A stretch of DNA of 64,000 bases from Amoeboaphelidium protococcarum X5. Taxonomy: Eukaryota > Fungi > Aphelidiomycota. The notes under the pieces are model-generated. The model saw nothing but the letters and a program-made list of their open reading frames with translations, ran no database searches and was not told the DNA's origin. Position 1 is the stretch's first letter. The number at the start of each line of letters is the position of its first letter. The position numbers were made by a program, and so were the translations under genes. The stretch is taken from assembly GCA_023515725.1 (NCBI GenBank), contig JALDTO010000098.1, positions 708,164 through 772,163 of the forward strand, in the 5' to 3' direction. Below are positions 1 through 64,000 of the stretch, one piece after another.

Positions 1-1
1 G

Positions 2-351
2 AACAGATAGAAGATTAGTAAAACTTTTTTGGAGATTGAGACTGCCTCCTAAAATCTTGTGCACATGAATCATGCTCTGACTGATAATGTTGCCAAGTTT
101 CATGAACGCAAGATTGCGGACATCAAATCTATTCTAAATGAAATGATATACTCTGAGATGCAGTATCACGCAAAAGGTATTTAAATTGACATCGTTTTTA
201 AACACGATGATAATCATGAATTGATGTAGCTCTGGAGGTATTGACCAATCTGCAAGGAGAAATCGTAGCATTGGACTTTTAAAGCGACTTGGATGATATA
301 TTTGATAGAATGCAAGTAGAACGCTCAGCGAATCTTCTAAATGAACAATGA
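2..351 (+). CDS. 3' end of a FAM92/CIBAR-like BAR-domain protein (partial; intron 177..229)
   Basis: Spliced table-6 translation gives ...FHERKIADIKSILNEMIYSEMQYHAK/ALEVLTNLQGEIVALDFQSDLDDIF..., resembling the FAM92 C-terminal BAR helix; GT-AG intron of 53 nt; TGA at 349-351. Confidence 0.65.
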
Positions 352-681
352 CCATAACATTGATGAATTATATAGCGATTGTTTTAATAGAAATCCTGAC
401 ACTATATTACTTTGCGTATCTAACGATCAATTGTATGGCTTGTATAACGTAAGGAGCCCGACAATGAACATCTGATGTATCAAAGGCCCAGTCTATTATA
501 GAATCTTAAAATTTGCACTTTTTGTATAACAAAATGTTTTAAATTCAGCTGCAAGTTGTACTTTGAAAATGTTGTTGAAGGAATTAATACGACAGCGCAT
601 TAGATATAGAACACGGAGTAAGGAGCTTTAAAAAAAAATGAAATTTTTGGCAGTTTCCATTCTTTTACAACAGTTATTATC

Positions 682-1785
682 ATGATGATGTTGAAATATC
701 TGTCGCTGCTGATTTTGATTTAGTTTGTATTAGCTGTTGATTAGCTTGACCAGTTTTTGGATGCTGTGGATCAAGAGCCGGCGCGCCATAATCTTTTGTT
801 ATAACAGAACATTGGAGAGTAGCTGATTGTGCTACAGCCATAGAATGATTTTTGTATTACTAATTACTTGCTTGAATTAATCAGAAATTTACGCGTGTCC
901 GATCAGTTATACGCGTCGTTTGTGGGACTAGTAACGTCTGATGCTGGTAGACATATTCGTGCTTTTGTCATCAACGCCATGAAATCTCTTCGCTAGACGC
1001 GTGATGTACAGTGGGCCCTACAATGTGTCTAAGGCAATACATGTCGTCTACCGTCGTTCAAGCGTTACGTTGAGCTACTGCTTGCTGCGGATTCGACAAG
1101 CTTGGCATTAATTTAGAACTAGATTTTACCTACAATATTAATCATGCTGGCTTTGTTCATAAGATATGCTAATCCTCGTTTAAATGTGGTGATTCATTTG
1201 CTAGTGACCTCTTTATATATCTCATTCATTTTGTTGACGTAATTTATCACAATGAAGATGGATTTTCTCTATCATCATAATGCATTTGTGATCCCTGTTC
1301 GTTTAATTTAAGTGTCTCTGGTGCTGAATGTAATCTAATTTTCTGAGGCAATGTTCGACGTTGGTAGACGAACGTATGACATTCGAAGAGGGCGCGCTTT
1401 AGGTATTCCGCAAGGCCTTTTCATGCGTAATAATGAGGTGAATTATGGCTGTGGTACGCAGTTAACAAGACTGTCTGTGAATGATCATTTTGTTGAATCC
1501 CATGTTTTATCCGCCGAAGATGAGTGCTTATTATGCAGGAATGAGTTTGAAGCGTCTGAGATTGCGAAACGTCCGCGATGTAGTAGAAATATCTATCTTC
1601 ACAACAAATGTCTTTGCTAGTGGTTAATCACAAATCCCAAATGCTTCATTTGTAATACAAAGGATAGGTATTCTGAAGGCCCAAGTGGTGTCAAATAATT
1701 TGTGGAAGAACAGAATGCAGGGTAAGCACAAAGATAAGAATTCGAATCTTTGAGCCGTGATGAACAGACTGAGAATACTGTTTGA
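682..1785 (+). CDS. Signal-peptide, multi-TM RING-finger protein (putative E3 ligase), paralog 1, about 367 aa
   Basis: Open under table 6 from MMMLKYLSLLILIQFVLA to TGA; central hydrophobic segments; C-terminal CLLC...RPRCSRNIYLHNKCLCQWLITNPKCFIC RING-like motif. Confidence 0.75.
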
Positions 1786-2123
1786 GTTTAGTCTTATTCG
1801 AAGCTGAGTGCCGCGCAGAACATTCATATCCTTAATGAATGGAATGAATAAAGATTTAGGTGATTACAAATGCTCTCATATTAATAAGTTCAAGAGACAG
1901 CAGATGCCAAGCTTCTCTTGTTTGCCGCGTCGATTGATAGTATTGCACTGGTTAAATAGATTATGAAGCGGCATAATCAGTCAGTCGATACTACCGCAAT
2001 CTACTATACATAAAGTAAAACGATTTCCAAGCTCATTTCTCCATACTTTAGGCGTTTGATCGCTTTTCAGGCAAAAGAAAATAAAGTGCGGTGACAATAG
2101 CATTTTGTCATATATTCATTCAA

Positions 2124-3037
2124 ATGATATTCAATTGTGTCCTGTCCTTAGTTTTGCTTTAATTTGTATTTTCAGTTGATTTTCCGGTTGATTAGATTAA
2201 TTAGTTTCTGGATGCTGTGGATCAAGAGCCTGCGCGCCTTAATGTCGCGTTATAGTAGGACGTTGGCAGGTAGTTGATGGCTCTACCGCCTCAGAATGGT
2301 ATATGCGTTACCAATCGCTTGCTTGAATTAATCTAAAACACACGCGTGTCTGATCATTTGTACGCGCTATTCGTGGGTATAGCAACTTCTGGTGCTGGTA
2401 GAAATGCTCGCATCTATATCATTGACGTTTTGAAAACGCTTCGCCAGACCCGTGATGTCTAATGGACGCTGCGCTGTTTGGAAGACGGTGTTTGTCGTTT
2501 ACCATCTTTAAGGCGCTACTGGGAGCTACTGCTTGCTAAAGATTCAACAAGTTTAGCCTTGTACTGGAATTAAATAATGCCTACGTTTTTGATTATGATG
2601 GCTTTGCTCATGAGATTCTCTAATCGCCCTTTGAATGCGCTAGCTCAATTGCTCGTCTCCACTCTATACATCTCCTTTATTTTGTATACGACATTACTCA
2701 CTATGAAGATAGATCTTCCTTATAATCACGACGAACTTGTTGTAATTGCGCGTTTAATGTAAATGAATCTGGTGCTGGTCGTGATTTCTATTTCTGAAGC
2801 ATTATGGATTGGAAATGAATATATGCATGACATGCGCAGAAGGCGCGCATTAGGTATTCCGCAAGGTCTTTTCAATCGGAACAACGAGGTGATTTATGGT
2901 TATGGCACCTCATTAACCAGATTGCATGTTAATGACCATTTTGTTGAATCCCATGTTTTATCCGCCGAAGATGAGTGCTTATTATGCAGGAAAGAGTTTG
3001 AAGCGTCAGAGATTGCGAAACGTCCGAGATGTAATAA
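2124..3037 (+). pseudogene. RING-finger paralog 2, truncated mid-RING by the tyrosine-recombinase element
   Basis: Colinear with 682..1785 (e.g. VNDHFVESHVLSAEDECLLCR identical). Homology stops at RPRCNK where the element begins; the frame reads into the element to TGA at 3131. Confidence 0.8.
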
Positions 3038-5796
3038 AATGCTCTTATTGTTAAAAGTGCAAAGTGCAAAAACGGAAACCGTTAAGGTTGACGTTGGAAG
3101 AATGCGCGAGCGATCGAGCGCGCGACGGTGATCTCGCAGAAAACAGACAAGTCAGTTGTTTCAAACAAATCCTCAATGATTTTGCATTAAACTTTTTGTA
3201 TTAAATCCACTTTCAATCTCAGTCTCCATATTATCTGTCTTGTTCAAATACTACACTCATCCATGGTACCAGAGCAATTGTTTGTCTTGAAGCTAGTTGG
3301 TTTGAAGTTCCCCCAATGTGCGATGAACTTATCCAAATCACCGCCAAAGTGCTTTCTCAGACATTTCATGATCGGGCAGTATTGCTTCACGTAGAATGAT
3401 TTGGCGCCAGCTGATAACCCGACGGTTGAGCCAGGATCATCCACTGCAAGAATGGCCTCCAACTTCGCCATGGCAGTCTTCGCTTTTCTCACTTTCTCTC
3501 TCCCAGGCATATCATTCACAACTTCATCCTACTGAACAGCTGTGATGGCAGGTACAACATCAGCTACGTCAGTGTCTTCTTCATCGGATTCATAGAGTTC
3601 ATCATCAGAGTGAACCGCAGCTTGTTCACGTAACTATCTGGAAGAAGATTATTGAGAAGTCAGAGTAGATTTTGGCTACTTCAACTTAGCTGATTGAGTG
3701 GCAGCAATCAATCCATTCGCATAAAGCTCAAGCATCCTACGCAGCTCATTAATCTCCTCCGGAGTGGCATTAGGTGCAATTTCTTTCAACTTTGCCTCAA
3801 TAAGCTGCAGCACAGTCTCTTTCTTCTGCAACTGGAGAAGTGCATCGTAAATCACTCTAGGTCCACCAACTGCATCAACATCAGATAATCCACATAAGCT
3901 ACGAACAATCTCTTGACTCACCTGCTGCAGACAAAAATTGCCTCTAGAATGGGCAGCATTCAGACTGCGAGCCATCTATAGCTACTCACAGTAGGCTGAT
4001 CTGAATTTGCTTACCACGGAAGACACGTCCAAACGTCTAGTCTTCGCTAATTCTAGCAAATAGCTAGCATCCTTCTTATACAATGCGGCATTAGCGGACG
4101 AAGCGTGTCGCGCACTCTTAGTGATGTCAATCTCTGATCCCATTCCCCAAACAGCAAGCAAATAGCCAGTCTTCCTACTAGTGTGCGTACCAAATTTACC
4201 ATCGGGATTGCCGGTAGCAATCTTACAAGCTTTCTGATACTGCCTATGATAAGATACGTAAGAGATGTTGTACGCCGCATGCCCAACTTGCTTCACAGCA
4301 TCCAGTGTACTCTCTTGAGGGAACAAGAATCCAGTTCTAATCCCAGAAATAAAAATCCACGTCAAAAGCGCACGAACCGGGCACAATTCGGGCACATCAT
4401 AATCCGTCCAAAGAGTCAAGCACACTCTAACACGATCAGACTTGCCTTTAATGTAGAAAGCAAGGGAAGATATACTGCCATCACTTTGAAAGGTCGCAAG
4501 ATCCTTGTTGAGACAATTTTCCAGCCTAGGATCATGAATTTTCAAATCGGTGACTTCATCATTGCGCAGAAATAGCTTGATACTAACGATAATCATCGTC
4601 CACATCATGAATGACTTCGCATCATTTTTCGAGATGAAATACTCGCGGAGACGTAGTAATTCCCAAGGTGTGAGCGGCTAGCTGCCTTCGGACACGTAGC
4701 TGCATCCATCGCGGGAGTTCAATCTCTACATGTTAGTCATGAGGGAAGAATTCTTTGGATCTCCACCCAGCCAAATACGAGGAGCCATCGGATGGAACCG
4801 ACAGCCAGATCTATCACCACGCTCAGAACGTTGGATGCACTCTTCGCAGATATCTCTGTACTCCCCCCTCTAATTACGACTATCATGCAGCACAGAGACA
4901 GCCGATAACAACTGGTCAACATTCTGTGGCATATTCCAACCACCCTAGCACTTGATATCGTGCCCATAGACACATTTCACAGCGTTGCCATTCTCGTCTT
5001 TTAGCAAAGAACCCTTCTCATTACGCTTGAACTTGATAAACAAAATGATGCTCTTGGCGTTCATTGACGGTGTGTACTGCGGGGGGTTAGGAAGCAGCAT
5101 TAAACTCGAGCTGTAGTCACCAATTAGCGCAAAAAAGTACCGCAATCCTCTGTAATGCTTCTAGTAGGCTTACATACTATTCACAGCCAAAGGCCTACCG
5201 CCAGTGAGTGGCACAGATACGTCGGATCGAGTCAACCTCAGCAGCTTCAACGTCTCTCCAATGCCTTCATCCAGCTTATACTTGTACGCCGCTTCAATGC
5301 GATACACATGGCTGTTCTCCGACTTCTTGCGTCTCTTCACCTTCTTCGCCAACTGCTCATCATCCAGACCATCATCAGAGTCGTAATCGTCGTCGTCATC
5401 TTCATCTTCATTCTCCAGCTACCTATTGAAAGCAGCACTGACTTGAGCAGAACTTTGTGAAGTGATATCAGCAGTTTGATTCATGCTAACAACACTTGTT
5501 TCAGCCTCGCACCCAGCCAGACCAGAACTTGAGGAGGCGGATACGCCGACACTACTGCCAACACCAGCACACTCATCAACGGCTGGGATGCCAGTACTAC
5601 TGTTGGAGGTGGTGATACCACCTCCAGATGGCTACGAGTCACTCTACACTGCTCTAGAACGCTTCCTGCCAGACATGCGAGACGGTCGAGATTGTAACAA
5701 AGCGAGTTCGGTGCGTTTCTCCGGGTGCAAGGTGCAAAACACTACCGGTGCAAAAGAAAACAAGCGTTTTATTTGTTTTAAAAGAGTCAGATACAA
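3034..5796 (-). mobile_element. Crypton-like tyrosine-recombinase DNA transposon, copy A
   Basis: 3038..5796 is the reverse complement of 48556..51314 (2759 bp; paired ORF coordinates all sum to 54352). Termini on the element strand are TTGTAT and TTTTAT. No long TIRs, LTRs or reverse transcriptase. Confidence 0.9.
3244..5676 (-). CDS. Tyrosine recombinase of element copy A, 810 aa
   Basis: Single table-6 ORF with catalytic R-K-HxxR-H-Y signature: LFLRNDE, KGKSD, THTSRKTG, SARH, ALYKKD. Confidence 0.88.
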
Positions 5797-5968
5797 ACAA
5801 TTATTGATGGATTTGTTTTACATGCTTCGAAATGAATCTTACTACGGGATAAAAACACGGTCCTAGTCCTAATATAAAAGTCAATGGCCAAATGACTATA
5901 CTGTAACCAGTCTTAGTCATCTTTGATGTTTACGCGCTTCGGTTGAATGAATTTTATCATCTTTGCTC

Positions 5969-6053
5969 GTTCTCTCTCTCTCTCTCTCTCTCCTTGTCGC
6001 CTTTTAACACGCTTATTCATTCATTCATTCGTTCGTTCGTTCGTTCGTTCGTT
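5969..6053 (+). repeat. (TC)n, (TTCA)n and (TTCG)n microsatellites upstream of ABCE1
   Basis: Directly visible tandem repeats. Confidence 0.8.
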
Positions 6054-6231
6054 GGATATCAAAGAGACTTCCCTTTCGGCTTTCTCTCAATTGATCTCTC
6101 TTTCATTTCGGCCAATTCTTCTTCATTCCTTTTAGCAATCTGCGTGCGCGCAATCTCTTTTAGAACTCTTTTACTCATCATTTGTTATACTAAGCTGTAA
6201 AAATAATAGTATCAAAAATACTTTAGATATA

Positions 6232-8040
6232 ATGGGAGAAGATAAATTGACGCGTATTGCTATCGTGTCTAATGACAAGTGTAAGCCTAAGAAATGCAAG
6301 TAGGAGTGTAAGAAGAGCTGTCCCGTGGTGAAGATGGGTAAAATGTGCATTGAGGTATCACCCACCTCCAAGATTGCATTCATATCCGAGACTCTATGTA
6401 TTGGTTGTGGTATCTGTGTGAAGCGATGTCCGTTCGAGGCTATTCAGATTATTAATTTGCCCACTAATTTGGAGAAGGAAACCACCATCAGATACTCTGC
6501 CAATTCATTTAAACTGCATAGACTGCCCGTGCCCAGAGCTGGTCAAGTTCTCGGTCTGGTTGGTACTAATGGTATTGGCAAGAGTACGGCGTTAAAGATT
6601 CTCGCTGGCAAGTAGAAGCCCAATCTGGGCAGATATGATGATCCACCAGAGTGGTAGGAGGTGTTGAAGTACTTTCGTGGATCAGAGTTGTAGAATTATT
6701 TCACCAAGATCTTGGAGGATAATTTGAAGGCCATTATCAAGCCGCAGTACGTCGATAGTATTCCTAAAGCTGTGAAGGGTAAGGTGCGAGATATTATTGA
6801 GAGCAAGAACGAGAAGGGTGACATTGATTACATCTTGGACATGCTGGAGCTGAGAGATGTTATGGACAGAGAGGTGGCTCAGTTGTCTGGTGGTGAGTTG
6901 CAGAGATTTGCTATTGCCATCTGTTGTGTGTAGAAGGCTGATATCTACATGTTCGATGAACCCTCATCATACCTGGATGTTAAGCAGCGTCTGAATGCCG
7001 CCAAGGTTATCAGATCCCTCCTCACACCGGACACGTATGTCATTTGCGTGGAGCACGATTTGTCCGTTCTTGATTATCTGTCCGATTACGTGTGCTGTCT
7101 TTACGGTGTACCGTCCGTGTATGGTGTGGTCACTCTGCCGTTTGGTGTGCGTGAGGGTATCAATATCTTCTTGGATGGTAAGGTGCCTACTGAGAATCTG
7201 AGATTCAGGGAAGAGAGTCTGGTGTTCAAGATTGCGGAGACTGCAGATGAATTTATTGATGATAAGGTGTCTGCCACGTACAATTATCCTAAAATGAGCA
7301 AGAAATTGGGTGATTTCAAGCTGGATATTGATGCAGGTCAGTTTACAGACTCTGAGATTGTGGTGCTACTTGGTCAGAACGGTACGGGAAAGACTACCTT
7401 TATCAGGATGCTTGCCGGTGCTCTGAAGCCTGACAACAATGCGGATGAGCTACCTCGTCTCAATGTCAGCTATAAGCCGCAGAAGATTTCGCCAAAGTTC
7501 CAGGGTACTGTCAGAATGTTGTTCATGTAAAAGATTCGTGGTGCCTGGCTTTAACCTCAGTTCTAGACTGATGTGGTCAAGCCCATGACTATAGAACCGA
7601 TTTTGGATCAAGATGTGTAGCTGTTGTCTGGTGGTGAACTCTAGCGTGTGGCTTTGGTGCTCTGTCTCGGTACGCCGGCTGAAATTTACCTGATTGATGA
7701 ACCTTCTGCTTATCTTGATTCTGAGTAGCGTATTATAGCATCCAAGGTGATTAAGCGATTCATTTTGCACAACAAGAAGACTGCGTTCATTGTGGAGCAC
7801 GATTTCATTATGGCCACGTATCTGGCAGACCGAGTGATTGTCTATGATGGTACTCCTTCGGTGCACGCTCATGCTAACACTCCGCAGAGTTTGCTCACTG
7901 GAATGAACAAGTTCTTGGAGAGTCTGGAGATTACATTCAGACGTGATCCAACCAACTATAGACCAAGAATTAATAAGGACCAGTCGATTAAAGATAAAGA
8001 GTAGAAACAGTCTGGTAATTACTTTTACATGGATGAATGA
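6232..8040 (+). CDS. RLI1: ABCE1/RLI1 ribosome recycling ATPase, 602 aa
   Basis: [12 protein letters not shown]...[16 protein letters not shown] Fe-S domain, two ABC domains ([26 protein letters not shown]). TAG/TAA fall at conserved Gln positions; ends at TGA. Confidence 0.97.
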
Positions 8041-8289
8041 GTTCATTGAGGTGTCTGCTGCAGCAGTATGAACATTAACGTCATCTTTGATAATAACTAA
8101 GAGTAGTGATAAAAGTAGTAGGTAGTAATTATTATAAAAAGAAGAGAGCTTGATTACCAAATTAACGATTTATTACACCAACAAAATCCATTTTCATCTC
8201 CTTATACTCATATACCACCACCACTTCATCGACTAATTTCCATCAACACCAACCTAAATCGTCTACAATAATCATCCACAAAGGTATAA

Positions 8290-10239
8290 TCACTGAGACT
8301 TCTGGGATGCAAAGACATTAGACAAGTAAGCCTCATAGTCATAAGCATCTTCAGCACCGTTCTGAGCCTTTGGCATCACAGTCTTCAAGTAATCAATCTA
8401 CTCAGCTGGCACCTGACCTTGACGCATCTGCAGCTCAGTAACAACGCCGTTATTACTCTTGGAGATGGACTGGAAAGACTGACGCAGCTGCTCGACAGAG
8501 GTACGATCCTCAGTGATGCTGACCATAAACTTGGAGAACTGCTCAAAGGTCAGGTAGTCGCCATTGTCGTTCAACTTCTTGAACAGATCAGTCAGTTCAT
8601 TGTCGTCGTAAGCCTTACCCAAACTAGCCAGACAAGCCTTGAACTCGTGGAATTGCAGAGTGTTGCTGTTGTTCTTGTCGAAAGCCTTGAAAGTGGTCTC
8701 AAACTCCTCCAACTGCTGAGGAGTGATGTTGGTCATATTACGAGCCACCACCTGATTCTCAATGAAGGCAATCTTCTTCTGACAAGCCTGCTGTACCAGC
8801 TGGAAATCAAACTCCAAATCTTCAACGCTGAACACAGTGTCCTCACGCTCACTCTCTTCAATACCAGCCTGGTCACACTGCTCATCTGCAACCTTGATCT
8901 GGTCAAAGCTCTAGTTCAACCCGGTCACCTTCTCGCTGATCTGCTTAACCTGCTCCAACTGCTGTTGCAAGTCACCATCCAAATTACCTAGACTCTGAGA
9001 GATCTGGTTCAATTCACGCTCAAATGCATTAGCCAGTTGAGCATAGTTGGAACGCAGATTGTACTTGATAGCAGCAATCTTCTCGTTGATAGCCTTACGT
9101 CTCACACCTTCACTAGTAAGTAGCTGATTCCAGCTGTTGTCAACATCAGTCAGAGTTAGGCCTTCAGGTGGGTTATAAGCAGTCAGGTTGTAAGTTCTCA
9201 ACTTGGTCTAGATGTTAGACAGCAGAGTGTCCAGATCACGCTTCTCAGCAACCCACTGACGTTTCTGAGTGTTCTTGTACTCCTAAAACTGGTTGGACTA
9301 CAGCTTGGCATCAGCATAAGTATCATCAAAAGAGCTATTCTACCATGCAGAGGTAATATCAGCAATCGCTCTGATGAAAGCACCAGCACGACGCTCATAA
9401 TCATTCTTCATATCCCAAGTAGCCTTCATGACATTGGCAAACTTTCCAACACGACGACCGGCCACCTCTAAAGAGTCCAACTTGGAGAAGGCGTGGAAAT
9501 ACTGAGCAACATAAGTCATCACTGAACGCTCATCAGGCTTGGTAATGTCAACCAAGTCCTCAACATCGAGCAACTTAGGGATACCAAGGTGCTATTCAGC
9601 AATATCGAAAGCCAACTGCACATTTTCCTTCTTGTTGGACTTACTCAGCTTATCGAAATCCAGCAGATCTGGGCGATGACGATGAATGAGAGCACACAAA
9701 GCCAAACCATCCTACCAACTGAAGGTGAAATCACGCACATTCACATTCTTGTAGCCTTGAGTCTTACGCTGGCACCAGAGCAGAAGACCTTCCTTGGCAG
9801 ACAGACCCTCTTCACTAATCTCAGCGATGGTAAAACGCAGAATGATGGTCCAAACCATACCAAGCACCAGCTTCTCATTCTTATCCACCAAGTCTTCAGC
9901 ACCAATATTGGTCAGATTGACACCATGATTCTTGATAAAATCCAAAGCCTTATTCATGTTTTCACACTTTTACACACGCAACTTTGGCGCCTTGTAGTAC
10001 TTGCCAATATCCTCACCACCAATAATTTCCAGCAGGGCAATCAGCTTGGCACCGTCAGAGAATTCCTCAGCCATGTTCTCGATTGGGTTCATCTTTCTCT
10101 TTTACAGCTGAGAGTTGACCCACTTGGTGAAAGTCTTGCGCTGCACAGTCTCCCACTGTTTGTCCATCAATCGACCACCAGCCTTCACTCCAGCAGGGGA
10201 AGCAGTGTCATTCTACGTTTATAAATCAGCCTGAGACAT
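8290..10239 (-). CDS. Alpha-actinin, 649 aa
   Basis: [12 protein letters not shown] and LLLWCQRKT calponin-homology domains, spectrin repeats, C-terminal EF hands ([14 protein letters not shown]). Confidence 0.95.
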
Positions 10240-10796
10240 TTCGAGTTACTTGTTATCAACTTGCTCAATAATGAATTTAGAATATGCAAAATTACAACTT
10301 TCTATAAGAAGGTAATTATTGTCAATGCCAAAACTAAAAGTGTTTTTTCTAATAGACAGTCACTACTGTTAGTATTGACCTGTGAATAGAGATAGTACTT
10401 GTAATTGGAAGTGACCAGAAACAAAGAGACAAACAAAGAGAGAGAGCGAGAGCCAGAAAGTTTCAATTCGCTCGCTGCGACAAACAAAGCCGTATTTAAC
10501 CGCCGCCCCTTTCATTGGAGCGCCACTTTTTTTGAAACGACGATTCTTCTCGCCTCGCCGGCTTGACAACGTCGATCTATTGCTGCTTTTCACTTTTCGC
10601 ATCAGACGTTGTTTCAACTACTATTGTAGCAGAAATCTTGCTCATTATATGCATAACAGTAGTAAAAGTACGAATACTAAATTTCAATTACAAATTGCTA
10701 TATTCCCTGTTCAAAATAAAACATTCATTCAACATATTGATTTCTCAGCTATCGTATGAATGCTATCGCGTACATCCAGATTGCAAAATCACGAAA

Positions 10797-11792
10797 TCAG
10801 AACATCCTCTGCTGCTGGGCACTTCTAATGCCTTGAGATGATGATCCACCACCACCACCACCGCCCTACTTCATGTGGAATAGAGAACGGTGGTCCTTGA
10901 TAAAGTGGTCCAGCTTCTCTGGCTCTTCCCCAATCTTCTTCTTGGTATCATCACTGACAAAGTTCAGCTTTCCCTTGTTCACCAAATCAAATTCATCCAA
11001 CAGCTCACGTGTCAAAGTCTCTCTCAGACCCAACTGCTCTTGAAAGTAACGCTGAATATGCTGTGGATCAACCTTCTGATACTGCAACTGCAAGCCAACA
11101 TTCTTATTCAGGACATCAACTAGCTGACGAGGAGTTATGATGGTTGGACCAGACAGGCGATACATCTCCACATTGCCGCCACTCTTCAGCTTACGGCTCT
11201 CTTCACCCAGCACATCATTGCAGATAAACTTGACCACATCATGCATATTGATCATGGTGAACTTGGCATCTTCATTTAGCGGCCATTCCAACTTACTGCG
11301 CTCCATCATCATCAGACGGTGCAAGAACAGGGATTGCTGCAGACACACCAGACGGACGATACAGGCATCCTGGAAACCAAACTCGCGGAGACACTTTTCC
11401 ATATTGCAGTAATTCTACGCAGTCTTGTTGTCCTGACCATCAATACCAGCGCGACTGATCAGCATGACGCGTTATACCTGAGACTGATGGGCAGCTTTCA
11501 GAATTAACTTGGTCTAATCCACCATCTTTCCAGTGGCCCAGTCAGGTACTACGATCAGAGTATCGACACCCTCCAAATGCTTTCTCAGCTATCCTTCATC
11601 TGGCTGGTCACCCATTTCAATCACACACGCACCTTTAGACCACAGCAGACCACTACGCTCAGGATGACGGACTGTGCACCATAACTCACTGATCTAGCCT
11701 CTGAACTTTTCATTGTCCAACAGCTCGCACACCACGCCACAGCCCACAGCAGTATCAGCATTCGCCACAAACACTCTTCTCATATTGCTCAT
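10797..11792 (-). CDS. NmrA-like NAD(P)-binding Rossmann protein, copy 1, 331 aa
   Basis: MSNMRRVFVANADTAVG...TVRHPER...GVDTLIVVP...YRLSGPTIIT atypical SDR pattern; near-identical to 20569..21561. Confidence 0.75.
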
Positions 11793-12060
11793 TATACGAT
11801 ATACGATTGATTGTATATTCCAAATACTTTGATCAAGTAATAGCAATAGGAGAGAAAGAAAACCAATGAGGAGATGCAAAGTTATTCATATTGATGCCAT
11901 CAATGATCTGATGACAAACCGGTTTCAAATAGACATATCGGGATATCACTGATAATTGATCACTAAATAATCTATAATAAGGCTTCATGATAACTAATAT
12001 TTAAAATAATTTAGATTGCATCAGTAAGTCTACTCATTTAACTCTCATCACAGTTCACAT

Positions 12061-13371
12061 TCATAGCAGAGACCGGTCGAACGCAATCAAAACGTAAAGT
12101 TGCATGCGAAGAAGGCTCATTTTGGCATTGAATTCATTAATGAAATACGATTTCTATGCTTCCAAAAGAGGATCTTGTCCTTTGAAAGTATACAAGTGCT
12201 TGTTCAGCTTCTTATCTCGTCGTACCGCAATATAGTTTCTAATCCCATTTAGCTTCCCCAAAAGAGGCAAAGATTCAGGTTAAACCTCCTACATATGAAC
12301 GCGCAAAAACTTACTATAAGCCTCAAGGTCTTTTCTGGATTAAGTTGCTGTCAGCACTTGTCCAATATTCAATGTCTTATAACTGAACATCGGACGATTC
12401 CGCCTTGATCCAAACCATTGACTATCCTAACCAGAGAAGTAATTTTGTACAGCAGCAAGGCCGCCACACTAGAGCACGTCAGCCAAGTCTTGAAAGGCAA
12501 ACATCAGGCAATTATGACCATCATGTTGTCGCCGCGCAGTCATCACGAATAACTCATAACCATTCTAGAATAAAGACTACATCACCAGTGGAATATGAGG
12601 CAAATAATCTAATACAAATACAGAGTCACTAAGAAGAGCAATTTTTCTCTTGGTATCGATGGCTAGTAAACTGAAATGAGTGGTATCTGTATTTATAAAA
12701 AAGGCACGAGTCTTTTGACCACTCTCAAGATGTTCACTATCATGGGATACTATTTAAGCCAAGTTGACACGCAAAAATTACAGAGCTTCCACAAAAATAC
12801 CATCAACCTAATCCAAAATACGATTCTTGCGAGAGAAAGCTTTGTACAATAACTAAAGATCCATATCAGAGTATTTACTTAGATTAGGACTTTAGAATAT
12901 TGATGGATCCCTATCAGTGAGAGCTTTTTGTGTACTCAGGTACACTTACTTTTCAATCCCAACGCGGAAATTCGGATTAATAAGAGAGGCACGTAGAAGG
13001 CAAATAAAGATCTCCGGTAGATCGAGCCCTTCCATATCAAAAGACGATCTCTTCACCTAAAGGTACTCTTCAACGCTCACAAGACATCTCTTTAAACCAT
13101 CTGAAGATTTACGCTTCCCATTCTCATGCTCCTCCACCAACTATTAAGCAAAGTGCACATAATCTTTACTATACGCGAATTAGTGAAGCTCTTTTCGAAG
13201 CTGGGCATTATAAAGTCTTTCAGATCGAGCGAAATTCGAAGGCTTTCCCAGCCATTTAATCATCTATTAAGGATAAGAGGTGCGTAATGCAACATCAGAG
13301 GAGCCAGCAACATCTATTAGCAGTATAGCCACTACAAGCATCAAACGCGCGCACCAGTTCAAATTAATCAT
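12061..13371 (-). CDS. Hypothetical protein with predicted signal peptide, about 436 aa
   Basis: No in-frame TGA for 1.3 kb; N-terminus MINLNWCARLMLVVAILLIDVAG. An upstream in-frame ATG at 13467 is possible. Confidence 0.65.
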
Positions 13372-13834
13372 TATCTTGAATATAATATAGCGTGAGATAT
13401 AATCACTGATCAAGCAGGACATGAAATAAAATAATTTATAGAAATTATAAATGGGAAAATTGGTCATGACATGCGTTCATCCAAGCGTGATATTTAGTCG
13501 CGTGTTGATGGCACCTCGCATGACATCTCTCTCCACCATGACTCGAAACAGGAAATTGTCCTCGTGTTGATCGAATTTTGATTTTCAGATATAATAGTAT
13601 CTAAACTTGGTGCACTTTGAAACTTTCTTCACATAATCTTTTCTTGAGAACTGGTTCATAATTAGACCTTCTGTGCTGAGTAGAGCGAGAGAGATCCGTC
13701 GTCATGGATTCTCAATGATTGTCTTGATTGATGCTGCTGCTGCCTCAATTCTATATTAGATTTACTTTGTAAATATTTTATACACATCCAAAACCTTTGT
13801 TAATACAATTAGTTGTATTTATCATTTCATAAAG

Positions 13835-16147
13835 ATGGGATTGAAAAAAATGGTGAAGCAAAAGCTGTCTAGTAAAAAGTCATTATCCAAGCCTGATGCC
13901 AAAGAGATGGAAGTGGTTGAAGCCTAACTGTTCTCCGGTATTCAAGTTGAAACAAGCCAGACTGAAGAGCCAACTAGTCCACAGTCTTCCGCTTCTGAAA
14001 CATCTAATCAATCGGCTAGCACTCAATCTACAGTTTCCAGTGGTAGTGGTAGTAGCAGTGGTAGTGACACCTCAGAGAAAAGTGTTAAGGAGAAGGCGGT
14101 TGCTTTAAATAAGATTCCAAGTGGGTTTGCATCAATGTCTGGATCTTCTGATGGATCCTCCGTGTCATCTCCATCAAGTGCTTCAGATAGTGATTCGCGT
14201 GGCTAATCGTCCAAACGAGTAGTAAAGTCCATTAACAAAACACCCACTCCAGTAGCGATTAAAGCTTAGAATTAGTCCAGTGCATCTACTCAATCTTCGC
14301 CATCCGATGTTAGTGATACTTTGTCATCCTCCGCTGACTCTGACGCACCATCAATATAAAAAGACAGTGGGAATAAATCAAAAGCTAATCAAGCTAAGTC
14401 TCCGTTGTCAGAAGTGTCATCGACGAAGAGTTTAGCAGCAGATTCTTCGAGCAGCAAGCAGAGCAGCGCAGTTTCCCATGGTAATCAAGAAGAAGATGAT
14501 GAAAACGAGTCACTCCATAGCAAGGTTGAGAAACTCAAAGTGAAAGGGGCTAGCGATTATACAGCGAGTGTATCAGAAGCGTCTCAGGTTACGGATGCAG
14601 ATGATAATGAGTAAGAATGGTCTCCTGTGAAAAGTAAACGTACGCTGAAGGCAGAAAGACGATCTCAAAGATCCTAGCAATCTTCCGCCGCGTCCTCTCC
14701 AGTCACATCAAGTGTAAGCAGCAAAGGTGCCAAGTCAAATGGAAAAGATACTAAGGTCAGGTAGACAGGCTCTTTACCCAAGAGAGTGGTCCAAGCATCG
14801 TCGAATCTGCCTTCAGGAAGCAGCAGTAGCAGCAGTGGTACTAGTCATCAAAGTAGTCTTAGCTCAGAGGTCAGCAAGTAGAGCCGAAGAGTGGAAAGTA
14901 AAGTCTCTGCATCTTCAGCAGATAGTCCTTTCAGCGCGTCATCTGGCTCACAAAGTCAATCGTCTGATAGTGAGATATCAAAGGCCAGAGCTAATGCGAA
15001 ATCTAAGAATCAAAACGCAGGAAATGGTATCTCTCCTCAAACCAGGTAGAATAAGAACAATAGGATAGAATAATGGCGCTAGACTTTAACAACGGAAGAG
15101 TTTGGATAGGCGGCTGTGCCTGGAATGGTAACTAATTCCGAAGATTAGCCTCTTATGAATATGTACAGCTCTAGTAAACCTAAAGTCGTCTAAAGTCCTA
15201 TTATGGGTGCGAACTACTAGCAGAGCGGAGCTGCTTAACCACCCATGATGCCTCCCGTTATGAACAACTACACTTAGGCTTAGAATTAACAGTTTTAGCA
15301 AATGTAAGCAGGCCCATACGCTCTCCCTTAGTATGCTTAATAGTTGGGCGCATATGGAAATGGCGGAGGCCAATTTGGTCCTGGTGCTGCCGCGTTCTCT
15401 AGACACTCTGGCTCATCTCCCTCAGTAGGATCCGCATTTGATGATCTGACGCCGTTTGATTCCATAAGTAACGGACCTGATCGCCGTGGTGGGTATCCAC
15501 CAATGTAATAATAAGGTCCTGTTATGCCGCAAAATATGATGAACCCATAATAGTTCGCGTTGTAGTAACAGTAAATGATGGCTTAATATGCCATGGGTGC
15601 AGGAAACCAGTTTATGGTTAATCGTAATGTTTAGAACATGTAGGCCCAACATCTTCCTTATAATTTCGGAAATCAGCAACTGCTTCAGGCTTAGATGATG
15701 TAATAGTAGCAAATGCAGTATGGAATGGCTCAAAGGCCGTCAATGATGCTAAATCCATAATTTCAGTAGTAGGGAGCAATGCGGCCGCCTCAGCAATAAC
15801 AGTCTGGACCAATAAGGCCCGCTTGGTTGGATGATGAGGAGCCAGCTATTGGTGGATAGAATACTCTGATGGAGCAGGTGAAGAAGGGCCGAGCGTAACC
15901 ATAAACGAGTGGAAAGAATCTGGTGGCATAGATCAAGTATGATAAAAAGACTGGCCAAGTACCCACCCTGTAAAAGAGTACACCTGCACAGCTCGGTCAA
16001 TAGTATCTGCAATAACAATAGTACATGATGATGCTCTCTCAGTAATAGCAGCAGTAGCAGCCAGGATATCCTTAAAATCTACAGATGCCTCAGTACTAGA
16101 CCAACTTTGATGATGATGAACCACTGAGCAATTTGAAGCCTCGTTGA
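13835..16147 (+). CDS. Low-complexity protein (Ser/Lys-rich N-half, Gln/Pro/Met-rich C-half), about 770 aa
   Basis: Long table-6 ORF from MGLKKMVKQK to ...NLKPR-TGA; no recognisable domain. Confidence 0.7.
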
Positions 16148-16318
16148 TTTTTGATTAGAATAATATAGTTACCATTAGATACGATGTACAGTGCCTATAT
16201 TCCTCTTGCTATGATACGCCTTTAAATTAAGAGAGCAAGGTAGTCAATAAAATTCAACCAATTATCATCTGACAAGCAACTAAATTTATTCAAATCAAAT
16301 CAACCTCAAAATATTTAT

Positions 16319-17683
16319 TCAAACCATTTCAACGTCTTGTACGGCAGCGTTGGCACTATTACTAATGTTAACATCCATCTTCTACAAAAAGAGAGAATAC
16401 TAATTAGAGTATATAACAATGAGTGTGTGAATAGACATCAAATCACATAATAGCAAAGTATTACCGTATCGCCGGAAGTCTTTTGCATGTACTAGTCCAT
16501 CTCAGCGTCCAACTACTCAGCCGTCTTCTACGGACCGTCCTCTCTATTTCTCTATCTGCGACCACGCTGACCACCAGGGCGACCACCTTTAGCATCGACA
16601 CGAGCTGGGCGGCTGGAAGTTGGACGGGAACGAATAGCTCCACCATTACCTCCTCTTCTATCATCAGGTTGAGATAAGCGACTCCTACCCATGGATAATT
16701 ACTTTTGAACTTTAGTCGGAGATAACAAATCAATAAATAAAATATTACTAAATGGAAGCAGTCTCAGCACCAGAGATACGGGCAACCATCTCAAGTCTCA
16801 TTGGACGACCTGCACAAATTACAATGGGGTTACGGCATGATGATAATTCAGAGAGATGAATATAAAATAATGCACTTACCATCAAGGGCGACACCATTAT
16901 ACTTCTTAATCGCATACAAAGCGTCCTACTTTCTAATGAATATAACCTCAGCACTTCCCTTGCTTTTACCAGAAGAGTCAAAGGACAGAGACACCTTCTT
17001 CAGCGGGCCAGCAGTACTGAACAGTTCCTTCACATACGCAACACGATAATAACAATAATAAGAGTTTAAGTAATCGAAACACCACGATGACAATGGTGGA
17101 CGAGCATATATGGAATTCGACATCCACCGTAGCTAAAGGTCATCATCATAATAATAATCATCAAAATCAATCAATCAATCAATCAATCATCAGTAAGTCG
17201 CCATTCCAAAGGATTACGGACCTAAGCTCTATTAAAAAGAGTCTCGTGTCGCATTGACACCTCATTATACGGAACGTATCAAGACCGATAGATAGATAGA
17301 TAGATGGACGGACAGACAGACTATTAATAAATCAATCTCAGTAAGCATAAGTGTCACTTGTCAATATCCACAGTGCTCGAAGCACATATGCCCACCCATC
17401 GTCATCTCGGTATATATACTATATAAAATCATACTTTCAAGTCTGCCTCGGTCACTTTAAAATCCAAATTACTGACCAACATCTTCTATCCAACATCCAC
17501 ACTAACATCTGCCACTGCTGGGTGAGCAGGACGTTAATTACCAACTGGACGCGCACCACGAGCACGGCTATTCGATGCTCTGCGTCTGCCACCCGCACTG
17601 TCATTATTACGGTTACTGCGTCTCTACTCACGGATAGCATCCAAACTCATATCCAACTTGTTATTGGCATTAACTGAAGTCAT
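16319..17683 (-). CDS. YRA1: Yra1/ALYREF mRNA export adaptor (introns 17028..17434, 16810..16879, 16685..16748, 16382..16464)
   Basis: N-box KLDMSLDAI, RRM KMLVSNLDFKVTEADLK/ELFSTAGPLKKV...KSKGSAEVIF, Arg/Gly-rich region, C-box KTAEQLDAEMDQYM; four GT-AG introns restore the frame. Confidence 0.92.
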
Positions 17684-18250
17684 TTTATCGGAGTGAAAAG
17701 AGTACAGTACAGTAAATAAGTATAAAGCAGCAGTAGCAGTAGTATAAAGCAATAGAGAGAGCGTGTGTGTGTGAGAAGAAGGAAAGGCGAGACGAAGGGA
17801 ACGAGAAAGCGCGCGCGCCGGAAGAGCGACAGACAGAAGCGACATGGGCAAAGGAAGGAAAGACTCTGACTGACTGACTGACTGACTGTGAGTGTCGTAG
17901 TCGTTATCGCTCTAAGGTTATGATCGGCTTAATCGAAACGGCCGATCGAACGAAAGATCGAACAGTTTGTAAAAGATGAAAGGGGACTTGTTTCAGGAGC
18001 CATTCGTTTCAGCGATCCCTTTCCCTTATGGACGCATTTGCTGTGACGAATCTCTTGGCAAATTTCCTATTTCGGTATGTGTTTGTTTTGAAACGCATTC
18101 ATATTCATCGATAGCCGTCGGTTTCAGATTGTTTGTTTTGATGGGCCGCCGATTTATTACGTCAGAAACACGGCCCAACTCTCTTCTTCTCTTCAAACAT
18201 ATCTCAAATATTCACATCTGAAATCTGAAATCTGGTGATTTGGAATCAAG

Positions 18251-20209
18251 ATGAAGTCTTTCTCCTATCTGGCATTGCTGCTATCTGCTTGTGTGCTTGA
18301 ATCAAGCTATGCTGCCTTTGATCGTGATCAGCTGTATCAACCTGCAAATGCCGTTCCTCGTAATCCTTAAGCTGCTGGTGTTGGTCCTGGTGCAAACTAG
18401 TCTATTGTCAATCGTGGCATTACTCGTGGTGGTGGTGCTTCTGCTGCTACCAACTACCGTATCATCACATACTTTACCAGTTGGGGTATTTACGGTAGAA
18501 ACTACCAGGTTGCTGATATCCCTGCTGACAAGGTTACTCATATCTTTTACGCTTTTGCTCGTCCAGAGGCTAGTGGCGCGATTCAGCTTGGTGATTCGTA
18601 TGCTGACATTGACAAGGCTTTCCCTGGTGATACTTGGGACACTAGCAAGCAGCCGTTCCGTGGTAACTTTTGGCAATTGAACAAGGTTCTGAAGGCCAAG
18701 AACCCAGGATTGAAAGTTATTCTGTCTATCGGTGGTTGGACTTGGTCTGGTCCGTTCTCTGACATTGCCGTGTCTCCTGGTGCTAGATCCACCTTTGCCC
18801 AGGCTTGCGCTAACCTTGTGCAGACTTATGGCTTCGATGGTATTGATATCGATTGGGAGTACCCAGTTGGTGGTGGCCTGCCTGGCAACTCTTACCGCCC
18901 AAATGATGGTGCCAACTACGTTCTGCTGTTGAAGGATGTTCGTGAGGCTCTGAATAAGCTACCTGGTGGCAACAAGTTGGAGCTGGCTATTGCTGGTCCT
19001 GCTGCTTTGGAGAAGATTGGCTACATGGATGTTGCTGGCATGAACAAGTACTTGGACTATCTGAACGTGATGACTTATGACTTCCGTGGTGGATGGTCTC
19101 CATACACTGGCCATTAGACTAACGTCTACCCTGTCCAGAACGATCCTGATACTAGAGAGGTTGTCTCAGCTGATGCTGCAATGAAGGCTTACATTAATGC
19201 TGGATTCCCTGCCTCAAAGTTGTTGATTGGTGGTGCTATCTACGGAAGAGGTTGGACTGGTGTCACTGATAAGAACAATGGTCTATTTCAGCCATATACT
19301 ACTATTCCAAAGGGAACTTGGGATGACGGACAGTCTGGTTTAACTGGAGTTTTTGATTACAAGGATCTTGTTAACAAGCTCTCTACTGGTCAGCTGACCA
19401 AATACTATGATGATGTTGCAAAGGCCACCTACGCTTGGAGCTCTGCATAGAAATTTATGGTTTCTTATGATGATCCTCAGTCCATTAGAGCCAAGACTGA
19501 CTATGTGAAGAGCAACAAGATGGGAGGTATCATGTTCTGGGAGCTGGCTGGTGACACTAAAGGTTCAGATTCTCTAGTTGACACTGCATTGAAAGCACTT
19601 TCTGACGGCTCTACTCCTGGTCCGCCTATTCCTAGCACTAGCAGCACCAGACCTTCCTCTACCTCAACTAGTACATCTACCTCCACTTCGACATCCTCCT
19701 CTCCATCTCCTACTCCAACTCAGTGTGTTGAATTATTGTCTCCATGTGCTCCTAGTAGAGATGTCATGGCATGTTCTGGCAAGCAAATGGCAGTTTGCGG
19801 TGTTAACTCTCAATGGGTTGGTGTTGCTTGCTCCGCCGGTACCTCTTGTCAAATTTTGAATGGCAATGTTGGTTGCATCTGTGATGAAGCTATTGATCCA
19901 AGAGCTTAAGTTTGCTTTTCAAGAACCACTACTACCTCTACTCGTACCTCTACCGGCTCTGGTCCAAATCCAACTGGCAATCCTTCGCCGCCTTCCTCCG
20001 GAGATGGTACTTGTGTCTAAGCTGGCAGCTCTTGTCGCTTCATGAGAGACACGATGGCTTGTACTGGTCCTAATCTGGCACAGTGTGGTAATGATAACAA
20101 ATGGTTCTCCATCGCTTGTCCTGGCGGTACTATCTGTCAAAATGCAAACAATCAGTTTGGCTGTGTATGGAGTGATTAGTTGGATCCAAGAGGAAAGACT
20201 TGCGCTTGA
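18251..20209 (+). CDS. Secreted GH18 chitinase with Ser/Thr linkers and two Cys-rich C-terminal (CBM19-like) modules, 652 aa
   Basis: Signal peptide; SIGGWTWS and catalytic FDGIDIDWEYP; MTYDF; GGIMFWEL. Confidence 0.95.
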
Positions 20210-20568
20210 TCTCCTCTATTTAATGTTTAAATGAACCCCATGTTTTTGAAGAAATGAAGATTTTGGTGAAAATATATTGATCCTTTTTATCGTTTCTTTA
20301 CTTTGATCTTGTTCACTTTCCAGCCTAAGTCTAGCTCTCATAATTTTATCGCTATGGACGTATGGATTGCTGATGAAGCACTCTGAGTCCAGTTTGTTGG
20401 AGATATGTATTGAGGCGTTATATTGCCAGATTTGTCCACTTGGAACTGGTTTGGCATCAGATTATTGATGGCATCAATATGAATTACTTTGCGTCTCCTC
20501 ATTGATTCTCTTTCTCTTCTATTGCTATTACTTTATCAAAGTATTTGGAATATACAATCAATCGTATA

Positions 20569-21561
20569 ATGAGCAATATGAGAAGAGTGTTTGTGGCGAA
20601 TGCTGATACTGCTGTGGGCTGTGGCGTGGTGTGCGAGCTGTTGGACAATGAAAAGTTCAGAGGCTAAATCAATGAGTTATGGTGCACAGTCCGTCATCCA
20701 GAGCGTAGTGGTCTGCTGTGGTCTAAAGGTGCGTGTGTGATTGAGATGGGTGACCAGCCAGATGAAGGATAGCTGAGAAAGCATTTGGATGGTATCGATA
20801 CTTTGATCGTAGTACCTGACTGGGCCACTGGCAAGATGGTGGATTAGACCAAGTTAATTCTGAAAGCTGCCCACCAGTCTCAGGTATAACGCGTCATGCT
20901 GATCAGTCGCGCTGGTATTGATGGTCAAGACAACAAGACTGCGTAGAATTACTGCAATATGGAAAAGTGTCTTCGCGAGTTTGGTTTCCAGGATGCCTGT
21001 ATCGTCCGTCTGGTGTGTCTGCAGTAATCCCTGTTCTTGCACCGTCTGATGATGATGGAGCGCAGTAAGTTGGAATGGCCGCTGAATGAAGATGCCAAGT
21101 TTACCATGATCAATATGCGCAATGTGGTCAAGTTTATCTGCAATGATGTGCTGGGTGAAGAGAGCCGTAAGCTGAAGAGTGGCGGCAATGTGGAAATGTA
21201 TCGCCTGTCTGGTCCAACCATCATAACTCCTCGCCAACTAGTTGATGTGCTGAATAAGAATGTTGGCTTGCAGTTGCAGTATCAGAAGGTTGATCCACAT
21301 CATATTCAGCGCTACTTTCAAGAGCAGTTGGGTCTGAGAGAGACTTTGACACGTGAGCTGTTGGATGAATTCGATTTGGTGAACAAGGGAAAGCTGAACT
21401 TTGTCAGTGATGATACCAAGAAGAAGATTGGGGAAGAGCCAGAGAAGCTGGACCACTTTATCAAGGACCACCGTTCTCTCTTCCACATGAAGCAGGGCGG
21501 TGGTGGTGGTGGATCATCATCTCAAGGCATTAGAAGTGCCCAGCAGCAGAGGATGTTCTGA
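20569..21561 (+). CDS. NmrA-like protein, copy 2, 330 aa (inverted duplicate)
   Basis: Near-identical to 10797..11792, one Gly codon shorter. Confidence 0.75.
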
Positions 21562-21765
21562 ATTGGTGGTTACTGACGCGCGTTCTATGAATTTTATCAA
21601 TTTTTATGACAATTATTGAATGTATGAAATATTATTTTGCAATTATCTTCTTGCCTAGTTTATACATACTTCTCATATTTTCCATGATCACAAAACCCAA
21701 CATTAAAATCAACGCACAACTGACGAGCAATACTATATTCTTCACTGAATCAAAATTTAATGCTT

Positions 21766-24759
21766 TCAGTCTTCATAATCTTCAAGAGGCGGACATGAGC
21801 AGATTAAATTACGGTCACCATATGCATCATCTAGACGCTCAACGGTTGGCCAAAACTTGCCCCGCTGTCTGACACGAGTCCAATCAAGAGGGTATGCAGC
21901 ACGCTCACGAGAATATGGACGAGTCCAGTCATCCTTCAGTAAAATCTCCAGTGGATGTGGGGCATTAGTCAAAATATTGTTATCCTTTGGCTACTTGCCA
22001 TCAGCAACTTCCTAAATCTCCTGCCTGATAGAAATCATGGCATCGCAGAATCTATCCAACTCAGACTTGGACTCGGATTCTGTTGGCTCAATCATGATTG
22101 TATTTGCGACAGGCCATGACATTGTCGGAGAATGGAAGCCATAATCTTGCAAACGCTTGGCCACATCAATAGCCTCAATGCCATACTTTGCAAATGGTCT
22201 AATGTCAACAATAAACTCATGGGCACACATACCATTCTTGTTCAAAAACAGTATCTTGTAGTGTTCAGATAAACGCTTAGCCATATAATTAGCATTCAGA
22301 ATTGCATGTTACGTTGCCATCTTCAACCCTTTAGGTCCCATCATCTAAATGTACGCCCATGAAATGGACAAGATACTAGCAGATCCGAACGGAGCCGCAG
22401 AAATAGATCCAAATGACAAATCACCGCCAGTCTTCACAATAGGATGATCTGGTAGGAACGGAGTCAAATGTTGTTTAACAGCAATAGGTGCCTGGCCAGG
22501 ACCTCCGCCACCGTGAGGGATAACAAAAGTCTTGTGCAAGTTGAGATGGCAAACGTCAGCTCCATAATCAGCAGGACGACACACTCCGACCTGCGCATTC
22601 AAATTAGCACCATCCAAGTAAACCTGACCGCCATGCTGGTGAACCATCTCACAAATCTCTTCCACTCCTTCATCAAAAACACCATAAGTAGATGGATATG
22701 TAATCATCATGGCTGCCAGATTGTCCTTATGCTTCGACAACTTCTCCTTCAGATCAACCATATCAAGACTACCATTAGCGTCACACTTCACCACCACGAC
22801 GTCCATTCCGGCCATACCGGCACTAGCAGGATTAGTACCATGAGCTGAGACTGGGATCAGACATATTTTACGATGTTTATCACCAATAGACTCCAAATAA
22901 GCTTTAATAGCACGCAGACCAGCCAATTCACCTTGGGCACCAGAATTCGGTTGCAAACTAACTGAATCAAATCCAGTAATCTCTGCCAGAGCATACGACA
23001 ACTCTTACAACAGAGTACGGTAACCTTCACTTTGAGATGGAGGTACAAAAGGATGGATATTAGAGAACTCTGGCCAAGTCACAGCCAACATCTCCGTGGT
23101 TGCATTCAATTTCATTGTACACGACCCAAGAGGTATCATAGCATTGGCAAGGGACAAGTCCTTATTATGCAATCTTGTGATATAGCGAAGCATCTCAGTT
23201 TCAGAGTGGTAAGAATTGAACACTGGATGCTGCATGAATTAAGATTAACGCACAAATTCATCTGGAATACCAACCAGCTTATTAGCAACGTCCAGATCCT
23301 TGGCCACTTGAGCAATATCTGGAATACCAGACTCGCCTACATGACTCTATACGTATTGACCATCAACTAGAGTGGGCTTCTTTGCAAAGATCATAATCAA
23401 ATTCTTCAGATCCTGCTCAGTCACAGTTTCATCAAAGGACACGGCCACAGTTTTCAAATCCACATGACGCAGATTGACGCCTTTACTCTCAGCGTATCTG
23501 ATTAAATCGTCTGCACTGTGGCCCAATTCTACAGTGACAGTATCAAAGAACGTTTCCGTCTTCACATGATGACCGAGACGCTTGATACTCTCAGCAAATA
23601 CAGCAGTCATGGAGTGAATTCTGCGAGCAATGTTCTTCAGACCCTAAGGACCGTGATAGACAGCGTACATGGCACTCATATTAGCTAGTAGAGCCTATGC
23701 GGTACAGATGTTAGAGGTGGCCTTCTCACGACGAATATGCTGCTCTCTAGTCTACAGAGCCAATCTATAAGCCTTCTTACCAGATGCATCTTTCGATACA
23801 CCGACAAGACGGCCAGGCAGACGACGCTTATGCTCATCTTTACAAGCAAAGAAAGCAGCATGTGGACCACCAAAGCCCAAAGGCACACCAAAACGCTAGC
23901 TGTTACCGAAAGCTATATCGCATCCAAACTCACCTGGAGCCTTGAGTAGAGTCAGAGCCATCAGATCAGTGGCACAGCACACTTGAGCACCAACGTCATG
24001 AGCCTTCTTGATATAGTTTTCACCATTTAGAACACGGCCGTCGGTAGTTGGATACTGTATCATGATGCCACTCAGATGATCTTTGTTGGCTTCAAAATCA
24101 AAGTGGGCCAAATCACCCACAATAACCTTAATACCGAAACCATCAGCTCTGGTCTTTACACAAGCAATAGTCTAAGGATGAATATCCTTGTCCACAAAGA
24201 ATACCTTACGAAGACGCTTCGATGCGGCAAAGCACATGGTCATAGCTTCAGCAGCAGCTGTACCTTCATCAAGCAAACTAGCATTAGCAATGTCCATCCC
24301 GGTAAGATCTGTTACCATAGTCTAAAAGTTCAACAGAGACTCCAATCTCCCTTGCGCAATCTCTGGCTAGTACGGAGTGTACTGCGTGTACCACTGAGGA
24401 TTCTCCAAAATATTGCGTTAAATAACAGGCGGCACAATAGTGTTATAGTAACCCATACCAATATAAGATTTCAGCTCCTAATTCTTACTGGCAATTTCCT
24501 TGAGGCGATTAACCAACTCCTTCTCCGTGAGAGGTTCATTCAAGTTGAGATCCTTGTTGAAAAGGATACTCGACGGCACAGTCTACTTGATAAGTTCATC
24601 CAGAGATGACACGCCACACACTTTCAGCATAGAGCCAACCTGCTAGTCATTAGAACCCAAGTGACGTCTTGGAAATGTGTCCAGAGGTGCAAATGACGAC
24701 ATGCATCTCTTCGACTTACCACGCAAAGAACGCCTACTTACATTCTGCAAACGTAGCAT
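21766..24759 (-). CDS. GCV2: Glycine decarboxylase P protein (mitochondrial), 997 aa
   Basis: Basic presequence; FPRRHLG; [11 protein letters not shown]-lysine motif; [11 protein letters not shown]; [11 protein letters not shown]. Confidence 0.97.
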
Positions 24760-25814
24760 CTTGACACGTCCACACTTACAAGTTAATAATAACTTAGATG
24801 TATGAGTATAAATGTAAGATGAAGTAGCCGAGTGTATAACTTGACAGAAAAAAGTTAAAACTTGACAATAAACAATACAATACAGCTAGCTTCCCGTCGG
24901 CACGAAATACGAAGAAAGCTCAACGATCGAAAATGCAACGAACGCGGAAACTTTTCACGAATGAAAGAATCGACGACGCGCTTCATCTCTTGAACGCCAC
25001 ACATCGTCTCGGCTCACACTGCGTTCCATTCCGTAAAGACCTCTTTCTAAAGTGCCGCTCTTTTGAGGAGTTTGTTTCAGATCTAGATTTGGATTCTTCC
25101 GATAAGCTTTATGCAGTCTTAAGTGATGATCATTGTTACATGATGTTCTGTATAATTATGTGTTTTCTTTAGAGCCAATATAGTAGCAGTGATTTGGTTT
25201 ACTGAAGATGGCCCCACTGATTATACTCGTTACTTTAAACTAATGATAATACCTATCTCATGAGTATCAAATGGGTCAAGTTTGGTAATAAGTTTCAAGT
25301 TTAGATTGTGAACGTTGCTGACTAGGCTAATGTAATAATTGCCAACTTTTTTCGTCTCTATGAAAGTTGATAGAGAATCGCTATCGTTACTTGACGATGT
25401 CGGTCGATGATACTAAGTGAGAGTTCATTCCGGAAGAACGATCAAGCTGCCGATCTACATTAGTTACTTTTACAGAGATACTTTTGTATAAACTCCAAAG
25501 CCTCAAATTGCGATATTGTAACATTCTGAGTAGTATCCGTAGTTTTCTCCCAAAACAGTATGCACTGCTAGTGAGTAAAATCATTTTTAATGTCACAGTT
25601 GCATTTGAGTGCAACGCGGAACCTCTGATCCAATGGCAGTCGAGCAGTCACGATGCTCAAAATCACGTTTTTGCGTTTCGCGTCAAGATTCGATCGGAAA
25701 ATGTTTCACATTTGATGTTCATTGTCTTGTGCTCTTCCTAATTATCACGGTGAACTTATTATACGCGTGGAAGAAATTATTATATTATATACTTATATAG
25801 ATAAATAGATTTAA

Positions 25815-26511
25815 ATGCGGATGGTTTTACTTTGGAGAGCGATTTGGATCTTATCAGTATCTTTGGTATCAGTCCACTCTGCATCTATTTCATTGTCGCG
25901 ATTATAGCCCAGTAATAGTCAACAGTAAGAGGTACAATTACATAAAAGGGGATTTATTGATTTTTTCAAGAATTTATTTGTTGGTCCTCCTCCTCCTCCG
26001 CCCCCTCCTCCTCCACCTCCACCACCACCGCCTCCTCCGCCACCTGCTCCAATAGTCAATAAGAATGAAAACAAGATTGTCGTTTATGTCCCAACACCTG
26101 CTCCTGCGACTCCTTCGCCACCTGCTACACCTCCTGCTCCTGAGACTCTCTTGTAGGATGGCAAAGCTCCTCCGGCTGCTGCATAAACTCAGGCAAGAGC
26201 CTCTAATCCAGCTGGCCAGAAAAAAAATCATCACAATCCTCAGGGAAGTGTTACCGCGCAATCTCTGACACCCCAGTAGCAATAGCAGCTTTAATAACAA
26301 TAGCTATTATAGTAGCAGTAAATATTGCACTAATAGTAATTATAAGAGTAGTTGTAACGCGAGGCTATGGCGGCTGGGGGTGATATCTAATCACGCGGAA
26401 TGCATCCACCTTCCGCTCAGTATCCTCAGCAAGGTATTGATGGCTTTCCGTATACTCAAATGACTGGTCCTGGATAATAGATGTCAGCGGACTTTGCGTA
26501 TATGCAGCATC

Positions 26512-26548
<37 letters not shown>

Positions 26549-26867
26549 GCATCCTACTCAAGAATCATATGGACTCTAGTGGAATCAACAACATTCTCCG
26601 ATGGCTAGATCCGGATAATATAATCAACGTCCGGAAAGTTATCAGTAAGATCCATATGAATTTATGAACGAATAAGCAATATTAGAGTAGTATCACTAGG
26701 GTGGCGCACATGGTGGTCACCATCCACAATAGTAATCAATGGGCCCACACGGTAAGCATAGAAGTTCACATTAATCCTCTCATTAGCAGTTAAATCCTTA
26801 GCTTTTGGAGACTTAAATGATGAACCCTGCGGCTATTTAGTAAATGTAGCCACAGTAAATGTATTGA
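25815..26867 (+). CDS. Secreted Pro/Gln-rich protein with dibasic KR site, 350 aa
   Basis: Signal peptide MRMVLLWRAIWILSVSLVSVHS; HKR/GFIDFFKNLFVG; long poly-Pro run; poly-Gln tail; TGA at 26865. Confidence 0.75.
26514..26546 (+). repeat. (TAA)11 in-frame poly-Gln tract
   Basis: Eleven TAA codons flanked in frame by CAA and CAG. Confidence 0.9.
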
Positions 26868-26964
26868 AATAAGATTGCTTAATTTAAATATTAACATTGA
26901 TCATAAAAATATTGTTTATTCCCATTTCAAACCAGACACAAATCATAAACATCCAACATCAGTA

Positions 26965-28998
26965 TCATTCCCAGTCGTCATCATTCTCTTCATCATCAGA
27001 TTCACCTTCACTCTCACTTGCTTCCAATGCAACTCTTCGCGCCAAAATAGACGCAACATCGTTACCACCACTAACACTCTTTTTTGCTTCAGCGGCGGAC
27101 TTTGTCTGTATAGTAACCTTTCTCAAGTTGACTCCACCACCACGAATACCATCCAACATTTCATTACGCGAATCCTTCTTTACTGGTTCTGGCATCTGCC
27201 TCTATGCAGCAGACTTAAGACCAGATCGCTGATTTAACAAGTCTGAGGCTAATTTACCATCGTTCGCAGACACCGGTGATTCCATAGCCATCGGTGGCGG
27301 AGGCGGAGGAGGTGCAGCTGGAGAATTAAAAGCAGGTGCTGCAGGTACATTGGCCATGGGAACAGGTGGTGGTCCTGCGGGCGGCATAGGGGAATCAAAG
27401 CCTGCAGGTGATTTTGGTATTTGTCCCAACACTGGCGGTGCTGGTATATTGCCCACAGGAGGAACGCCCGGAAATCCGGACATTGGCGACATCATTGGCA
27501 AAGGCATTTACGGTATTGATGATGGTTAACCAATTAGATTAGGCGGAGGCAGGCCCAAAGGCATTGGCGGCACACCCATACTACCCATCTAAGGCGGCAT
27601 TTTACCAATCATATTCATCATAGGAGGTGGTGGGAGATTACCCATATTACCGATGTTAAACATTGGTGGCACGTTTCCAATCATTGGAGGCGGGACGTTT
27701 GCAGAAATGTTCAAAGGCGGAACACCAGGAGGCATCGGAGGCATCGATATAGGAGAATTGAGCGGCGGAGCACTTAGAGGCATTCCAAATAGACCTTATG
27801 AGGTTCCGGGTGGCATTGGCGGCAATGGCATGTTACCTACAGGCGGTGGGGAAACGGGAGTCGAAGGAAATCCTCCAGATACATTCAAAGGCGGCGGAGC
27901 AGGGATACCAGAGCTCATGCCAGGCGTATTCTAAAAAGGTGGAGGCGGTGGTGGAGCCATGGCAGACGGAGGCGACTAAGGCACGATGTCATTAGGAATG
28001 CTCGGTGTGTTATAATTGGCGACACTTATAGCAGGAGGAGCAAAATCTTGGTAAGGAACATTAGAGGTTTAAAACTATTGCTGGGCAACATACTACTAAG
28101 GTGAAGCTGATTAAGACAAGTCTTACTGCTATGACATTGTCTCAACAGGCTACGGAGAACCGATTTAATCAACAATAAGCTCACCGGCCTTATTATACCT
28201 TTTTACCTGGACATCAGCAGCTTTAACAGCTTTACTCTTCTTTGACTCTCCATCCTTTTTCACCTTCTTCTTTTTCTTCTTACCAGCTCCGGTAGTTACT
28301 AGAGTTGACTCTTCCTTAGCAGCCTCCTTCTCCATCAACAATCTCCATTACTCGATAAAGAACTGAGGATAAGAGTAATGCTTCATACTACTCGATCCAT
28401 CTTCCCTAAACTGATCCAACATCTACAGCATTGGTGGAGCCATACACTTATTTCGGTAAATGTCTCTGATAGCCAATGGTAGATGAGATCCATTTTTATC
28501 ACTGGGGCCGGCAGCGAACAATTACTGATCAGGTGCAAATGGGTTCTTGTAATCAGTTCTCTCATTACCAAGCCCATCCGTAAGCAGCTGGGAACTCATC
28601 TTCTCCTAGACGAGCGGAATCACCTTCTTCAGCGCTTCAACTCTCTGAGCAGAACTGTCCAATCTCTACTGAATCTTGTCCAAGTGCTGCTTAGTTGACT
28701 CGAATAACGTGGCAGACACTTTGGACAGATGAGACAACTGCTCAAACATCTTGGACATTTAGATTAGATTCACAGTCTGGGCAACATAAACTGGGTTATT
28801 TCCCTCCACTTATAAACCGCTTTGAGACTCTATGAGAAAACGCTATTATTACTACAAGCCAGCATCCTCCTGAGACTCGCCAAAGAACTTGGTGTTCAGC
28901 AGAGACTTATATAAAGGCTGACCAGCGGAATTGACAGGATACAACTGACGAGATGGATCTACAGAAGGCACATTGATATGATACTTGATCAAAGTCAT
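26965..28998 (-). CDS. SCAR/WAVE Arp2/3 activator, 677 aa
   Basis: WAVE homology domain (QLSHLSK..., HYSYPQFFIEQW), basic region, poly-Pro, WH2 (SRNEMLDGIRGGGVNLRKV), VASILARRVA and acidic end DDDWE. Confidence 0.92.
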
Positions 28999-29852
28999 TA
29001 TAGTAAGGTGCTTAAATGCTTAAAAGAGTGAATTTGTATCAAGCTGATGATTAATATTCAACCACAACAATTGGGGAAATAAACGAACGAACGAACGACT
29101 CGCCGATTGTTTCAACTCTTTGAAGGAACTAAACTCTGAGCCCCGGCAGCTTTGTGAAACAGAATGACTGATGATTGGCAGTTTTCCTTTGTTCGCTCGC
29201 TGACAATTATACAGCTGACTGTGGAATACACCTGGTACAATATTCTTCTAAATCAGCGGTTGATTCGGCGCATTTTAGAAAAATTTATCGAATCAGCGCA
29301 GTTTCGGGCTCTTTTTGCAACGTTTGAGCCCCAAGTTGGGCTGATTCGATTTTATTGCAGTACGACTCTTTGAAGATTTTAAATCAATTCTGGGTGATTG
29401 CTATAATGTCAAGTACATTTTCCTAGTATCAGCAGTGATGTAACTTGGTTCACCATAAATACCACGGTAACCCTTTGACTTCACATAAAGTAGACTCGAT
29501 AATTTAAGAAGCTGATAAACTGTGTCAAGTGGAGCATTATTGGAGAGGCTAAAACTGCATCTCCTTTTTATTATACATGAGACATCTATTGCAACCTTAA
29601 TGCTTGGCACTTGCGCGTGTGTTTTAGTGTTGGGGGTAATTTTTGGAATCTGAATTTTCCTATTGGCTATTGCGATCTTAATCTCGTGTTAGCACAACTC
29701 TGATCATGATGTTGTACGTAGCGTGTCCAATGTCACGATATAACAGTGGGCTCTCATAATTCTTTACTTCACCTTGCTTTTAGTGCAATCTGGCTCTTAG
29801 AGAATTATACGATTTTAGAATTTACGTAGACAGCAGTTTAGTATCGACAAAA

Positions 29853-30551
29853 ATGTTGTTTCGACAATAGTGGATGACAAATGCAATTGCGATGATCGTA
29901 TTGTTGATCAGTCTGACATCGATCTAAAACACCGAAGCACTGACTATAGTGAGAAGCATTAACGCGGCGTGTACCGACAATAATTGTAAAGGCACAGAAA
30001 GCGTTCAGCATTTGAAAAAGAGATTTGTCGGAGCCTTGGTTGGAGCAGCTGGATCAATCGCTACAGAAATGCTCGGTTCAGGTATGAGCCAAAGTCGATC
30101 AGCAGAGCCAGCGCCTCCTCCTGTAGTAGTTGCTCCATCTGCTGCACCTACCAAAGTCAATAATCATAACGTGAATGACATAAAGATTAACGTGCCTCCT
30201 GCACCTCCTACGGCGCTTCCTCCAACTGCTGCTCTTCCTGGGCAAAGTCATTTAGGGGCGCAAATGCCACAAAGCCATTCATAGTACTAAGGCTAGCAGT
30301 ATTAAGGCGCGTATCCATCAAGCAATGGTGATATGTAATGGAATCAAGATCCATACGCAGAATAGTATGCTGGAATGAGTGGTCGTGGTTTCTAATAAGT
30401 CGGTCAATAATAGCAGTTTCCGTAAGAAGGAATCTAACCATACGCGCAATAATAGGCAGATTATTTCAATAATGCTTACGCGTAACAGTATACGTAATAG
30501 TAGTATCCTCCTCAAGTCGGCCATTATCCTTATGCACCTGCCGGTTACTGA
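29853..30551 (+). CDS. Secreted Pro/Gln/Tyr-rich protein with KKR site, 232 aa
   Basis: Hydrophobic N-terminus; HLKKR/FVGALVGAAGSIATEML; Pro-rich then Gln/Tyr-rich tail; TGA at 30549. Confidence 0.7.
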
Positions 30552-30904
30552 TCGACAATAGTTTGGTGATGAACTTTTATAAATTTATTAGATTCTTAAT
30601 TTTAAATGGAGTTTACATCCTATAGATCAACGCGTAATATTACATGACCAATGTGCTACGACATATCGATTGAAACATCCCTCTTGCACTCGCGTTTCTT
30701 TTCTCTTCAATATCGCATCGACCGAACGAACGAACTCCTGTTCTTCTTTCTCCAAATTCATCGTCGTGTTCTTTGTAACTGGATTGAAACTCTGATTTCG
30801 TGACTTTTTATCACTTATACTTCTCCGGTGGATTTACCTCTGATATATTCAGTATTCGTTAATCTTAAGTATCTTCAGACTAGAATTTATATATCTCTGA
30901 AGGC

Positions 30905-33900
30905 ATGGCGAAAGTGTTACGTTCTGATGACGATAATCATCATCATCCACAGTAATTGACCAAGACTGATAGTAGCAGTTCTATACTGCAGTGTGAGCAG
31001 CATTATCAAAAGATTCGAAATTTACTGAATAAGCAGATGGATCATCGAGTGGAGTCTAAGCAGTTGATGCAGATTCTGGACTATAATGAAAAGATTCATT
31101 TATCCCTTGTCAAGGTGAGGAGCAGACAGAGCGGCATAATTTCTGATCACAATCACAGTCTACTGAAGAAACGTCTTGCGGATGTTCAGGCCAAGGAGAT
31201 GCTGAAGGATAAGCGATTTACACGAGCATTCGCACTTGATAAAGTACCAGAGATCAAGTCATCGCTCTCGATTGAATTGCACAATAGTTACTTTAAAATT
31301 GGACTCTGTCATACGCTATTCCCCTATTAAGGACCATATTACAAAATTTTGGTGGAACTAGTCGAGTATCATCAGTTTGGCCCAGAGTTATTGAAGCTTC
31401 TTGATCTCAGCAGTGCCGTCTTTTATGAAGGAGGAATCGTGGTGGAATTGATTATTATCCTGAATGAAGATGATCGGAATTAGGAAGTGGTAAATATAAT
31501 GGCTTTCCCCACTGCAGAGGCTGAGATGATGGATCTAGAAAGAGTCAAGGATAAACTGTAGCTGTCAGAGTCGTAAATGCTAGAATTTGAGGCGAAACTC
31601 TTGAATATTAATCATCAAGTTTGTCTCAATCCGAGTCCTTTAGTGGGACGATCCCTGAATCAGGTGGAATATAATAAGAGAAAGTTCAATATTGTAAAAA
31701 GACATGATTATAGATAGTTTAGATTCACCGATTAATCCGTCCTTAGTGTCAGTGAGGAGGATAGCGAGATGGAGATGATTATGGCTTTTGAGTTCAACTT
31801 TCCCGGATCTATAGCTGAATCCGGCGGCGTCGTTGATTAAATTGCATCTTCTAATCAATCTTCTATTGGTAATGGCTCCAGTTTAATTAATGGAGATGGC
31901 AGTAGCAATGACAATAAGAATGCTATTAATGGTGGTACTACTAATACTAATAGTGCTGCTCAAGCTTTTAAGCGAAAGAACTTCTTTAACACTTTGCTTG
32001 AGTTAAAGAGCGCTGAGGCTGAGAAATCCACGCAATAGCTCCCCTCTGTGGACAAGAATAGTCAACGTGGATTTAGAAGAAGGGATCGTGATGGTGTATT
32101 GCAGAAACTAATCCGCACCATTAGATATGTGAAGCAGCCATTGATTGTGCTGCCTGAGCGAAAGTAGCCGGAGCCTTAATTCACAATTGTCAACATCTAC
32201 GCCAACTCCGATTCCACATTCGATATTGAGATTGGGTGTGGAAGTGAAGTGGATACTTGTAAGAATGGCTATCATCGGACATTTACATTGACTGATTCTT
32301 CTCAGACTGAGCTCTATCTCCGACATTTCAACATGCTGTACACTCAGTGCGAGTAGAATCAGTTGTCGAATGACTATCGATCTCAGAATGATGTCAATTA
32401 GATTGTGTATGCGCTATAGTAGCAGTAGTAGAAGCTCGATAAGTAGGACAAGATACATTCACCATTATTGGCAGGCGGTATGAAGCCGTCTACTGATAAC
32501 AATGCTGCTTTGAGTAAAGGTGGTGGTGCCAATGGATCATCTGGATAGTTGTAAAATGGGGCATAGCACCTGCGTCAGTTAAGCAATGGATTTAGTAATA
32601 TCGTGCCTCTGTCCTAGCAGGCAAAATAGACTGGCAGTACTGGAAAGTCAGGAAAAGGGAAAGCTTAATAGTAGTAGTAGCAATTGCAGTAAACGCTAGC
32701 CTCTCAGTAATCTTCTAATGTTGATCTTGTCTAGTCCGTATAAGGAACCAGTAGAAAACACAGCCTAGGTCCTGTTGGTATGGTCAATCTGTCTCCTTCC
32801 ACTTCAAAAAGTCAGCTCAGTGGTGGATTAGAGCAGTCCTAGCTAGAGGCGTCTAACAGATTGTCCTTTGGTGGCGATGCTCCTCAGCTCAATTAATATT
32901 AGACAGCGTAATCTAATTAGTCTTCCATTACTGCTTAATCTGGGAACATGTAGAGAGCAAATGTTGTCACATCTCCTACTAATTCTGCATCGAGTTCTAC
33001 TAATTCTCTTATTCCTATGGGCATTGCTAATAGCAATAATGGCAGGAACAGTTAACTCAACTTTACTGATCTCTCTAAATTGCAGTAGAACCAACTCAAG
33101 AACTAATCGCTTCTGTAGAATAATGCCGATATCAGTGGAAGTAGTGCTGGCGGATCCAGGCTAGGAGGTGTCTAGTAGCAGCTTCAGTTATAGAATTAGA
33201 GTCCTAAATCTAGCGAAGGTGGTACACCTGTAAATCTGTCCAAAGCTTTCGTGTAGTAATTGTTGAAAATGCCTCCTGATCAAGTGCCTGAAGAGTATAA
33301 GAATTTCACTGCACAGCTGAAGTTGAAGATTGCCAAACATTAGTAGATGAAGAGTCGTCAACTGGCAGGTTAAGGTTAGAGTAGTCCTCAACCATAGTAA
33401 TAACAATCTGCGACACCCATTCCGGCTGATACTCCACCTGGGTCATCAGTAAATTCTGTACCTTTGGCTTAAGTTAATGGAAACTAATTATCTTAGAATT
33501 TGGGTCAGCTTTAGCAATTGTAGGCGTCTGGTCTCACCTAGTAATAATAGCAGCTGCTCTTGCTGAAATAGTAATAGTAATAATAGTAGTAGGCTTTACT
33601 TTAGTAACAGCTTCGCCTCTAGCAGCAGCAGTAGCAGTAGTAATAACAGACATTGCCTCAGCAGTAACAATAGCAACAGATGTTACAGTCTCAGCTTACA
33701 ATGTAGCAGTAGGCGCAGCTGCTTTAGAAATAGCTTCTTAACTAGAGTTCTGCGTAGTAGTTACTCCAACTGTAGTAATAACTTGCTTAGTAGGGAAACA
33801 GTGGCTCCACTCTGACTCCTGCTTAAATGTTATAATTGTAGTAGCAGCTTCTTTTGTAGTAGTAGTAGTAGTAATAGTCACTGCAGTCTAAATAGTAGCC

Positions 33901-34405
33901 TTAGATTGGGAAAACTTAATCAACTTTAAATTTATTGCAATTATAGCAACAGCTATAATAAGGTGGTTAATTGGGTGGTAATTTAGCTAGATCGGCCAGT
34001 AGCAACATCCAACTTCCGCTGAATTTTAGTGGTATCTCAGGCAGTAGTAATAACGCGCTCGGAAATATTGGTCTCTCTAACAGTGGTGCTAGCTCCGGTT
34101 TAGACTTGAATAATCTTAGTGCGCTGTTGGGAGCACAAAACTCTGCGGGTCAAGGTGTTAATTCTCAACAGATTTGGAATTCAAATCAGATGGCGGCACA
34201 GTAGCTGCCTCAATCTCAGCTCTCATAATCAGCCTCCAACGCCAACTTTAGCAATAATCAGGCAATGTAGAATCTTTTGCGGCAGTAGATTTTGTTGCAG
34301 TAATAATAACTGTAGCAGCAGAGTTTCAATCCAACAGCTTAATCCTCCGGTGGTAAGGCCAAAGGTGGCGGGAAGAAAGGTAAAAAGTAGTAGTAAAAGC
34401 AGTGA
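30905..34405 (+). CDS. SPT20: Spt20-family SAGA subunit with long Gln-rich C-terminus, about 1166 aa
   Basis: SLSIELHNSYF...LFPY...VFYEGGIVVEL...FPTAE...LEFEAKLL...VCLNPSP matches the Spt20 domain pattern; tail made largely of TAG/TAA/CAG/CAA runs. Confidence 0.75.
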
Positions 34406-34508
34406 TTTGTGAGCAAAGTAATATAATGTTAATTGAAAGTAGGGCTTAAAGTTTTTAAGTTGCAAATATTTGATAGAAATACCGTTTATAATCTGTCAAT
34501 AGCACTAT

Positions 34509-36997
34509 TCATAGATTCTTTTGCAATGGTCCCTGCAGAGAGAGGGAAGACTATTCTTGGTCCTTCTAGCGCATCAAAGTGCCTAAAGTGAAATTTCGAC
34601 CTCTTCTCGTTGGACTTACACTATTACTAAAACTAGTGTCTTGACCCTCGACGGCTTTGTTTAATTCAGAAGTAGATACGCTTAGTATTCCTGCCGTGGA
34701 CGTTAGCACTAGATCATCATCTGAAGACGCCCGACCGTCCCCACCCCTCCACGGAATCCATTTATTGTACTCCACCGTTGGAGATTAGGTGATATGTGCA
34801 GACTTGGAGGATGAAGAGTTATTACTTTATAGCGACAGAGTATGTACAGTCTTAAGCAGCTTCTTTCCCTTCTATCGTTGTACAATTTATCCGGCAGAAG
34901 ATTGAGCTGTTTGATACTACTGCTTTTATTGTTACATCACTTTCTAGTCATCCGACGAGCGCAGAGATTCATTAGATCCTAGTGCTTTAATGTAATTTTA
35001 ATACATTCGACCAGACTAAAATTCAATATTCTGTGCAGTTTTAACCTTGTACAAATATCCTTTAGGCCTACTGAGACGACTCAATCCATTCAATTTCCTG
35101 ATCATCTACTCCTACACAACGGTAAAGTGATGGTAATTATCATTCTGCTCTGACAGCCTCTTCTTAAATAACAATCCAGTTCTAGAAAATTCAAATAGAG
35201 GATCGCTATTGTCAGCAGCAACCGCACTACCAGAATCCAGCGCATCATCAGTTTTATTCTCATCAGACACCAATTAAATTCCACTGGCCACCGCGAATAA
35301 TTTATGCGGCGTAGTTATACTGGGCTTGCGTTTTGTAAACTAGCTCTACTCAGACGACGATGAGATACCAGCATTAGGAGTCTATATATCAGGCTGGTAA
35401 TTAGCACTAGAGCGTCTACTCTTTATGGCAGCCAGACTGGACACTCGACTAGACATGCTGCTGGTCAAACTTTCAGACAACCCAGACAATTTAGAGCCGA
35501 GAGATAACTTCAAGGTGGAGTGGGTAAAATTTCTACCCAGCCTGCTCCGCACATTATGATCCTCTTCATTCTCATTATCAGTTAGCTAAATTACACCAGA
35601 TGCAACGGACAATCTTCTGTTAACCTATGCCAGCTGCTTGCGAGATGGACTTTACGGGAGGCCATGAGGAGATGGCACATCAGCAACTGACGTCTCTGAC
35701 TAACTGTAGCTAGAAGTCAACGTGGACGGCTTTGTAGAGTGATACGAACCACTTTATTCGCTGTCTTTCTTCAACTTTAGCCACTGCTCTCTATTACTAC
35801 TCACACCTTCAATCATGTACTTAATGGAATCAATAGTGGAGCATCCAAATATCTGCGTACCAAATTTCTCCATCTTCTCCAGGTATGGCTTCACAATAAA
35901 ATCACCAAAGCTCAATGCCATCTCCACCTGCTTCGATATATACTGCCTCCTTACGTACTAATCTGTCTAATCCAAAGTGGAAGAAGACGTGAAGATTTAC
36001 TATTATTACTGTAATATTTAATACTATTGTTATAGTTATGGAGTATCTTGTACTGCATTCGGTCGATTCATGTTGGGTGATATGGGAAGACCGAGATACT
36101 ATTCCAAATCACCCTGAGCATAAAATTCAGTCTAGACCATATCTGACCATTGCTTAGCCAGCGGAAACTACCGACAAGGATTAGAAATATCGGCACAATG
36201 AAGGATAGAGCAGAGCAGTAATTTTTTACAGGCGTATAGAGAACTTGGATTATCGCGAGACACTTCATAATCATTGAGGATACTCTTGATGTTGTAGTGA
36301 TATTTCATATCTGTGGCCAGAATCATTTCATACATCAACTACTCCTACTACCACCTATCTGTACAACTCAAAAGAATACCAGCTTGGCGAGATAACTTTA
36401 CACAGTAAGCAGCAGAGAGAACCTCAAGCACAGACTCTTCCCCAGTCAGCATTGCAAGATCAGTCTCAGCATTCACATGGAACAGATTATTTAATCCCGG
36501 ATGGCCAACATCATGACATAAGGCAGCCAGCATGAGCATGATTCCATCAAGTTCACTTAATTATACATTGACACGATTATTCATATCATTATCTTTATTG
36601 TTATCGCAGTTCCCAAAAGATTATTACAACTTTAGAAAATCCTAGAATAAGATAAACGATACTAAAGTGACATCGACTGCATGTTCAAAGCAATGATAAG
36701 GGACTTGCTAATATAGAGCTTCCACTGTACTAATGTATCCATGTAATTACACCATATTGACTTTCAATGTTTCCAATACATTCAGTCGAAGTAGGAGACT
36801 AATCACCAGAGCTTTCTGTTCATCTCTACTCAAAACAATGGAGTTTATATCAAAAGATATGTCCAACTTCATCCATTATTGCACTTTCTACAATTATCTA
36901 ATGAAATAAGCAGGATTATTTATGTGTAAAATATAAAATCCAAAATAAATCGTACCTATTCAAATTAAGATTATGCTGATGATTATGATGGATCCAT
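34509..36997 (-). CDS. Class I 3',5'-cyclic nucleotide phosphodiesterase with long C-terminal tail (intron 36888..36955)
   Basis: PYHCFEHAVDV, AALCHDVGHPGLNN, ILATDM, LHCADISNP; no in-frame TGA until 34509. Confidence 0.88.
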
Positions 36998-37504
36998 TCA
37001 ATCTAGTATAATACACTCAAGTATGAATAAAACGATAACAGTCAAAAACTAACAAATATAGACTTGAGGTATAACAGCCTAATTTTAAACACTACAGCTA
37101 AATAATACTACTACAAACACAGAGAGACAGAGACAGGCAATGCACAGTATTAAATGGCGAGTGAGAGTGAATAAAGCTGAAACAAACTGAGAAATTCTCT
37201 CTCTCTATCTCTTAGTTCGCCCCGCTGATCGCCGCCCAAAGAGAGATTTCTCTCGCTCTTTCGTTCTTCTCGCCTTTCGGTAATCAGACGGCTCTCTGAT
37301 TTTTGCTGATCTCTCTCTCTCTTTCTTCCCTCTTTCTCTTCTTCTTCTTCTTCTTCACGGTCAGAGTCATTATTATCAGTAACGCTGTACTGTAATAAGC
37401 TAGGATCCTATTTCACCATCATTCACAGCACTTTTGAGAGTTTTTGATCGGTCGGAAGATTTTAAAAGTATCATAATACAATTGAATCTGACGTGTATAG
37501 TGCA

Positions 37505-39733
37505 ATGAGCGCGAATAATTAGAATTTACCGCATCAACATCAATAGCAGATGCCTTATTAGTAGTATCCTTAGCAGCAATAGTAGTAGTTTCCTTAGATG
37601 CCGTATGGAATGGGACACGGCATGGACGTGTCATCATCTGGTGTGGGCAATGCGTAACATTAGCCTTATCCTGGTCAGCCCGTGCCCGGTAATATGTCAA
37701 TGATGCCGTAGGGATAGTAATAGCCACAAGGCTAAGGCATTTAGCAGTCTTATCCCGGACAACCGATGCATCAATAGTAGTTGTATATCTCGCCTGCCTA
37801 TAATCAGTAGATGCCTTCCTAGTAACAGTAGTAATAACATCAACCTGAGATGCAGAGTTATTATCCATAACCTGTTGCCGGTTAGTTGTAATCATTCTAG
37901 TAGACGTGGCCTGGTCAATAAAAGCAGGAGCAACATAACGCGCCATAATAATAGCAAATGCCTTACTCTGGTGCACCCGTTCCACCCTTTGATCATACCG
38001 GTGTCCAGTAGCCAATGTATGGATATCCTCCGGTTCCTTATGGATAGCAACAGTAACATCATCATTCAGCACCGTATATGTAGCAACCTCAGTAGATCAT
38101 GCAAATGCCACCGCAACACCCGGGAGCCAGACCACCCATGTATCCTGGTCATAATCAGTATTTGCCTTACCCATACCAGCCGTAGATTTAATAGCCATAC
38201 TATGGAGCCCCACCAGCTGCACGCGGTGAATCTAAAGGTCCTAGAAAAGGTGGAGAAAAGAGCAACGTTGAAGTCCCTGGTAGAAAGCTATTTATCCGCA
38301 ACTTTCCTTTTGATACGCCGCACGATGAACTGTAGAAAGTGTTCGCGCCATTTGGAGATATCAAAGAGTTTTTTGCGCTATCCGACCGCAAAGGTATGGC
38401 ATTTGTGACGTATTATGACATTAGAGATGCCAAGCGTGCACTATAGACAATCTTGGAAGAGAAGATGCAGGTTGGCGGCCGTAATCTGGATGTTCATTAC
38501 TCTTTGCCCAAAGATGAAGATATGCAAAGTCGTCAATGTGACCGCGATAAGAATTAAGGAACGCTGCTGATCACCTTTAAAGATAGCGAGTAGCCGCTGG
38601 ATGATGCCAAGTTGAAGGAGCATTTCGGAAAGTTGAAGTCTTTCAAGATTTTGCGTCCGTATAAGCAGCACGCGAACCAGCGCTTCGTCGAGTTTTTTGA
38701 CTCTCGTGACTGCTAGAAGGCTTATGATGAGAATAATTTGCAACCGTGGTAGGATGGACATCTGGACATGCGTTTTGCTTGGGATATTCCTCTGAGTAAA
38801 AGAGCAGATGGAGGTTATGCTGCCGTCGATTTGAGTAAGAAATCTGGTGGTGCTGGTGGTAGTGGTGGTCGTCATACTTCTAATGCTCCTGCCAGCCGCT
38901 TTAATCGTCAACCTTCAAATAATCGTTAGGAGAAAACTGGTGCAAGTGGAGGAGGACCAGTTAGAGATCATAGTTAGAGCAGACGTCGTGAGAAGGATGA
39001 CTTCAAGCCTTACAATGTGCTGACGCGTAAGCCACAGCAGAGCAGTGCTAATCAGAAGAATCCTGTGCATGGGAATGACGCTGCTTCTGCTTCCCAACCA
39101 CCCAATAATCCTTCTTCCATATTGCCATCCCAAGAAGAGGCTTCTAATTAAGCTTAGCAGCTGTTGGCCAATTTGTAGTAAAGCCAGCCTGGTCAGTCTT
39201 AAGGATATCTGCAAGTGCAATAGCCAACCTAGAGTAATCCACCCATTGATATGGCTTCGCTTATTGGGCTGGCGTAGTTATCAACATCTTCAGCTGCGTC
39301 CTCCTCCGTGTAGAGCCCAATGACTGAGAATGCGGATAGCCAGAGCAAACCAGCTACTCAGATGAGCTAGTTGTTGTAGATTATGCAAGCTTAGAAGAAT
39401 CAGCAGTAAGTAGATCGCAAGAATGGATCTTCGGCGGATCGTTCGCGTTCCAGAGACTCGGCTAAAGGTCAAGCAGATGACGGAGATCAGTCACCTCATT
39501 CAAATGCAACTCGCAACTATTCACTTCGTTCAAAGAGTCCCGCAAAAGCAGTGTCCAAGTAGTCCAAAAAGACGACATTTTCACCATCACCATCTGGGAG
39601 CTCTAGTAAGAGTGAGGATAAAGAAGCCGGCAGTAGCACGAGAAGCGTCAGTGTAGAGAGAAGAGTCAATTCTATTGGAGATGTCAATGCATTAGTCAAT
39701 CAGTTACTGGCGCAGTCTCAACGTCAAAAGTGA
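37505..39733 (+). CDS. Two-RRM RNA-binding protein (Mei2-like RRM pair) with Gln/Pro/Tyr-rich N-terminus, about 742 aa
   Basis: RKLFIRNFPF...GMAFVTYYDIRDAKRA...LDVHYSLPK...NQGTLLI...RFVEFFDSRD. Confidence 0.82.
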
Positions 39734-39985
39734 GGATTTTGTTCAGTATACAATCATCCAATCCATAATAATTAATGACCGTTAATCACTATTACAGCAT
39801 CAGCTAGTTGTTTAGATAAAGTGAATTGCCGAAGAATGCTTTATCAGAAGCTTTTCATTGTAAAAAAGCATCAAGTAAAGAGAAAGTACAAGAGATATAC
39901 AAGTAGATAACTACACTTCTAGTTACTCATCATCATTTTCAAACACACAAACGCACACACTTTCTCTTCAGATTTGCAAAATCTA

Positions 39986-41491
39986 TCAGTTATCCACTTG
40001 AGGCACTTCAATCTTGATGGGGACAAAATTTTTCAGATCAATACCCTGCTGTGCATATTACTCCCACATCCACTGTGGAACCAGCTTCGGTATCAGATCC
40101 GGTCTTATACTTAGCTCCATCGGAGTGAAGTTGAACAACAACGGCAGAGGCTTCCCATTCGGTAACGTGGTCTCCTACAAGCGCAATTCATCAAAGAAGT
40201 GGTGCGTCATGGCTTCGATAGCAGTGAATCGCGACGTTGGTGTGTATTCCAACAACTTGGCAATTAGTTCTAGGCAATCTGGAGCAGCTCTATTTTTGAA
40301 AACTTTCTACCACGGATTAGCTTTGATAGCCGGAAACTTGAAGTCCGTATAATTCTAATTCATGCTCTTAATCTGCTCCCTGGTCGGAGTGCCAAGAATC
40401 TTTATAATTTCCACCAGCTGATCGACTCCACTTTCACCGGGGAACAGAGGGGTGCCCAGAATCATCTCGGCCATAACACATCCTGCCGACCACACATCAA
40501 TGGCCGGTGTATAGTCAGTCGCACCAAAAATCAATTCAGGAGCTCTATAATAACGGGAGCAGATGTAAGACACATTAGGCTCTCCCTTGATCAACATCTT
40601 GGCACTACCAAAATCACACAATTTCAATACACCTCTTTGAGGATCAAGCAGAAGATTCTGTGGCTTAATATCACGGTGACAGATACCATACGCATGGATG
40701 TATGCCAGCGATCTCAGCATCTAGTAAGTGTACAGCTTTACAAACAGCGGAGGCATAGGCTATTTGAGTTTAGCATAGTGCCTGCAGGCTTTATAGACAG
40801 TCTCTGGTACAAACTCAAGCACCAGGTTCAGAAATACTTCATCCTTCTTGTCTCCATTGGAGTAGAAAAAGTATCGCAGAGAGACAACGTTGGTGTGATT
40901 CAGCATCCTCATAATTTACAATTCTCTATTCTTGAATCTCTTATCCTGGAGCACCTGTTTAATCGCAGTAAGCTCGCCAGTCTGCACAATCTTGGCTTGG
41001 AATACAACTCCGAATGACCCATTACCAACTGGTTTCAATGACGTATAACTCAGATCAACATCATTCCCTGACAAGCCTTCTCTGGCAGGTACAGTGAACA
41101 ACTTGTTAGGATCTACATCAGTTCTAATACCATTGATAGGCTAAGAGGATTGGTGGAAGTGTGATCCAGCAGTCTACGAGAATGGCTACTGTTACTACTA
41201 ACCACCAGTCTTGCTCGAGGCTCTTTTCTACTACCCACTTCCACTGCTACCACCTGCTTGGCTATGACCATAATGATGCTACTGAGGCTGACTATGAGAC
41301 GCGAGCGGTAAAGACGGATTGCTCTACTATTACTGAAACTACAACTGCTACTATTGCTACTATATGGCAATATTGTTTGAGGAGTTAGCTGGTGGTGGAG
41401 CTTTACTAGATAATGATGACGAACTAAAGCTTCCACTACCCGAGGCATTTTAGGCCTGCAGTAAATGTGACTATGGTATCTATTAAGACAT
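39986..41491 (-). CDS. GSK3: GSK3/shaggy-family kinase with Gln-rich N-terminal extension, 501 aa
   Basis: [54 protein letters not shown]. Confidence 0.97.
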
Positions 41492-42556
41492 CTCTATGTT
41501 TACACAATCTGTTAGATGCTACTAAATCGATCAATAAGGACAATGTCTACTCTAATCTTTTAAAAATCCAAGGTCAACAAACTAAATGACACTTTAACCA
41601 GTACACTGACAATTAGGGATTAAAATTCCAAGTGATAACAACTAACCGTTCAATTACAATTCCAGATACTAGTAATTAACCTAGAAATAAAATCAAAGAA
41701 TCTGCAAGTGTACAACTTGGTTGACAAGAAGAGGCTCAGTTTGATGATATCGGCGGATCTATTTATAACAATGCAGCAACTAATTCGAGGTCTTGTGATC
41801 AGAAGAAAATCTACTCAACTCCAAGATTCTATAAAAAATATCAGCAACAATATTCCAATCTATCCACTACCACAAAGTTGACCTTCCACAAGAGTCCCGA
41901 GTACAGTAGATTGTATGTGTACGCACACAGTTGTTTGTTCCTTTGTGCTCTCTAATGAAATGAACGAGAAAGTGGTGAGAAAGTTTTACGCTCGCCTCGC
42001 CGTCGCTCTTTCTCGCGCCGCCTTCATTCTCGCCTTTCGTCAGCAGACCAACACGACGAGCGACGTTGTTGTTGTTGTTCCCGCTTTCTGGTACTGTCTC
42101 ACGTCAGCTCGCATCACATGATGACCCATGAAGCTGCTGATTTTAATTCCATTACTCTCGACGTATATACTACAAGGATGTTATTTTGTTTATCATGTTA
42201 CTTCTTGTTTTAGGCTTTAAGCTAATTGTACCATCACAGCATGTAATGTTGGATGCACATACTGTCACAACTCACCGTTCAGTAGTTGGCAAATCAGATA
42301 TTTTTATCACGGTTGAATACATTTTCAAAGTTCATCCAAATACACTAAACTATCAGATTGAAATTGAAATACTCCATAACGCCAAGATTCAACCATTGAG
42401 GAAGCCGCGTGATCGATCAAGTACTTTTTCATAATCTCCGTTCCCCTGTTTTGAGTGAATACGCGTTCTGTTTCTACCTATTCCATTCTTCTTGAATTCA
42501 TCCTTATCATCTTTCAAAGGAGAATTAAATTAAATAATTTTAAGGATTAAATTACT

Positions 42557-43125
42557 ATGGGTAGTCTTTGGGCAGAAATCTCATCTGGTTCTTTTAATAT
42601 TTATGCATAATGGTAAGATTGTGAGTTTTGGCTCATTCTGAATTTATAAATGCCTCACATTGTCATTTGAATATTAAATTGTAGGCTTGCATTATTGGGC
42701 ATAATATGTAATTCTCCTGTTTTAATTCGTTTTACTCATCATCCCTTCATCAAGAGAATGTCTCACATGTAGTTTTAATTATTGCTGGTATTCTTAATGT
42801 CATTGGAGTATTTATAGTATTCGCCATATTGTGCTTTGTGTTTGCATTTATCGTCCTGCTGCTGGAATTTCCGCTGTTTCGCAGATGCTGTCCGACGAAC
42901 GGTTTCATTGATCAGATTCTGACCAAGGGGGAAAATCACTGGTTCCGATTTGGTCTATACCTGGTGCTGGCCACGGTTCTGTGGCTTCACACGTTGATTG
43001 GCAGCTCTGCATTGATTATCGTATCTGCTCTTGATCTGACTCTTGTCACGGCGTGCTATCTCGTCGCTGCTCTCAGAAAGGAGCCTCATAAGGAGACGCT
43101 TCTCGCTGGTGGTTAGTCTGTTTGA
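42557..43125 (+). CDS. TVP18: Golgi membrane protein TVP18 family (introns 42613..42684, 42708..42772)
   Basis: MGSLWAEISSGSFNIYAQW/LALLG..., LEFPLFRRCCPT; several TM helices; splicing restores the frame. Confidence 0.85.
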
Positions 43126-43228
43126 ATGAATATTGAGATTTGGTGAAAATCGTTTCATTTCAGAGAAAGTGGTAAAGTATAGTTTTATATTCACTTCCAA
43201 CTATATATAATCCGCATTATGACTAATA

Positions 43229-44139
43229 TCATAAAACTCCAGCTTCGCTCTTCAGCTTCTGGATCAAATCATCTACAGACTCAACCTTCTTGCCAGCCTA
43301 TCGTTTAGGAGGTTCTGCGACACTGTTAATAGTCAATTTTGGCTTCAGCTCAACTTTTAAATCGGCCAGAGAGACACTCTTCAATGGCTTCTTTTTAGCT
43401 TTCATTATATTGGGCAGTGTGGCGAAACGTGGTTCATTAAGACGCAAATCTGTGGTGAGCACAGCCGGCGTCTTTACTTTAACAACCTACAATCCTCCAT
43501 CAACTTCTCTGGTTACAGTCAAGTCTTTACCTACAAACTTAATTAAAAGGGGTCCATATAATGAGCATTAAGTCAAATCAAATATATCGGATATAAACAT
43601 ACCTGCAACTTCAACTTTACTGGCAAAAGTAGCCTAAGGCCAGTTGAGCATACCAGCCACCATACCACCAACCTGACCAGCATCATCGTCAATAGCCTAC
43701 TTGCCAAGCAGTAGAATATCAGCCTTCTCCTTCTCAGCGACAGCCTTCAAGATAGAAGCGACACCGAGCGGCTCCAAAGGTCCAATACCGTCAGTCTCGA
43801 CCGGAACGTGAATTGCGTCATCCGCACCCATTGCAAGAGCCGTTCTCAAAGTATCCTGACATGCCTTTGGACCAATCGATACAGCAGTGACATGAGCGGC
43901 CAACTTTTTCTCCTTCATGCGGATAGACTCTTCCAAGGCAATTTCATCAAAAGGATTCATTGAGTGCTTAACACTTGCCGTCTCTACACCTTTTCCATCA
44001 CTTCGCACCTACACAAATAATAAGTTAATCGATCAATAAGCAAGAATCAATATCATCATGTCGTCATTTCCAATCTTACTCTAACTTTAACTGCATAATC
44101 AATTGCTCTCTTGCATCCAACAAGTATACGCAGGGTCAT
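43229..44139 (-). CDS. ETFB: Electron transfer flavoprotein beta subunit (introns 44009..44079, 43531..43602)
   Basis: [61 protein letters not shown]. Confidence 0.96.
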
Positions 44140-44437
44140 TATTATTCAATTTTGATGATTAAATTCAAAAAAATATTCCAAGATTTAAACGCAATAGAAA
44201 GGAAGGAAACGAAAACGCAACGTGCTAATGCTGAAGTTTAACCTGTCTTTAGGCGAACGGGAACAATCTCTCTCGAAAAACAAACGCTCGATTCCATGCA
44301 GAAAATAGACTGCAGGCGATTACAGGGAGATTTAGTCAAAGACGCACAGAGACCAACGCGACCGAAAAAGATTTCATTTAAAGTTCTTCCGTCACTGAGA
44401 GTTTAGATTCACGCGTGTTTGCATTAAACGTTAATAA

Positions 44438-46156
44438 ATGTCGAGTAAATTGGAAGATTAGACTGCGAAAATGTCAGTGAGTGGAGAAAAGTATCCAACT
44501 TTTTATGTGTGCGAAGAGACTGGAGATGATAAGAACGATGGATTGAGTGAGGGGAAGCCGTTCAAGTCAGCTGTTCGCGCGTTGGAGTTGAATGAAGATT
44601 GTCAGAGTATTATGGTGAAGAAGCCTGATGGTTATCAACCTATAGCTGCGAGCGCTCTCAAGAAGGCAAAGAAGCTCCTAGATCTGCAAAAGAAGAAGCA
44701 GGCCAAAGAGAAGGAGCGCCTGGAGAAAGAAGCTGAACTTGCAGCCAGTAAAAGTGCATCTGAGCAAAGTAAATTGGATGATGCTAAAAAGATCACGTTG
44801 ACTGAAGATGCTTCACTTGGTCAAGCTATAAAATTGAAGATCAGTTAATGCGCACAACATCTGGGAACTACTTAACGCGTCAAGGTTTACGGCTGGGTGC
44901 ACAGACACCGTACGCAAGGTAAGGACTTGATGTTTCTGGTCTTGAGAGATGGTACGGGATACTTGCAGTGTGTTATGAATGGTGTGCTGTGTCACACTTA
45001 TGATGCTCTCACGTTATCGCAAGAGTCTACAGTTGCAGTTCACGGTTTGATTAAGAAGGTTCCTGAAGGTAAGAACGCGCCTGGTAACCAAGAATTGGTT
45101 GCCGATTACTGGGAAGTTGTTCATAAGGCTCCTGGTGGAGATGACGCGTTCACTAACCAGATCAGTGAGTCTACGTAGGCTGGTGATATTATCTATAACT
45201 AGCGCCATCTTTTCATTCGTGGTGAGAACGTATCTGCAGTCCTCAAGATGCGTCACTATGTGATGAAGTGCTTTCGTGATCATTTCTTTGATAATCATTA
45301 CACTGAAGTCACTCCTCCACTTATGGTGTAGACTCAGGTTGAAGGTGGATCTACTCTGTTTACACTCGATTATTACGGATAGCCTGCGTACTTGACCCAG
45401 TCTAGTTAGCTGTACTTGGAGACTGCTATCCCGGCACTGGGTGACGTGTACTGTATGGCAGAGTCATTCCGTGCAGAGAAGTCCCTAACCAGGAGACATT
45501 TGAGTGAGTATACGCACGTGGAAGCGGAATGTCCATTTATCACCTTTGAAGATTTGCTGGACCGTATTGAGAACCTTGTAGTGGACACTGTAAACAGAGT
45601 ATTGGCTATTCCTGAGGCGAAGAAGCTGGTTTATGAATTGAATCCCAACTTTGTAGTGCCAAAGAAGCCGTTCAGACGCATGGCTTATAGTGATGCTATC
45701 AAGTGGCTGAATGATCACAACGTGCTGAAGGAAGATGGTTCTCACTACCAGTTTGGCGAGGATATTCCAGAGTCACCAGAGCGTAAGATGACTGATGCTA
45801 TTAATGAGCCTATTCTATTGTGCAAGTTCCCTGCCGAGATCAAGGCCTTCTATATGAAGCGATGTGCAGATGACAATAGATTGACGGAGTCTGTCGATGT
45901 ATTGATGCCAAACGTGGGTGAGATTGTCGGTGGTTCTATGCGTATCTGGGATATGGAAGAACTACTGGCGGGATACAAGCGCGAAGGCATCGATCCATCT
46001 CCTTACTACTGGTTCACTGATTAGAGAAAGTATGGTAGTTGTGAACATGGCGGATATGGTCTGGGTTTAGAGAGATTCCTTGCCTGGATGCTGAATAGGC
46101 ACACTGTGCGTGACACTTGTCTGTATCCTAGATTTGCGGGCAGATGTACTCCTTGA
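44438..46156 (+). CDS. NARS: Cytosolic asparaginyl-tRNA synthetase, 572 aa
   Basis: [30 protein letters not shown] (Q encoded by TAG), [25 protein letters not shown]. Confidence 0.97.
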
Positions 46157-46285
46157 GATGTCTTCTTGTCTCGGATTTGTGAGGTATATATATATATATA
46201 TATATATATAACTTGACAAATGATAATTAATAATAAAACTATTTTACCATAATTGATATATTGTACAAAATGTCATTATCAAAAA

Positions 46286-46958
46286 TCATAATAATCCTTC
46301 TTGCTCCAAGTACTTCACAATCGTAGAGACTGACTGCTCTACTGACTATTTGCCAGAGTCAATACGCAATTCAGGATTTAAAGGGACCTCATACGGATCA
46401 TCAATACCAGTGAAATGCTTAAGGACGCCAGCTCGTGCCTTTTTGTACAGCCCTTTAGGATCTCTACTCTCCGCGATACTCAGTTCAACATCAACATGAA
46501 CTTCAATGAACGGAATTCCGGCCTGTTCATGGATTCGACGTGCACGCTGTCTGTCAACTTCATACGGACTGATGAATGCGGCAATGGCTATAGTGCAAGA
46601 GTCTGCAAACAGCTTGCTTACGTGAGCGATTCTACGTATATTTTCGGATCTGTCTTCAGCGCTGAATCCCAGATTCTCATTAAGGCCCATACGGATATTA
46701 TCACCATCTAATCTATATGCATGCAACTGACATTATTTAACCAGATATTGCTCTAGAGCAACAGCGATTGACGATTTCCCCGCAGCAGACAACCCGGTCA
46801 GCCAAATGGTAAATCCCTACAAGATGTAACAAGTGAACATGTTCAAGTTATATAGAATCGAATAAACTGCGTACCTTTTGCTTTAGACTGCTCTGCCTAC
46901 TCTCGGCAGATATCGCACCCTGATGGAATGTTAGATTATTATTATTACTATTGGTCAT
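46286..46958 (-). CDS. MET14: Adenylyl-sulfate (APS) kinase (intron 46817..46874)
   Basis: [52 protein letters not shown]. Confidence 0.96.
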
Positions 46959-47963
46959 GCTGCGAATGTGTGATTTTCATACAAGACTGCAATGGGAAAT
47001 TGAGATTAGGAGTTGAAACGAGGCGCGATTTAAATGTTGACGCTTGGTGTAATAAGTTTGTTTTGATCGCCGCGACATTCACTCATTTGGAATCATCACT
47101 CAAGAGAAGATTGTGTGCAGTAGTGTACGGTATTAAACGAAGTGATGACCCATCGGTGCTGCTGAGTCAATGCTGCTCACTTTTGTTGTAATTATTTTTT
47201 TCAGTGTAACCGCCTTCTTAAAATTTGGTATAAAATGCAAACAAGCACGTAAGTATATCAGAAAATCTGAGGTTTTCTAAACTCCCATGGATGGAGCGCC
47301 CAATAAATGAAAAAGCTCTTTAAGTTATCGAATTTTGCCTGGCATTATCGATCAGCACAGTGGCAAAAATTGATATCCAATATCTTGGCATCTGAGACTT
47401 TCCGGTCTGAAGTCACGCATTATGCTGAGTAAATGATGATTCCTTTATCATTGATCGGGTGTGTAGAGTCCAACCTGCGATTGATATGGTCAACTGCTCC
47501 TTAGATCAATTTCTGTAAGTCGCTATGCAGCAGCGACTAACTCCAATGCTGCTGATTCCGACTGATATAGGCGGAATGCGTGTAAATATCTGCACGCAGT
47601 TGGAAGAGGTCAAGTACAAGCTGCGATTGTCTGTAGACTAGTTACTAAGCCTTCAGGAACTAGATTTGTTGAGAGACGCGTCAAAATTGTAAATGTGTAA
47701 GAACAGAAGACTGATTGGTTCGTGATTTCTGATGTGTGATCTCTTTGCTGTACTGAAATATACTGTGTTTGTACTTTACTTAGCCTTTCGTTAGTTTTAA
47801 CTTAAACTCTAGTTGGCGCTTGATTTAACAACGCGACTTGTTCACTTCAGCAGGTATGGGTTAGGATTGGTCGCATGTAAGATTGTGTATTATATTAGTT
47901 AGAGATTGACAATTAAAATGTGAAACTATTTCAATCAGAAGCTTTCTGGCTCACAAAATGTAT

Positions 47964-48555
47964 TCATAAGTTGGTCAAAAGCTCATAAATACTCTGCAAC
48001 ACTTGCATAAACTTTGGCTTTCCAGCGAGAATGTCGAGCATCCTCTGTCGAAACTCGTTTCCTTTCACCTCACCACCAATAATGGCATCTTCAATTTAAT
48101 AGTAAATTTTCAAGTGACGTTTGCATGCTACAACATACCGGGGACCATAGCCACCGCAAAGTTCAATATAATCATGCCGGGAAACTTCCTGTGCAACTAC
48201 TGATAGCACACTGTCTGGCTTCTGCATCTCAGTTCCAACAATAGTGACTGTCGCAGTCTCGCATTTCAGCACAGCACGATGAACATCAGGAGAGAATCCA
48301 GGCAAGCGAAAAATGAATGCCCACGACTTTTTATCGCCAGTTTATTGATTAGTACGTGTTGACTCTAATGCTGAAAACACAACAGCACCAACAGGGACAA
48401 TCTGTTTCGCTTTGATATAGTCTATAATTGCATAAGCGCCCTCAAAGCCAACAGATGCACTAACTTCGATGAATTTAGCTCCATCGTCAACCATATGCTG
48501 GGCAGCCACGCACGCTTAATCAATCGTGGACACACCGGTTGCATAAAATACGCAA
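47964..48555 (-). pseudogene. Tandem DUF6506-like protein lacking its N-terminus, cut by element copy B
   Basis: Two repeats of a bacterial-type motif: ...TGVSTIDQACVAAQHMVDDGAKFIEVSASVG...VPVGAVVF and WAFIFRLPGFSPDVHRAVL...IELCGGYGP. The N-terminal part of repeat 1 is absent at the element junction. Confidence 0.65.
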
Positions 48556-51318
48556 TTGTATCTGACTCTTTTAAAACAAATAAAACGCTTGTTTTCTTTT
48601 GCACCGGTAGTGTTTTGCACCTTGCACCCGGAGAAACGCACCGAACTCGCTTTGTTACAATCTCGACCGTCTCGCATGTCTGGCAGGAAGCGTTCTAGAG
48701 CAGTGTAGAGTGACTCGTAGCCATCTGGAGGTGGTATCACCACCTCCAACAGTAGTACTGGCATCCCAGCCGTTGATGAGTGTGCTGGTGTTGGCAGTAG
48801 TGTCGGCGTATCCGCCTCCTCAAGTTCTGGTCTGGCTGGGTGCGAGGCTGAAACAAGTGTTGTTAGCATGAATCAAACTGCTGATATCACTTCACAAAGT
48901 TCTGCTCAAGTCAGTGCTGCTTTCAATAGGTAGCTGGAGAATGAAGATGAAGATGACGACGACGATTACGACTCTGATGATGGTCTGGATGATGAGCAGT
49001 TGGCGAAGAAGGTGAAGAGACGCAAGAAGTCGGAGAACAGCCATGTGTATCGCATTGAAGCGGCGTACAAGTATAAGCTGGATGAAGGCATTGGAGAGAC
49101 GTTGAAGCTGCTGAGGTTGACTCGATCCGACGTATCTGTGCCACTCACTGGCGGTAGGCCTTTGGCTGTGAATAGTATGTAAGCCTACTAGAAGCATTAC
49201 AGAGGATTGCGGTACTTTTTTGCGCTAATTGGTGACTACAGCTCGAGTTTAATGCTGCTTCCTAACCCCCCGCAGTACACACCGTCAATGAACGCCAAGA
49301 GCATCATTTTGTTTATCAAGTTCAAGCGTAATGAGAAGGGTTCTTTGCTAAAAGACGAGAATGGCAACGCTGTGAAATGTGTCTATGGGCACGATATCAA
49401 GTGCTAGGGTGGTTGGAATATGCCACAGAATGTTGACCAGTTGTTATCGGCTGTCTCTGTGCTGCATGATAGTCGTAATTAGAGGGGGGAGTACAGAGAT
49501 ATCTGCGAAGAGTGCATCCAACGTTCTGAGCGTGGTGATAGATCTGGCTGTCGGTTCCATCCGATGGCTCCTCGTATTTGGCTGGGTGGAGATCCAAAGA
49601 ATTCTTCCCTCATGACTAACATGTAGAGATTGAACTCCCGCGATGGATGCAGCTACGTGTCCGAAGGCAGCTAGCCGCTCACACCTTGGGAATTACTACG
49701 TCTCCGCGAGTATTTCATCTCGAAAAATGATGCGAAGTCATTCATGATGTGGACGATGATTATCGTTAGTATCAAGCTATTTCTGCGCAATGATGAAGTC
49801 ACCGATTTGAAAATTCATGATCCTAGGCTGGAAAATTGTCTCAACAAGGATCTTGCGACCTTTCAAAGTGATGGCAGTATATCTTCCCTTGCTTTCTACA
49901 TTAAAGGCAAGTCTGATCGTGTTAGAGTGTGCTTGACTCTTTGGACGGATTATGATGTGCCCGAATTGTGCCCGGTTCGTGCGCTTTTGACGTGGATTTT
50001 TATTTCTGGGATTAGAACTGGATTCTTGTTCCCTCAAGAGAGTACACTGGATGCTGTGAAGCAAGTTGGGCATGCGGCGTACAACATCTCTTACGTATCT
50101 TATCATAGGCAGTATCAGAAAGCTTGTAAGATTGCTACCGGCAATCCCGATGGTAAATTTGGTACGCACACTAGTAGGAAGACTGGCTATTTGCTTGCTG
50201 TTTGGGGAATGGGATCAGAGATTGACATCACTAAGAGTGCGCGACACGCTTCGTCCGCTAATGCCGCATTGTATAAGAAGGATGCTAGCTATTTGCTAGA
50301 ATTAGCGAAGACTAGACGTTTGGACGTGTCTTCCGTGGTAAGCAAATTCAGATCAGCCTACTGTGAGTAGCTATAGATGGCTCGCAGTCTGAATGCTGCC
50401 CATTCTAGAGGCAATTTTTGTCTGCAGCAGGTGAGTCAAGAGATTGTTCGTAGCTTATGTGGATTATCTGATGTTGATGCAGTTGGTGGACCTAGAGTGA
50501 TTTACGATGCACTTCTCCAGTTGCAGAAGAAAGAGACTGTGCTGCAGCTTATTGAGGCAAAGTTGAAAGAAATTGCACCTAATGCCACTCCGGAGGAGAT
50601 TAATGAGCTGCGTAGGATGCTTGAGCTTTATGCGAATGGATTGATTGCTGCCACTCAATCAGCTAAGTTGAAGTAGCCAAAATCTACTCTGACTTCTCAA
50701 TAATCTTCTTCCAGATAGTTACGTGAACAAGCTGCGGTTCACTCTGATGATGAACTCTATGAATCCGATGAAGAAGACACTGACGTAGCTGATGTTGTAC
50801 CTGCCATCACAGCTGTTCAGTAGGATGAAGTTGTGAATGATATGCCTGGGAGAGAGAAAGTGAGAAAAGCGAAGACTGCCATGGCGAAGTTGGAGGCCAT
50901 TCTTGCAGTGGATGATCCTGGCTCAACCGTCGGGTTATCAGCTGGCGCCAAATCATTCTACGTGAAGCAATACTGCCCGATCATGAAATGTCTGAGAAAG
51001 CACTTTGGCGGTGATTTGGATAAGTTCATCGCACATTGGGGGAACTTCAAACCAACTAGCTTCAAGACAAACAATTGCTCTGGTACCATGGATGAGTGTA
51101 GTATTTGAACAAGACAGATAATATGGAGACTGAGATTGAAAGTGGATTTAATACAAAAAGTTTAATGCAAAATCATTGAGGATTTGTTTGAAACAACTGA
51201 CTTGTCTGTTTTCTGCGAGATCACCGTCGCGCGCTCGATCGCTCGCGCATTCTTCCAACGTCAACCTTAACGGTTTCCGTTTTTGCACTTTGCACTTTTA
51301 ACAATAAGAGCATTGTAT
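48556..51318 (+). mobile_element. Crypton-like tyrosine-recombinase DNA transposon, copy B
   Basis: Inverted twin of 3038..5796; bounded by direct repeat TTGTAT at 48556-48561 and 51313-51318 (ATTGTAT including the preceding base). Confidence 0.9.
48676..51108 (+). CDS. Tyrosine recombinase of element copy B, 810 aa
   Basis: ATG TCT GGC AGG AAG to ...ECSI-TGA, open under table 6 with about 15 TAA/TAG codons; intact R-K-HxxR-H-Y residues. Confidence 0.88.
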
Positions 51319-51398
51319 ATACTGATTTCAAGTGCAAAAGACGCGTCAAAAGTAAATAAGATCACTTGAACTAAACTTCTATTAATCTAAATAACAAT

Positions 51399-52277
51399 TC
51401 ATTGAAAAACTCTAACGTAATCTACTACAAGTTCACCGTGAGTAAGTGCAGGATCCGGATCACCAGGCCAGTTGCCACCGACAGCCAGATTCAGAATGAT
51501 GTTGAATGGCTGATTAAAAGGCCATAAACTGCCATCGCTAGGAGGATTCTAAAAGTACTACGTATCAGATGATGAGACGTTATTATAAAAGGCTCCATCC
51601 AAGTACCAGCGAATCTCATCCGCATCCCACTCCACAGCGTATATATGGAAGTCAGTGGATAGATCATCATCAGCCTCAATAGACTTGGAACTACTACCGT
51701 GACCGTCTGCATCGGAGTAATGAATTGTTCCATGCAATTAGCGCGGTTTATGGCCCAGAATTTCCATAATATCAATCTCGCCACTGAATGGCCAGATTCC
51801 ATACTTGTTATCCTGAGGCAACATCCAAAACGCCGGCCACACGCCTTAACCTTTAGGGACCTTGCTACGCGCCTCAAAACGACCGTATAACCAATTCTAA
51901 CGGGATGTCAACTTACCGCTAGTGTAGCCGCCTCTAGAATAATTCTGCTACTTAAATGACAATACCAGATTGCCATAGCCATCCAGCAAGACATTATCTT
52001 GCTTTGAGGTGTAACACTCCCACTCTTGGTTCGCCCACATGCCGAAACAACTGTCATCAGCATTCCACTTGCTGGTCAGACCGGGCTATCCATAACCACC
52101 ATCGAAATTGTCTTCCCAGACCAGAGAAGTATACTTGCCTGAATAGTTACCAGAAGGTAGCGGTTGCTGAGCGGGGGATTGAGACGAGAGATCGGATTGC
52201 GGCAGAGCAGCGGTGCCGCTCATTAAAACAATGAGTCTGAAAAGCATTGGGCAGACGAATATAACAAAATCGATCAT
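51399..52277 (-). CDS. Secreted GH16 beta-1,3-glucanase (laminarinase-like), 292 aa
   Basis: LVWEDNFDG, GYTSGKL, WPAFWML, catalytic GEIDIME, PFNIILNLAVGGNWPGDPD, VDYVRVFQ. Confidence 0.93.
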
Positions 52278-52597
52278 ATAATATTTATAAAGCTATGTGG
52301 GAATGAAGAAAGATAGAAGTATTATTTTAAAGGCGCCGAGTCTCATGGGCATGCAGACGCGATTAACATGCTGACTTCAGTCAATCCAATCACGTAGCTC
52401 ATTCATGCCATCGCCAGTTACGCGCGTCTGCGTAGTTGCATTCTAAATTCATTACTTAATCAATATTCTCCTGATACTAATGATAATGAGATTTAAACAA
52501 CAAAACATCGATGGATAAAGAGATAGAAGTGGAAACACATTTATACAATGATATATCTATTGAAACACACACACACAAACACTTTGAAATTACCACT

Positions 52598-54307
52598 TCA
52601 TCTTTTGTCGACCTTGACTTCTATCATTTCTGAATCCACCATTTGCTGATTCTGTCCAGCGATTATTGAAATGTCAATAAAGCCATAACGATTAAAGTAG
52701 TACGCAGACTCGTTCTAATCCATATCCGATTTCCAAGCATGGACACGCACTAGTTTGAACTCACTTCCTATTGTTTCATCATCTCCCTCTTTTGAATATC
52801 GTCTCTCAGATGCAACATCGTCCAGGGCGAGAACGCGCTCAGACAGAGTAGTACCAGACTACTTATTAAACACGCGTCTGTGCAATCTAAACGACCACAG
52901 ACCATTGAATCCACTAGCTGCAATCACTCCAAGATCAGATAGTTAATAAATGACGTCAAACACGCTAGATTGCCCTTGGACTATGTGAACGAGACATAAG
53001 TAAACATCTTTAGAAGAAGCGTCTTTTCGCAAAACTGCTTTACTATCAAGAGCTGCATTTGCCTTCAAATGTTTCGGGATCTTGACTTGGATGGTAACAT
53101 TTCGATCACGATCAAATAAACTCAATTCCTCAGCCTAATGATTCAAGTTGCCACTCGAATTCTTGAGATCAGCCTTTCCACTTTTCATGTTCTAAGGCAA
53201 CGCAACAGCATCAATTTTGGACTCCAGTTTCAATTTCTAGCGATTCCATGCCTCCAATCGAGCTTTATGTCTTGGCGACGGAGATCTTGGTCTTATTACG
53301 GTGGAATTTGAATTCAGATTACGATTATCAGACAAGCCTTCGCTGGAAGTTTTCCCTGATATGTTCTATTCCGGGCGATGCTATTCCCAGGAAGACATAG
53401 AGGAGGAGGAGGTTGTGGTGCTTTGGAATGACAGCGGGCGCGTTCTAGAAGATGACAAATTGGTGTCAGCATTAACGCGACTGCTACTAGAGCTAGAGAG
53501 AAGTGCATGAAACGACTGTGGACGAGGCTTTCTATTTAGTTTCTTCTCCTAACCGCCCATAGCCTTCAAATAATCGTCAAGTCCGCGATCATCCTTGTAA
53601 TTTGCGGCTCGAGGTGGCTAAAATGATGATCGCTTCTTTTCACTCAACTTTGACTTTCCAGATTTCTCCGCATCAGCTGTAGATTTATCTTTCTGCTCAA
53701 GGTCAACCATATCAGTCCAAGGGAGTGCGAGCAGACGTGGATTACTATGCGTCATCGCCGGCGTGATCTTGTAATCTTTGTCGGTTGAAACGTCATTCTG
53801 TTTCGGCCGCTGGATCTTCAAACCTTTGGCCCGGAGCTTCGATGGATACGTCTGATACTTGGACTTGATATTTCCCTCAGTGTGCGAAAAGTGAGCTATT
53901 CCAACTAGGATATCGTGCATAGAGGCCTTCTAAGGATTATTTACAGCATGGGAAACATTATCTTTGCTAACTGTTGATATAGAGGAAGATTGCGCAGAAT
54001 TCATTGTACTTTCATCAGAATAACTATCAGTAACAGGGGGAGTCATTTCCTTCCTCATTCTATGCATTGCTTCTTACCTATTGACAGCTTTATCATAGCT
54101 GTTACTTCTTGACTAACTACTTTAGGATTCATTTTACTAATTTAATTCATTTTTTTACAATCTAATAAACTCATCGTCACTCAACAGAATCGGCTTTGAT
54201 ATTTCTACCTGACCCGACCTGACTTATGATAGGCGATCAGCATTCTAATCCTCTACAGATGTTGAACCAGACTCTTTTCTATCCGTCTAAGATTACTAGT
54301 TGCCCAT
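52598..54307 (-). CDS. Hypothetical protein with N-myristoylation-like start (MGNQQS), 569 aa
   Basis: 1.7-kb table-6 ORF without in-frame TGA. Confidence 0.7.
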
Positions 54308-54587
54308 TATATCCACTATATATTAATTAGATTTCAATTTTATTTAATCAAATCAAAATAAATCTCGATGGTGTGGAAAAAGGGTGAGTACAATTGCTCA
54401 AGTTGAAACACATTCTGATGACAACAGTAACGATCGCGTTTCAGTGATTCGCGGAGATTCCCAAAATGGCAACATTAAAATCCAGCCTGATTAGAATATC
54501 GAGTCATATAAATGCTGTGGGAATAAATATGGATAGAGGCACACTGATAATATTTCAAGTTATTAATTAAATTCACTTTTACTCAAT

Positions 54588-55685
54588 TCACATGATAAAG
54601 ATGTTGTTCATGTTCATAGGATAACCACTGCTCAATTGAGGCTTTTGGGTGTATTCGCGAGCTAGAATGTCACGAACAGCTGCCAGCAAATTTATCACAC
54701 TCATCTGCCTGCCCTGAGCCTGATTAATAACTTTCAAAAAAGCGTAGCTCATCGCACCTGTAGATCCCACTTCTTACTGGAACGTATCTGCTGAAGTCTA
54801 ATTATCCTTGCATCCAGAGAACATGATCACATCAGCCTAAGATTACCGCTGCTGAGCAACTTGCTACTGTTATTGCGACGACATGCCTCCACCCAAAAGA
54901 TTTGAATTCTTTGCGAGAACACTCGCGGCATTAATCAAACCTCCGATTCCAAACCCGCCTCTCATAAAACCTTTCGCAGCATCCATGGCGACATCTTTCA
55001 ATCCGGCCATTGGATTATAAGATTTCAGGGAGCCATCAGAATTGTATAGATAAGGAAGGTCCATCATAGTCCCAGAATGGCAGCTGTCACAGATCACAGT
55101 CAGGCGGACACCTGCAGGTAACCTTGCCACGCACGTTGCGTGAAGTTCATCATCAACAATGGGGCCAGCTTTCGTGTAATCCACAGGATAGATGCAACTA
55201 TCATAGCCGGAAGCCTCATCGCCATTTTGATCCTTCACAAGTCCACCGTGTCCACTGAAATGGAAGAATAATGAATCTCCAGGCTGAGCTCCACCAACAA
55301 GCCATTTCAGAGCGTTTATTATGTTCTACCTGGTTGGGACATAATTAGGATCTCGCTAATCATCGGTAAGACAGATCATCGCCATTTATCCCCTTTGGTC
55401 ACGCTCATAGAATCCCCAACGCTAGATCAAATGATTTTTCATATTCTAAACGTCATTGATGCATCCTCTTAAAGCAGACTTTTAGTTGAAATAGTTAATT
55501 CCCACAAGTAGAGCCTTCTTTGAACCACGGCATGAAGAGTATTGGAAATTTGGACTCAATTACATGGCCTGCTATGGGACATTCTGGGCATTGTAGTACT
55601 ACTATTACGGCACATTAGACCTCTAGCCATGTTATTGTTGATATTACTAATGCTGCTACTACTGACTGTATTGACCAGGATACAT
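54588..55685 (-). CDS. MCA1: Type I metacaspase, 365 aa
   Basis: Gln-rich prodomain MYPGQYSQ; [33 protein letters not shown] catalytic dyad. Confidence 0.96.
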
Positions 55686-56225
55686 ATTACTTTCTTACTT
55701 TCTGATTATATGAACTGTAATTTAAGGAGATAATAATTAACTACTATTCACTAAAAGTGGAATAAATTCAAGAGAAGAGCACCTATACAGTTCAATAAGC
55801 TAAAGACTTGATCAAAGCTCAGTCCGCGATTGGACAATTTACTGATCGCGCTCGCTAAAGACTCTAATAATGCGAATCTATGGCATTGTATGTATCACTT
55901 GTGGTAAAAATTGAGCAGGAGTAGAAGGTGTTCATTAATGCATTCTAAAGCATGATTATATAGCTACTGGATAATAAGAGAAAAAAGTTTTGAAACTATA
56001 GTCATATTATGAGAGCTATAACACGGCTTCAGGGGTGAAATGCTCAATGAATCGATAAAGAGGCCCCTTGATTATAGAGAGGAGGAGTGGGTCACTCTCA
56101 AGCAGACAATCATCAGGCCTTCTTTCATCACTCTCATTGACTGACTGATTATTACGCGTCATAATTACCCTTCATATCTCTAATAATAACAAGAAAGGTC
56201 TTTATTGCTCACTACTGCCGTCGTA

Positions 56226-57893
56226 ATGAATTTATCTTTGCGTTATATTTTGTTGGCTGCCACCGTAGGTGTTGCATTCACTGGCGCTGTTGGTAGCTCT
56301 GCTGGCTCTGTATATGAAAGCGCAATTGGCTCCGAAAATGGGGATCTGGTCAGTGATGAGAGTTTGTCTTACCCGCAGTCGCCTTTTGAATTGTCTGTTC
56401 CTTAGTTGTCTGACGGGTATGCGGTGGAAGGTCCAGAGGAGGAGGAGGAGTAAGGCGATGACTCAGTTTCTGGCTTGGGGTCTGGTTTTGCAGGTTATAG
56501 TGAGCAAGGTTAAGTTTTCCATGGTGCGTCTTTAGAAGATGATGAAAATGAGGTTAATCTTGGATTTTAGGCTGCATCACAATCTTATATGCCACATGAA
56601 TAAAGGTCTGCTTCTGCTCCTATTGCACTGAGCAATTAGGAAATAATTGAGCAGCATCGTCGTGAAACTTATATTAAGCCTTCTGAAGGGTTACCTGTTG
56701 AATCCGCTTTTGCTGATTCTGGAGCTTTTGTGGATGCCTCTGAATCGACACCTCTGCTCCCTGCCGGAATCTAAGATTCTGCAGAGTAGGATGACCCTTC
56801 CATTGCTAAGCTATTGCTTGCTAATGGTTTGTTTCCGAGGGCGTTCAAGCTTAACATGGCACTCAGTGGAAAGCGCGAAGATCTGCTGGATAATACCATT
56901 TCGCTTTTGAATGGTATGTTTGGAGGGCAGAGACGATTCTCTCTCAATCTAGTGTTCACCCCGTGGAATCAGCTGAAGAAGTTTGTAGTTGGCACCAATT
57001 ACGACAGAAAATCTCTGAAGGCAACTACTAATGATTTCGTGAGCAAGATGAACGACATGTATGCAGAGTTTGCTATGGCTGGAGACATGGAGCGCTATTG
57101 GGGCGGTGTTTATGGAATTATGGCGCCTGAGGTTTAGTCTGATAAGGCGTTGTTCGCAAGCAAGATTTCTTCTACTATGGCACGTAATTTGAAGTAGGCT
57201 GCCAAGTACTATGGCTCTTAAAGTTCATTTGCTTCTCGCTGGACCATGAACACTGGCTTAATGTTCTAGAGAATTGCGATCCGTTATTCCAAGCTATTCG
57301 CATTCCACAAGATGCATAATCCGTTTTCTTATGACGCGTTGTACAAATTTGAGAAGTACGTGGACTACTTGTGGAAGGGAGTTGAAGATAATTTGCAGGT
57401 GGTTGTACGCAAGAGTGCAATCAAGTTCCTGTCCGATAGTAAGGGTTAAGAGCTGGTGCAAAAGACTTTATTCTTGCAGTAGTTTGCAGAGATGATGACT
57501 AAATTAAGCTCTTTGCAACGTTACCCAGATATCGTTTGTTATTCCTCTGTATTCTTGCCTGCAATAATAGTCTAAACACATCATTCTCAAGCAGAGGTCC
57601 CTGAGCTGACTACGCCTTAGCAGACTACTGTCATTGAAGAGTTAAATGACATTGAAGAGCCTGCTGAGTCTGCGTATAGCTAATGGAATCCCCGCCGTTA
57701 TCTCAAGAGCTGGTCATCCCCTAAAGTCGGCCCTGTGCAGCCAGTTGAAGGTGTTACAGCTATGACGTCGCCTGAAGAAAAGAAGCCTGGCTACTTACGT
57801 CAACACTGGTACAATTTGAGAAATTACAGGAAAAATTAGAGAATGTTGAAATAGTATCGTGAGGAAATGGATGCTCTATCTGCAACACAGTGA
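56226..57893 (+). CDS. Hypothetical secreted protein with acidic N-region, 555 aa
   Basis: Signal peptide MNLSLRYILLAATVGVAFTG; open under table 6 to TGA at 57891. Confidence 0.72.
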
Positions 57894-58105
57894 GTGAGTT
57901 AGTGAGTGAGATATATAAGTGGGGATAAGGTGAAGTGGAAAGGTTATAATAAAGAATATATATTGCGACATGTTGTAATTTCTTTTACATTTAGAGAGTG
58001 ATTATATTCTGAATCCACCTTAAAAATCAAGTAAAAAGTAATGACAACACGAGCTAATAATTATTTAATCTACTACTACCAGGCGTTCACTTAAATTCAA
58101 ATATA

Positions 58106-59233
58106 TCAGTTAGCAATCACCTTTAAATCACCAAGAGTGTCACTCTGAGTCTTGGGTACATTGATAGACGATGGTGAGACTAGCATATCAGATATAGTGC
58201 TAGCAATGAAGAAGGTGAAAAACCAAAGGATAAAGATGACGAATACAGCGCCAAAAAACCCACCGGCACCCACCAGAGCAGCCTCACCAATCCCAGGGGT
58301 CAGCAGAAGCAGAGCAACAGCGCCGATACCTACACCAAGACCAACACCGAATTTCTTCCAAGCCTGAGCGCGAGCCTGCTTTCTCAAGGCGCGTTCACAG
58401 AAATCGTTCAGAATAGCCTGGTCAGCCATCTGCTTTGGAGTAGGTGGAGTGGCAGCCATTGGGACAACCTTAGCTTCTTCGCCAGCAGTCAAGTTCCACT
58501 GGTTCTGCTTTGCCTCCTTAGGCATCAAGTAGCAGGCGAACTACTTCTTGCAAGAGTTCTCCAGTGTGGTAACATTCGCAGTAGTAGGCACCTGAGATGC
58601 AATATCCATCTAACATGCCTCAAGACGGTAGTTGCTCAAAGCAGTCAGACCTGAGCGGCACATACCAACCACGGCATCCATACGTGCCTTAATCTCCTTG
58701 TACGGCTTCTTCATTTCTGGGTTGTTGGCAGACAGCAGCTCACACTTCAACTGCTCCATCTGCACAGCATAACAGATCTCAGGGGAGTAACTGAATGACA
58801 CATTCACCATACCCTGCATATACTCTTTGAACTGAGGCTCAGACACGGTGGCATTCACATCGCCGGCAATAGACAACATACCCTGAGCGGCAGCTTCATT
58901 GATCATATCATTGGTTGGCAGTGGGAAATCCTCCAGTGGCTCATCTTTCTTCTTATTAATACCGCGTAACTCCTTAGCAGTCTTGTTGATAAAATTGGCC
59001 ATGTCGGTCACAGTTAGCTTGCCTCTGCCATTAATATCGTCATAGACATCATCAGCCACGCTGTTAATACGTCTAGTGTTATTCTTGAGCAAAGCTTCAA
59101 TCAGGGTGGTAGTCTTGAGATTGTTCTACGCGTATTTCTGCAGAGACTCTGGAATGGTGGTCTGAATGTCTTGAGCAACGACAGCACCAGAGACAATGCA
59201 GATAAAAGATACCAAGTAAGCGTACATGACCAT
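58106..59233 (-). CDS. Signal-peptide protein with Cys-containing helical body and C-terminal Gly-rich hydrophobic hairpin, 375 aa
   Basis: MVMYAYLVSFICIVSGAVVA; C-terminal FGVGLGVGIGAVALLLL...LVGAGGFFGAVFVIFILWFF. Confidence 0.75.
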
Positions 59234-59923
59234 ATTAATGGGAATTATAATTTGCTTCAATAACAAAGTATGGCGAATACAAAGTACGACGCGTAATAAA
59301 GAAGCGTAAAATGCGGCATAATCACTCTCAACTGATCAATCGAGTCTTTGATTACTCCTGAGCGACCCCTTTGGTAGTGAGTACAGTTTCAATGATGATT
59401 GTCTTTCATCCAATATCATTATAATTATGACGGGTCTATCTGATTGAATAAAATATCTCTTATCATAAAAATTGATGGAATATCACCTATTTACCAACTG
59501 TTATAAAGGTGGATTAGTTTGCACTTGATCTAAATGACCTTCAAACCATGAAAGTTGAGATCAGTAAGTCGCGTCTTATCAGCCCATAAATTGATTTTAT
59601 GACATTTTAAAACTTGATTAGAGTAGCTCACAGTGCATTCAATACCATCAAAATAATTAAGATGAGTCAATAAAGCAAATTCGATAATTTATCATGTCAA
59701 TAGAATGGTCTACATCAAGTACAATCAGTGTGTTCAGACAGATTAGCATATGGACGGCGAGGGTGCGCTCGATAAGTTCCATCAAAGGAACACACGGCGC
59801 TCATTCAGTTAATTTAATCAAAGAAGGAGCGCTCTAAAGACTTTATTCTGTTGTATATTACTATTGAGCCGATAATTAATAGAAGTTCTGAAAGCTTATA
59901 ATACTTTTCAATCAAAGTTCTTA

Positions 59924-62206
59924 ATGTCGATTGAAAACGCTATGACAGAGATTATAACGGATTATAATAATCTAGAGTAGTTGCATGATTAAGGCGCGCC
60001 TCATGAAGGCGATGTTGATGGTTCCGCATTGGCGACGACGACCAAGGATGCTGCTGATGTACCCGCTGTGGAATAGAATGATGTTGCAGGGAATGAGGAT
60101 ATTGTGAGAGAAGTGCTTGCGATCGATCGAAATCTCCTAAACATTGTCACTGGTCCATCTAGGAAGCATGTCGATTATATTGAACGCAACACCTCGATCA
60201 AGGTGTAGATACCAACTCAGCCGGATTAGCCGGTGGTACTTCAGGGCAAGAGAAATGATATAGAGATCGCGAAAGGACTCATTAATGGTATTATAAATAG
60301 AGTAAATCGCAATACCAAGACTGATTATATGATCATCCCAAGTTCAATCGCTGGCAAGTTGATTGGGCATGAAGGCTCTCAGATTAGGATGATTAGCGGT
60401 CGCACTAATACGTAATGCCACATGCAGACGGATCATTCGAATAGATTGCTGTGTCTTATCACTATTACTGGAAGTGAGAATGGTATTATGGAGGCGAGAC
60501 GACTGTTTGATGAGCGAATTGATCGTCTGCTGAGTGAGCGTTCTATGGACACTATTGTCATGCCGTAGACTGCAGTATCTGCTCTGATCGGTAAACATGG
60601 TGCGATCATATAGAACATTAATAAAGTCACCGGTGCCAGTTGTCGTATAGAGGAAACGTCCACCAGTGCCACCGTCTATATCATTGGTGATGGCCGTGCT
60701 AGGTAGCGTGCTCGATTTCTTATTGAGGAGTGTATCGAAGATTTGATTTAACGTGACAGCTTGGTTGGACCGGAAGAGTCTCATATGATATTTGCTAATC
60801 CCTTTCCTTCCCACGGTGTTATCAGCATTAATCCCTTCTATGGAGGGTCTGGTTACGTGATGGATGTAATTCAAGATCGTAATATGCGCCTACCTCCTTA
60901 CACATTCAATTGCATTTCGCTCTATCTCACTCAGAGTAGAATGATGTTCAATCTGAAGTCCTAGCGAGATTTGATGAATCAGCTCTTGGGAAAGGTATCA
61001 GACTTTGTGTCCAAGGTGGCGAATAAAGAATTTAGTGTCGTGAAGCTGGAGCTGTCTATTGGCAAGTAGACGTTTGATAGTGCTGGTGGATAGCCTCCTC
61101 AGCGATTTACTCTGCCAGATTCTTGTCGACGTGCTAATGGTCGTCAGTTGGGACAATTCTTCAACAATGCAAGATTTGTGGACAAGGCTCCTCAGCAGTT
61201 GGTTGAGCAGGTGTGCAATCGTCTCGTGGAAGATGGCTTCCAGTTGCAGTAGAGAAGTGCCTTCCATGACTAGAAGTCTGTAGATGTTTATTGGAAGAAC
61301 TTGGAGACTAAAGACAGGATGATTACCAAATTGCATGTGAAGACTGATGGTGAGATTGACTTGGTACACGCGTCAATGTAAAAGTTCAAACCTATTGTTA
61401 TCACGTTTATGCATCCTCAATTGCTGGCAGACTTTCGCATTCGAGTGGTGGTGCGATCGGATGTTACCGGTGATTTGATACCAGAAGAGATTAGAACTTT
61501 GATTTAGAATCTATCTATAAAGTTTGTCGAAGGCGGTAATGATTCTACTGCTGATACGTAATAGTCCAATGAAGATACCAACTCTGATGCTGATGGTGGA
61601 TAGTTGGCGGCTAAAGCTGAGATTGGATATCCTGTCCTTTTTAATGTTCATCACCGTTGCTTGCGTGTAAAGGAGAAGTTGCGTTACTTCAAGGATGATT
61701 TTAAAGCGTCAATTCACCGAATCTATCAGCAGAGTGTTCCGTTTTATGGTCCCCTGCCAGAGTATCATTAATTGCTTGGTCTGCCATCCTCTGATGGTGA
61801 TGATCAGGTGCGAGATGTATTCTCCAATGAGATCACATTCAAGTCAACTCGTTTGAATCGCTTGTTGAGGTAGTACGTTATGGAATTTCAGGCTTTAGAT
61901 GCCGCGACTGATCGACTGACTCTGGCAACTGGCTCAATGAACGCTTCTGTTGCCGGTTAGTAGGATACTTAAAGTGTTACGGGTGTCGGTGATGATGATG
62001 CAGGTGATTAGTCCGATTTGTAATAGACTAGAAATTCTGCAAGTCCTACCGTGATAGAAAGCACTGATGACAGTCGCAGATACTCAACAGACCGTGCAAG
62101 AGCTCAGCATGAATAGAAGTTGCGAGAAGATCTTGCTTATGAACTGGGAGTCTTGATTAGTTTTGGAGACTCTATGGTCAGCAATCTTCCATGGAAGTTT
62201 GATTGA
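59924..62206 (+). CDS. Triple-KH-domain RNA-binding protein with uncharacterised C-terminal domain, 760 aa
   Basis: IVTGPSRKHVDYIE, LIGHEGSQIRMI, LIGKHGAIIQNINKVTGA (GxxG loops in repeats 2 and 3). Confidence 0.8.
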
Positions 62207-62372
62207 TATTACTGAATGGGTGATTGCAGTGAGCTTGCGTATTGAAAGACATGAAATCTGTAGTAATCAAAACGACATTTATTCAAATATTTGAAATCTT
62301 TTACGATTCATGCAGTATAGCAGGACGCTTCTTGTACGGCCATTCATAGGATTTGCTGTTGGATATACTTCG

Positions 62373-63184
62373 TCAATTTCCGCGGAAGTGCAGAAATGGC
62401 AACATTTTACCAATGCGGCGCATCCCTCTTAAATGAAACTTGCGTTTGAACTCTTCAGCAGCCCCATCGCCACATGTAAATCGCAGCAGGTTCTCCGTCA
62501 GATATAGACAATTCTTCCTAAAAGCATGGTAACGGCCTCTTGTCGTCTACAACATATGCCCCTCTATTTCCTCTACAGTTTTCATAGTGTAACATGCATC
62601 GTAAAAGTACACACGTTGACCGCCAGCTTAAGTCTCTGACTTTGGAAAGTTGTTCACCTCGCGTCTCAAGTACTGCTTCTACCCTTTCTCTGGTTTCGAT
62701 CCTTTACCAACATCGAATCCTTCAGCGCCATGAACTAAAATATTACTATTAAAAGAAGGGAGAACCGCCGAAGAGCCTGCCTAATTATCAGCCACTTATA
62801 GATCAGTCTACAAATCATCGCGCACACGCAGCTCAGATGGATTGGCGACGATCAGTGAAGTGTGCCAGAAAGTACCTTTAGGCAACCAGTCAAGTTTGTA
62901 ATACTAAATCTTGATCAATCTATACTGACCAGCCTAGTTAGTGTTGGGATTGAATACTGAGTACACCGGATATAATGGGTCACGCGATGCCAACGCCACC
63001 TGGACGCCTTCCTCCTCCTCTAATTGCAATACATCTTCTCTGGACTTCAAATGGGTAGACCAAGAATGCAGATAGCTCTAGACACTTGCCGCCAGCAGCA
63101 AGACAATGAAAGCTTCTAATAAGGACATTTTTAATTTAAGGCGGAGAGGTAGGATTTACCACAAAGAAGTGCAAGATGTTTCAT
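62373..63184 (-). CDS. Signal-peptide-bearing PPPDE/DeSI-like cysteine peptidase, about 255 aa (intron 63116..63159)
   Basis: Absent from the ORF track. The spliced table-6 frame gives MKHLALLC(E)AFIVLLLAASVQS...FWHTSLIV...RYHAFRKNCLYLTENLLRFTCG, matching the His and Asn-Cys motifs of PPPDE peptidases. Confidence 0.7.
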
Positions 63185-64000
63185 TTCATCCCCTAAAATC
63201 TTGAATAATAGGCAATCTGAGTTCGGTGATTGATCGGCTAAGCCACACCAAAGAGGAAGATCAGGTGAGTTGAAAGTATGATCTTAAATAGTGGCATACG
63301 GAATCCGAGAGCCGCAAAAGCGCGTCGCTATTTAAAAAGCAGAAACGAATATTTGTTTCTTACAACTGTTTTTGTTTTTAATGTTCGAGAGCCGCAATCA
63401 GTGCCTCACATTAATACATAACGTTTTTGCACTTGTAATACGCGAATGCGACTTAACAAATTGATTAATTTTTGTGATTACTTTCTTATTTATATCATGC
63501 TGCAAAATCAAATGTATTAGTCATGCACCGTGTGTGTGTTGCTTTACTTTAATGTGCAACTTGCGCAACTGCAGCAGTATTGGTGTAAATATCTCAAGAT
63601 TTTTAATATAGCAGTATTTGCTCCGCTTCTCTAGTAAAGAAATATATGCACCAAACCTCAAGCAAAAATTTGCAAACTGTTTGTGAGTAGTGGTTGCTCG
63701 ATCTTTGTCACAACTGATTGCTTGATGCGTTAATCTCGAAACTGGCGCTTGCAATTTAACAGTAAGTAAGCGATTATTTGTGATAAATTGTTTTGATACT
63801 GAATGATACTTTATTATCTCTTACACACTATTCACTAAACTACTTTTTAACAACGTACAATCTTATTTGCGAGATAAGCATACAGGTATAAGCAATGCAG
63901 CATTGGGACGCCGTAGTGTTGTCATTACTTGCTGCGCCACCCCCCTTACGCCACTCTAAGATCTTACGCAATCATATTATTAATAACAGCTCTCATAGTT

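Follow-up and report, generated by a model that had tools for sequence, protein, structure and literature searches.

A probable autonomous Crypton-type DNA transposon with a recent burst in a single strain of the aphelid Amoeboaphelidium protococcarum

The window analysed here, a stretch of 64,000 nucleotides on contig JALDTO010000098.1 of Amoeboaphelidium protococcarum X5, contains two long inverted sequences, and the question is what kind of element they represent, whether they form a unit with the DNA between them and how recently they arrived. We consider it very probable that they are copies of an autonomous Crypton-type DNA transposon, consisting of a 2757-bp unit plus a shared TT and a single recombinase gene in which TAR is read as glutamine, that has recently been amplified. 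The features of the locus are collected in Table 1.

Table 1. Coordinates of the annotated features in the window
Feature	Position	Strand	Remarks
Crypton-type element, copy A, 2759 bp	3038..5796	-	ORF 3244-5676, minus strand
Host segment S between the copies, 42.7 kb	5797..48555	.	Collinear with C264:1385090-1426980
Crypton-type element, copy B, 2759 bp (2757 bp + TT shared with target)	48556..51314	+	Exact match to 3038-5796
Element-borne core TTGTAT(C), left end	48556..48562	+	Constant in 24/25 left junctions
Three direct TTGCAC repeats, left end	48599..48627	+	Element positions 44, 60, 67
Recombinase ORF, 810 codons	48676..51108	+	ATG at 48676, TGA stop 51106-51108
W-H-CxxC-CxxH motif, putative zinc module, N-terminal domain	49414..49560	+	W247, H264, C277, C280, C292, H295
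Tyrosine-recombinase catalytic domain, residues 334-564	49675..50367	+	R371, E374, K412, H498, R501, H524, Y533
Conserved C-terminal domain (C-x3-H...C-x6-C)	50824..51105	+	C772, H776, C801, C808; alignment of 21 relatives
Polyadenylation site, about 64 nt past stop codon	51169..51172	+	One run X8 contig
Two direct TTGCAC repeats, right end	51283..51295	+	Element positions 2728, 2735
Right-end TT + target-derived half-core (GTAT; consensus DTAY)	51313..51318	+	D-T-A-Y in 23/23 right flanks

The initial annotation had described two apparently identical inverted copies, and a scripted comparison confirmed an exact inverted match of 2759 nt between copies A and B. The arms given by the repeat finder (3034-5796 and 48556-51318) are wider, at 2763 nt, the extra four nucleotides containing one mismatch and belonging to the flank, as the target-derived core, and not to the element. 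Copy A ends exactly where homology to the homeologous contig C264 starts, at position 5797. Copy B shows no difference from 13 other genomic copies, and its left junction was also seen in contigs of the source sequencing run, where a unique flank contig enters the copy by 28 nt. Each copy has its own junctions, neither is an assembly duplicate, and the two are ordinary insertions that form no special pair.

The ORF occupies 2433 of the 2759 bp of the element (88%) and therefore leaves no space for another gene; no second ORF was found within it. Searches of the element for reverse transcriptase, RNase H, DDE transposase or any other Pfam family gave no match, and it has no long internal or terminal repeats (neither LTR nor TIR), its terminal repeats reaching at most 6 bp. 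The lack of reverse transcriptase, DDE transposase, LTRs and long TIRs had been proposed beforehand, together with short terminal direct repeats, and these too were found, at the junctions and empty sites described below. The hexamer TTGCAC occurs five times in the 105 terminal nucleotides of the element (Poisson P about 1e-10).

The recombinase ORF is open only if TAG and TAA are translated as glutamine (table 6), in which case 13 TAG and two TAA codons are read through and one frame with a single stop remains. Under the standard code it splits into 16 pieces, in line with the six or more expected by the initial annotation, which had also rightly assigned one intact 810-aa ORF to each copy under table 6. 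Standard-code annotation overlooks this gene, which matters to users of the genome. Residues 140-808 are homologous to full-length relatives (local phmmer, E about 1e-135). Another 810-codon ORF in the window (13715-16147) proved to be unrelated to the recombinase and encodes a Ser/Gln-rich protein. A contig of run X8 stops at position 51172 and continues with 18 non-templated A residues, where the genome reads AAAA followed by TCATT; by this poly(A) end, a single contig from a run that carries no RNA label, the recombinase gene appears to be expressed.

The protein consists of four parts. Its N-terminus is acidic and rich in Ser and is followed by a conserved N-terminal domain that contains an H/C-rich insertion, by the catalytic domain and by a conserved C-terminal C-H-C-C module. 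A total of 700 relatives were found with the catalytic domain, and the family comprises about 700 public cluster representatives. The R-K-HxxR-H-Y signature noticed earlier is kept across relatives, with R371, K412, H498, R501, H524 and Y533 being invariant or at least 90% conserved in the 25 relatives aligned. The single-sequence AlphaFold model was unusable (pLDDT 36) and a model of the catalytic domain built from the alignment was taken instead (pLDDT 96.6). Its structural matches are Cre (Z 17.4), XerA (16.6), XerH (16.0) and lambda Int (15.5), and Foldseek matched it to XerH and Cre with probability 1.0. On this model the domain is confidently assigned to the Cre/Xer/lambda-Int fold, and recombinase catalysis is predicted from the fold and the residues. 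Across 30 full-length relatives the columns of the W-H-CxxC-CxxH motif show no or almost no variation, and both conserved Cys/His motifs look like putative zinc-binding modules. The C-terminal domain had no Pfam match and no match among PDB sequences, profile searches of PDB sequences with the catalytic and C-terminal domains gave no match, and Pfam searches with the six ORF pieces gave no meaningful one.

The insertion target is a 14-bp sequence, RTA-N5-TTDTAY, into which the element enters at the shared TT. At positions -8 to -6 of the left flanks, R was found in 25/25, T in 24/25 and A in 25/25 cases. Three clean empty sites were identified, each of which keeps a single TT. The first (C158) is 98% identical to the outer flank X of copy A and reads ...ATA-TATAC-TT-TTA-T..., the second lies in intact R repeats and reads ...ATA-TTGTA-TT-TTA-T... 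compared with the filled site L009, and the third is a run X8 contig in which a single TT links the left flank of copy B to the right flank of copy L015. For insertions into the R repeats the core forms a 6-bp direct repeat, with a match of 6/6 between TTGTAT and the target. A 1451-bp tandem paralog considered as a further empty site was dropped, its divergence being too great to resolve. The insertions are polymorphic, as homeologs and run X8 lack the element at sites that it occupies here.

In the mechanism that we propose, the element would form a circle with the joint AAGAGCA-TTGTATC-TGACTCTT, which may act as a lox-like site in which imperfect inverted arms flank a core of 6-7 bp, and the five TTGCAC repeats around the joint are probably bound by an accessory DNA-binding domain. 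The recombinase would join this joint to chromosomal RTA-N5-TTDTAY sites with a crossover at or beside the TT, and a crossover at that point would leave the element core at the left junction and the target core at the right. This is the arrangement observed, the reverse being found in 0/25 cases. Such one-sided retention fits a single crossover point and could reflect, for example, a single exchange of strands followed by resolution through replication, which, if true, could also explain the gain of copies. We infer the circular intermediate, the catalysis, the position of strand exchange and the route of copy-number gain rather than observing them. Neither a circle nor a head-to-tail junction turned up in the assembly, in JGI metagenome contigs or among the loose contig ends listed, and the left-end pattern had no match in metagenome contigs. 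The base-resolved ends, the 14-bp target rule, the compact candidate recombination site and the intact and apparently expressed recombinase are the assets of this element.

A genome-wide count, which the initial annotation had suggested, gave a minimum of 21 assembled copies with lengths of 2575 nt or more in the 23.6-Mb genome, together with 11 terminal stubs at contig ends. Among 19 full-length copies compared, 14 are identical, five share the synonymous change T177G and one has T1C, so that the assembled copies vary at two sites in total. In the source run the element has a k-mer depth of 3297 against 85-98 for unique flank contigs, i.e., 34-39 times the flank, which suggests 34-39 copies; the depths are those of Logan contigs with one value per contig. 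Contigs end 69-76 nt within the element, which suggests a k=77 de Bruijn-graph assembly. Assemblies of this kind can erase private SNPs, and the perfect identity of the copies is therefore an upper bound on their similarity and may be partly a product of the assembly.

For copies A and B, the true partner of each of the four flanks was found next to another copy. The outer flank X (1-3037) belongs with the left flank of the C200 copy and the outer flank Y (51315 onward) with the left flank of the C157 copy; the inner flank of copy A is partnered by contig C138, whose start consists of the final 69 nt of the element, and that of copy B by the right flank of the C207 copy. Beyond the segment, homeolog C264 runs on into C138-like sequence at one end and L015_R-like sequence at the other. 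A simple inversion between A and B was ruled out as the cause, since four different loci elsewhere hold the partners of X, of Y and of the two ends of S. The pattern reflects either misjoining of the assembly or exchange of flanks.

We give even chances to assembly misjoins across the 2.76-kb repeat, in which case the true order would be C138 flank, copy A, S, copy B and L015_R. The 11 contigs that end 69-76 nt inside the element, and C157, which begins 73 nt outside it, are typical of a k=77 graph assembler, and each tested junction is a simple pair of left flank-element and element-right flank, as plain insertion predicts. In addition, the mismatch of 4/4 window flanks, along with a fifth copy (L001) that has no collinear partner on either side, is a high rate for biology. 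Against this, graph assemblers usually break contigs instead of guessing paths, and 21 copies are crossed inside megabase contigs.

The chance is close to even that X and Y were joined to the window copies by real exchange between element copies, recombinase-mediated or homologous, which would have reshuffled the karyotype. The partners of X, Y and both inner flanks at other copies would be expected from such exchange, as would the collinearity of C264 with C138, S and L015_R, and contigs of 2.5 Mb that cross several copies suggest that long-range data were used. There is also a precedent in the active Crypton of Chlamydomonas, which caused inversions of the DNA between oppositely oriented copies as well as translocations whose breakpoints carried copies (PMC9977147). 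However, misjoins over an exact repeat of 2.76 kb would yield an identical pattern, and real exchange would need several translocations, in two or more cycles that each involve at least three copies, before any copy had mutated. If exchange is real, about 35 identical copies may have swapped flanks and reshuffled the chromosomes of the strain in a very short time. Users of the genome should note that the identical copies mark the sites of rearrangement, be it of the assembly or of the actual chromosomes.

Other samples hold far fewer copies. One with the same organism label has an element depth of 160 versus about 100-120 (about 2 copies) and a 2013 biofilm metagenome has 38 versus 7-16 (about 2-5 copies); by summary the related samples overall hold one to four copies. 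The left flank of the C179 copy was found in 4/4 runs examined, and C179:511881 is one old copy common to all four samples. These data support a recent amplification of the family in one strain to about 35 copies; the recent burst put forward in the initial annotation thus stands, on at least 21 copies with two variable sites and a depth of 34-39 against about 2 and about 2-5. That the identity arose by gene conversion among old copies, or by collapse in the assembly, and not from a recent burst, is very improbable: collapse of the de Bruijn graph can conceal private SNPs, but the copy number itself differs between samples, filled sites are empty in the homeolog and run X8, and the versions in the other samples are only 3 and 10 substitutions away. 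The burst is confined to one strain among the samples compared, in a host that is a parasite of algae, and provides a natural contrast between strains with about 35 and about 2 copies.

The two copies and the 42.7 kb between them might also be viewed as a composite transposon, or as a segment that has moved recently, as homology to C264 ends exactly at the end of copy A. C264 is nevertheless collinear past both ends, into sequences that flank other copies, and segment S therefore lies in its ancestral position and the copies are separate insertions. Identity between the segment and its homeolog is 84-92%, in contrast to the complete identity of the two copies. On this collinearity we reject the composite reading as highly improbable.

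A Crypton, in the sense reportedly given by Goodwin in 2003, is a DNA transposon that encodes a tyrosine recombinase. The element combines the tyrosine-recombinase catalytic set with the absence of reverse transcriptase, transposase, LTR and TIR, a terminal repeat that matches the target and polymorphic insertions in multiple copies. It is hardly conceivable that it belongs to a family of host or domesticated recombinase genes, or that it is a piece left from a DIRS/Ngaro retrotransposon or Starship-like giant element, since, although its relatives are annotated as hypothetical proteins only, it has sharp 2759-bp boundaries at more than 20 loci, polymorphic insertions, an ORF that leaves no room for a further gene and no match to reverse transcriptase, RNase H or DUF3435.

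Within the Cryptons, the element is plausibly an undescribed lineage, judged here by the names of its relatives and by its lack of GCR1_C and DUF3504. All retrievable names of its relatives are 'hypothetical' or generic, and a search of the available literature for Cryptons in aphelids or chytrids returned nothing relevant. A quick and poorly resolved maximum-likelihood tree placed the element among aphelid, chytrid and metagenomic sequences. Somewhat doubtfully, the family could be viewed as a Crypton superfamily still lacking a name, with members in zoosporic fungi, aphelids and some protists, two conserved Cys/His modules that take the place of GCR1_C or DUF3504, and one member active now.

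Fungal CryptonF elements of the Crypton-Cn1 type (Goodwin 2003; Kojima and Jurka 2011, PMC3212892) resemble it in their Holomycotan host, single recombinase ORF and 6-bp terminal direct repeats. They carry GCR1_C, whereas the element has the C-H-C-C module and the H/C-rich N-terminal insertion, and GCR1_C (PF12550) had no match in the C-terminal pieces, 21 C-terminal domains or 30 full-length relatives. Ndc10/Cbf2 has been described as CryptonF-derived; NDC10_II matches occur in 7/25 and 4/30 relatives, all weak and below the Pfam threshold (best E 3e-4), and Ndc10 structures match the catalytic-domain model with Z 8.9 and 7.1. CryptonS of oomycetes and a diatom (PMC3212892) likewise lacks GCR1_C and has its own conserved C-terminal region and 5-6-bp terminal repeats, but, as compared by description, it occurs in stramenopile hosts and mostly has TATGG termini, in contrast to TTGTAT / GAGCATT in the element. 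CryptonA and Glomhopper (PMC13465315) are also recombinase-only DNA elements, some in fungi, and differ in having DUF3504; QRICH1, a DUF3504 protein, reaches only Z 8.0 against 17.4 for Cre, and neither DUF3504 (PF12012) nor the Starship captain domain DUF3435 matched the element protein or its relatives. DIRS and Ngaro have reverse transcriptase/RNase H genes and terminal repeats as opposed to a single ORF without reverse transcriptase, and Starships a DUF3435 captain and large cargo as opposed to 2.76 kb without cargo.

Prokaryotic tyrosine recombinases (Cre, XerA/XerH, lambda Int and Tn1549 Int) share the catalytic fold, the full set of catalytic residues and a site whose inverted arms enclose a spacer of 6-8 bp, postulated in the case of the element. 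They have 10-19% sequence identity to the eukaryotic protein, which has extra Cys/His modules, and the element differs from the group in requiring target identity only at TT-TA-Y.

Active Cryptons had been directly seen in only one organism according to a 2023 study of Chlamydomonas (PMC9977147), and the element would be a rare natural case of an apparently active one. CryptonF-1_cRei of Chlamydomonas reinhardtii (Lopez-Cortegano et al. 2023, PMC9977147) is active, with CACCG as its terminus and CAYCG as its target; its copies increase in number, and it gives rise to inversions and translocations. Both are recombinase-only DNA elements in which one terminus bears a short core that closely resembles the degenerate target (CACCG / CAYCG and TTGTAT / TTDTAY, respectively), and both show a rising copy number, inverted copies and copies at rearrangement breakpoints, which in the aphelid may be those of the assembly. 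They differ in host kingdom, core sequence and accessory domains of the protein, and the activity of CryptonF-1_cRei was watched in mutation-accumulation lines whereas that of the aphelid element is deduced from strain comparison.

Two copies of a 2759-bp Crypton-type element were found in the window, copy A and copy B (table below). An inverted-repeat search returned arms at 3034-5796 and 48556-51318, and direct comparison showed exact identity over the 2759 nt of the two copies with one mismatch among the remaining four arm bases; the inverted pair and the coordinates reported for it in the initial annotation are correct. Thirteen TAG and two TAA codons of the recombinase ORF are read in frame as glutamine and the standard code splits this ORF into sixteen pieces, which agrees with the earlier description of an intact 810-aa frame that is broken under the standard code. 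The element is a real, intact and expressed Crypton-type transposon that has undergone a recent strain-specific amplification. It belongs to the Crypton kind in the structural sense; by the defining domains of those groups it is neither CryptonF nor CryptonA, and it may merit a group name of its own.

Coordinates of the element copies, neighbouring reading frames, duplications and collinear blocks (C numbers are contigs of the same assembly)
Feature	Window position	Strand	Description
Copy A	3038-5796	-	2759 bp
Copy B	48556-51314	+	2759 bp
Recombinase ORF (copy B)	ATG 48676, TGA 51106-51108	+	810 codons, single open frame if TAR = Gln
Tandem duplication	725-3039		1451-bp period, 73-86% identical
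First tandem unit ORF	475-1785		436 codons
Second tandem unit ORF	2124-3131		enters copy A at 3037/3038
Open frame at copy B	47964-48869	-	from host flank, 314 nt into copy B left end
Inverted duplicate	10787-11942 / 20426-21571		~8.5 kb apart, 90-97% identical
Inverted-duplicate ORF, first arm	10797-11792	-	330 aa
Inverted-duplicate ORF, second arm	20569-21561	+	330 aa
Low-complexity ORF	13715-16147		810 codons, Ser/Gln-rich
Collinear block	5797-47646		C264:1385090-1426980
Collinear block	51315-54314		C207:156991-159981
Collinear block	1-3037		C158:99646-102859

A 231-aa stop-free piece of the recombinase (49675-50367) was searched against a library of 1.84 billion proteins and 700 relatives were found, the best of them at 44% identity. 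The named relatives come from chytrids (Zopfochytrium, Blyttiomyces, Physocladia, Quaeritorhiza and Rhizoclosmatium), from Plasmodiophora and from A. protococcarum itself, whose paralogs are 34-35% identical and annotated as hypothetical, while most of the remaining relatives lie on metagenome contigs of 2.3-5 kb. In an alignment of 25 relatives, R38, R190 and Y200 of the piece (R371, R523 and Y533 in the full protein) are invariant and K79, H165, R168 and H191 (K412, H498, R501 and H524) are at least 90% conserved. The AlphaFold model built from this alignment has a pLDDT of 96.6, and Foldseek matched it to XerH and Cre at probability 1.0. The VIA-align Z scores were highest for Cre (17.4), XerA (16.6), XerH (16.0) and lambda Int (15.5), followed by Flp (10.2), Ndc10 (8.9 and 7.1) and QRICH1 (8.0). 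These matches and the conserved catalytic residues, together with a TTGTAT direct repeat at the termini, bear out the proposal of a Crypton-like tyrosine-recombinase transposon.

Residues 140-808 of the table-6 translation were found by local phmmer to be homologous to full-length relatives, so the whole protein architecture is conserved. The catalytic domain lies between an N-terminal domain, in which W, H, CxxC and CxxH are invariant, and a C-terminal domain with C-x3-H...C-x6-C. Neither terminal domain gave a Pfam match or a PDB sequence match. GCR1_C and DUF3504 were found in no relative, and a few relatives have sub-threshold NDC10_II matches. In a quick maximum-likelihood tree the element fell with the aphelid paralogs and with chytrid and metagenomic sequences, in a group of poor resolution.

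The ends of the element were defined by aligning 25 left and 23 right junctions. On the left, the flank supplies R-T-A (R 25/25, T 24/25, A 25/25) and five variable bases before TTGTATCTGAC opens the element; on the right, the element closes with AAGAGCATT and D-T-A-Y follows in the flank at all 23 junctions. The target rule is RTA-N5-TTDTAY. Homeologs, the second collinear copies of genome blocks on other contigs, served as empty-site controls. A single TT stands at the insertion point in three clean empty sites, and the mobile unit is therefore 2757 bp plus a shared TT. The C158 empty site, 98% identical to the outer flank of copy A, reads ATA-TATAC-TT-TTA-T. Intact copies of a repeat termed R read ATA-TTGTA-TT-TTA-T, and the element occupies exactly that point at locus L009; in a contig of sequencing run X8 the left flank of copy B is joined through one TT to ATACCGTGA, the right flank of the copy at L015. 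Combining the L004 left junction with the L006 right junction, both in the R repeat, gives an insertion with a perfect 6-bp TTGTAT direct repeat, like the short terminal direct repeat of the classical Crypton picture (PMC3212892).

The R repeat itself is about 150 bp long and present in at least nine copies of 82-96% identity (L051, L054, L056, L060; e.g. C233:294171-294320). It has short, TIR-like termini, starting with TGTAAGA and ending with TCTCACA, and its centre, ATATTGTATTTTATCC, holds two overlapping Crypton target sites. Four Crypton copies adjoin it (flanks of L004, L006, L009 and L027).

The terminal 72 nt on the left and 33 nt on the right together hold five direct TTGCAC repeats, against about 0.03 expected (P ~1e-10). 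The element core was always found on the left and the target variant on the right (0/25 reversed), an arrangement that fits the description of a Chlamydomonas Crypton with a CACCG end and a CAYCG target (PMC9977147). The circle joint would read AAGAGCA-TTGTATC-TGACTCTT, in which a 6-7-bp core is flanked by the inverted but imperfect arms AAGAG(T)CA. We infer, short of proof, a single effective crossover point at TT; two staggered exchanges over a mismatched spacer should give both arrangements.

The 42.7 kb between the two copies (S) are collinear with the C264 block. Beyond S, C264 is 90% identical on one side to C138 from base 71, C138 opening with the final 69 nt of the element, and on the other side 90% identical to the right flank of the L015 copy on C207; run X8 has S joined to this flank through TT as an empty site. 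The ancestral order was therefore C138 flank, copy A, S, copy B, L015 right flank. Copies A and B each result from an ordinary insertion of their own, and both have the left end towards S. The assembled outer flanks have partners of their own, the left-hand flanks of the copies on C200 and C157, and a fifth copy (L001) is likewise without a collinear partner. This mismatch could reflect an exchange of flanks among element copies in the sequenced strain, of the kind that an active Crypton brings about in Chlamydomonas (PMC9977147), or, with about equal probability, assembler misthreading through the identical repeat. The outer flank of copy A contains a tandem duplication; since the ORF of its second unit runs into the element, copy A appears to truncate a gene. 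An open frame also runs from the host flank into copy B, placing this insertion at the 5' side of a host gene.

The window lies on contig C98 (708164-772163) of an assembly that comprises 346 contigs and 23.6 Mb. Searched at the DNA level, this assembly contains eighteen copies spanning element positions 1-2759, three further copies (2-2759, 23-2759 and 185-2759) and eleven contig-end stubs of 69-76 nt, of which six are left and five right ends. Fourteen of the 19 full copies are identical; the other five share T177G, a synonymous change (GGT to GGG, Gly19), and one of these also carries T1C. The protein search recovered these 21 copies again, together with a paralog of 40% identity and three decayed remnants. 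Depth was compared in Logan contigs of four runs, the values being contig k-mer depths, not read counts. The element has a depth of 3297 in the source sample against 85 for the unique left flank and 98 for the identical right-flank contig, which gives about 34-39 copies. In the other sample under the same organism label the depth is 160 against ~100-120; the element there differs by 3 substitutions and has two different left junctions. In a 2013 biofilm metagenome the depth is 38 against 7-16, and 10 of 2763 nt are substituted. The 21 assembled near-identical copies, the copy number from depth and the far lower depth ratios elsewhere uphold the recent burst first proposed. The copy at C179:511881 is probably the old one, because its left flank was found in all four runs.

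The length of the contig ends, 69-76 nt, suggests graph assembly at k=77, in which private SNPs can be erased; the perfect identity of the copies may depend on this, but the copy-number contrast does not. Contigs C132, C235, C94, C68, C264, C164, C160, C186, C177, C213, C138 and C157 have their ends 69-76 nt into the element or 73 nt beyond its boundary, which suggests that such an assembly broke at the element repeat. The tiny contigs C319, C129, C109 and C210 repeat flank sequence at 99-100%.

Expression was observed in run X8, where a 595-nt contig spans 50596-51172 and then continues with 18 A. The genome at this point reads AAAA and then TCATT, so the contig ends in a non-templated poly(A) tail, 64 nt past the stop codon, in this one contig. 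The run is of unstated kind, dates from 2021 and comes from a study that includes four samples from another organism; our guess is that it belongs to the dual RNA-seq work on an A. protococcarum-infected alga published in 2021 (PMC8657485).

Large blocks of the genome have a second collinear copy on other contigs at 84-92% identity; over the pairs in the table identity is 84-98%. Such pairs fit a duplicated or hybrid genome and agree with the quartets of about 91-93% identity published for some genes of A. protococcarum (PMC10608142), a species whose NCBI proteins carry the locus-tag prefixes MP228 or MIR68. At C264:1093693-1095996 the genome has a second gene of the Crypton family, present once and 35-40% identical to that of the element. 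The A. protococcarum protein MP228_004128 matches it at 95% along its whole length, a figure in which 15 in-frame TAR codons count as mismatches; the genome therefore belongs to this species or to a very close strain and differs from the MP228 assembly. MP228_004128 may be multicopy elsewhere, since its 90% cluster has 14 members. Short fragments of the family occur on C264, C212, C155 and C257.

On metagenome contigs, a relative of 42% identity terminates in ...TAAGAGCCCT followed by TTAT or ATAT, a DTAY-type end, and the right-end design is thus conserved. On one of these, L065 (a 5473-nt JGI contig), the relative lies in a transposon-rich context between Phage_integrase-family and MULE-type transposase genes, and its right end, TAAGAGCCCT with DTAY, is like that of the element. 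At a loose end before window position 48555 in run X6, from the other sample, one element left end is preceded by ...GTGCACTCTGAACAAATAGAGCA, which resembles a right end belonging to a diverged relative and suggests head-to-tail placement beside another family member in that sample.

Within S, the low-complexity ORF is unrelated to the recombinase and its equal length is a coincidence. Each arm of the inverted duplicate encodes a 330-aa protein, which by eye we take to be a putative NmrA-type NAD(P)-binding protein.

Follow-up and report, generated by a model that had tools for sequence, protein, structure and literature searches.

The 64,000-nucleotide stretch of DNA analysed here (the window) carries two inverted copies of a compact element bounded by a short hexamer, which raises the question of what kind of mobile element this is and where its ends and the host DNA exchange strands. 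The original prediction took the hexamer for a 6-bp overlap between the core sites of a compact eukaryotic recombination system. Our data point toward a Crypton that recombines with a palindromic target at a crossover of two bases.

Copies of the element

Copy B lies at positions 48556 to 51318 on the plus strand (2,763 bp including both bounding hexamers) and matches copy A, at 3034 to 5796 on the minus strand and 42.8 kb apart, with 100% identity over 2,763 nt in a comparison within the window. Both lie where they had been described, copy B bounded by TTGTAT on either side and copy A by a left TTGTAT and a right TTTTAT. The genome (23.6 Mb) holds at least 19 full copies with about 100% identity, together with fragments at contig ends, and because all of these full copies sit in different flanks, the family is, judging by its sequence, recently active. 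In the genetic code of the host, TAA and TAG are sense codons, and a single open reading frame of 810 codons with 17 in-frame TAA/TAG, ended by TGA, extends from 48676 to 51108 on the plus strand, occupying 2,433 of the 2,763 bp; under the standard code, no open reading frame of at least 300 codons was found anywhere in the window.

The recombinase

Owing to the in-frame TAA and TAG codons, the protein was searched piecewise. None of its seven stop-free pieces matched a Pfam family above the curated cut-off, no integrase domain was found among them, and a search of the PDB by sequence gave no match. A word-index protein search returned just two matches, and an exhaustive HMMER search was needed; the latter gave 700 homologues at E < 1e-3, and those listed are unnamed proteins of chytrids and of one oomycete. 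The catalytic domain (49675 to 50367, plus strand) was delimited from homologues, conserved residues, an AF2 model and Foldseek. R38, K79, H165, R168, H191 and Y200 of a 231-aa piece are conserved across 47 homologues, and in the numbering of the open reading frame the catalytic residues are R371, K412, H498, R501, H524 and Y533, with an R-to-H spacing of 23 and an H-to-Y spacing of 9 residues, as in Cre. The AF2 model of the domain has a pLDDT of 97, and its best Foldseek matches are XerH, Cre, XerA, lambda Int and Tn1549 Int. Structural comparison of a full-length homologue gave Z 15.9 to Cre across 287 residues and also picked out Ndc10 and QRICH1, which are of Crypton origin (Z 8-9 and Z 6.1, respectively). 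Conserved residues, model and fold matches thus bear out the earlier view that the element encodes a tyrosine recombinase, and on the modelled structure the protein is of the Cre/Xer type with intact catalytic residues. A further domain at the C terminus, in which a Cys/His pattern is conserved (50824 to 51105, plus strand), recognized in the alignment and in the model of homologue P0005, where it is held by a disordered linker, is a candidate second DNA-binding module; no Pfam family was found for it.

Assignment to the Cryptons

The element is a Crypton, an assignment made by enzyme, architecture and ends. Its tyrosine recombinase has the catalytic R-H-R-Y set, and it contains no reverse transcriptase, DDE transposase, long terminal repeats or split repeats, which sets it apart from DIRS, Ngaro, Tec and MarCry. 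The 2,763 bp showed no long terminal repeats, whether direct or inverted, and the short direct repeats at the termini, of the 4-6-bp kind typical of Cryptons, correspond to the target and are no duplication of it (TTGTAT, TTDTAY). Homologue P0010 has a weak match to NDC10_II in Pfam. GCR1_C, the hallmark of CryptonF, was sought with E up to 1 in the pieces of the element protein and in 21 C-terminal domains, and with E up to 0.01 in 10 full-length homologues, and was found in none of them; DUF3504, the hallmark of CryptonA, had no match in the pieces or in the 10 full-length homologues. The 4-6-bp terminal repeats of Cryptons have already been interpreted as recombination substrates, and Goodwin's model of Crypton movement fits alongside (PMC3212892). 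What had been put forward as a compact eukaryotic recombination system is rather the known Crypton design (PMC3212892, PMC9977147).

Hexamers, crossover and target

The left hexamer (48556 to 48561, plus strand) is constant: 24 of the 25 left ends in the genome read TTGTAT and one reads CTGTAT. The right hexamer (51313 to 51318, plus strand), TTGTAT in copy B, varies among the 23 right ends (TTTTAT in eight, TTGTAT and TTATAT in four each, TTGTAC and TTTTAC in three each, TTATAC in one). In all 16 full copies with two unlike hexamers, it is the right one that holds the target's variant bases (positions 3 and 6); the left one does so in 0 of 16. Copy L019, which has CTGTAT as its left and TTTTAC as its right hexamer, puts the crossover beyond position 1, that position being derived from the target. 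The crossover window hence lies between positions 1 and 3 of the hexamer, i.e., at TT, with its left limit set by one copy, L019; bases 3 to 6 of the left hexamer (GTAT) belong to the element, TT is shared with the target, and the right hexamer is the target's own TTDTAY. Immediately inside the right end, AGCA precedes TT in all 23 cases, and none of the 25 left flanks bears any relation to it.

An insertion into a 150-bp MITE (MITE X) gives the state before integration. Intact copies, which read ...GATATTGTATTTTATCC..., hold one hexamer; the split copy, L010, reads ...GATATTGTA + TTGTAT-element + TTTTATCC... Since the intact copies carry the same hexamer, the one at the right end is pre-existing host sequence, and the comparison indicates that integration is conservative, with no host bases duplicated. 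Weak support comes from the flank of copy A, where a 79% paralogue spans the reconstructed empty site but loses similarity 2 nt past the hexamer; the flank of copy B is unique, with no homeologous empty site. A pattern of joined ends, as in a circle junction or tandem joint, had no match in the assembly with 2 mismatches allowed.

The logo of the 25 left flanks revealed a motif that had gone unnoticed: positions -8 to -5 from the left hexamer are R (25/25), T (24/25), A (25/25) and W (23/25). This left target half-site, with the consensus RTAW, is ATAC at copy B (48548 to 48551, plus strand), and RTAW also stands in the left flank of relatives (Aphanomyces, 3/3; L079, 1/1). As read from the logo, the target is a degenerate palindrome, a-RTAW-NNNN-TT-DTAY-t, whose inverted half-sites RTA and TAY stand 8 bp apart in a loxP-like geometry; RTAW-N4-TT-DTAY has the inverted half-sites and 6-8-bp spacer of sites of the loxP/FRT/dif type, with RTAA of the donor 1 bp further out. 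The flanks of all copies uphold the original prediction in so far as a short, target-matching repeat stands at the ends, a rule that holds genome-wide, and replace the proposed target TTKTAT by TTDTAY within a wider site.

Motifs inside the ends

The sequence TTTTGCACYTTGCAC occurs at 48613-48627 and 51281-51295, against 0.03 chance matches expected in the window, and a further TTGCAC stands at 48599, as had been noted from the sequence. The left subterminal region (48597 to 48627, plus strand) has three TTGCAC, which begin 44, 60 and 67 nt inside the element, ahead of the ATG, and are candidate accessory binding sites; on the right (51281 to 51295, plus strand), two begin at 30 and 23 nt from the right hexamer. 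Of the six TTGCAC of the element, five lie no more than 100 nt from an end, each on the plus strand, and in 5,000 shuffles of the ends none contained five copies of any 6-mer, so that the repeats are non-random. Four related families have equivalents, which makes five families with subterminal repeats, the sequences differing from family to family. In the P0152 family the right repeats are likewise two, 31 and 21 nt before the end, and left and right repeats are inverted, not direct. Three of eight related loci or families (L094, L083 and L075) lack obvious subterminal repeats. TTGCAC clusters and their equivalents fit accessory sites of the arm type. TTGCAC was also considered as a core-like site, as it and TTGTAT both fit TTGYAY, and was rejected because the repeats of the relatives are unlike their cores.

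Next to the right hexamer stands ATAA-GAGCA (51304 to 51312, plus strand), with RTAA at -9 to -6, a candidate left half-site of the donor. RTAA-N5 precedes the right repeat in three families: this element, P0152 (GTAA-GAGCC-CTTTAT) and Zopfochytrium (ATAA-TTGTA-TTTTGTC). The donor RTAA is 1 bp further from TT than its counterpart in targets, giving a 7-bp in place of a 6-bp spacer. The inverted arms AAGAG/CTCTT and TTTTAA/TTAAAA that had been proposed around the hexamer are present, but no more than chance would give (p ~0.04-0.14 against shuffles and natural positions of the window); they are spaced asymmetrically and are missing in the P0152, Zopfochytrium and Aphanomyces families. The imperfect palindrome at 51229 to 51248 (on neither strand in particular), which is rich in GC and lies in the 3' untranslated portion, proved real, with overlapping arms of 13 nt that are 85% complementary, and was not found in the relatives. 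A search of metagenomes with a 10-row alignment gave 13 loci, mostly short and none with definable ends.

Discussion

In sum, we hold it to be probable that the element is a Crypton with a Cre-like enzyme, a palindromic target, a conservative crossover at TT and candidate accessory sites of TTGCAC. In our model, the recombinase is a Cre-like enzyme of two domains with the Cys/His domain tethered as an extra module at its C terminus; we infer which of the domains binds which motif. The donor site would be formed by the joined ends of the element, ATAA-GAGCA-TT-GTAT, in a putative circular intermediate, and a circular or tandem joint would read ...AATAAGAGCA-TT-GTATCTGACTC... The TTGCAC clusters (three repeats at the left end, two at the right) most likely act as accessory binding sites in bringing the ends together, much as arm sites do for lambda or Tn916 integrases. 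The inherited crossover falls at TT, the right edge of the putative 6-bp spacer, so that GTAT stays with the left end of the element and DTAY of the target lands at the right end. A single-strand exchange may suffice, completed by replication or a host resolvase. One observation sits less easily with the model: a symmetric Cre-like synapse does not predict a 7-bp donor spacer facing a 6-bp target spacer.

A more far-reaching version is rather unlikely, namely, that in Cryptons of this lineage just one of the strand exchanges is productive, the one at TT|D to one side of the spacer. The spacer of the donor exceeds that of the target by 1 bp and has no homology to it past TT; the Holliday junction would, on this view, be resolved by replication or a host resolvase. 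If true, it would explain the constant inheritance of the arrangement with the element's bases on the left and the target's on the right, and also how Cryptons gain copies despite the appearance of excision and integration, a puzzle stated for Chlamydomonas.

Tyrosine recombinases normally use overlaps of 6-8 bp, and those of the CTnDOT and Tn916 type tolerate heterology. Together with the hexamer at both ends of every copy, this would suit the original reading of TTGTAT as a mismatch-tolerant 6-bp overlap, cut on both sides and framed by the AAGAG/CTCTT and TTTTAA/TTAAAA arms as core sites. Heteroduplex at both junctions would, on segregation, give both arrangements and put the target's variant on the left in half of the copies, and the one-way arrangement in all 16 informative copies speaks against it, as do the target-derived first base in L019, arms at chance level that distant families lack, and a conserved RTAW half-site outside the hexamer; we regard this reading as improbable. 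A full two-strand exchange across a heterologous spacer of 6-7 bp (NNNNTT versus AGCATT) would agree with half-sites 8 bp apart, and the homology of 2 bp beside one cleavage site resembles the reports on IntDOT. It would be akin to the coupling sequences of Tn916 or CTnDOT, with mismatch repair or selection always restoring the same arrangement; yet the invariant AGCA at the right ends and its lack of any counterpart in the left flanks would require fully directional repair, and no variation of a coupling-sequence kind was found, which makes such an exchange very improbable. Sequence by itself would not distinguish a crossover within a shared TT from cut-and-paste or another non-recombinase insertion of TT-flanked GTAT...GCA in which TT is a 2-bp target-site duplication and the recombinase serves some other purpose. 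The element lacks both terminal inverted repeats and a second open reading frame, so that a DDE or HUH enzyme could not be accommodated in its 2.76 kb, and the target resembles the element's GTAT beyond TT, as in other Cryptons; this last alternative is hardly credible. We thus retain the conservative crossover at TT by a Crypton recombinase.

Among eukaryotic DNA transposons no class has been studied less than the Cryptons, and the element adds detail to this known class. With about 20-30 identical copies the family yields a clean target logo, and from it a palindromic target of two half-sites, a crossover of two bases, a right-end motif common to three distant families and subterminal repeats conserved in position. 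Cis elements of about 120 bp and one protein are a small set, open to direct assays of excision and integration.

Comparison with known systems

Cre-loxP, XerH-difH and Flp-FRT share the two-domain fold. As in loxP-type sites, inverted half-sites stand 8 bp apart and the crossover lies where a 6-bp stagger puts one nick; in contrast, the visible specificity of the half-sites is only 3-4 bp, the donor and target spacers share TT only, the donor spacer has 1 bp more, and the arrangement of one strand alone is inherited. Lambda Int and the integrases of Tn916, Tn1549 and CTnDOT have in common with the element short repeats inside both ends that stand apart from the crossover, an additional protein domain on a tether and tolerance of non-identical core sites. 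Their arm-binding domain is N-terminal, whereas the Cys/His-rich domain is C-terminal here, and the variable coupling sequences of the Tn916/Tn1549/CTnDOT type were not found. Integron attC x attI recombination and CTX-phage integration by XerCD proceed by one strand exchange that replication completes. There is no sign of a single-stranded or folded substrate in the element, in which it differs from both, but a route of this kind would explain the single inherited arrangement as well as the gain in copies.

The 2011 survey of Cryptons found no nucleotide motif conserved between families, at a time when no transposition had been studied (PMC3212892), and the first live events were published only in 2023 (PMC9977147). 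In the Crypton literature searched, we found no description of an upstream target half-site, a right-end RTAA motif or subterminal repeat clusters. CryptonF-1_cRei of Chlamydomonas, for which live transposition with clean excisions, copy gain and rearrangements was described (PMC9977147), belongs to another host lineage with another genetic code and differs in GCR1_C, not detected in our element, which has the Cys/His domain in that place. Rearrangement breakpoints in Chlamydomonas bear the target motif (PMC9977147); similar events may be reflected in our genome by flanks swapped between L001 and L009 and by an element-free junction in L032. Because of the inverted copies 42.8 kb apart in the window and the swapped flanks elsewhere, the element may reshape its host genome, as its Chlamydomonas relative does. 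Both transposons encode a tyrosine recombinase alone, lack inverted repeats and rise in copy number, and both combine a constant terminus with a degenerate, near-identical target: CACCG and CAYCG in CryptonF-1_cRei (PMC9977147), TTGTAT and TTDTAY in the element described here.

Crossover at the element ends

The 2,763-bp Crypton-type element is present in the window as copy B (48556-51318, forward strand) and, inverted relative to it and 100% identical, as copy A (3034-5796). The host genome (23.6 Mb, 346 contigs) holds at least 19 full copies with about 100% identity and flanks that are all different, plus 2 further nearly full copies and about 10 fragments at contig ends. Since all element copies are identical, variation within the family is uninformative. 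We extracted every element end genome-wide, which gave 25 left and 23 right ends. The left hexamer was TTGTAT in 24 of 25 cases and CTGTAT in the remaining one, whereas the right hexamers were TTTTAT (8), TTGTAT (4), TTATAT (4), TTGTAC (3), TTTTAC (3), and TTATAC (1), i.e., TTDTAY. In full copies with unequal hexamers, the variant bases of the target (positions 3 and 6) were on the right in 16/16 and on the left in 0/16; therefore, GTAT is element-borne and DTAY comes from the target.

Intact copies of X, a repeat that is split by the element at some loci, are true empty sites and read ...GATATTGTATTTTATCC..., and the split copy L010 reads ...GATATTGTA + TTGTAT-element + TTTTATCC... Hence, no host base was duplicated on insertion. 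Weak support comes from a 79% paralogue of the copy A flank, which continues through the reconstructed empty site. Joined element ends were not present in the genome assembly. A CTTTAC target with crossover after position 1 would explain the sole aberrant copy, L019 (left CTGTAT, right TTTTAC). Together with the evidence from position 3, L019 confines the inherited crossover to TT, with this one copy providing a provisional left bound.

The original prediction regarded the hexamer as an overlap tolerant of a mismatch. Exchange of two strands across a mismatched overlap would leave a heteroduplex at each junction and, after replication, both arrangements would be expected equally, for the hexamer as the overlap as well as for an NNNNTT spacer. 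The 16-to-0 bias toward one arrangement and the crossover at TT speak against this proposal. Furthermore, AGCA in front of TT was kept in 23/23 right ends and was carried by no left flank. The bias and the fixed AGCA imply either that one strand pair is exchanged, with replication or a resolvase of the host completing the junction, or that both strands are exchanged and then repaired in a fully directional manner. We favor, with low confidence, the exchange of one strand pair over directional repair.

Target site and hot spot

Upstream of the left hexamer, the 25 left flanks had R at −8 (25/25), T at −7 (24/25), A at −6 (25/25), and W at −5 (23/25), and position +7 was T in 16/23 right flanks. 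The target is therefore a-RTAW-NNNN-TT-DTAY-t. TTTTAT and TTGTAT, which make up the originally predicted target TTKTAT, are indeed among the right ends, but that motif was too narrow, and the palindromic target also reaches upstream of the hexamer (RTAW). TAY is the reverse complement of RTA, and the two inverted half-sites, 8 bp apart, have the layout of a loxP-type core site. Nicks 6 bp apart would place the right-hand nick at TT|D, the mapped crossover point. The 64-kb window contains seven instances of the full motif, compared to 4.8 expected from shuffles, and one of the seven is at the left junction of copy A; this frequency corresponds to roughly two thousand sites genome-wide.

X is a 150-bp MITE-like repeat unrelated to the element; it has inverted ends (TGTRAGA) and, internally, a hairpin (CCTCAAAGGTG...CACCTTTGAGATC). 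At least 8 copies are intact, and X loci include L010, L033, L036-L039, and L053 (e.g., G000:C233:294171-294320). Its internal ATTGTATTTTAT contains two overlapping perfect target sites, and the element has inserted at the identical position in at least two independent copies, L010 and L027; the half-X flanks of L001 and L009 suggest additional insertions. The ATTGTATTTTAT segment is a Crypton hot spot.

L001 (G000:C179:511881-514643) has the right half of X on one side only, and its non-X left flank carries its own ATA at −8 to −6; L009 (G000:C233:286510-289272) has only the left half, on one side. The pattern resembles an exchange of flanks between two copies of the element (translocation), as reported for CryptonF-1_cRei; an assembly mis-join may instead account for it. 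L032 (G000:C179:59268-59372 and upstream) lacks the element, and unrelated DNA with ATA at −8 to −6 is joined there exactly at TTGTAT to the right half of X; this junction is a candidate for an element-free breakpoint made by the recombinase or for an excision remnant. Clean excisions, copy gain, rearrangements, and element-free breakpoints with the target motif are described for CryptonF-1_cRei (PMC9977147). Copies A and B lie in inverted arrangement with 42.8 kb between them, and the orientation of this interval could vary among strains; inverted Crypton copies gave repeated inversions in Chlamydomonas. The window also has a tandem duplication (725-3039; period, 1,451 bp; 73 to 86% identity) ending at the right end of copy A and a pair of ~1.1-kb inverted repeats unrelated to the Crypton (10787-11942 and 20426-21571; 90 to 97% identity; 8.5 to 10.6 kb apart).

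Subterminal repeats and related families

A recombinase site at the element ends with accessory repeats had been predicted, and this general idea holds, the accessory role of the repeats being putative. TTGCAC occurs five times within 100 nt of the element ends, always on the same strand, a count reached by 0/5,000 shuffles, and the repeats are non-random. Within the element, the three left copies start at distances of 44, 60, and 67 nt from the left end, and the two right copies start 30 and 23 nt upstream of the right hexamer. The proposed AAGAG/CTCTT and TTTTAA/TTAAAA arms are not supported; they are no better than chance (p of about 0.04 to 0.14), unequally spaced, and not present in relatives. 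The imperfect palindrome at 51229-51248 is real; it had no counterpart among the relatives examined.

Ends were defined or partly defined in four other families (P0152, Zopfochytrium, Aphanomyces, and P0010). In the P0152 family (metagenomic loci L079-L081, 42% identity), the right end reads ...GTAA-GAGCC-CTTTAT or -CTATAT and has TAAGAGC and TNTAT in common with our element in the same register. CCCTTTAT occurs again upstream, with ATAT at −8 to −5, followed after 50 to 83 nt by four copies of TGGTTCAA, and the right core is preceded at distances of 31 and 21 nt by two copies in inverted orientation (TTGAACCA). The left boundary is only inferred, because the contigs compared have its upstream 119 nt in common. 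Directly upstream of the Crypton-like gene, L079 has a gene with a Pfam Phage_integrase domain (L079:91-1068), and the 119 nt between the two genes are common to contigs with different right flanks; this points to a larger element in L079 or to its insertion into another recombinase element.

The four Zopfochytrium copies (99.9% identity, 3.75 kb) have the terminal repeat TTTTGTC, constant on the left and once TTTTGTT on the right. ATAA occupies −9 to −6 relative to the right repeat, 4/4 left flanks have RT at −8 and −7, and GACAA motifs are found close to both ends. Aphanomyces has three copies with left core ATGTAT, RTAW at −8 to −5 in 3/3 flanks (two of these TA-rich), and three copies of CTCCTACC, the first 42 nt inside. 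In the P0010 family (L082), CCCATACA is found four times upstream and twice downstream of the ORF. No such subterminal repeats were seen in L094, L083, and L075. The latter (G000:C264:1094545-1095240) is a single-copy paralogue with 40% identity in the catalytic domain and a TGA-bounded 864-codon frame (L075:361-2955) with 16 in-frame TAA/TAG codons. TTGCAC clusters are absent from L075, which may be either a domesticated gene or an old second Crypton family.

In this small cross-family sample, three features are conserved: the core is rich in T, with the left one invariant and the right one resembling the target; RTAA precedes the right core by five bases; and short family-specific repeats occupy conserved positions. 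Compared with RTAW in the targets, the right-end RTAA is shifted by 1 bp away from the core, and this offset is itself conserved across families.

The recombinase

Reading TAA and TAG as sense codons leaves the element's frame 1 open over 850 codons, among them 13 TAG, 4 TAA, and 1 TGA; the 810-codon ORF starts with the ATG at 48676 and is closed by the TGA at 51106-51108. Under the standard code, no ORF of at least 300 codons exists anywhere in the 64-kb window, and therefore, the reassigned code is the host's own. Because of the in-frame TAA and TAG codons, the protein was searched in separate pieces, none of which matched Pfam. The largest (49675-50367, 231 amino acids) had 700 homologues (E < 1e-3) among 1.84 billion representatives; the named ones are hypothetical proteins from chytrids (Zopfochytrium, Blyttiomyces, and Physocladia) and from the oomycete Aphanomyces. 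R38, K79, H165-x-x-R168, R190-H191, and Y200 are conserved in an alignment of 47 sequences and are the tyrosine-recombinase set. The R-to-H and H-to-Y spacings equal those of Cre. An AlphaFold model of this piece (pLDDT 97) had XerH, Cre, XerA, lambda Int, and Tn1549 Int as top PDB matches. The model of the full-length homologue P0005 (pLDDT 84) matched Cre over 287 residues (Z 15.9), covering both the core-binding and catalytic domains, and also matched Ndc10 and QRICH1, which are Crypton derived (PMC3212892). It ends in a disordered linker and a small helical domain with a conserved Cys/His pattern that is alignable with the element's own C terminus; no Pfam family was found for this domain, and GCR1_C was not matched.

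Comparison with known Cryptons

Cryptons encode only a tyrosine recombinase and have neither inverted nor long direct terminal repeats; their 4- to 6-bp terminal direct repeats are regarded as recombination substrates, and the families surveyed in 2011 had no conserved nucleotide motif in common (PMC3212892). We found no publications dealing with subterminal repeats of Cryptons or with transposons of aphelids. In a 2026 paper on Glomhopper, the short repeats are again interpreted as microhomology with the target and not as a duplication. In CryptonF-1_cRei, whose transposition was observed in Chlamydomonas, the constant terminus is CACCG and the target is CAYCG (PMC9977147). GCR1_C and DUF3504, the markers of Crypton groups F and A, are missing. 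The element agrees with Cryptons in every feature testable in this analysis and is a real, recently active member of this known kind.
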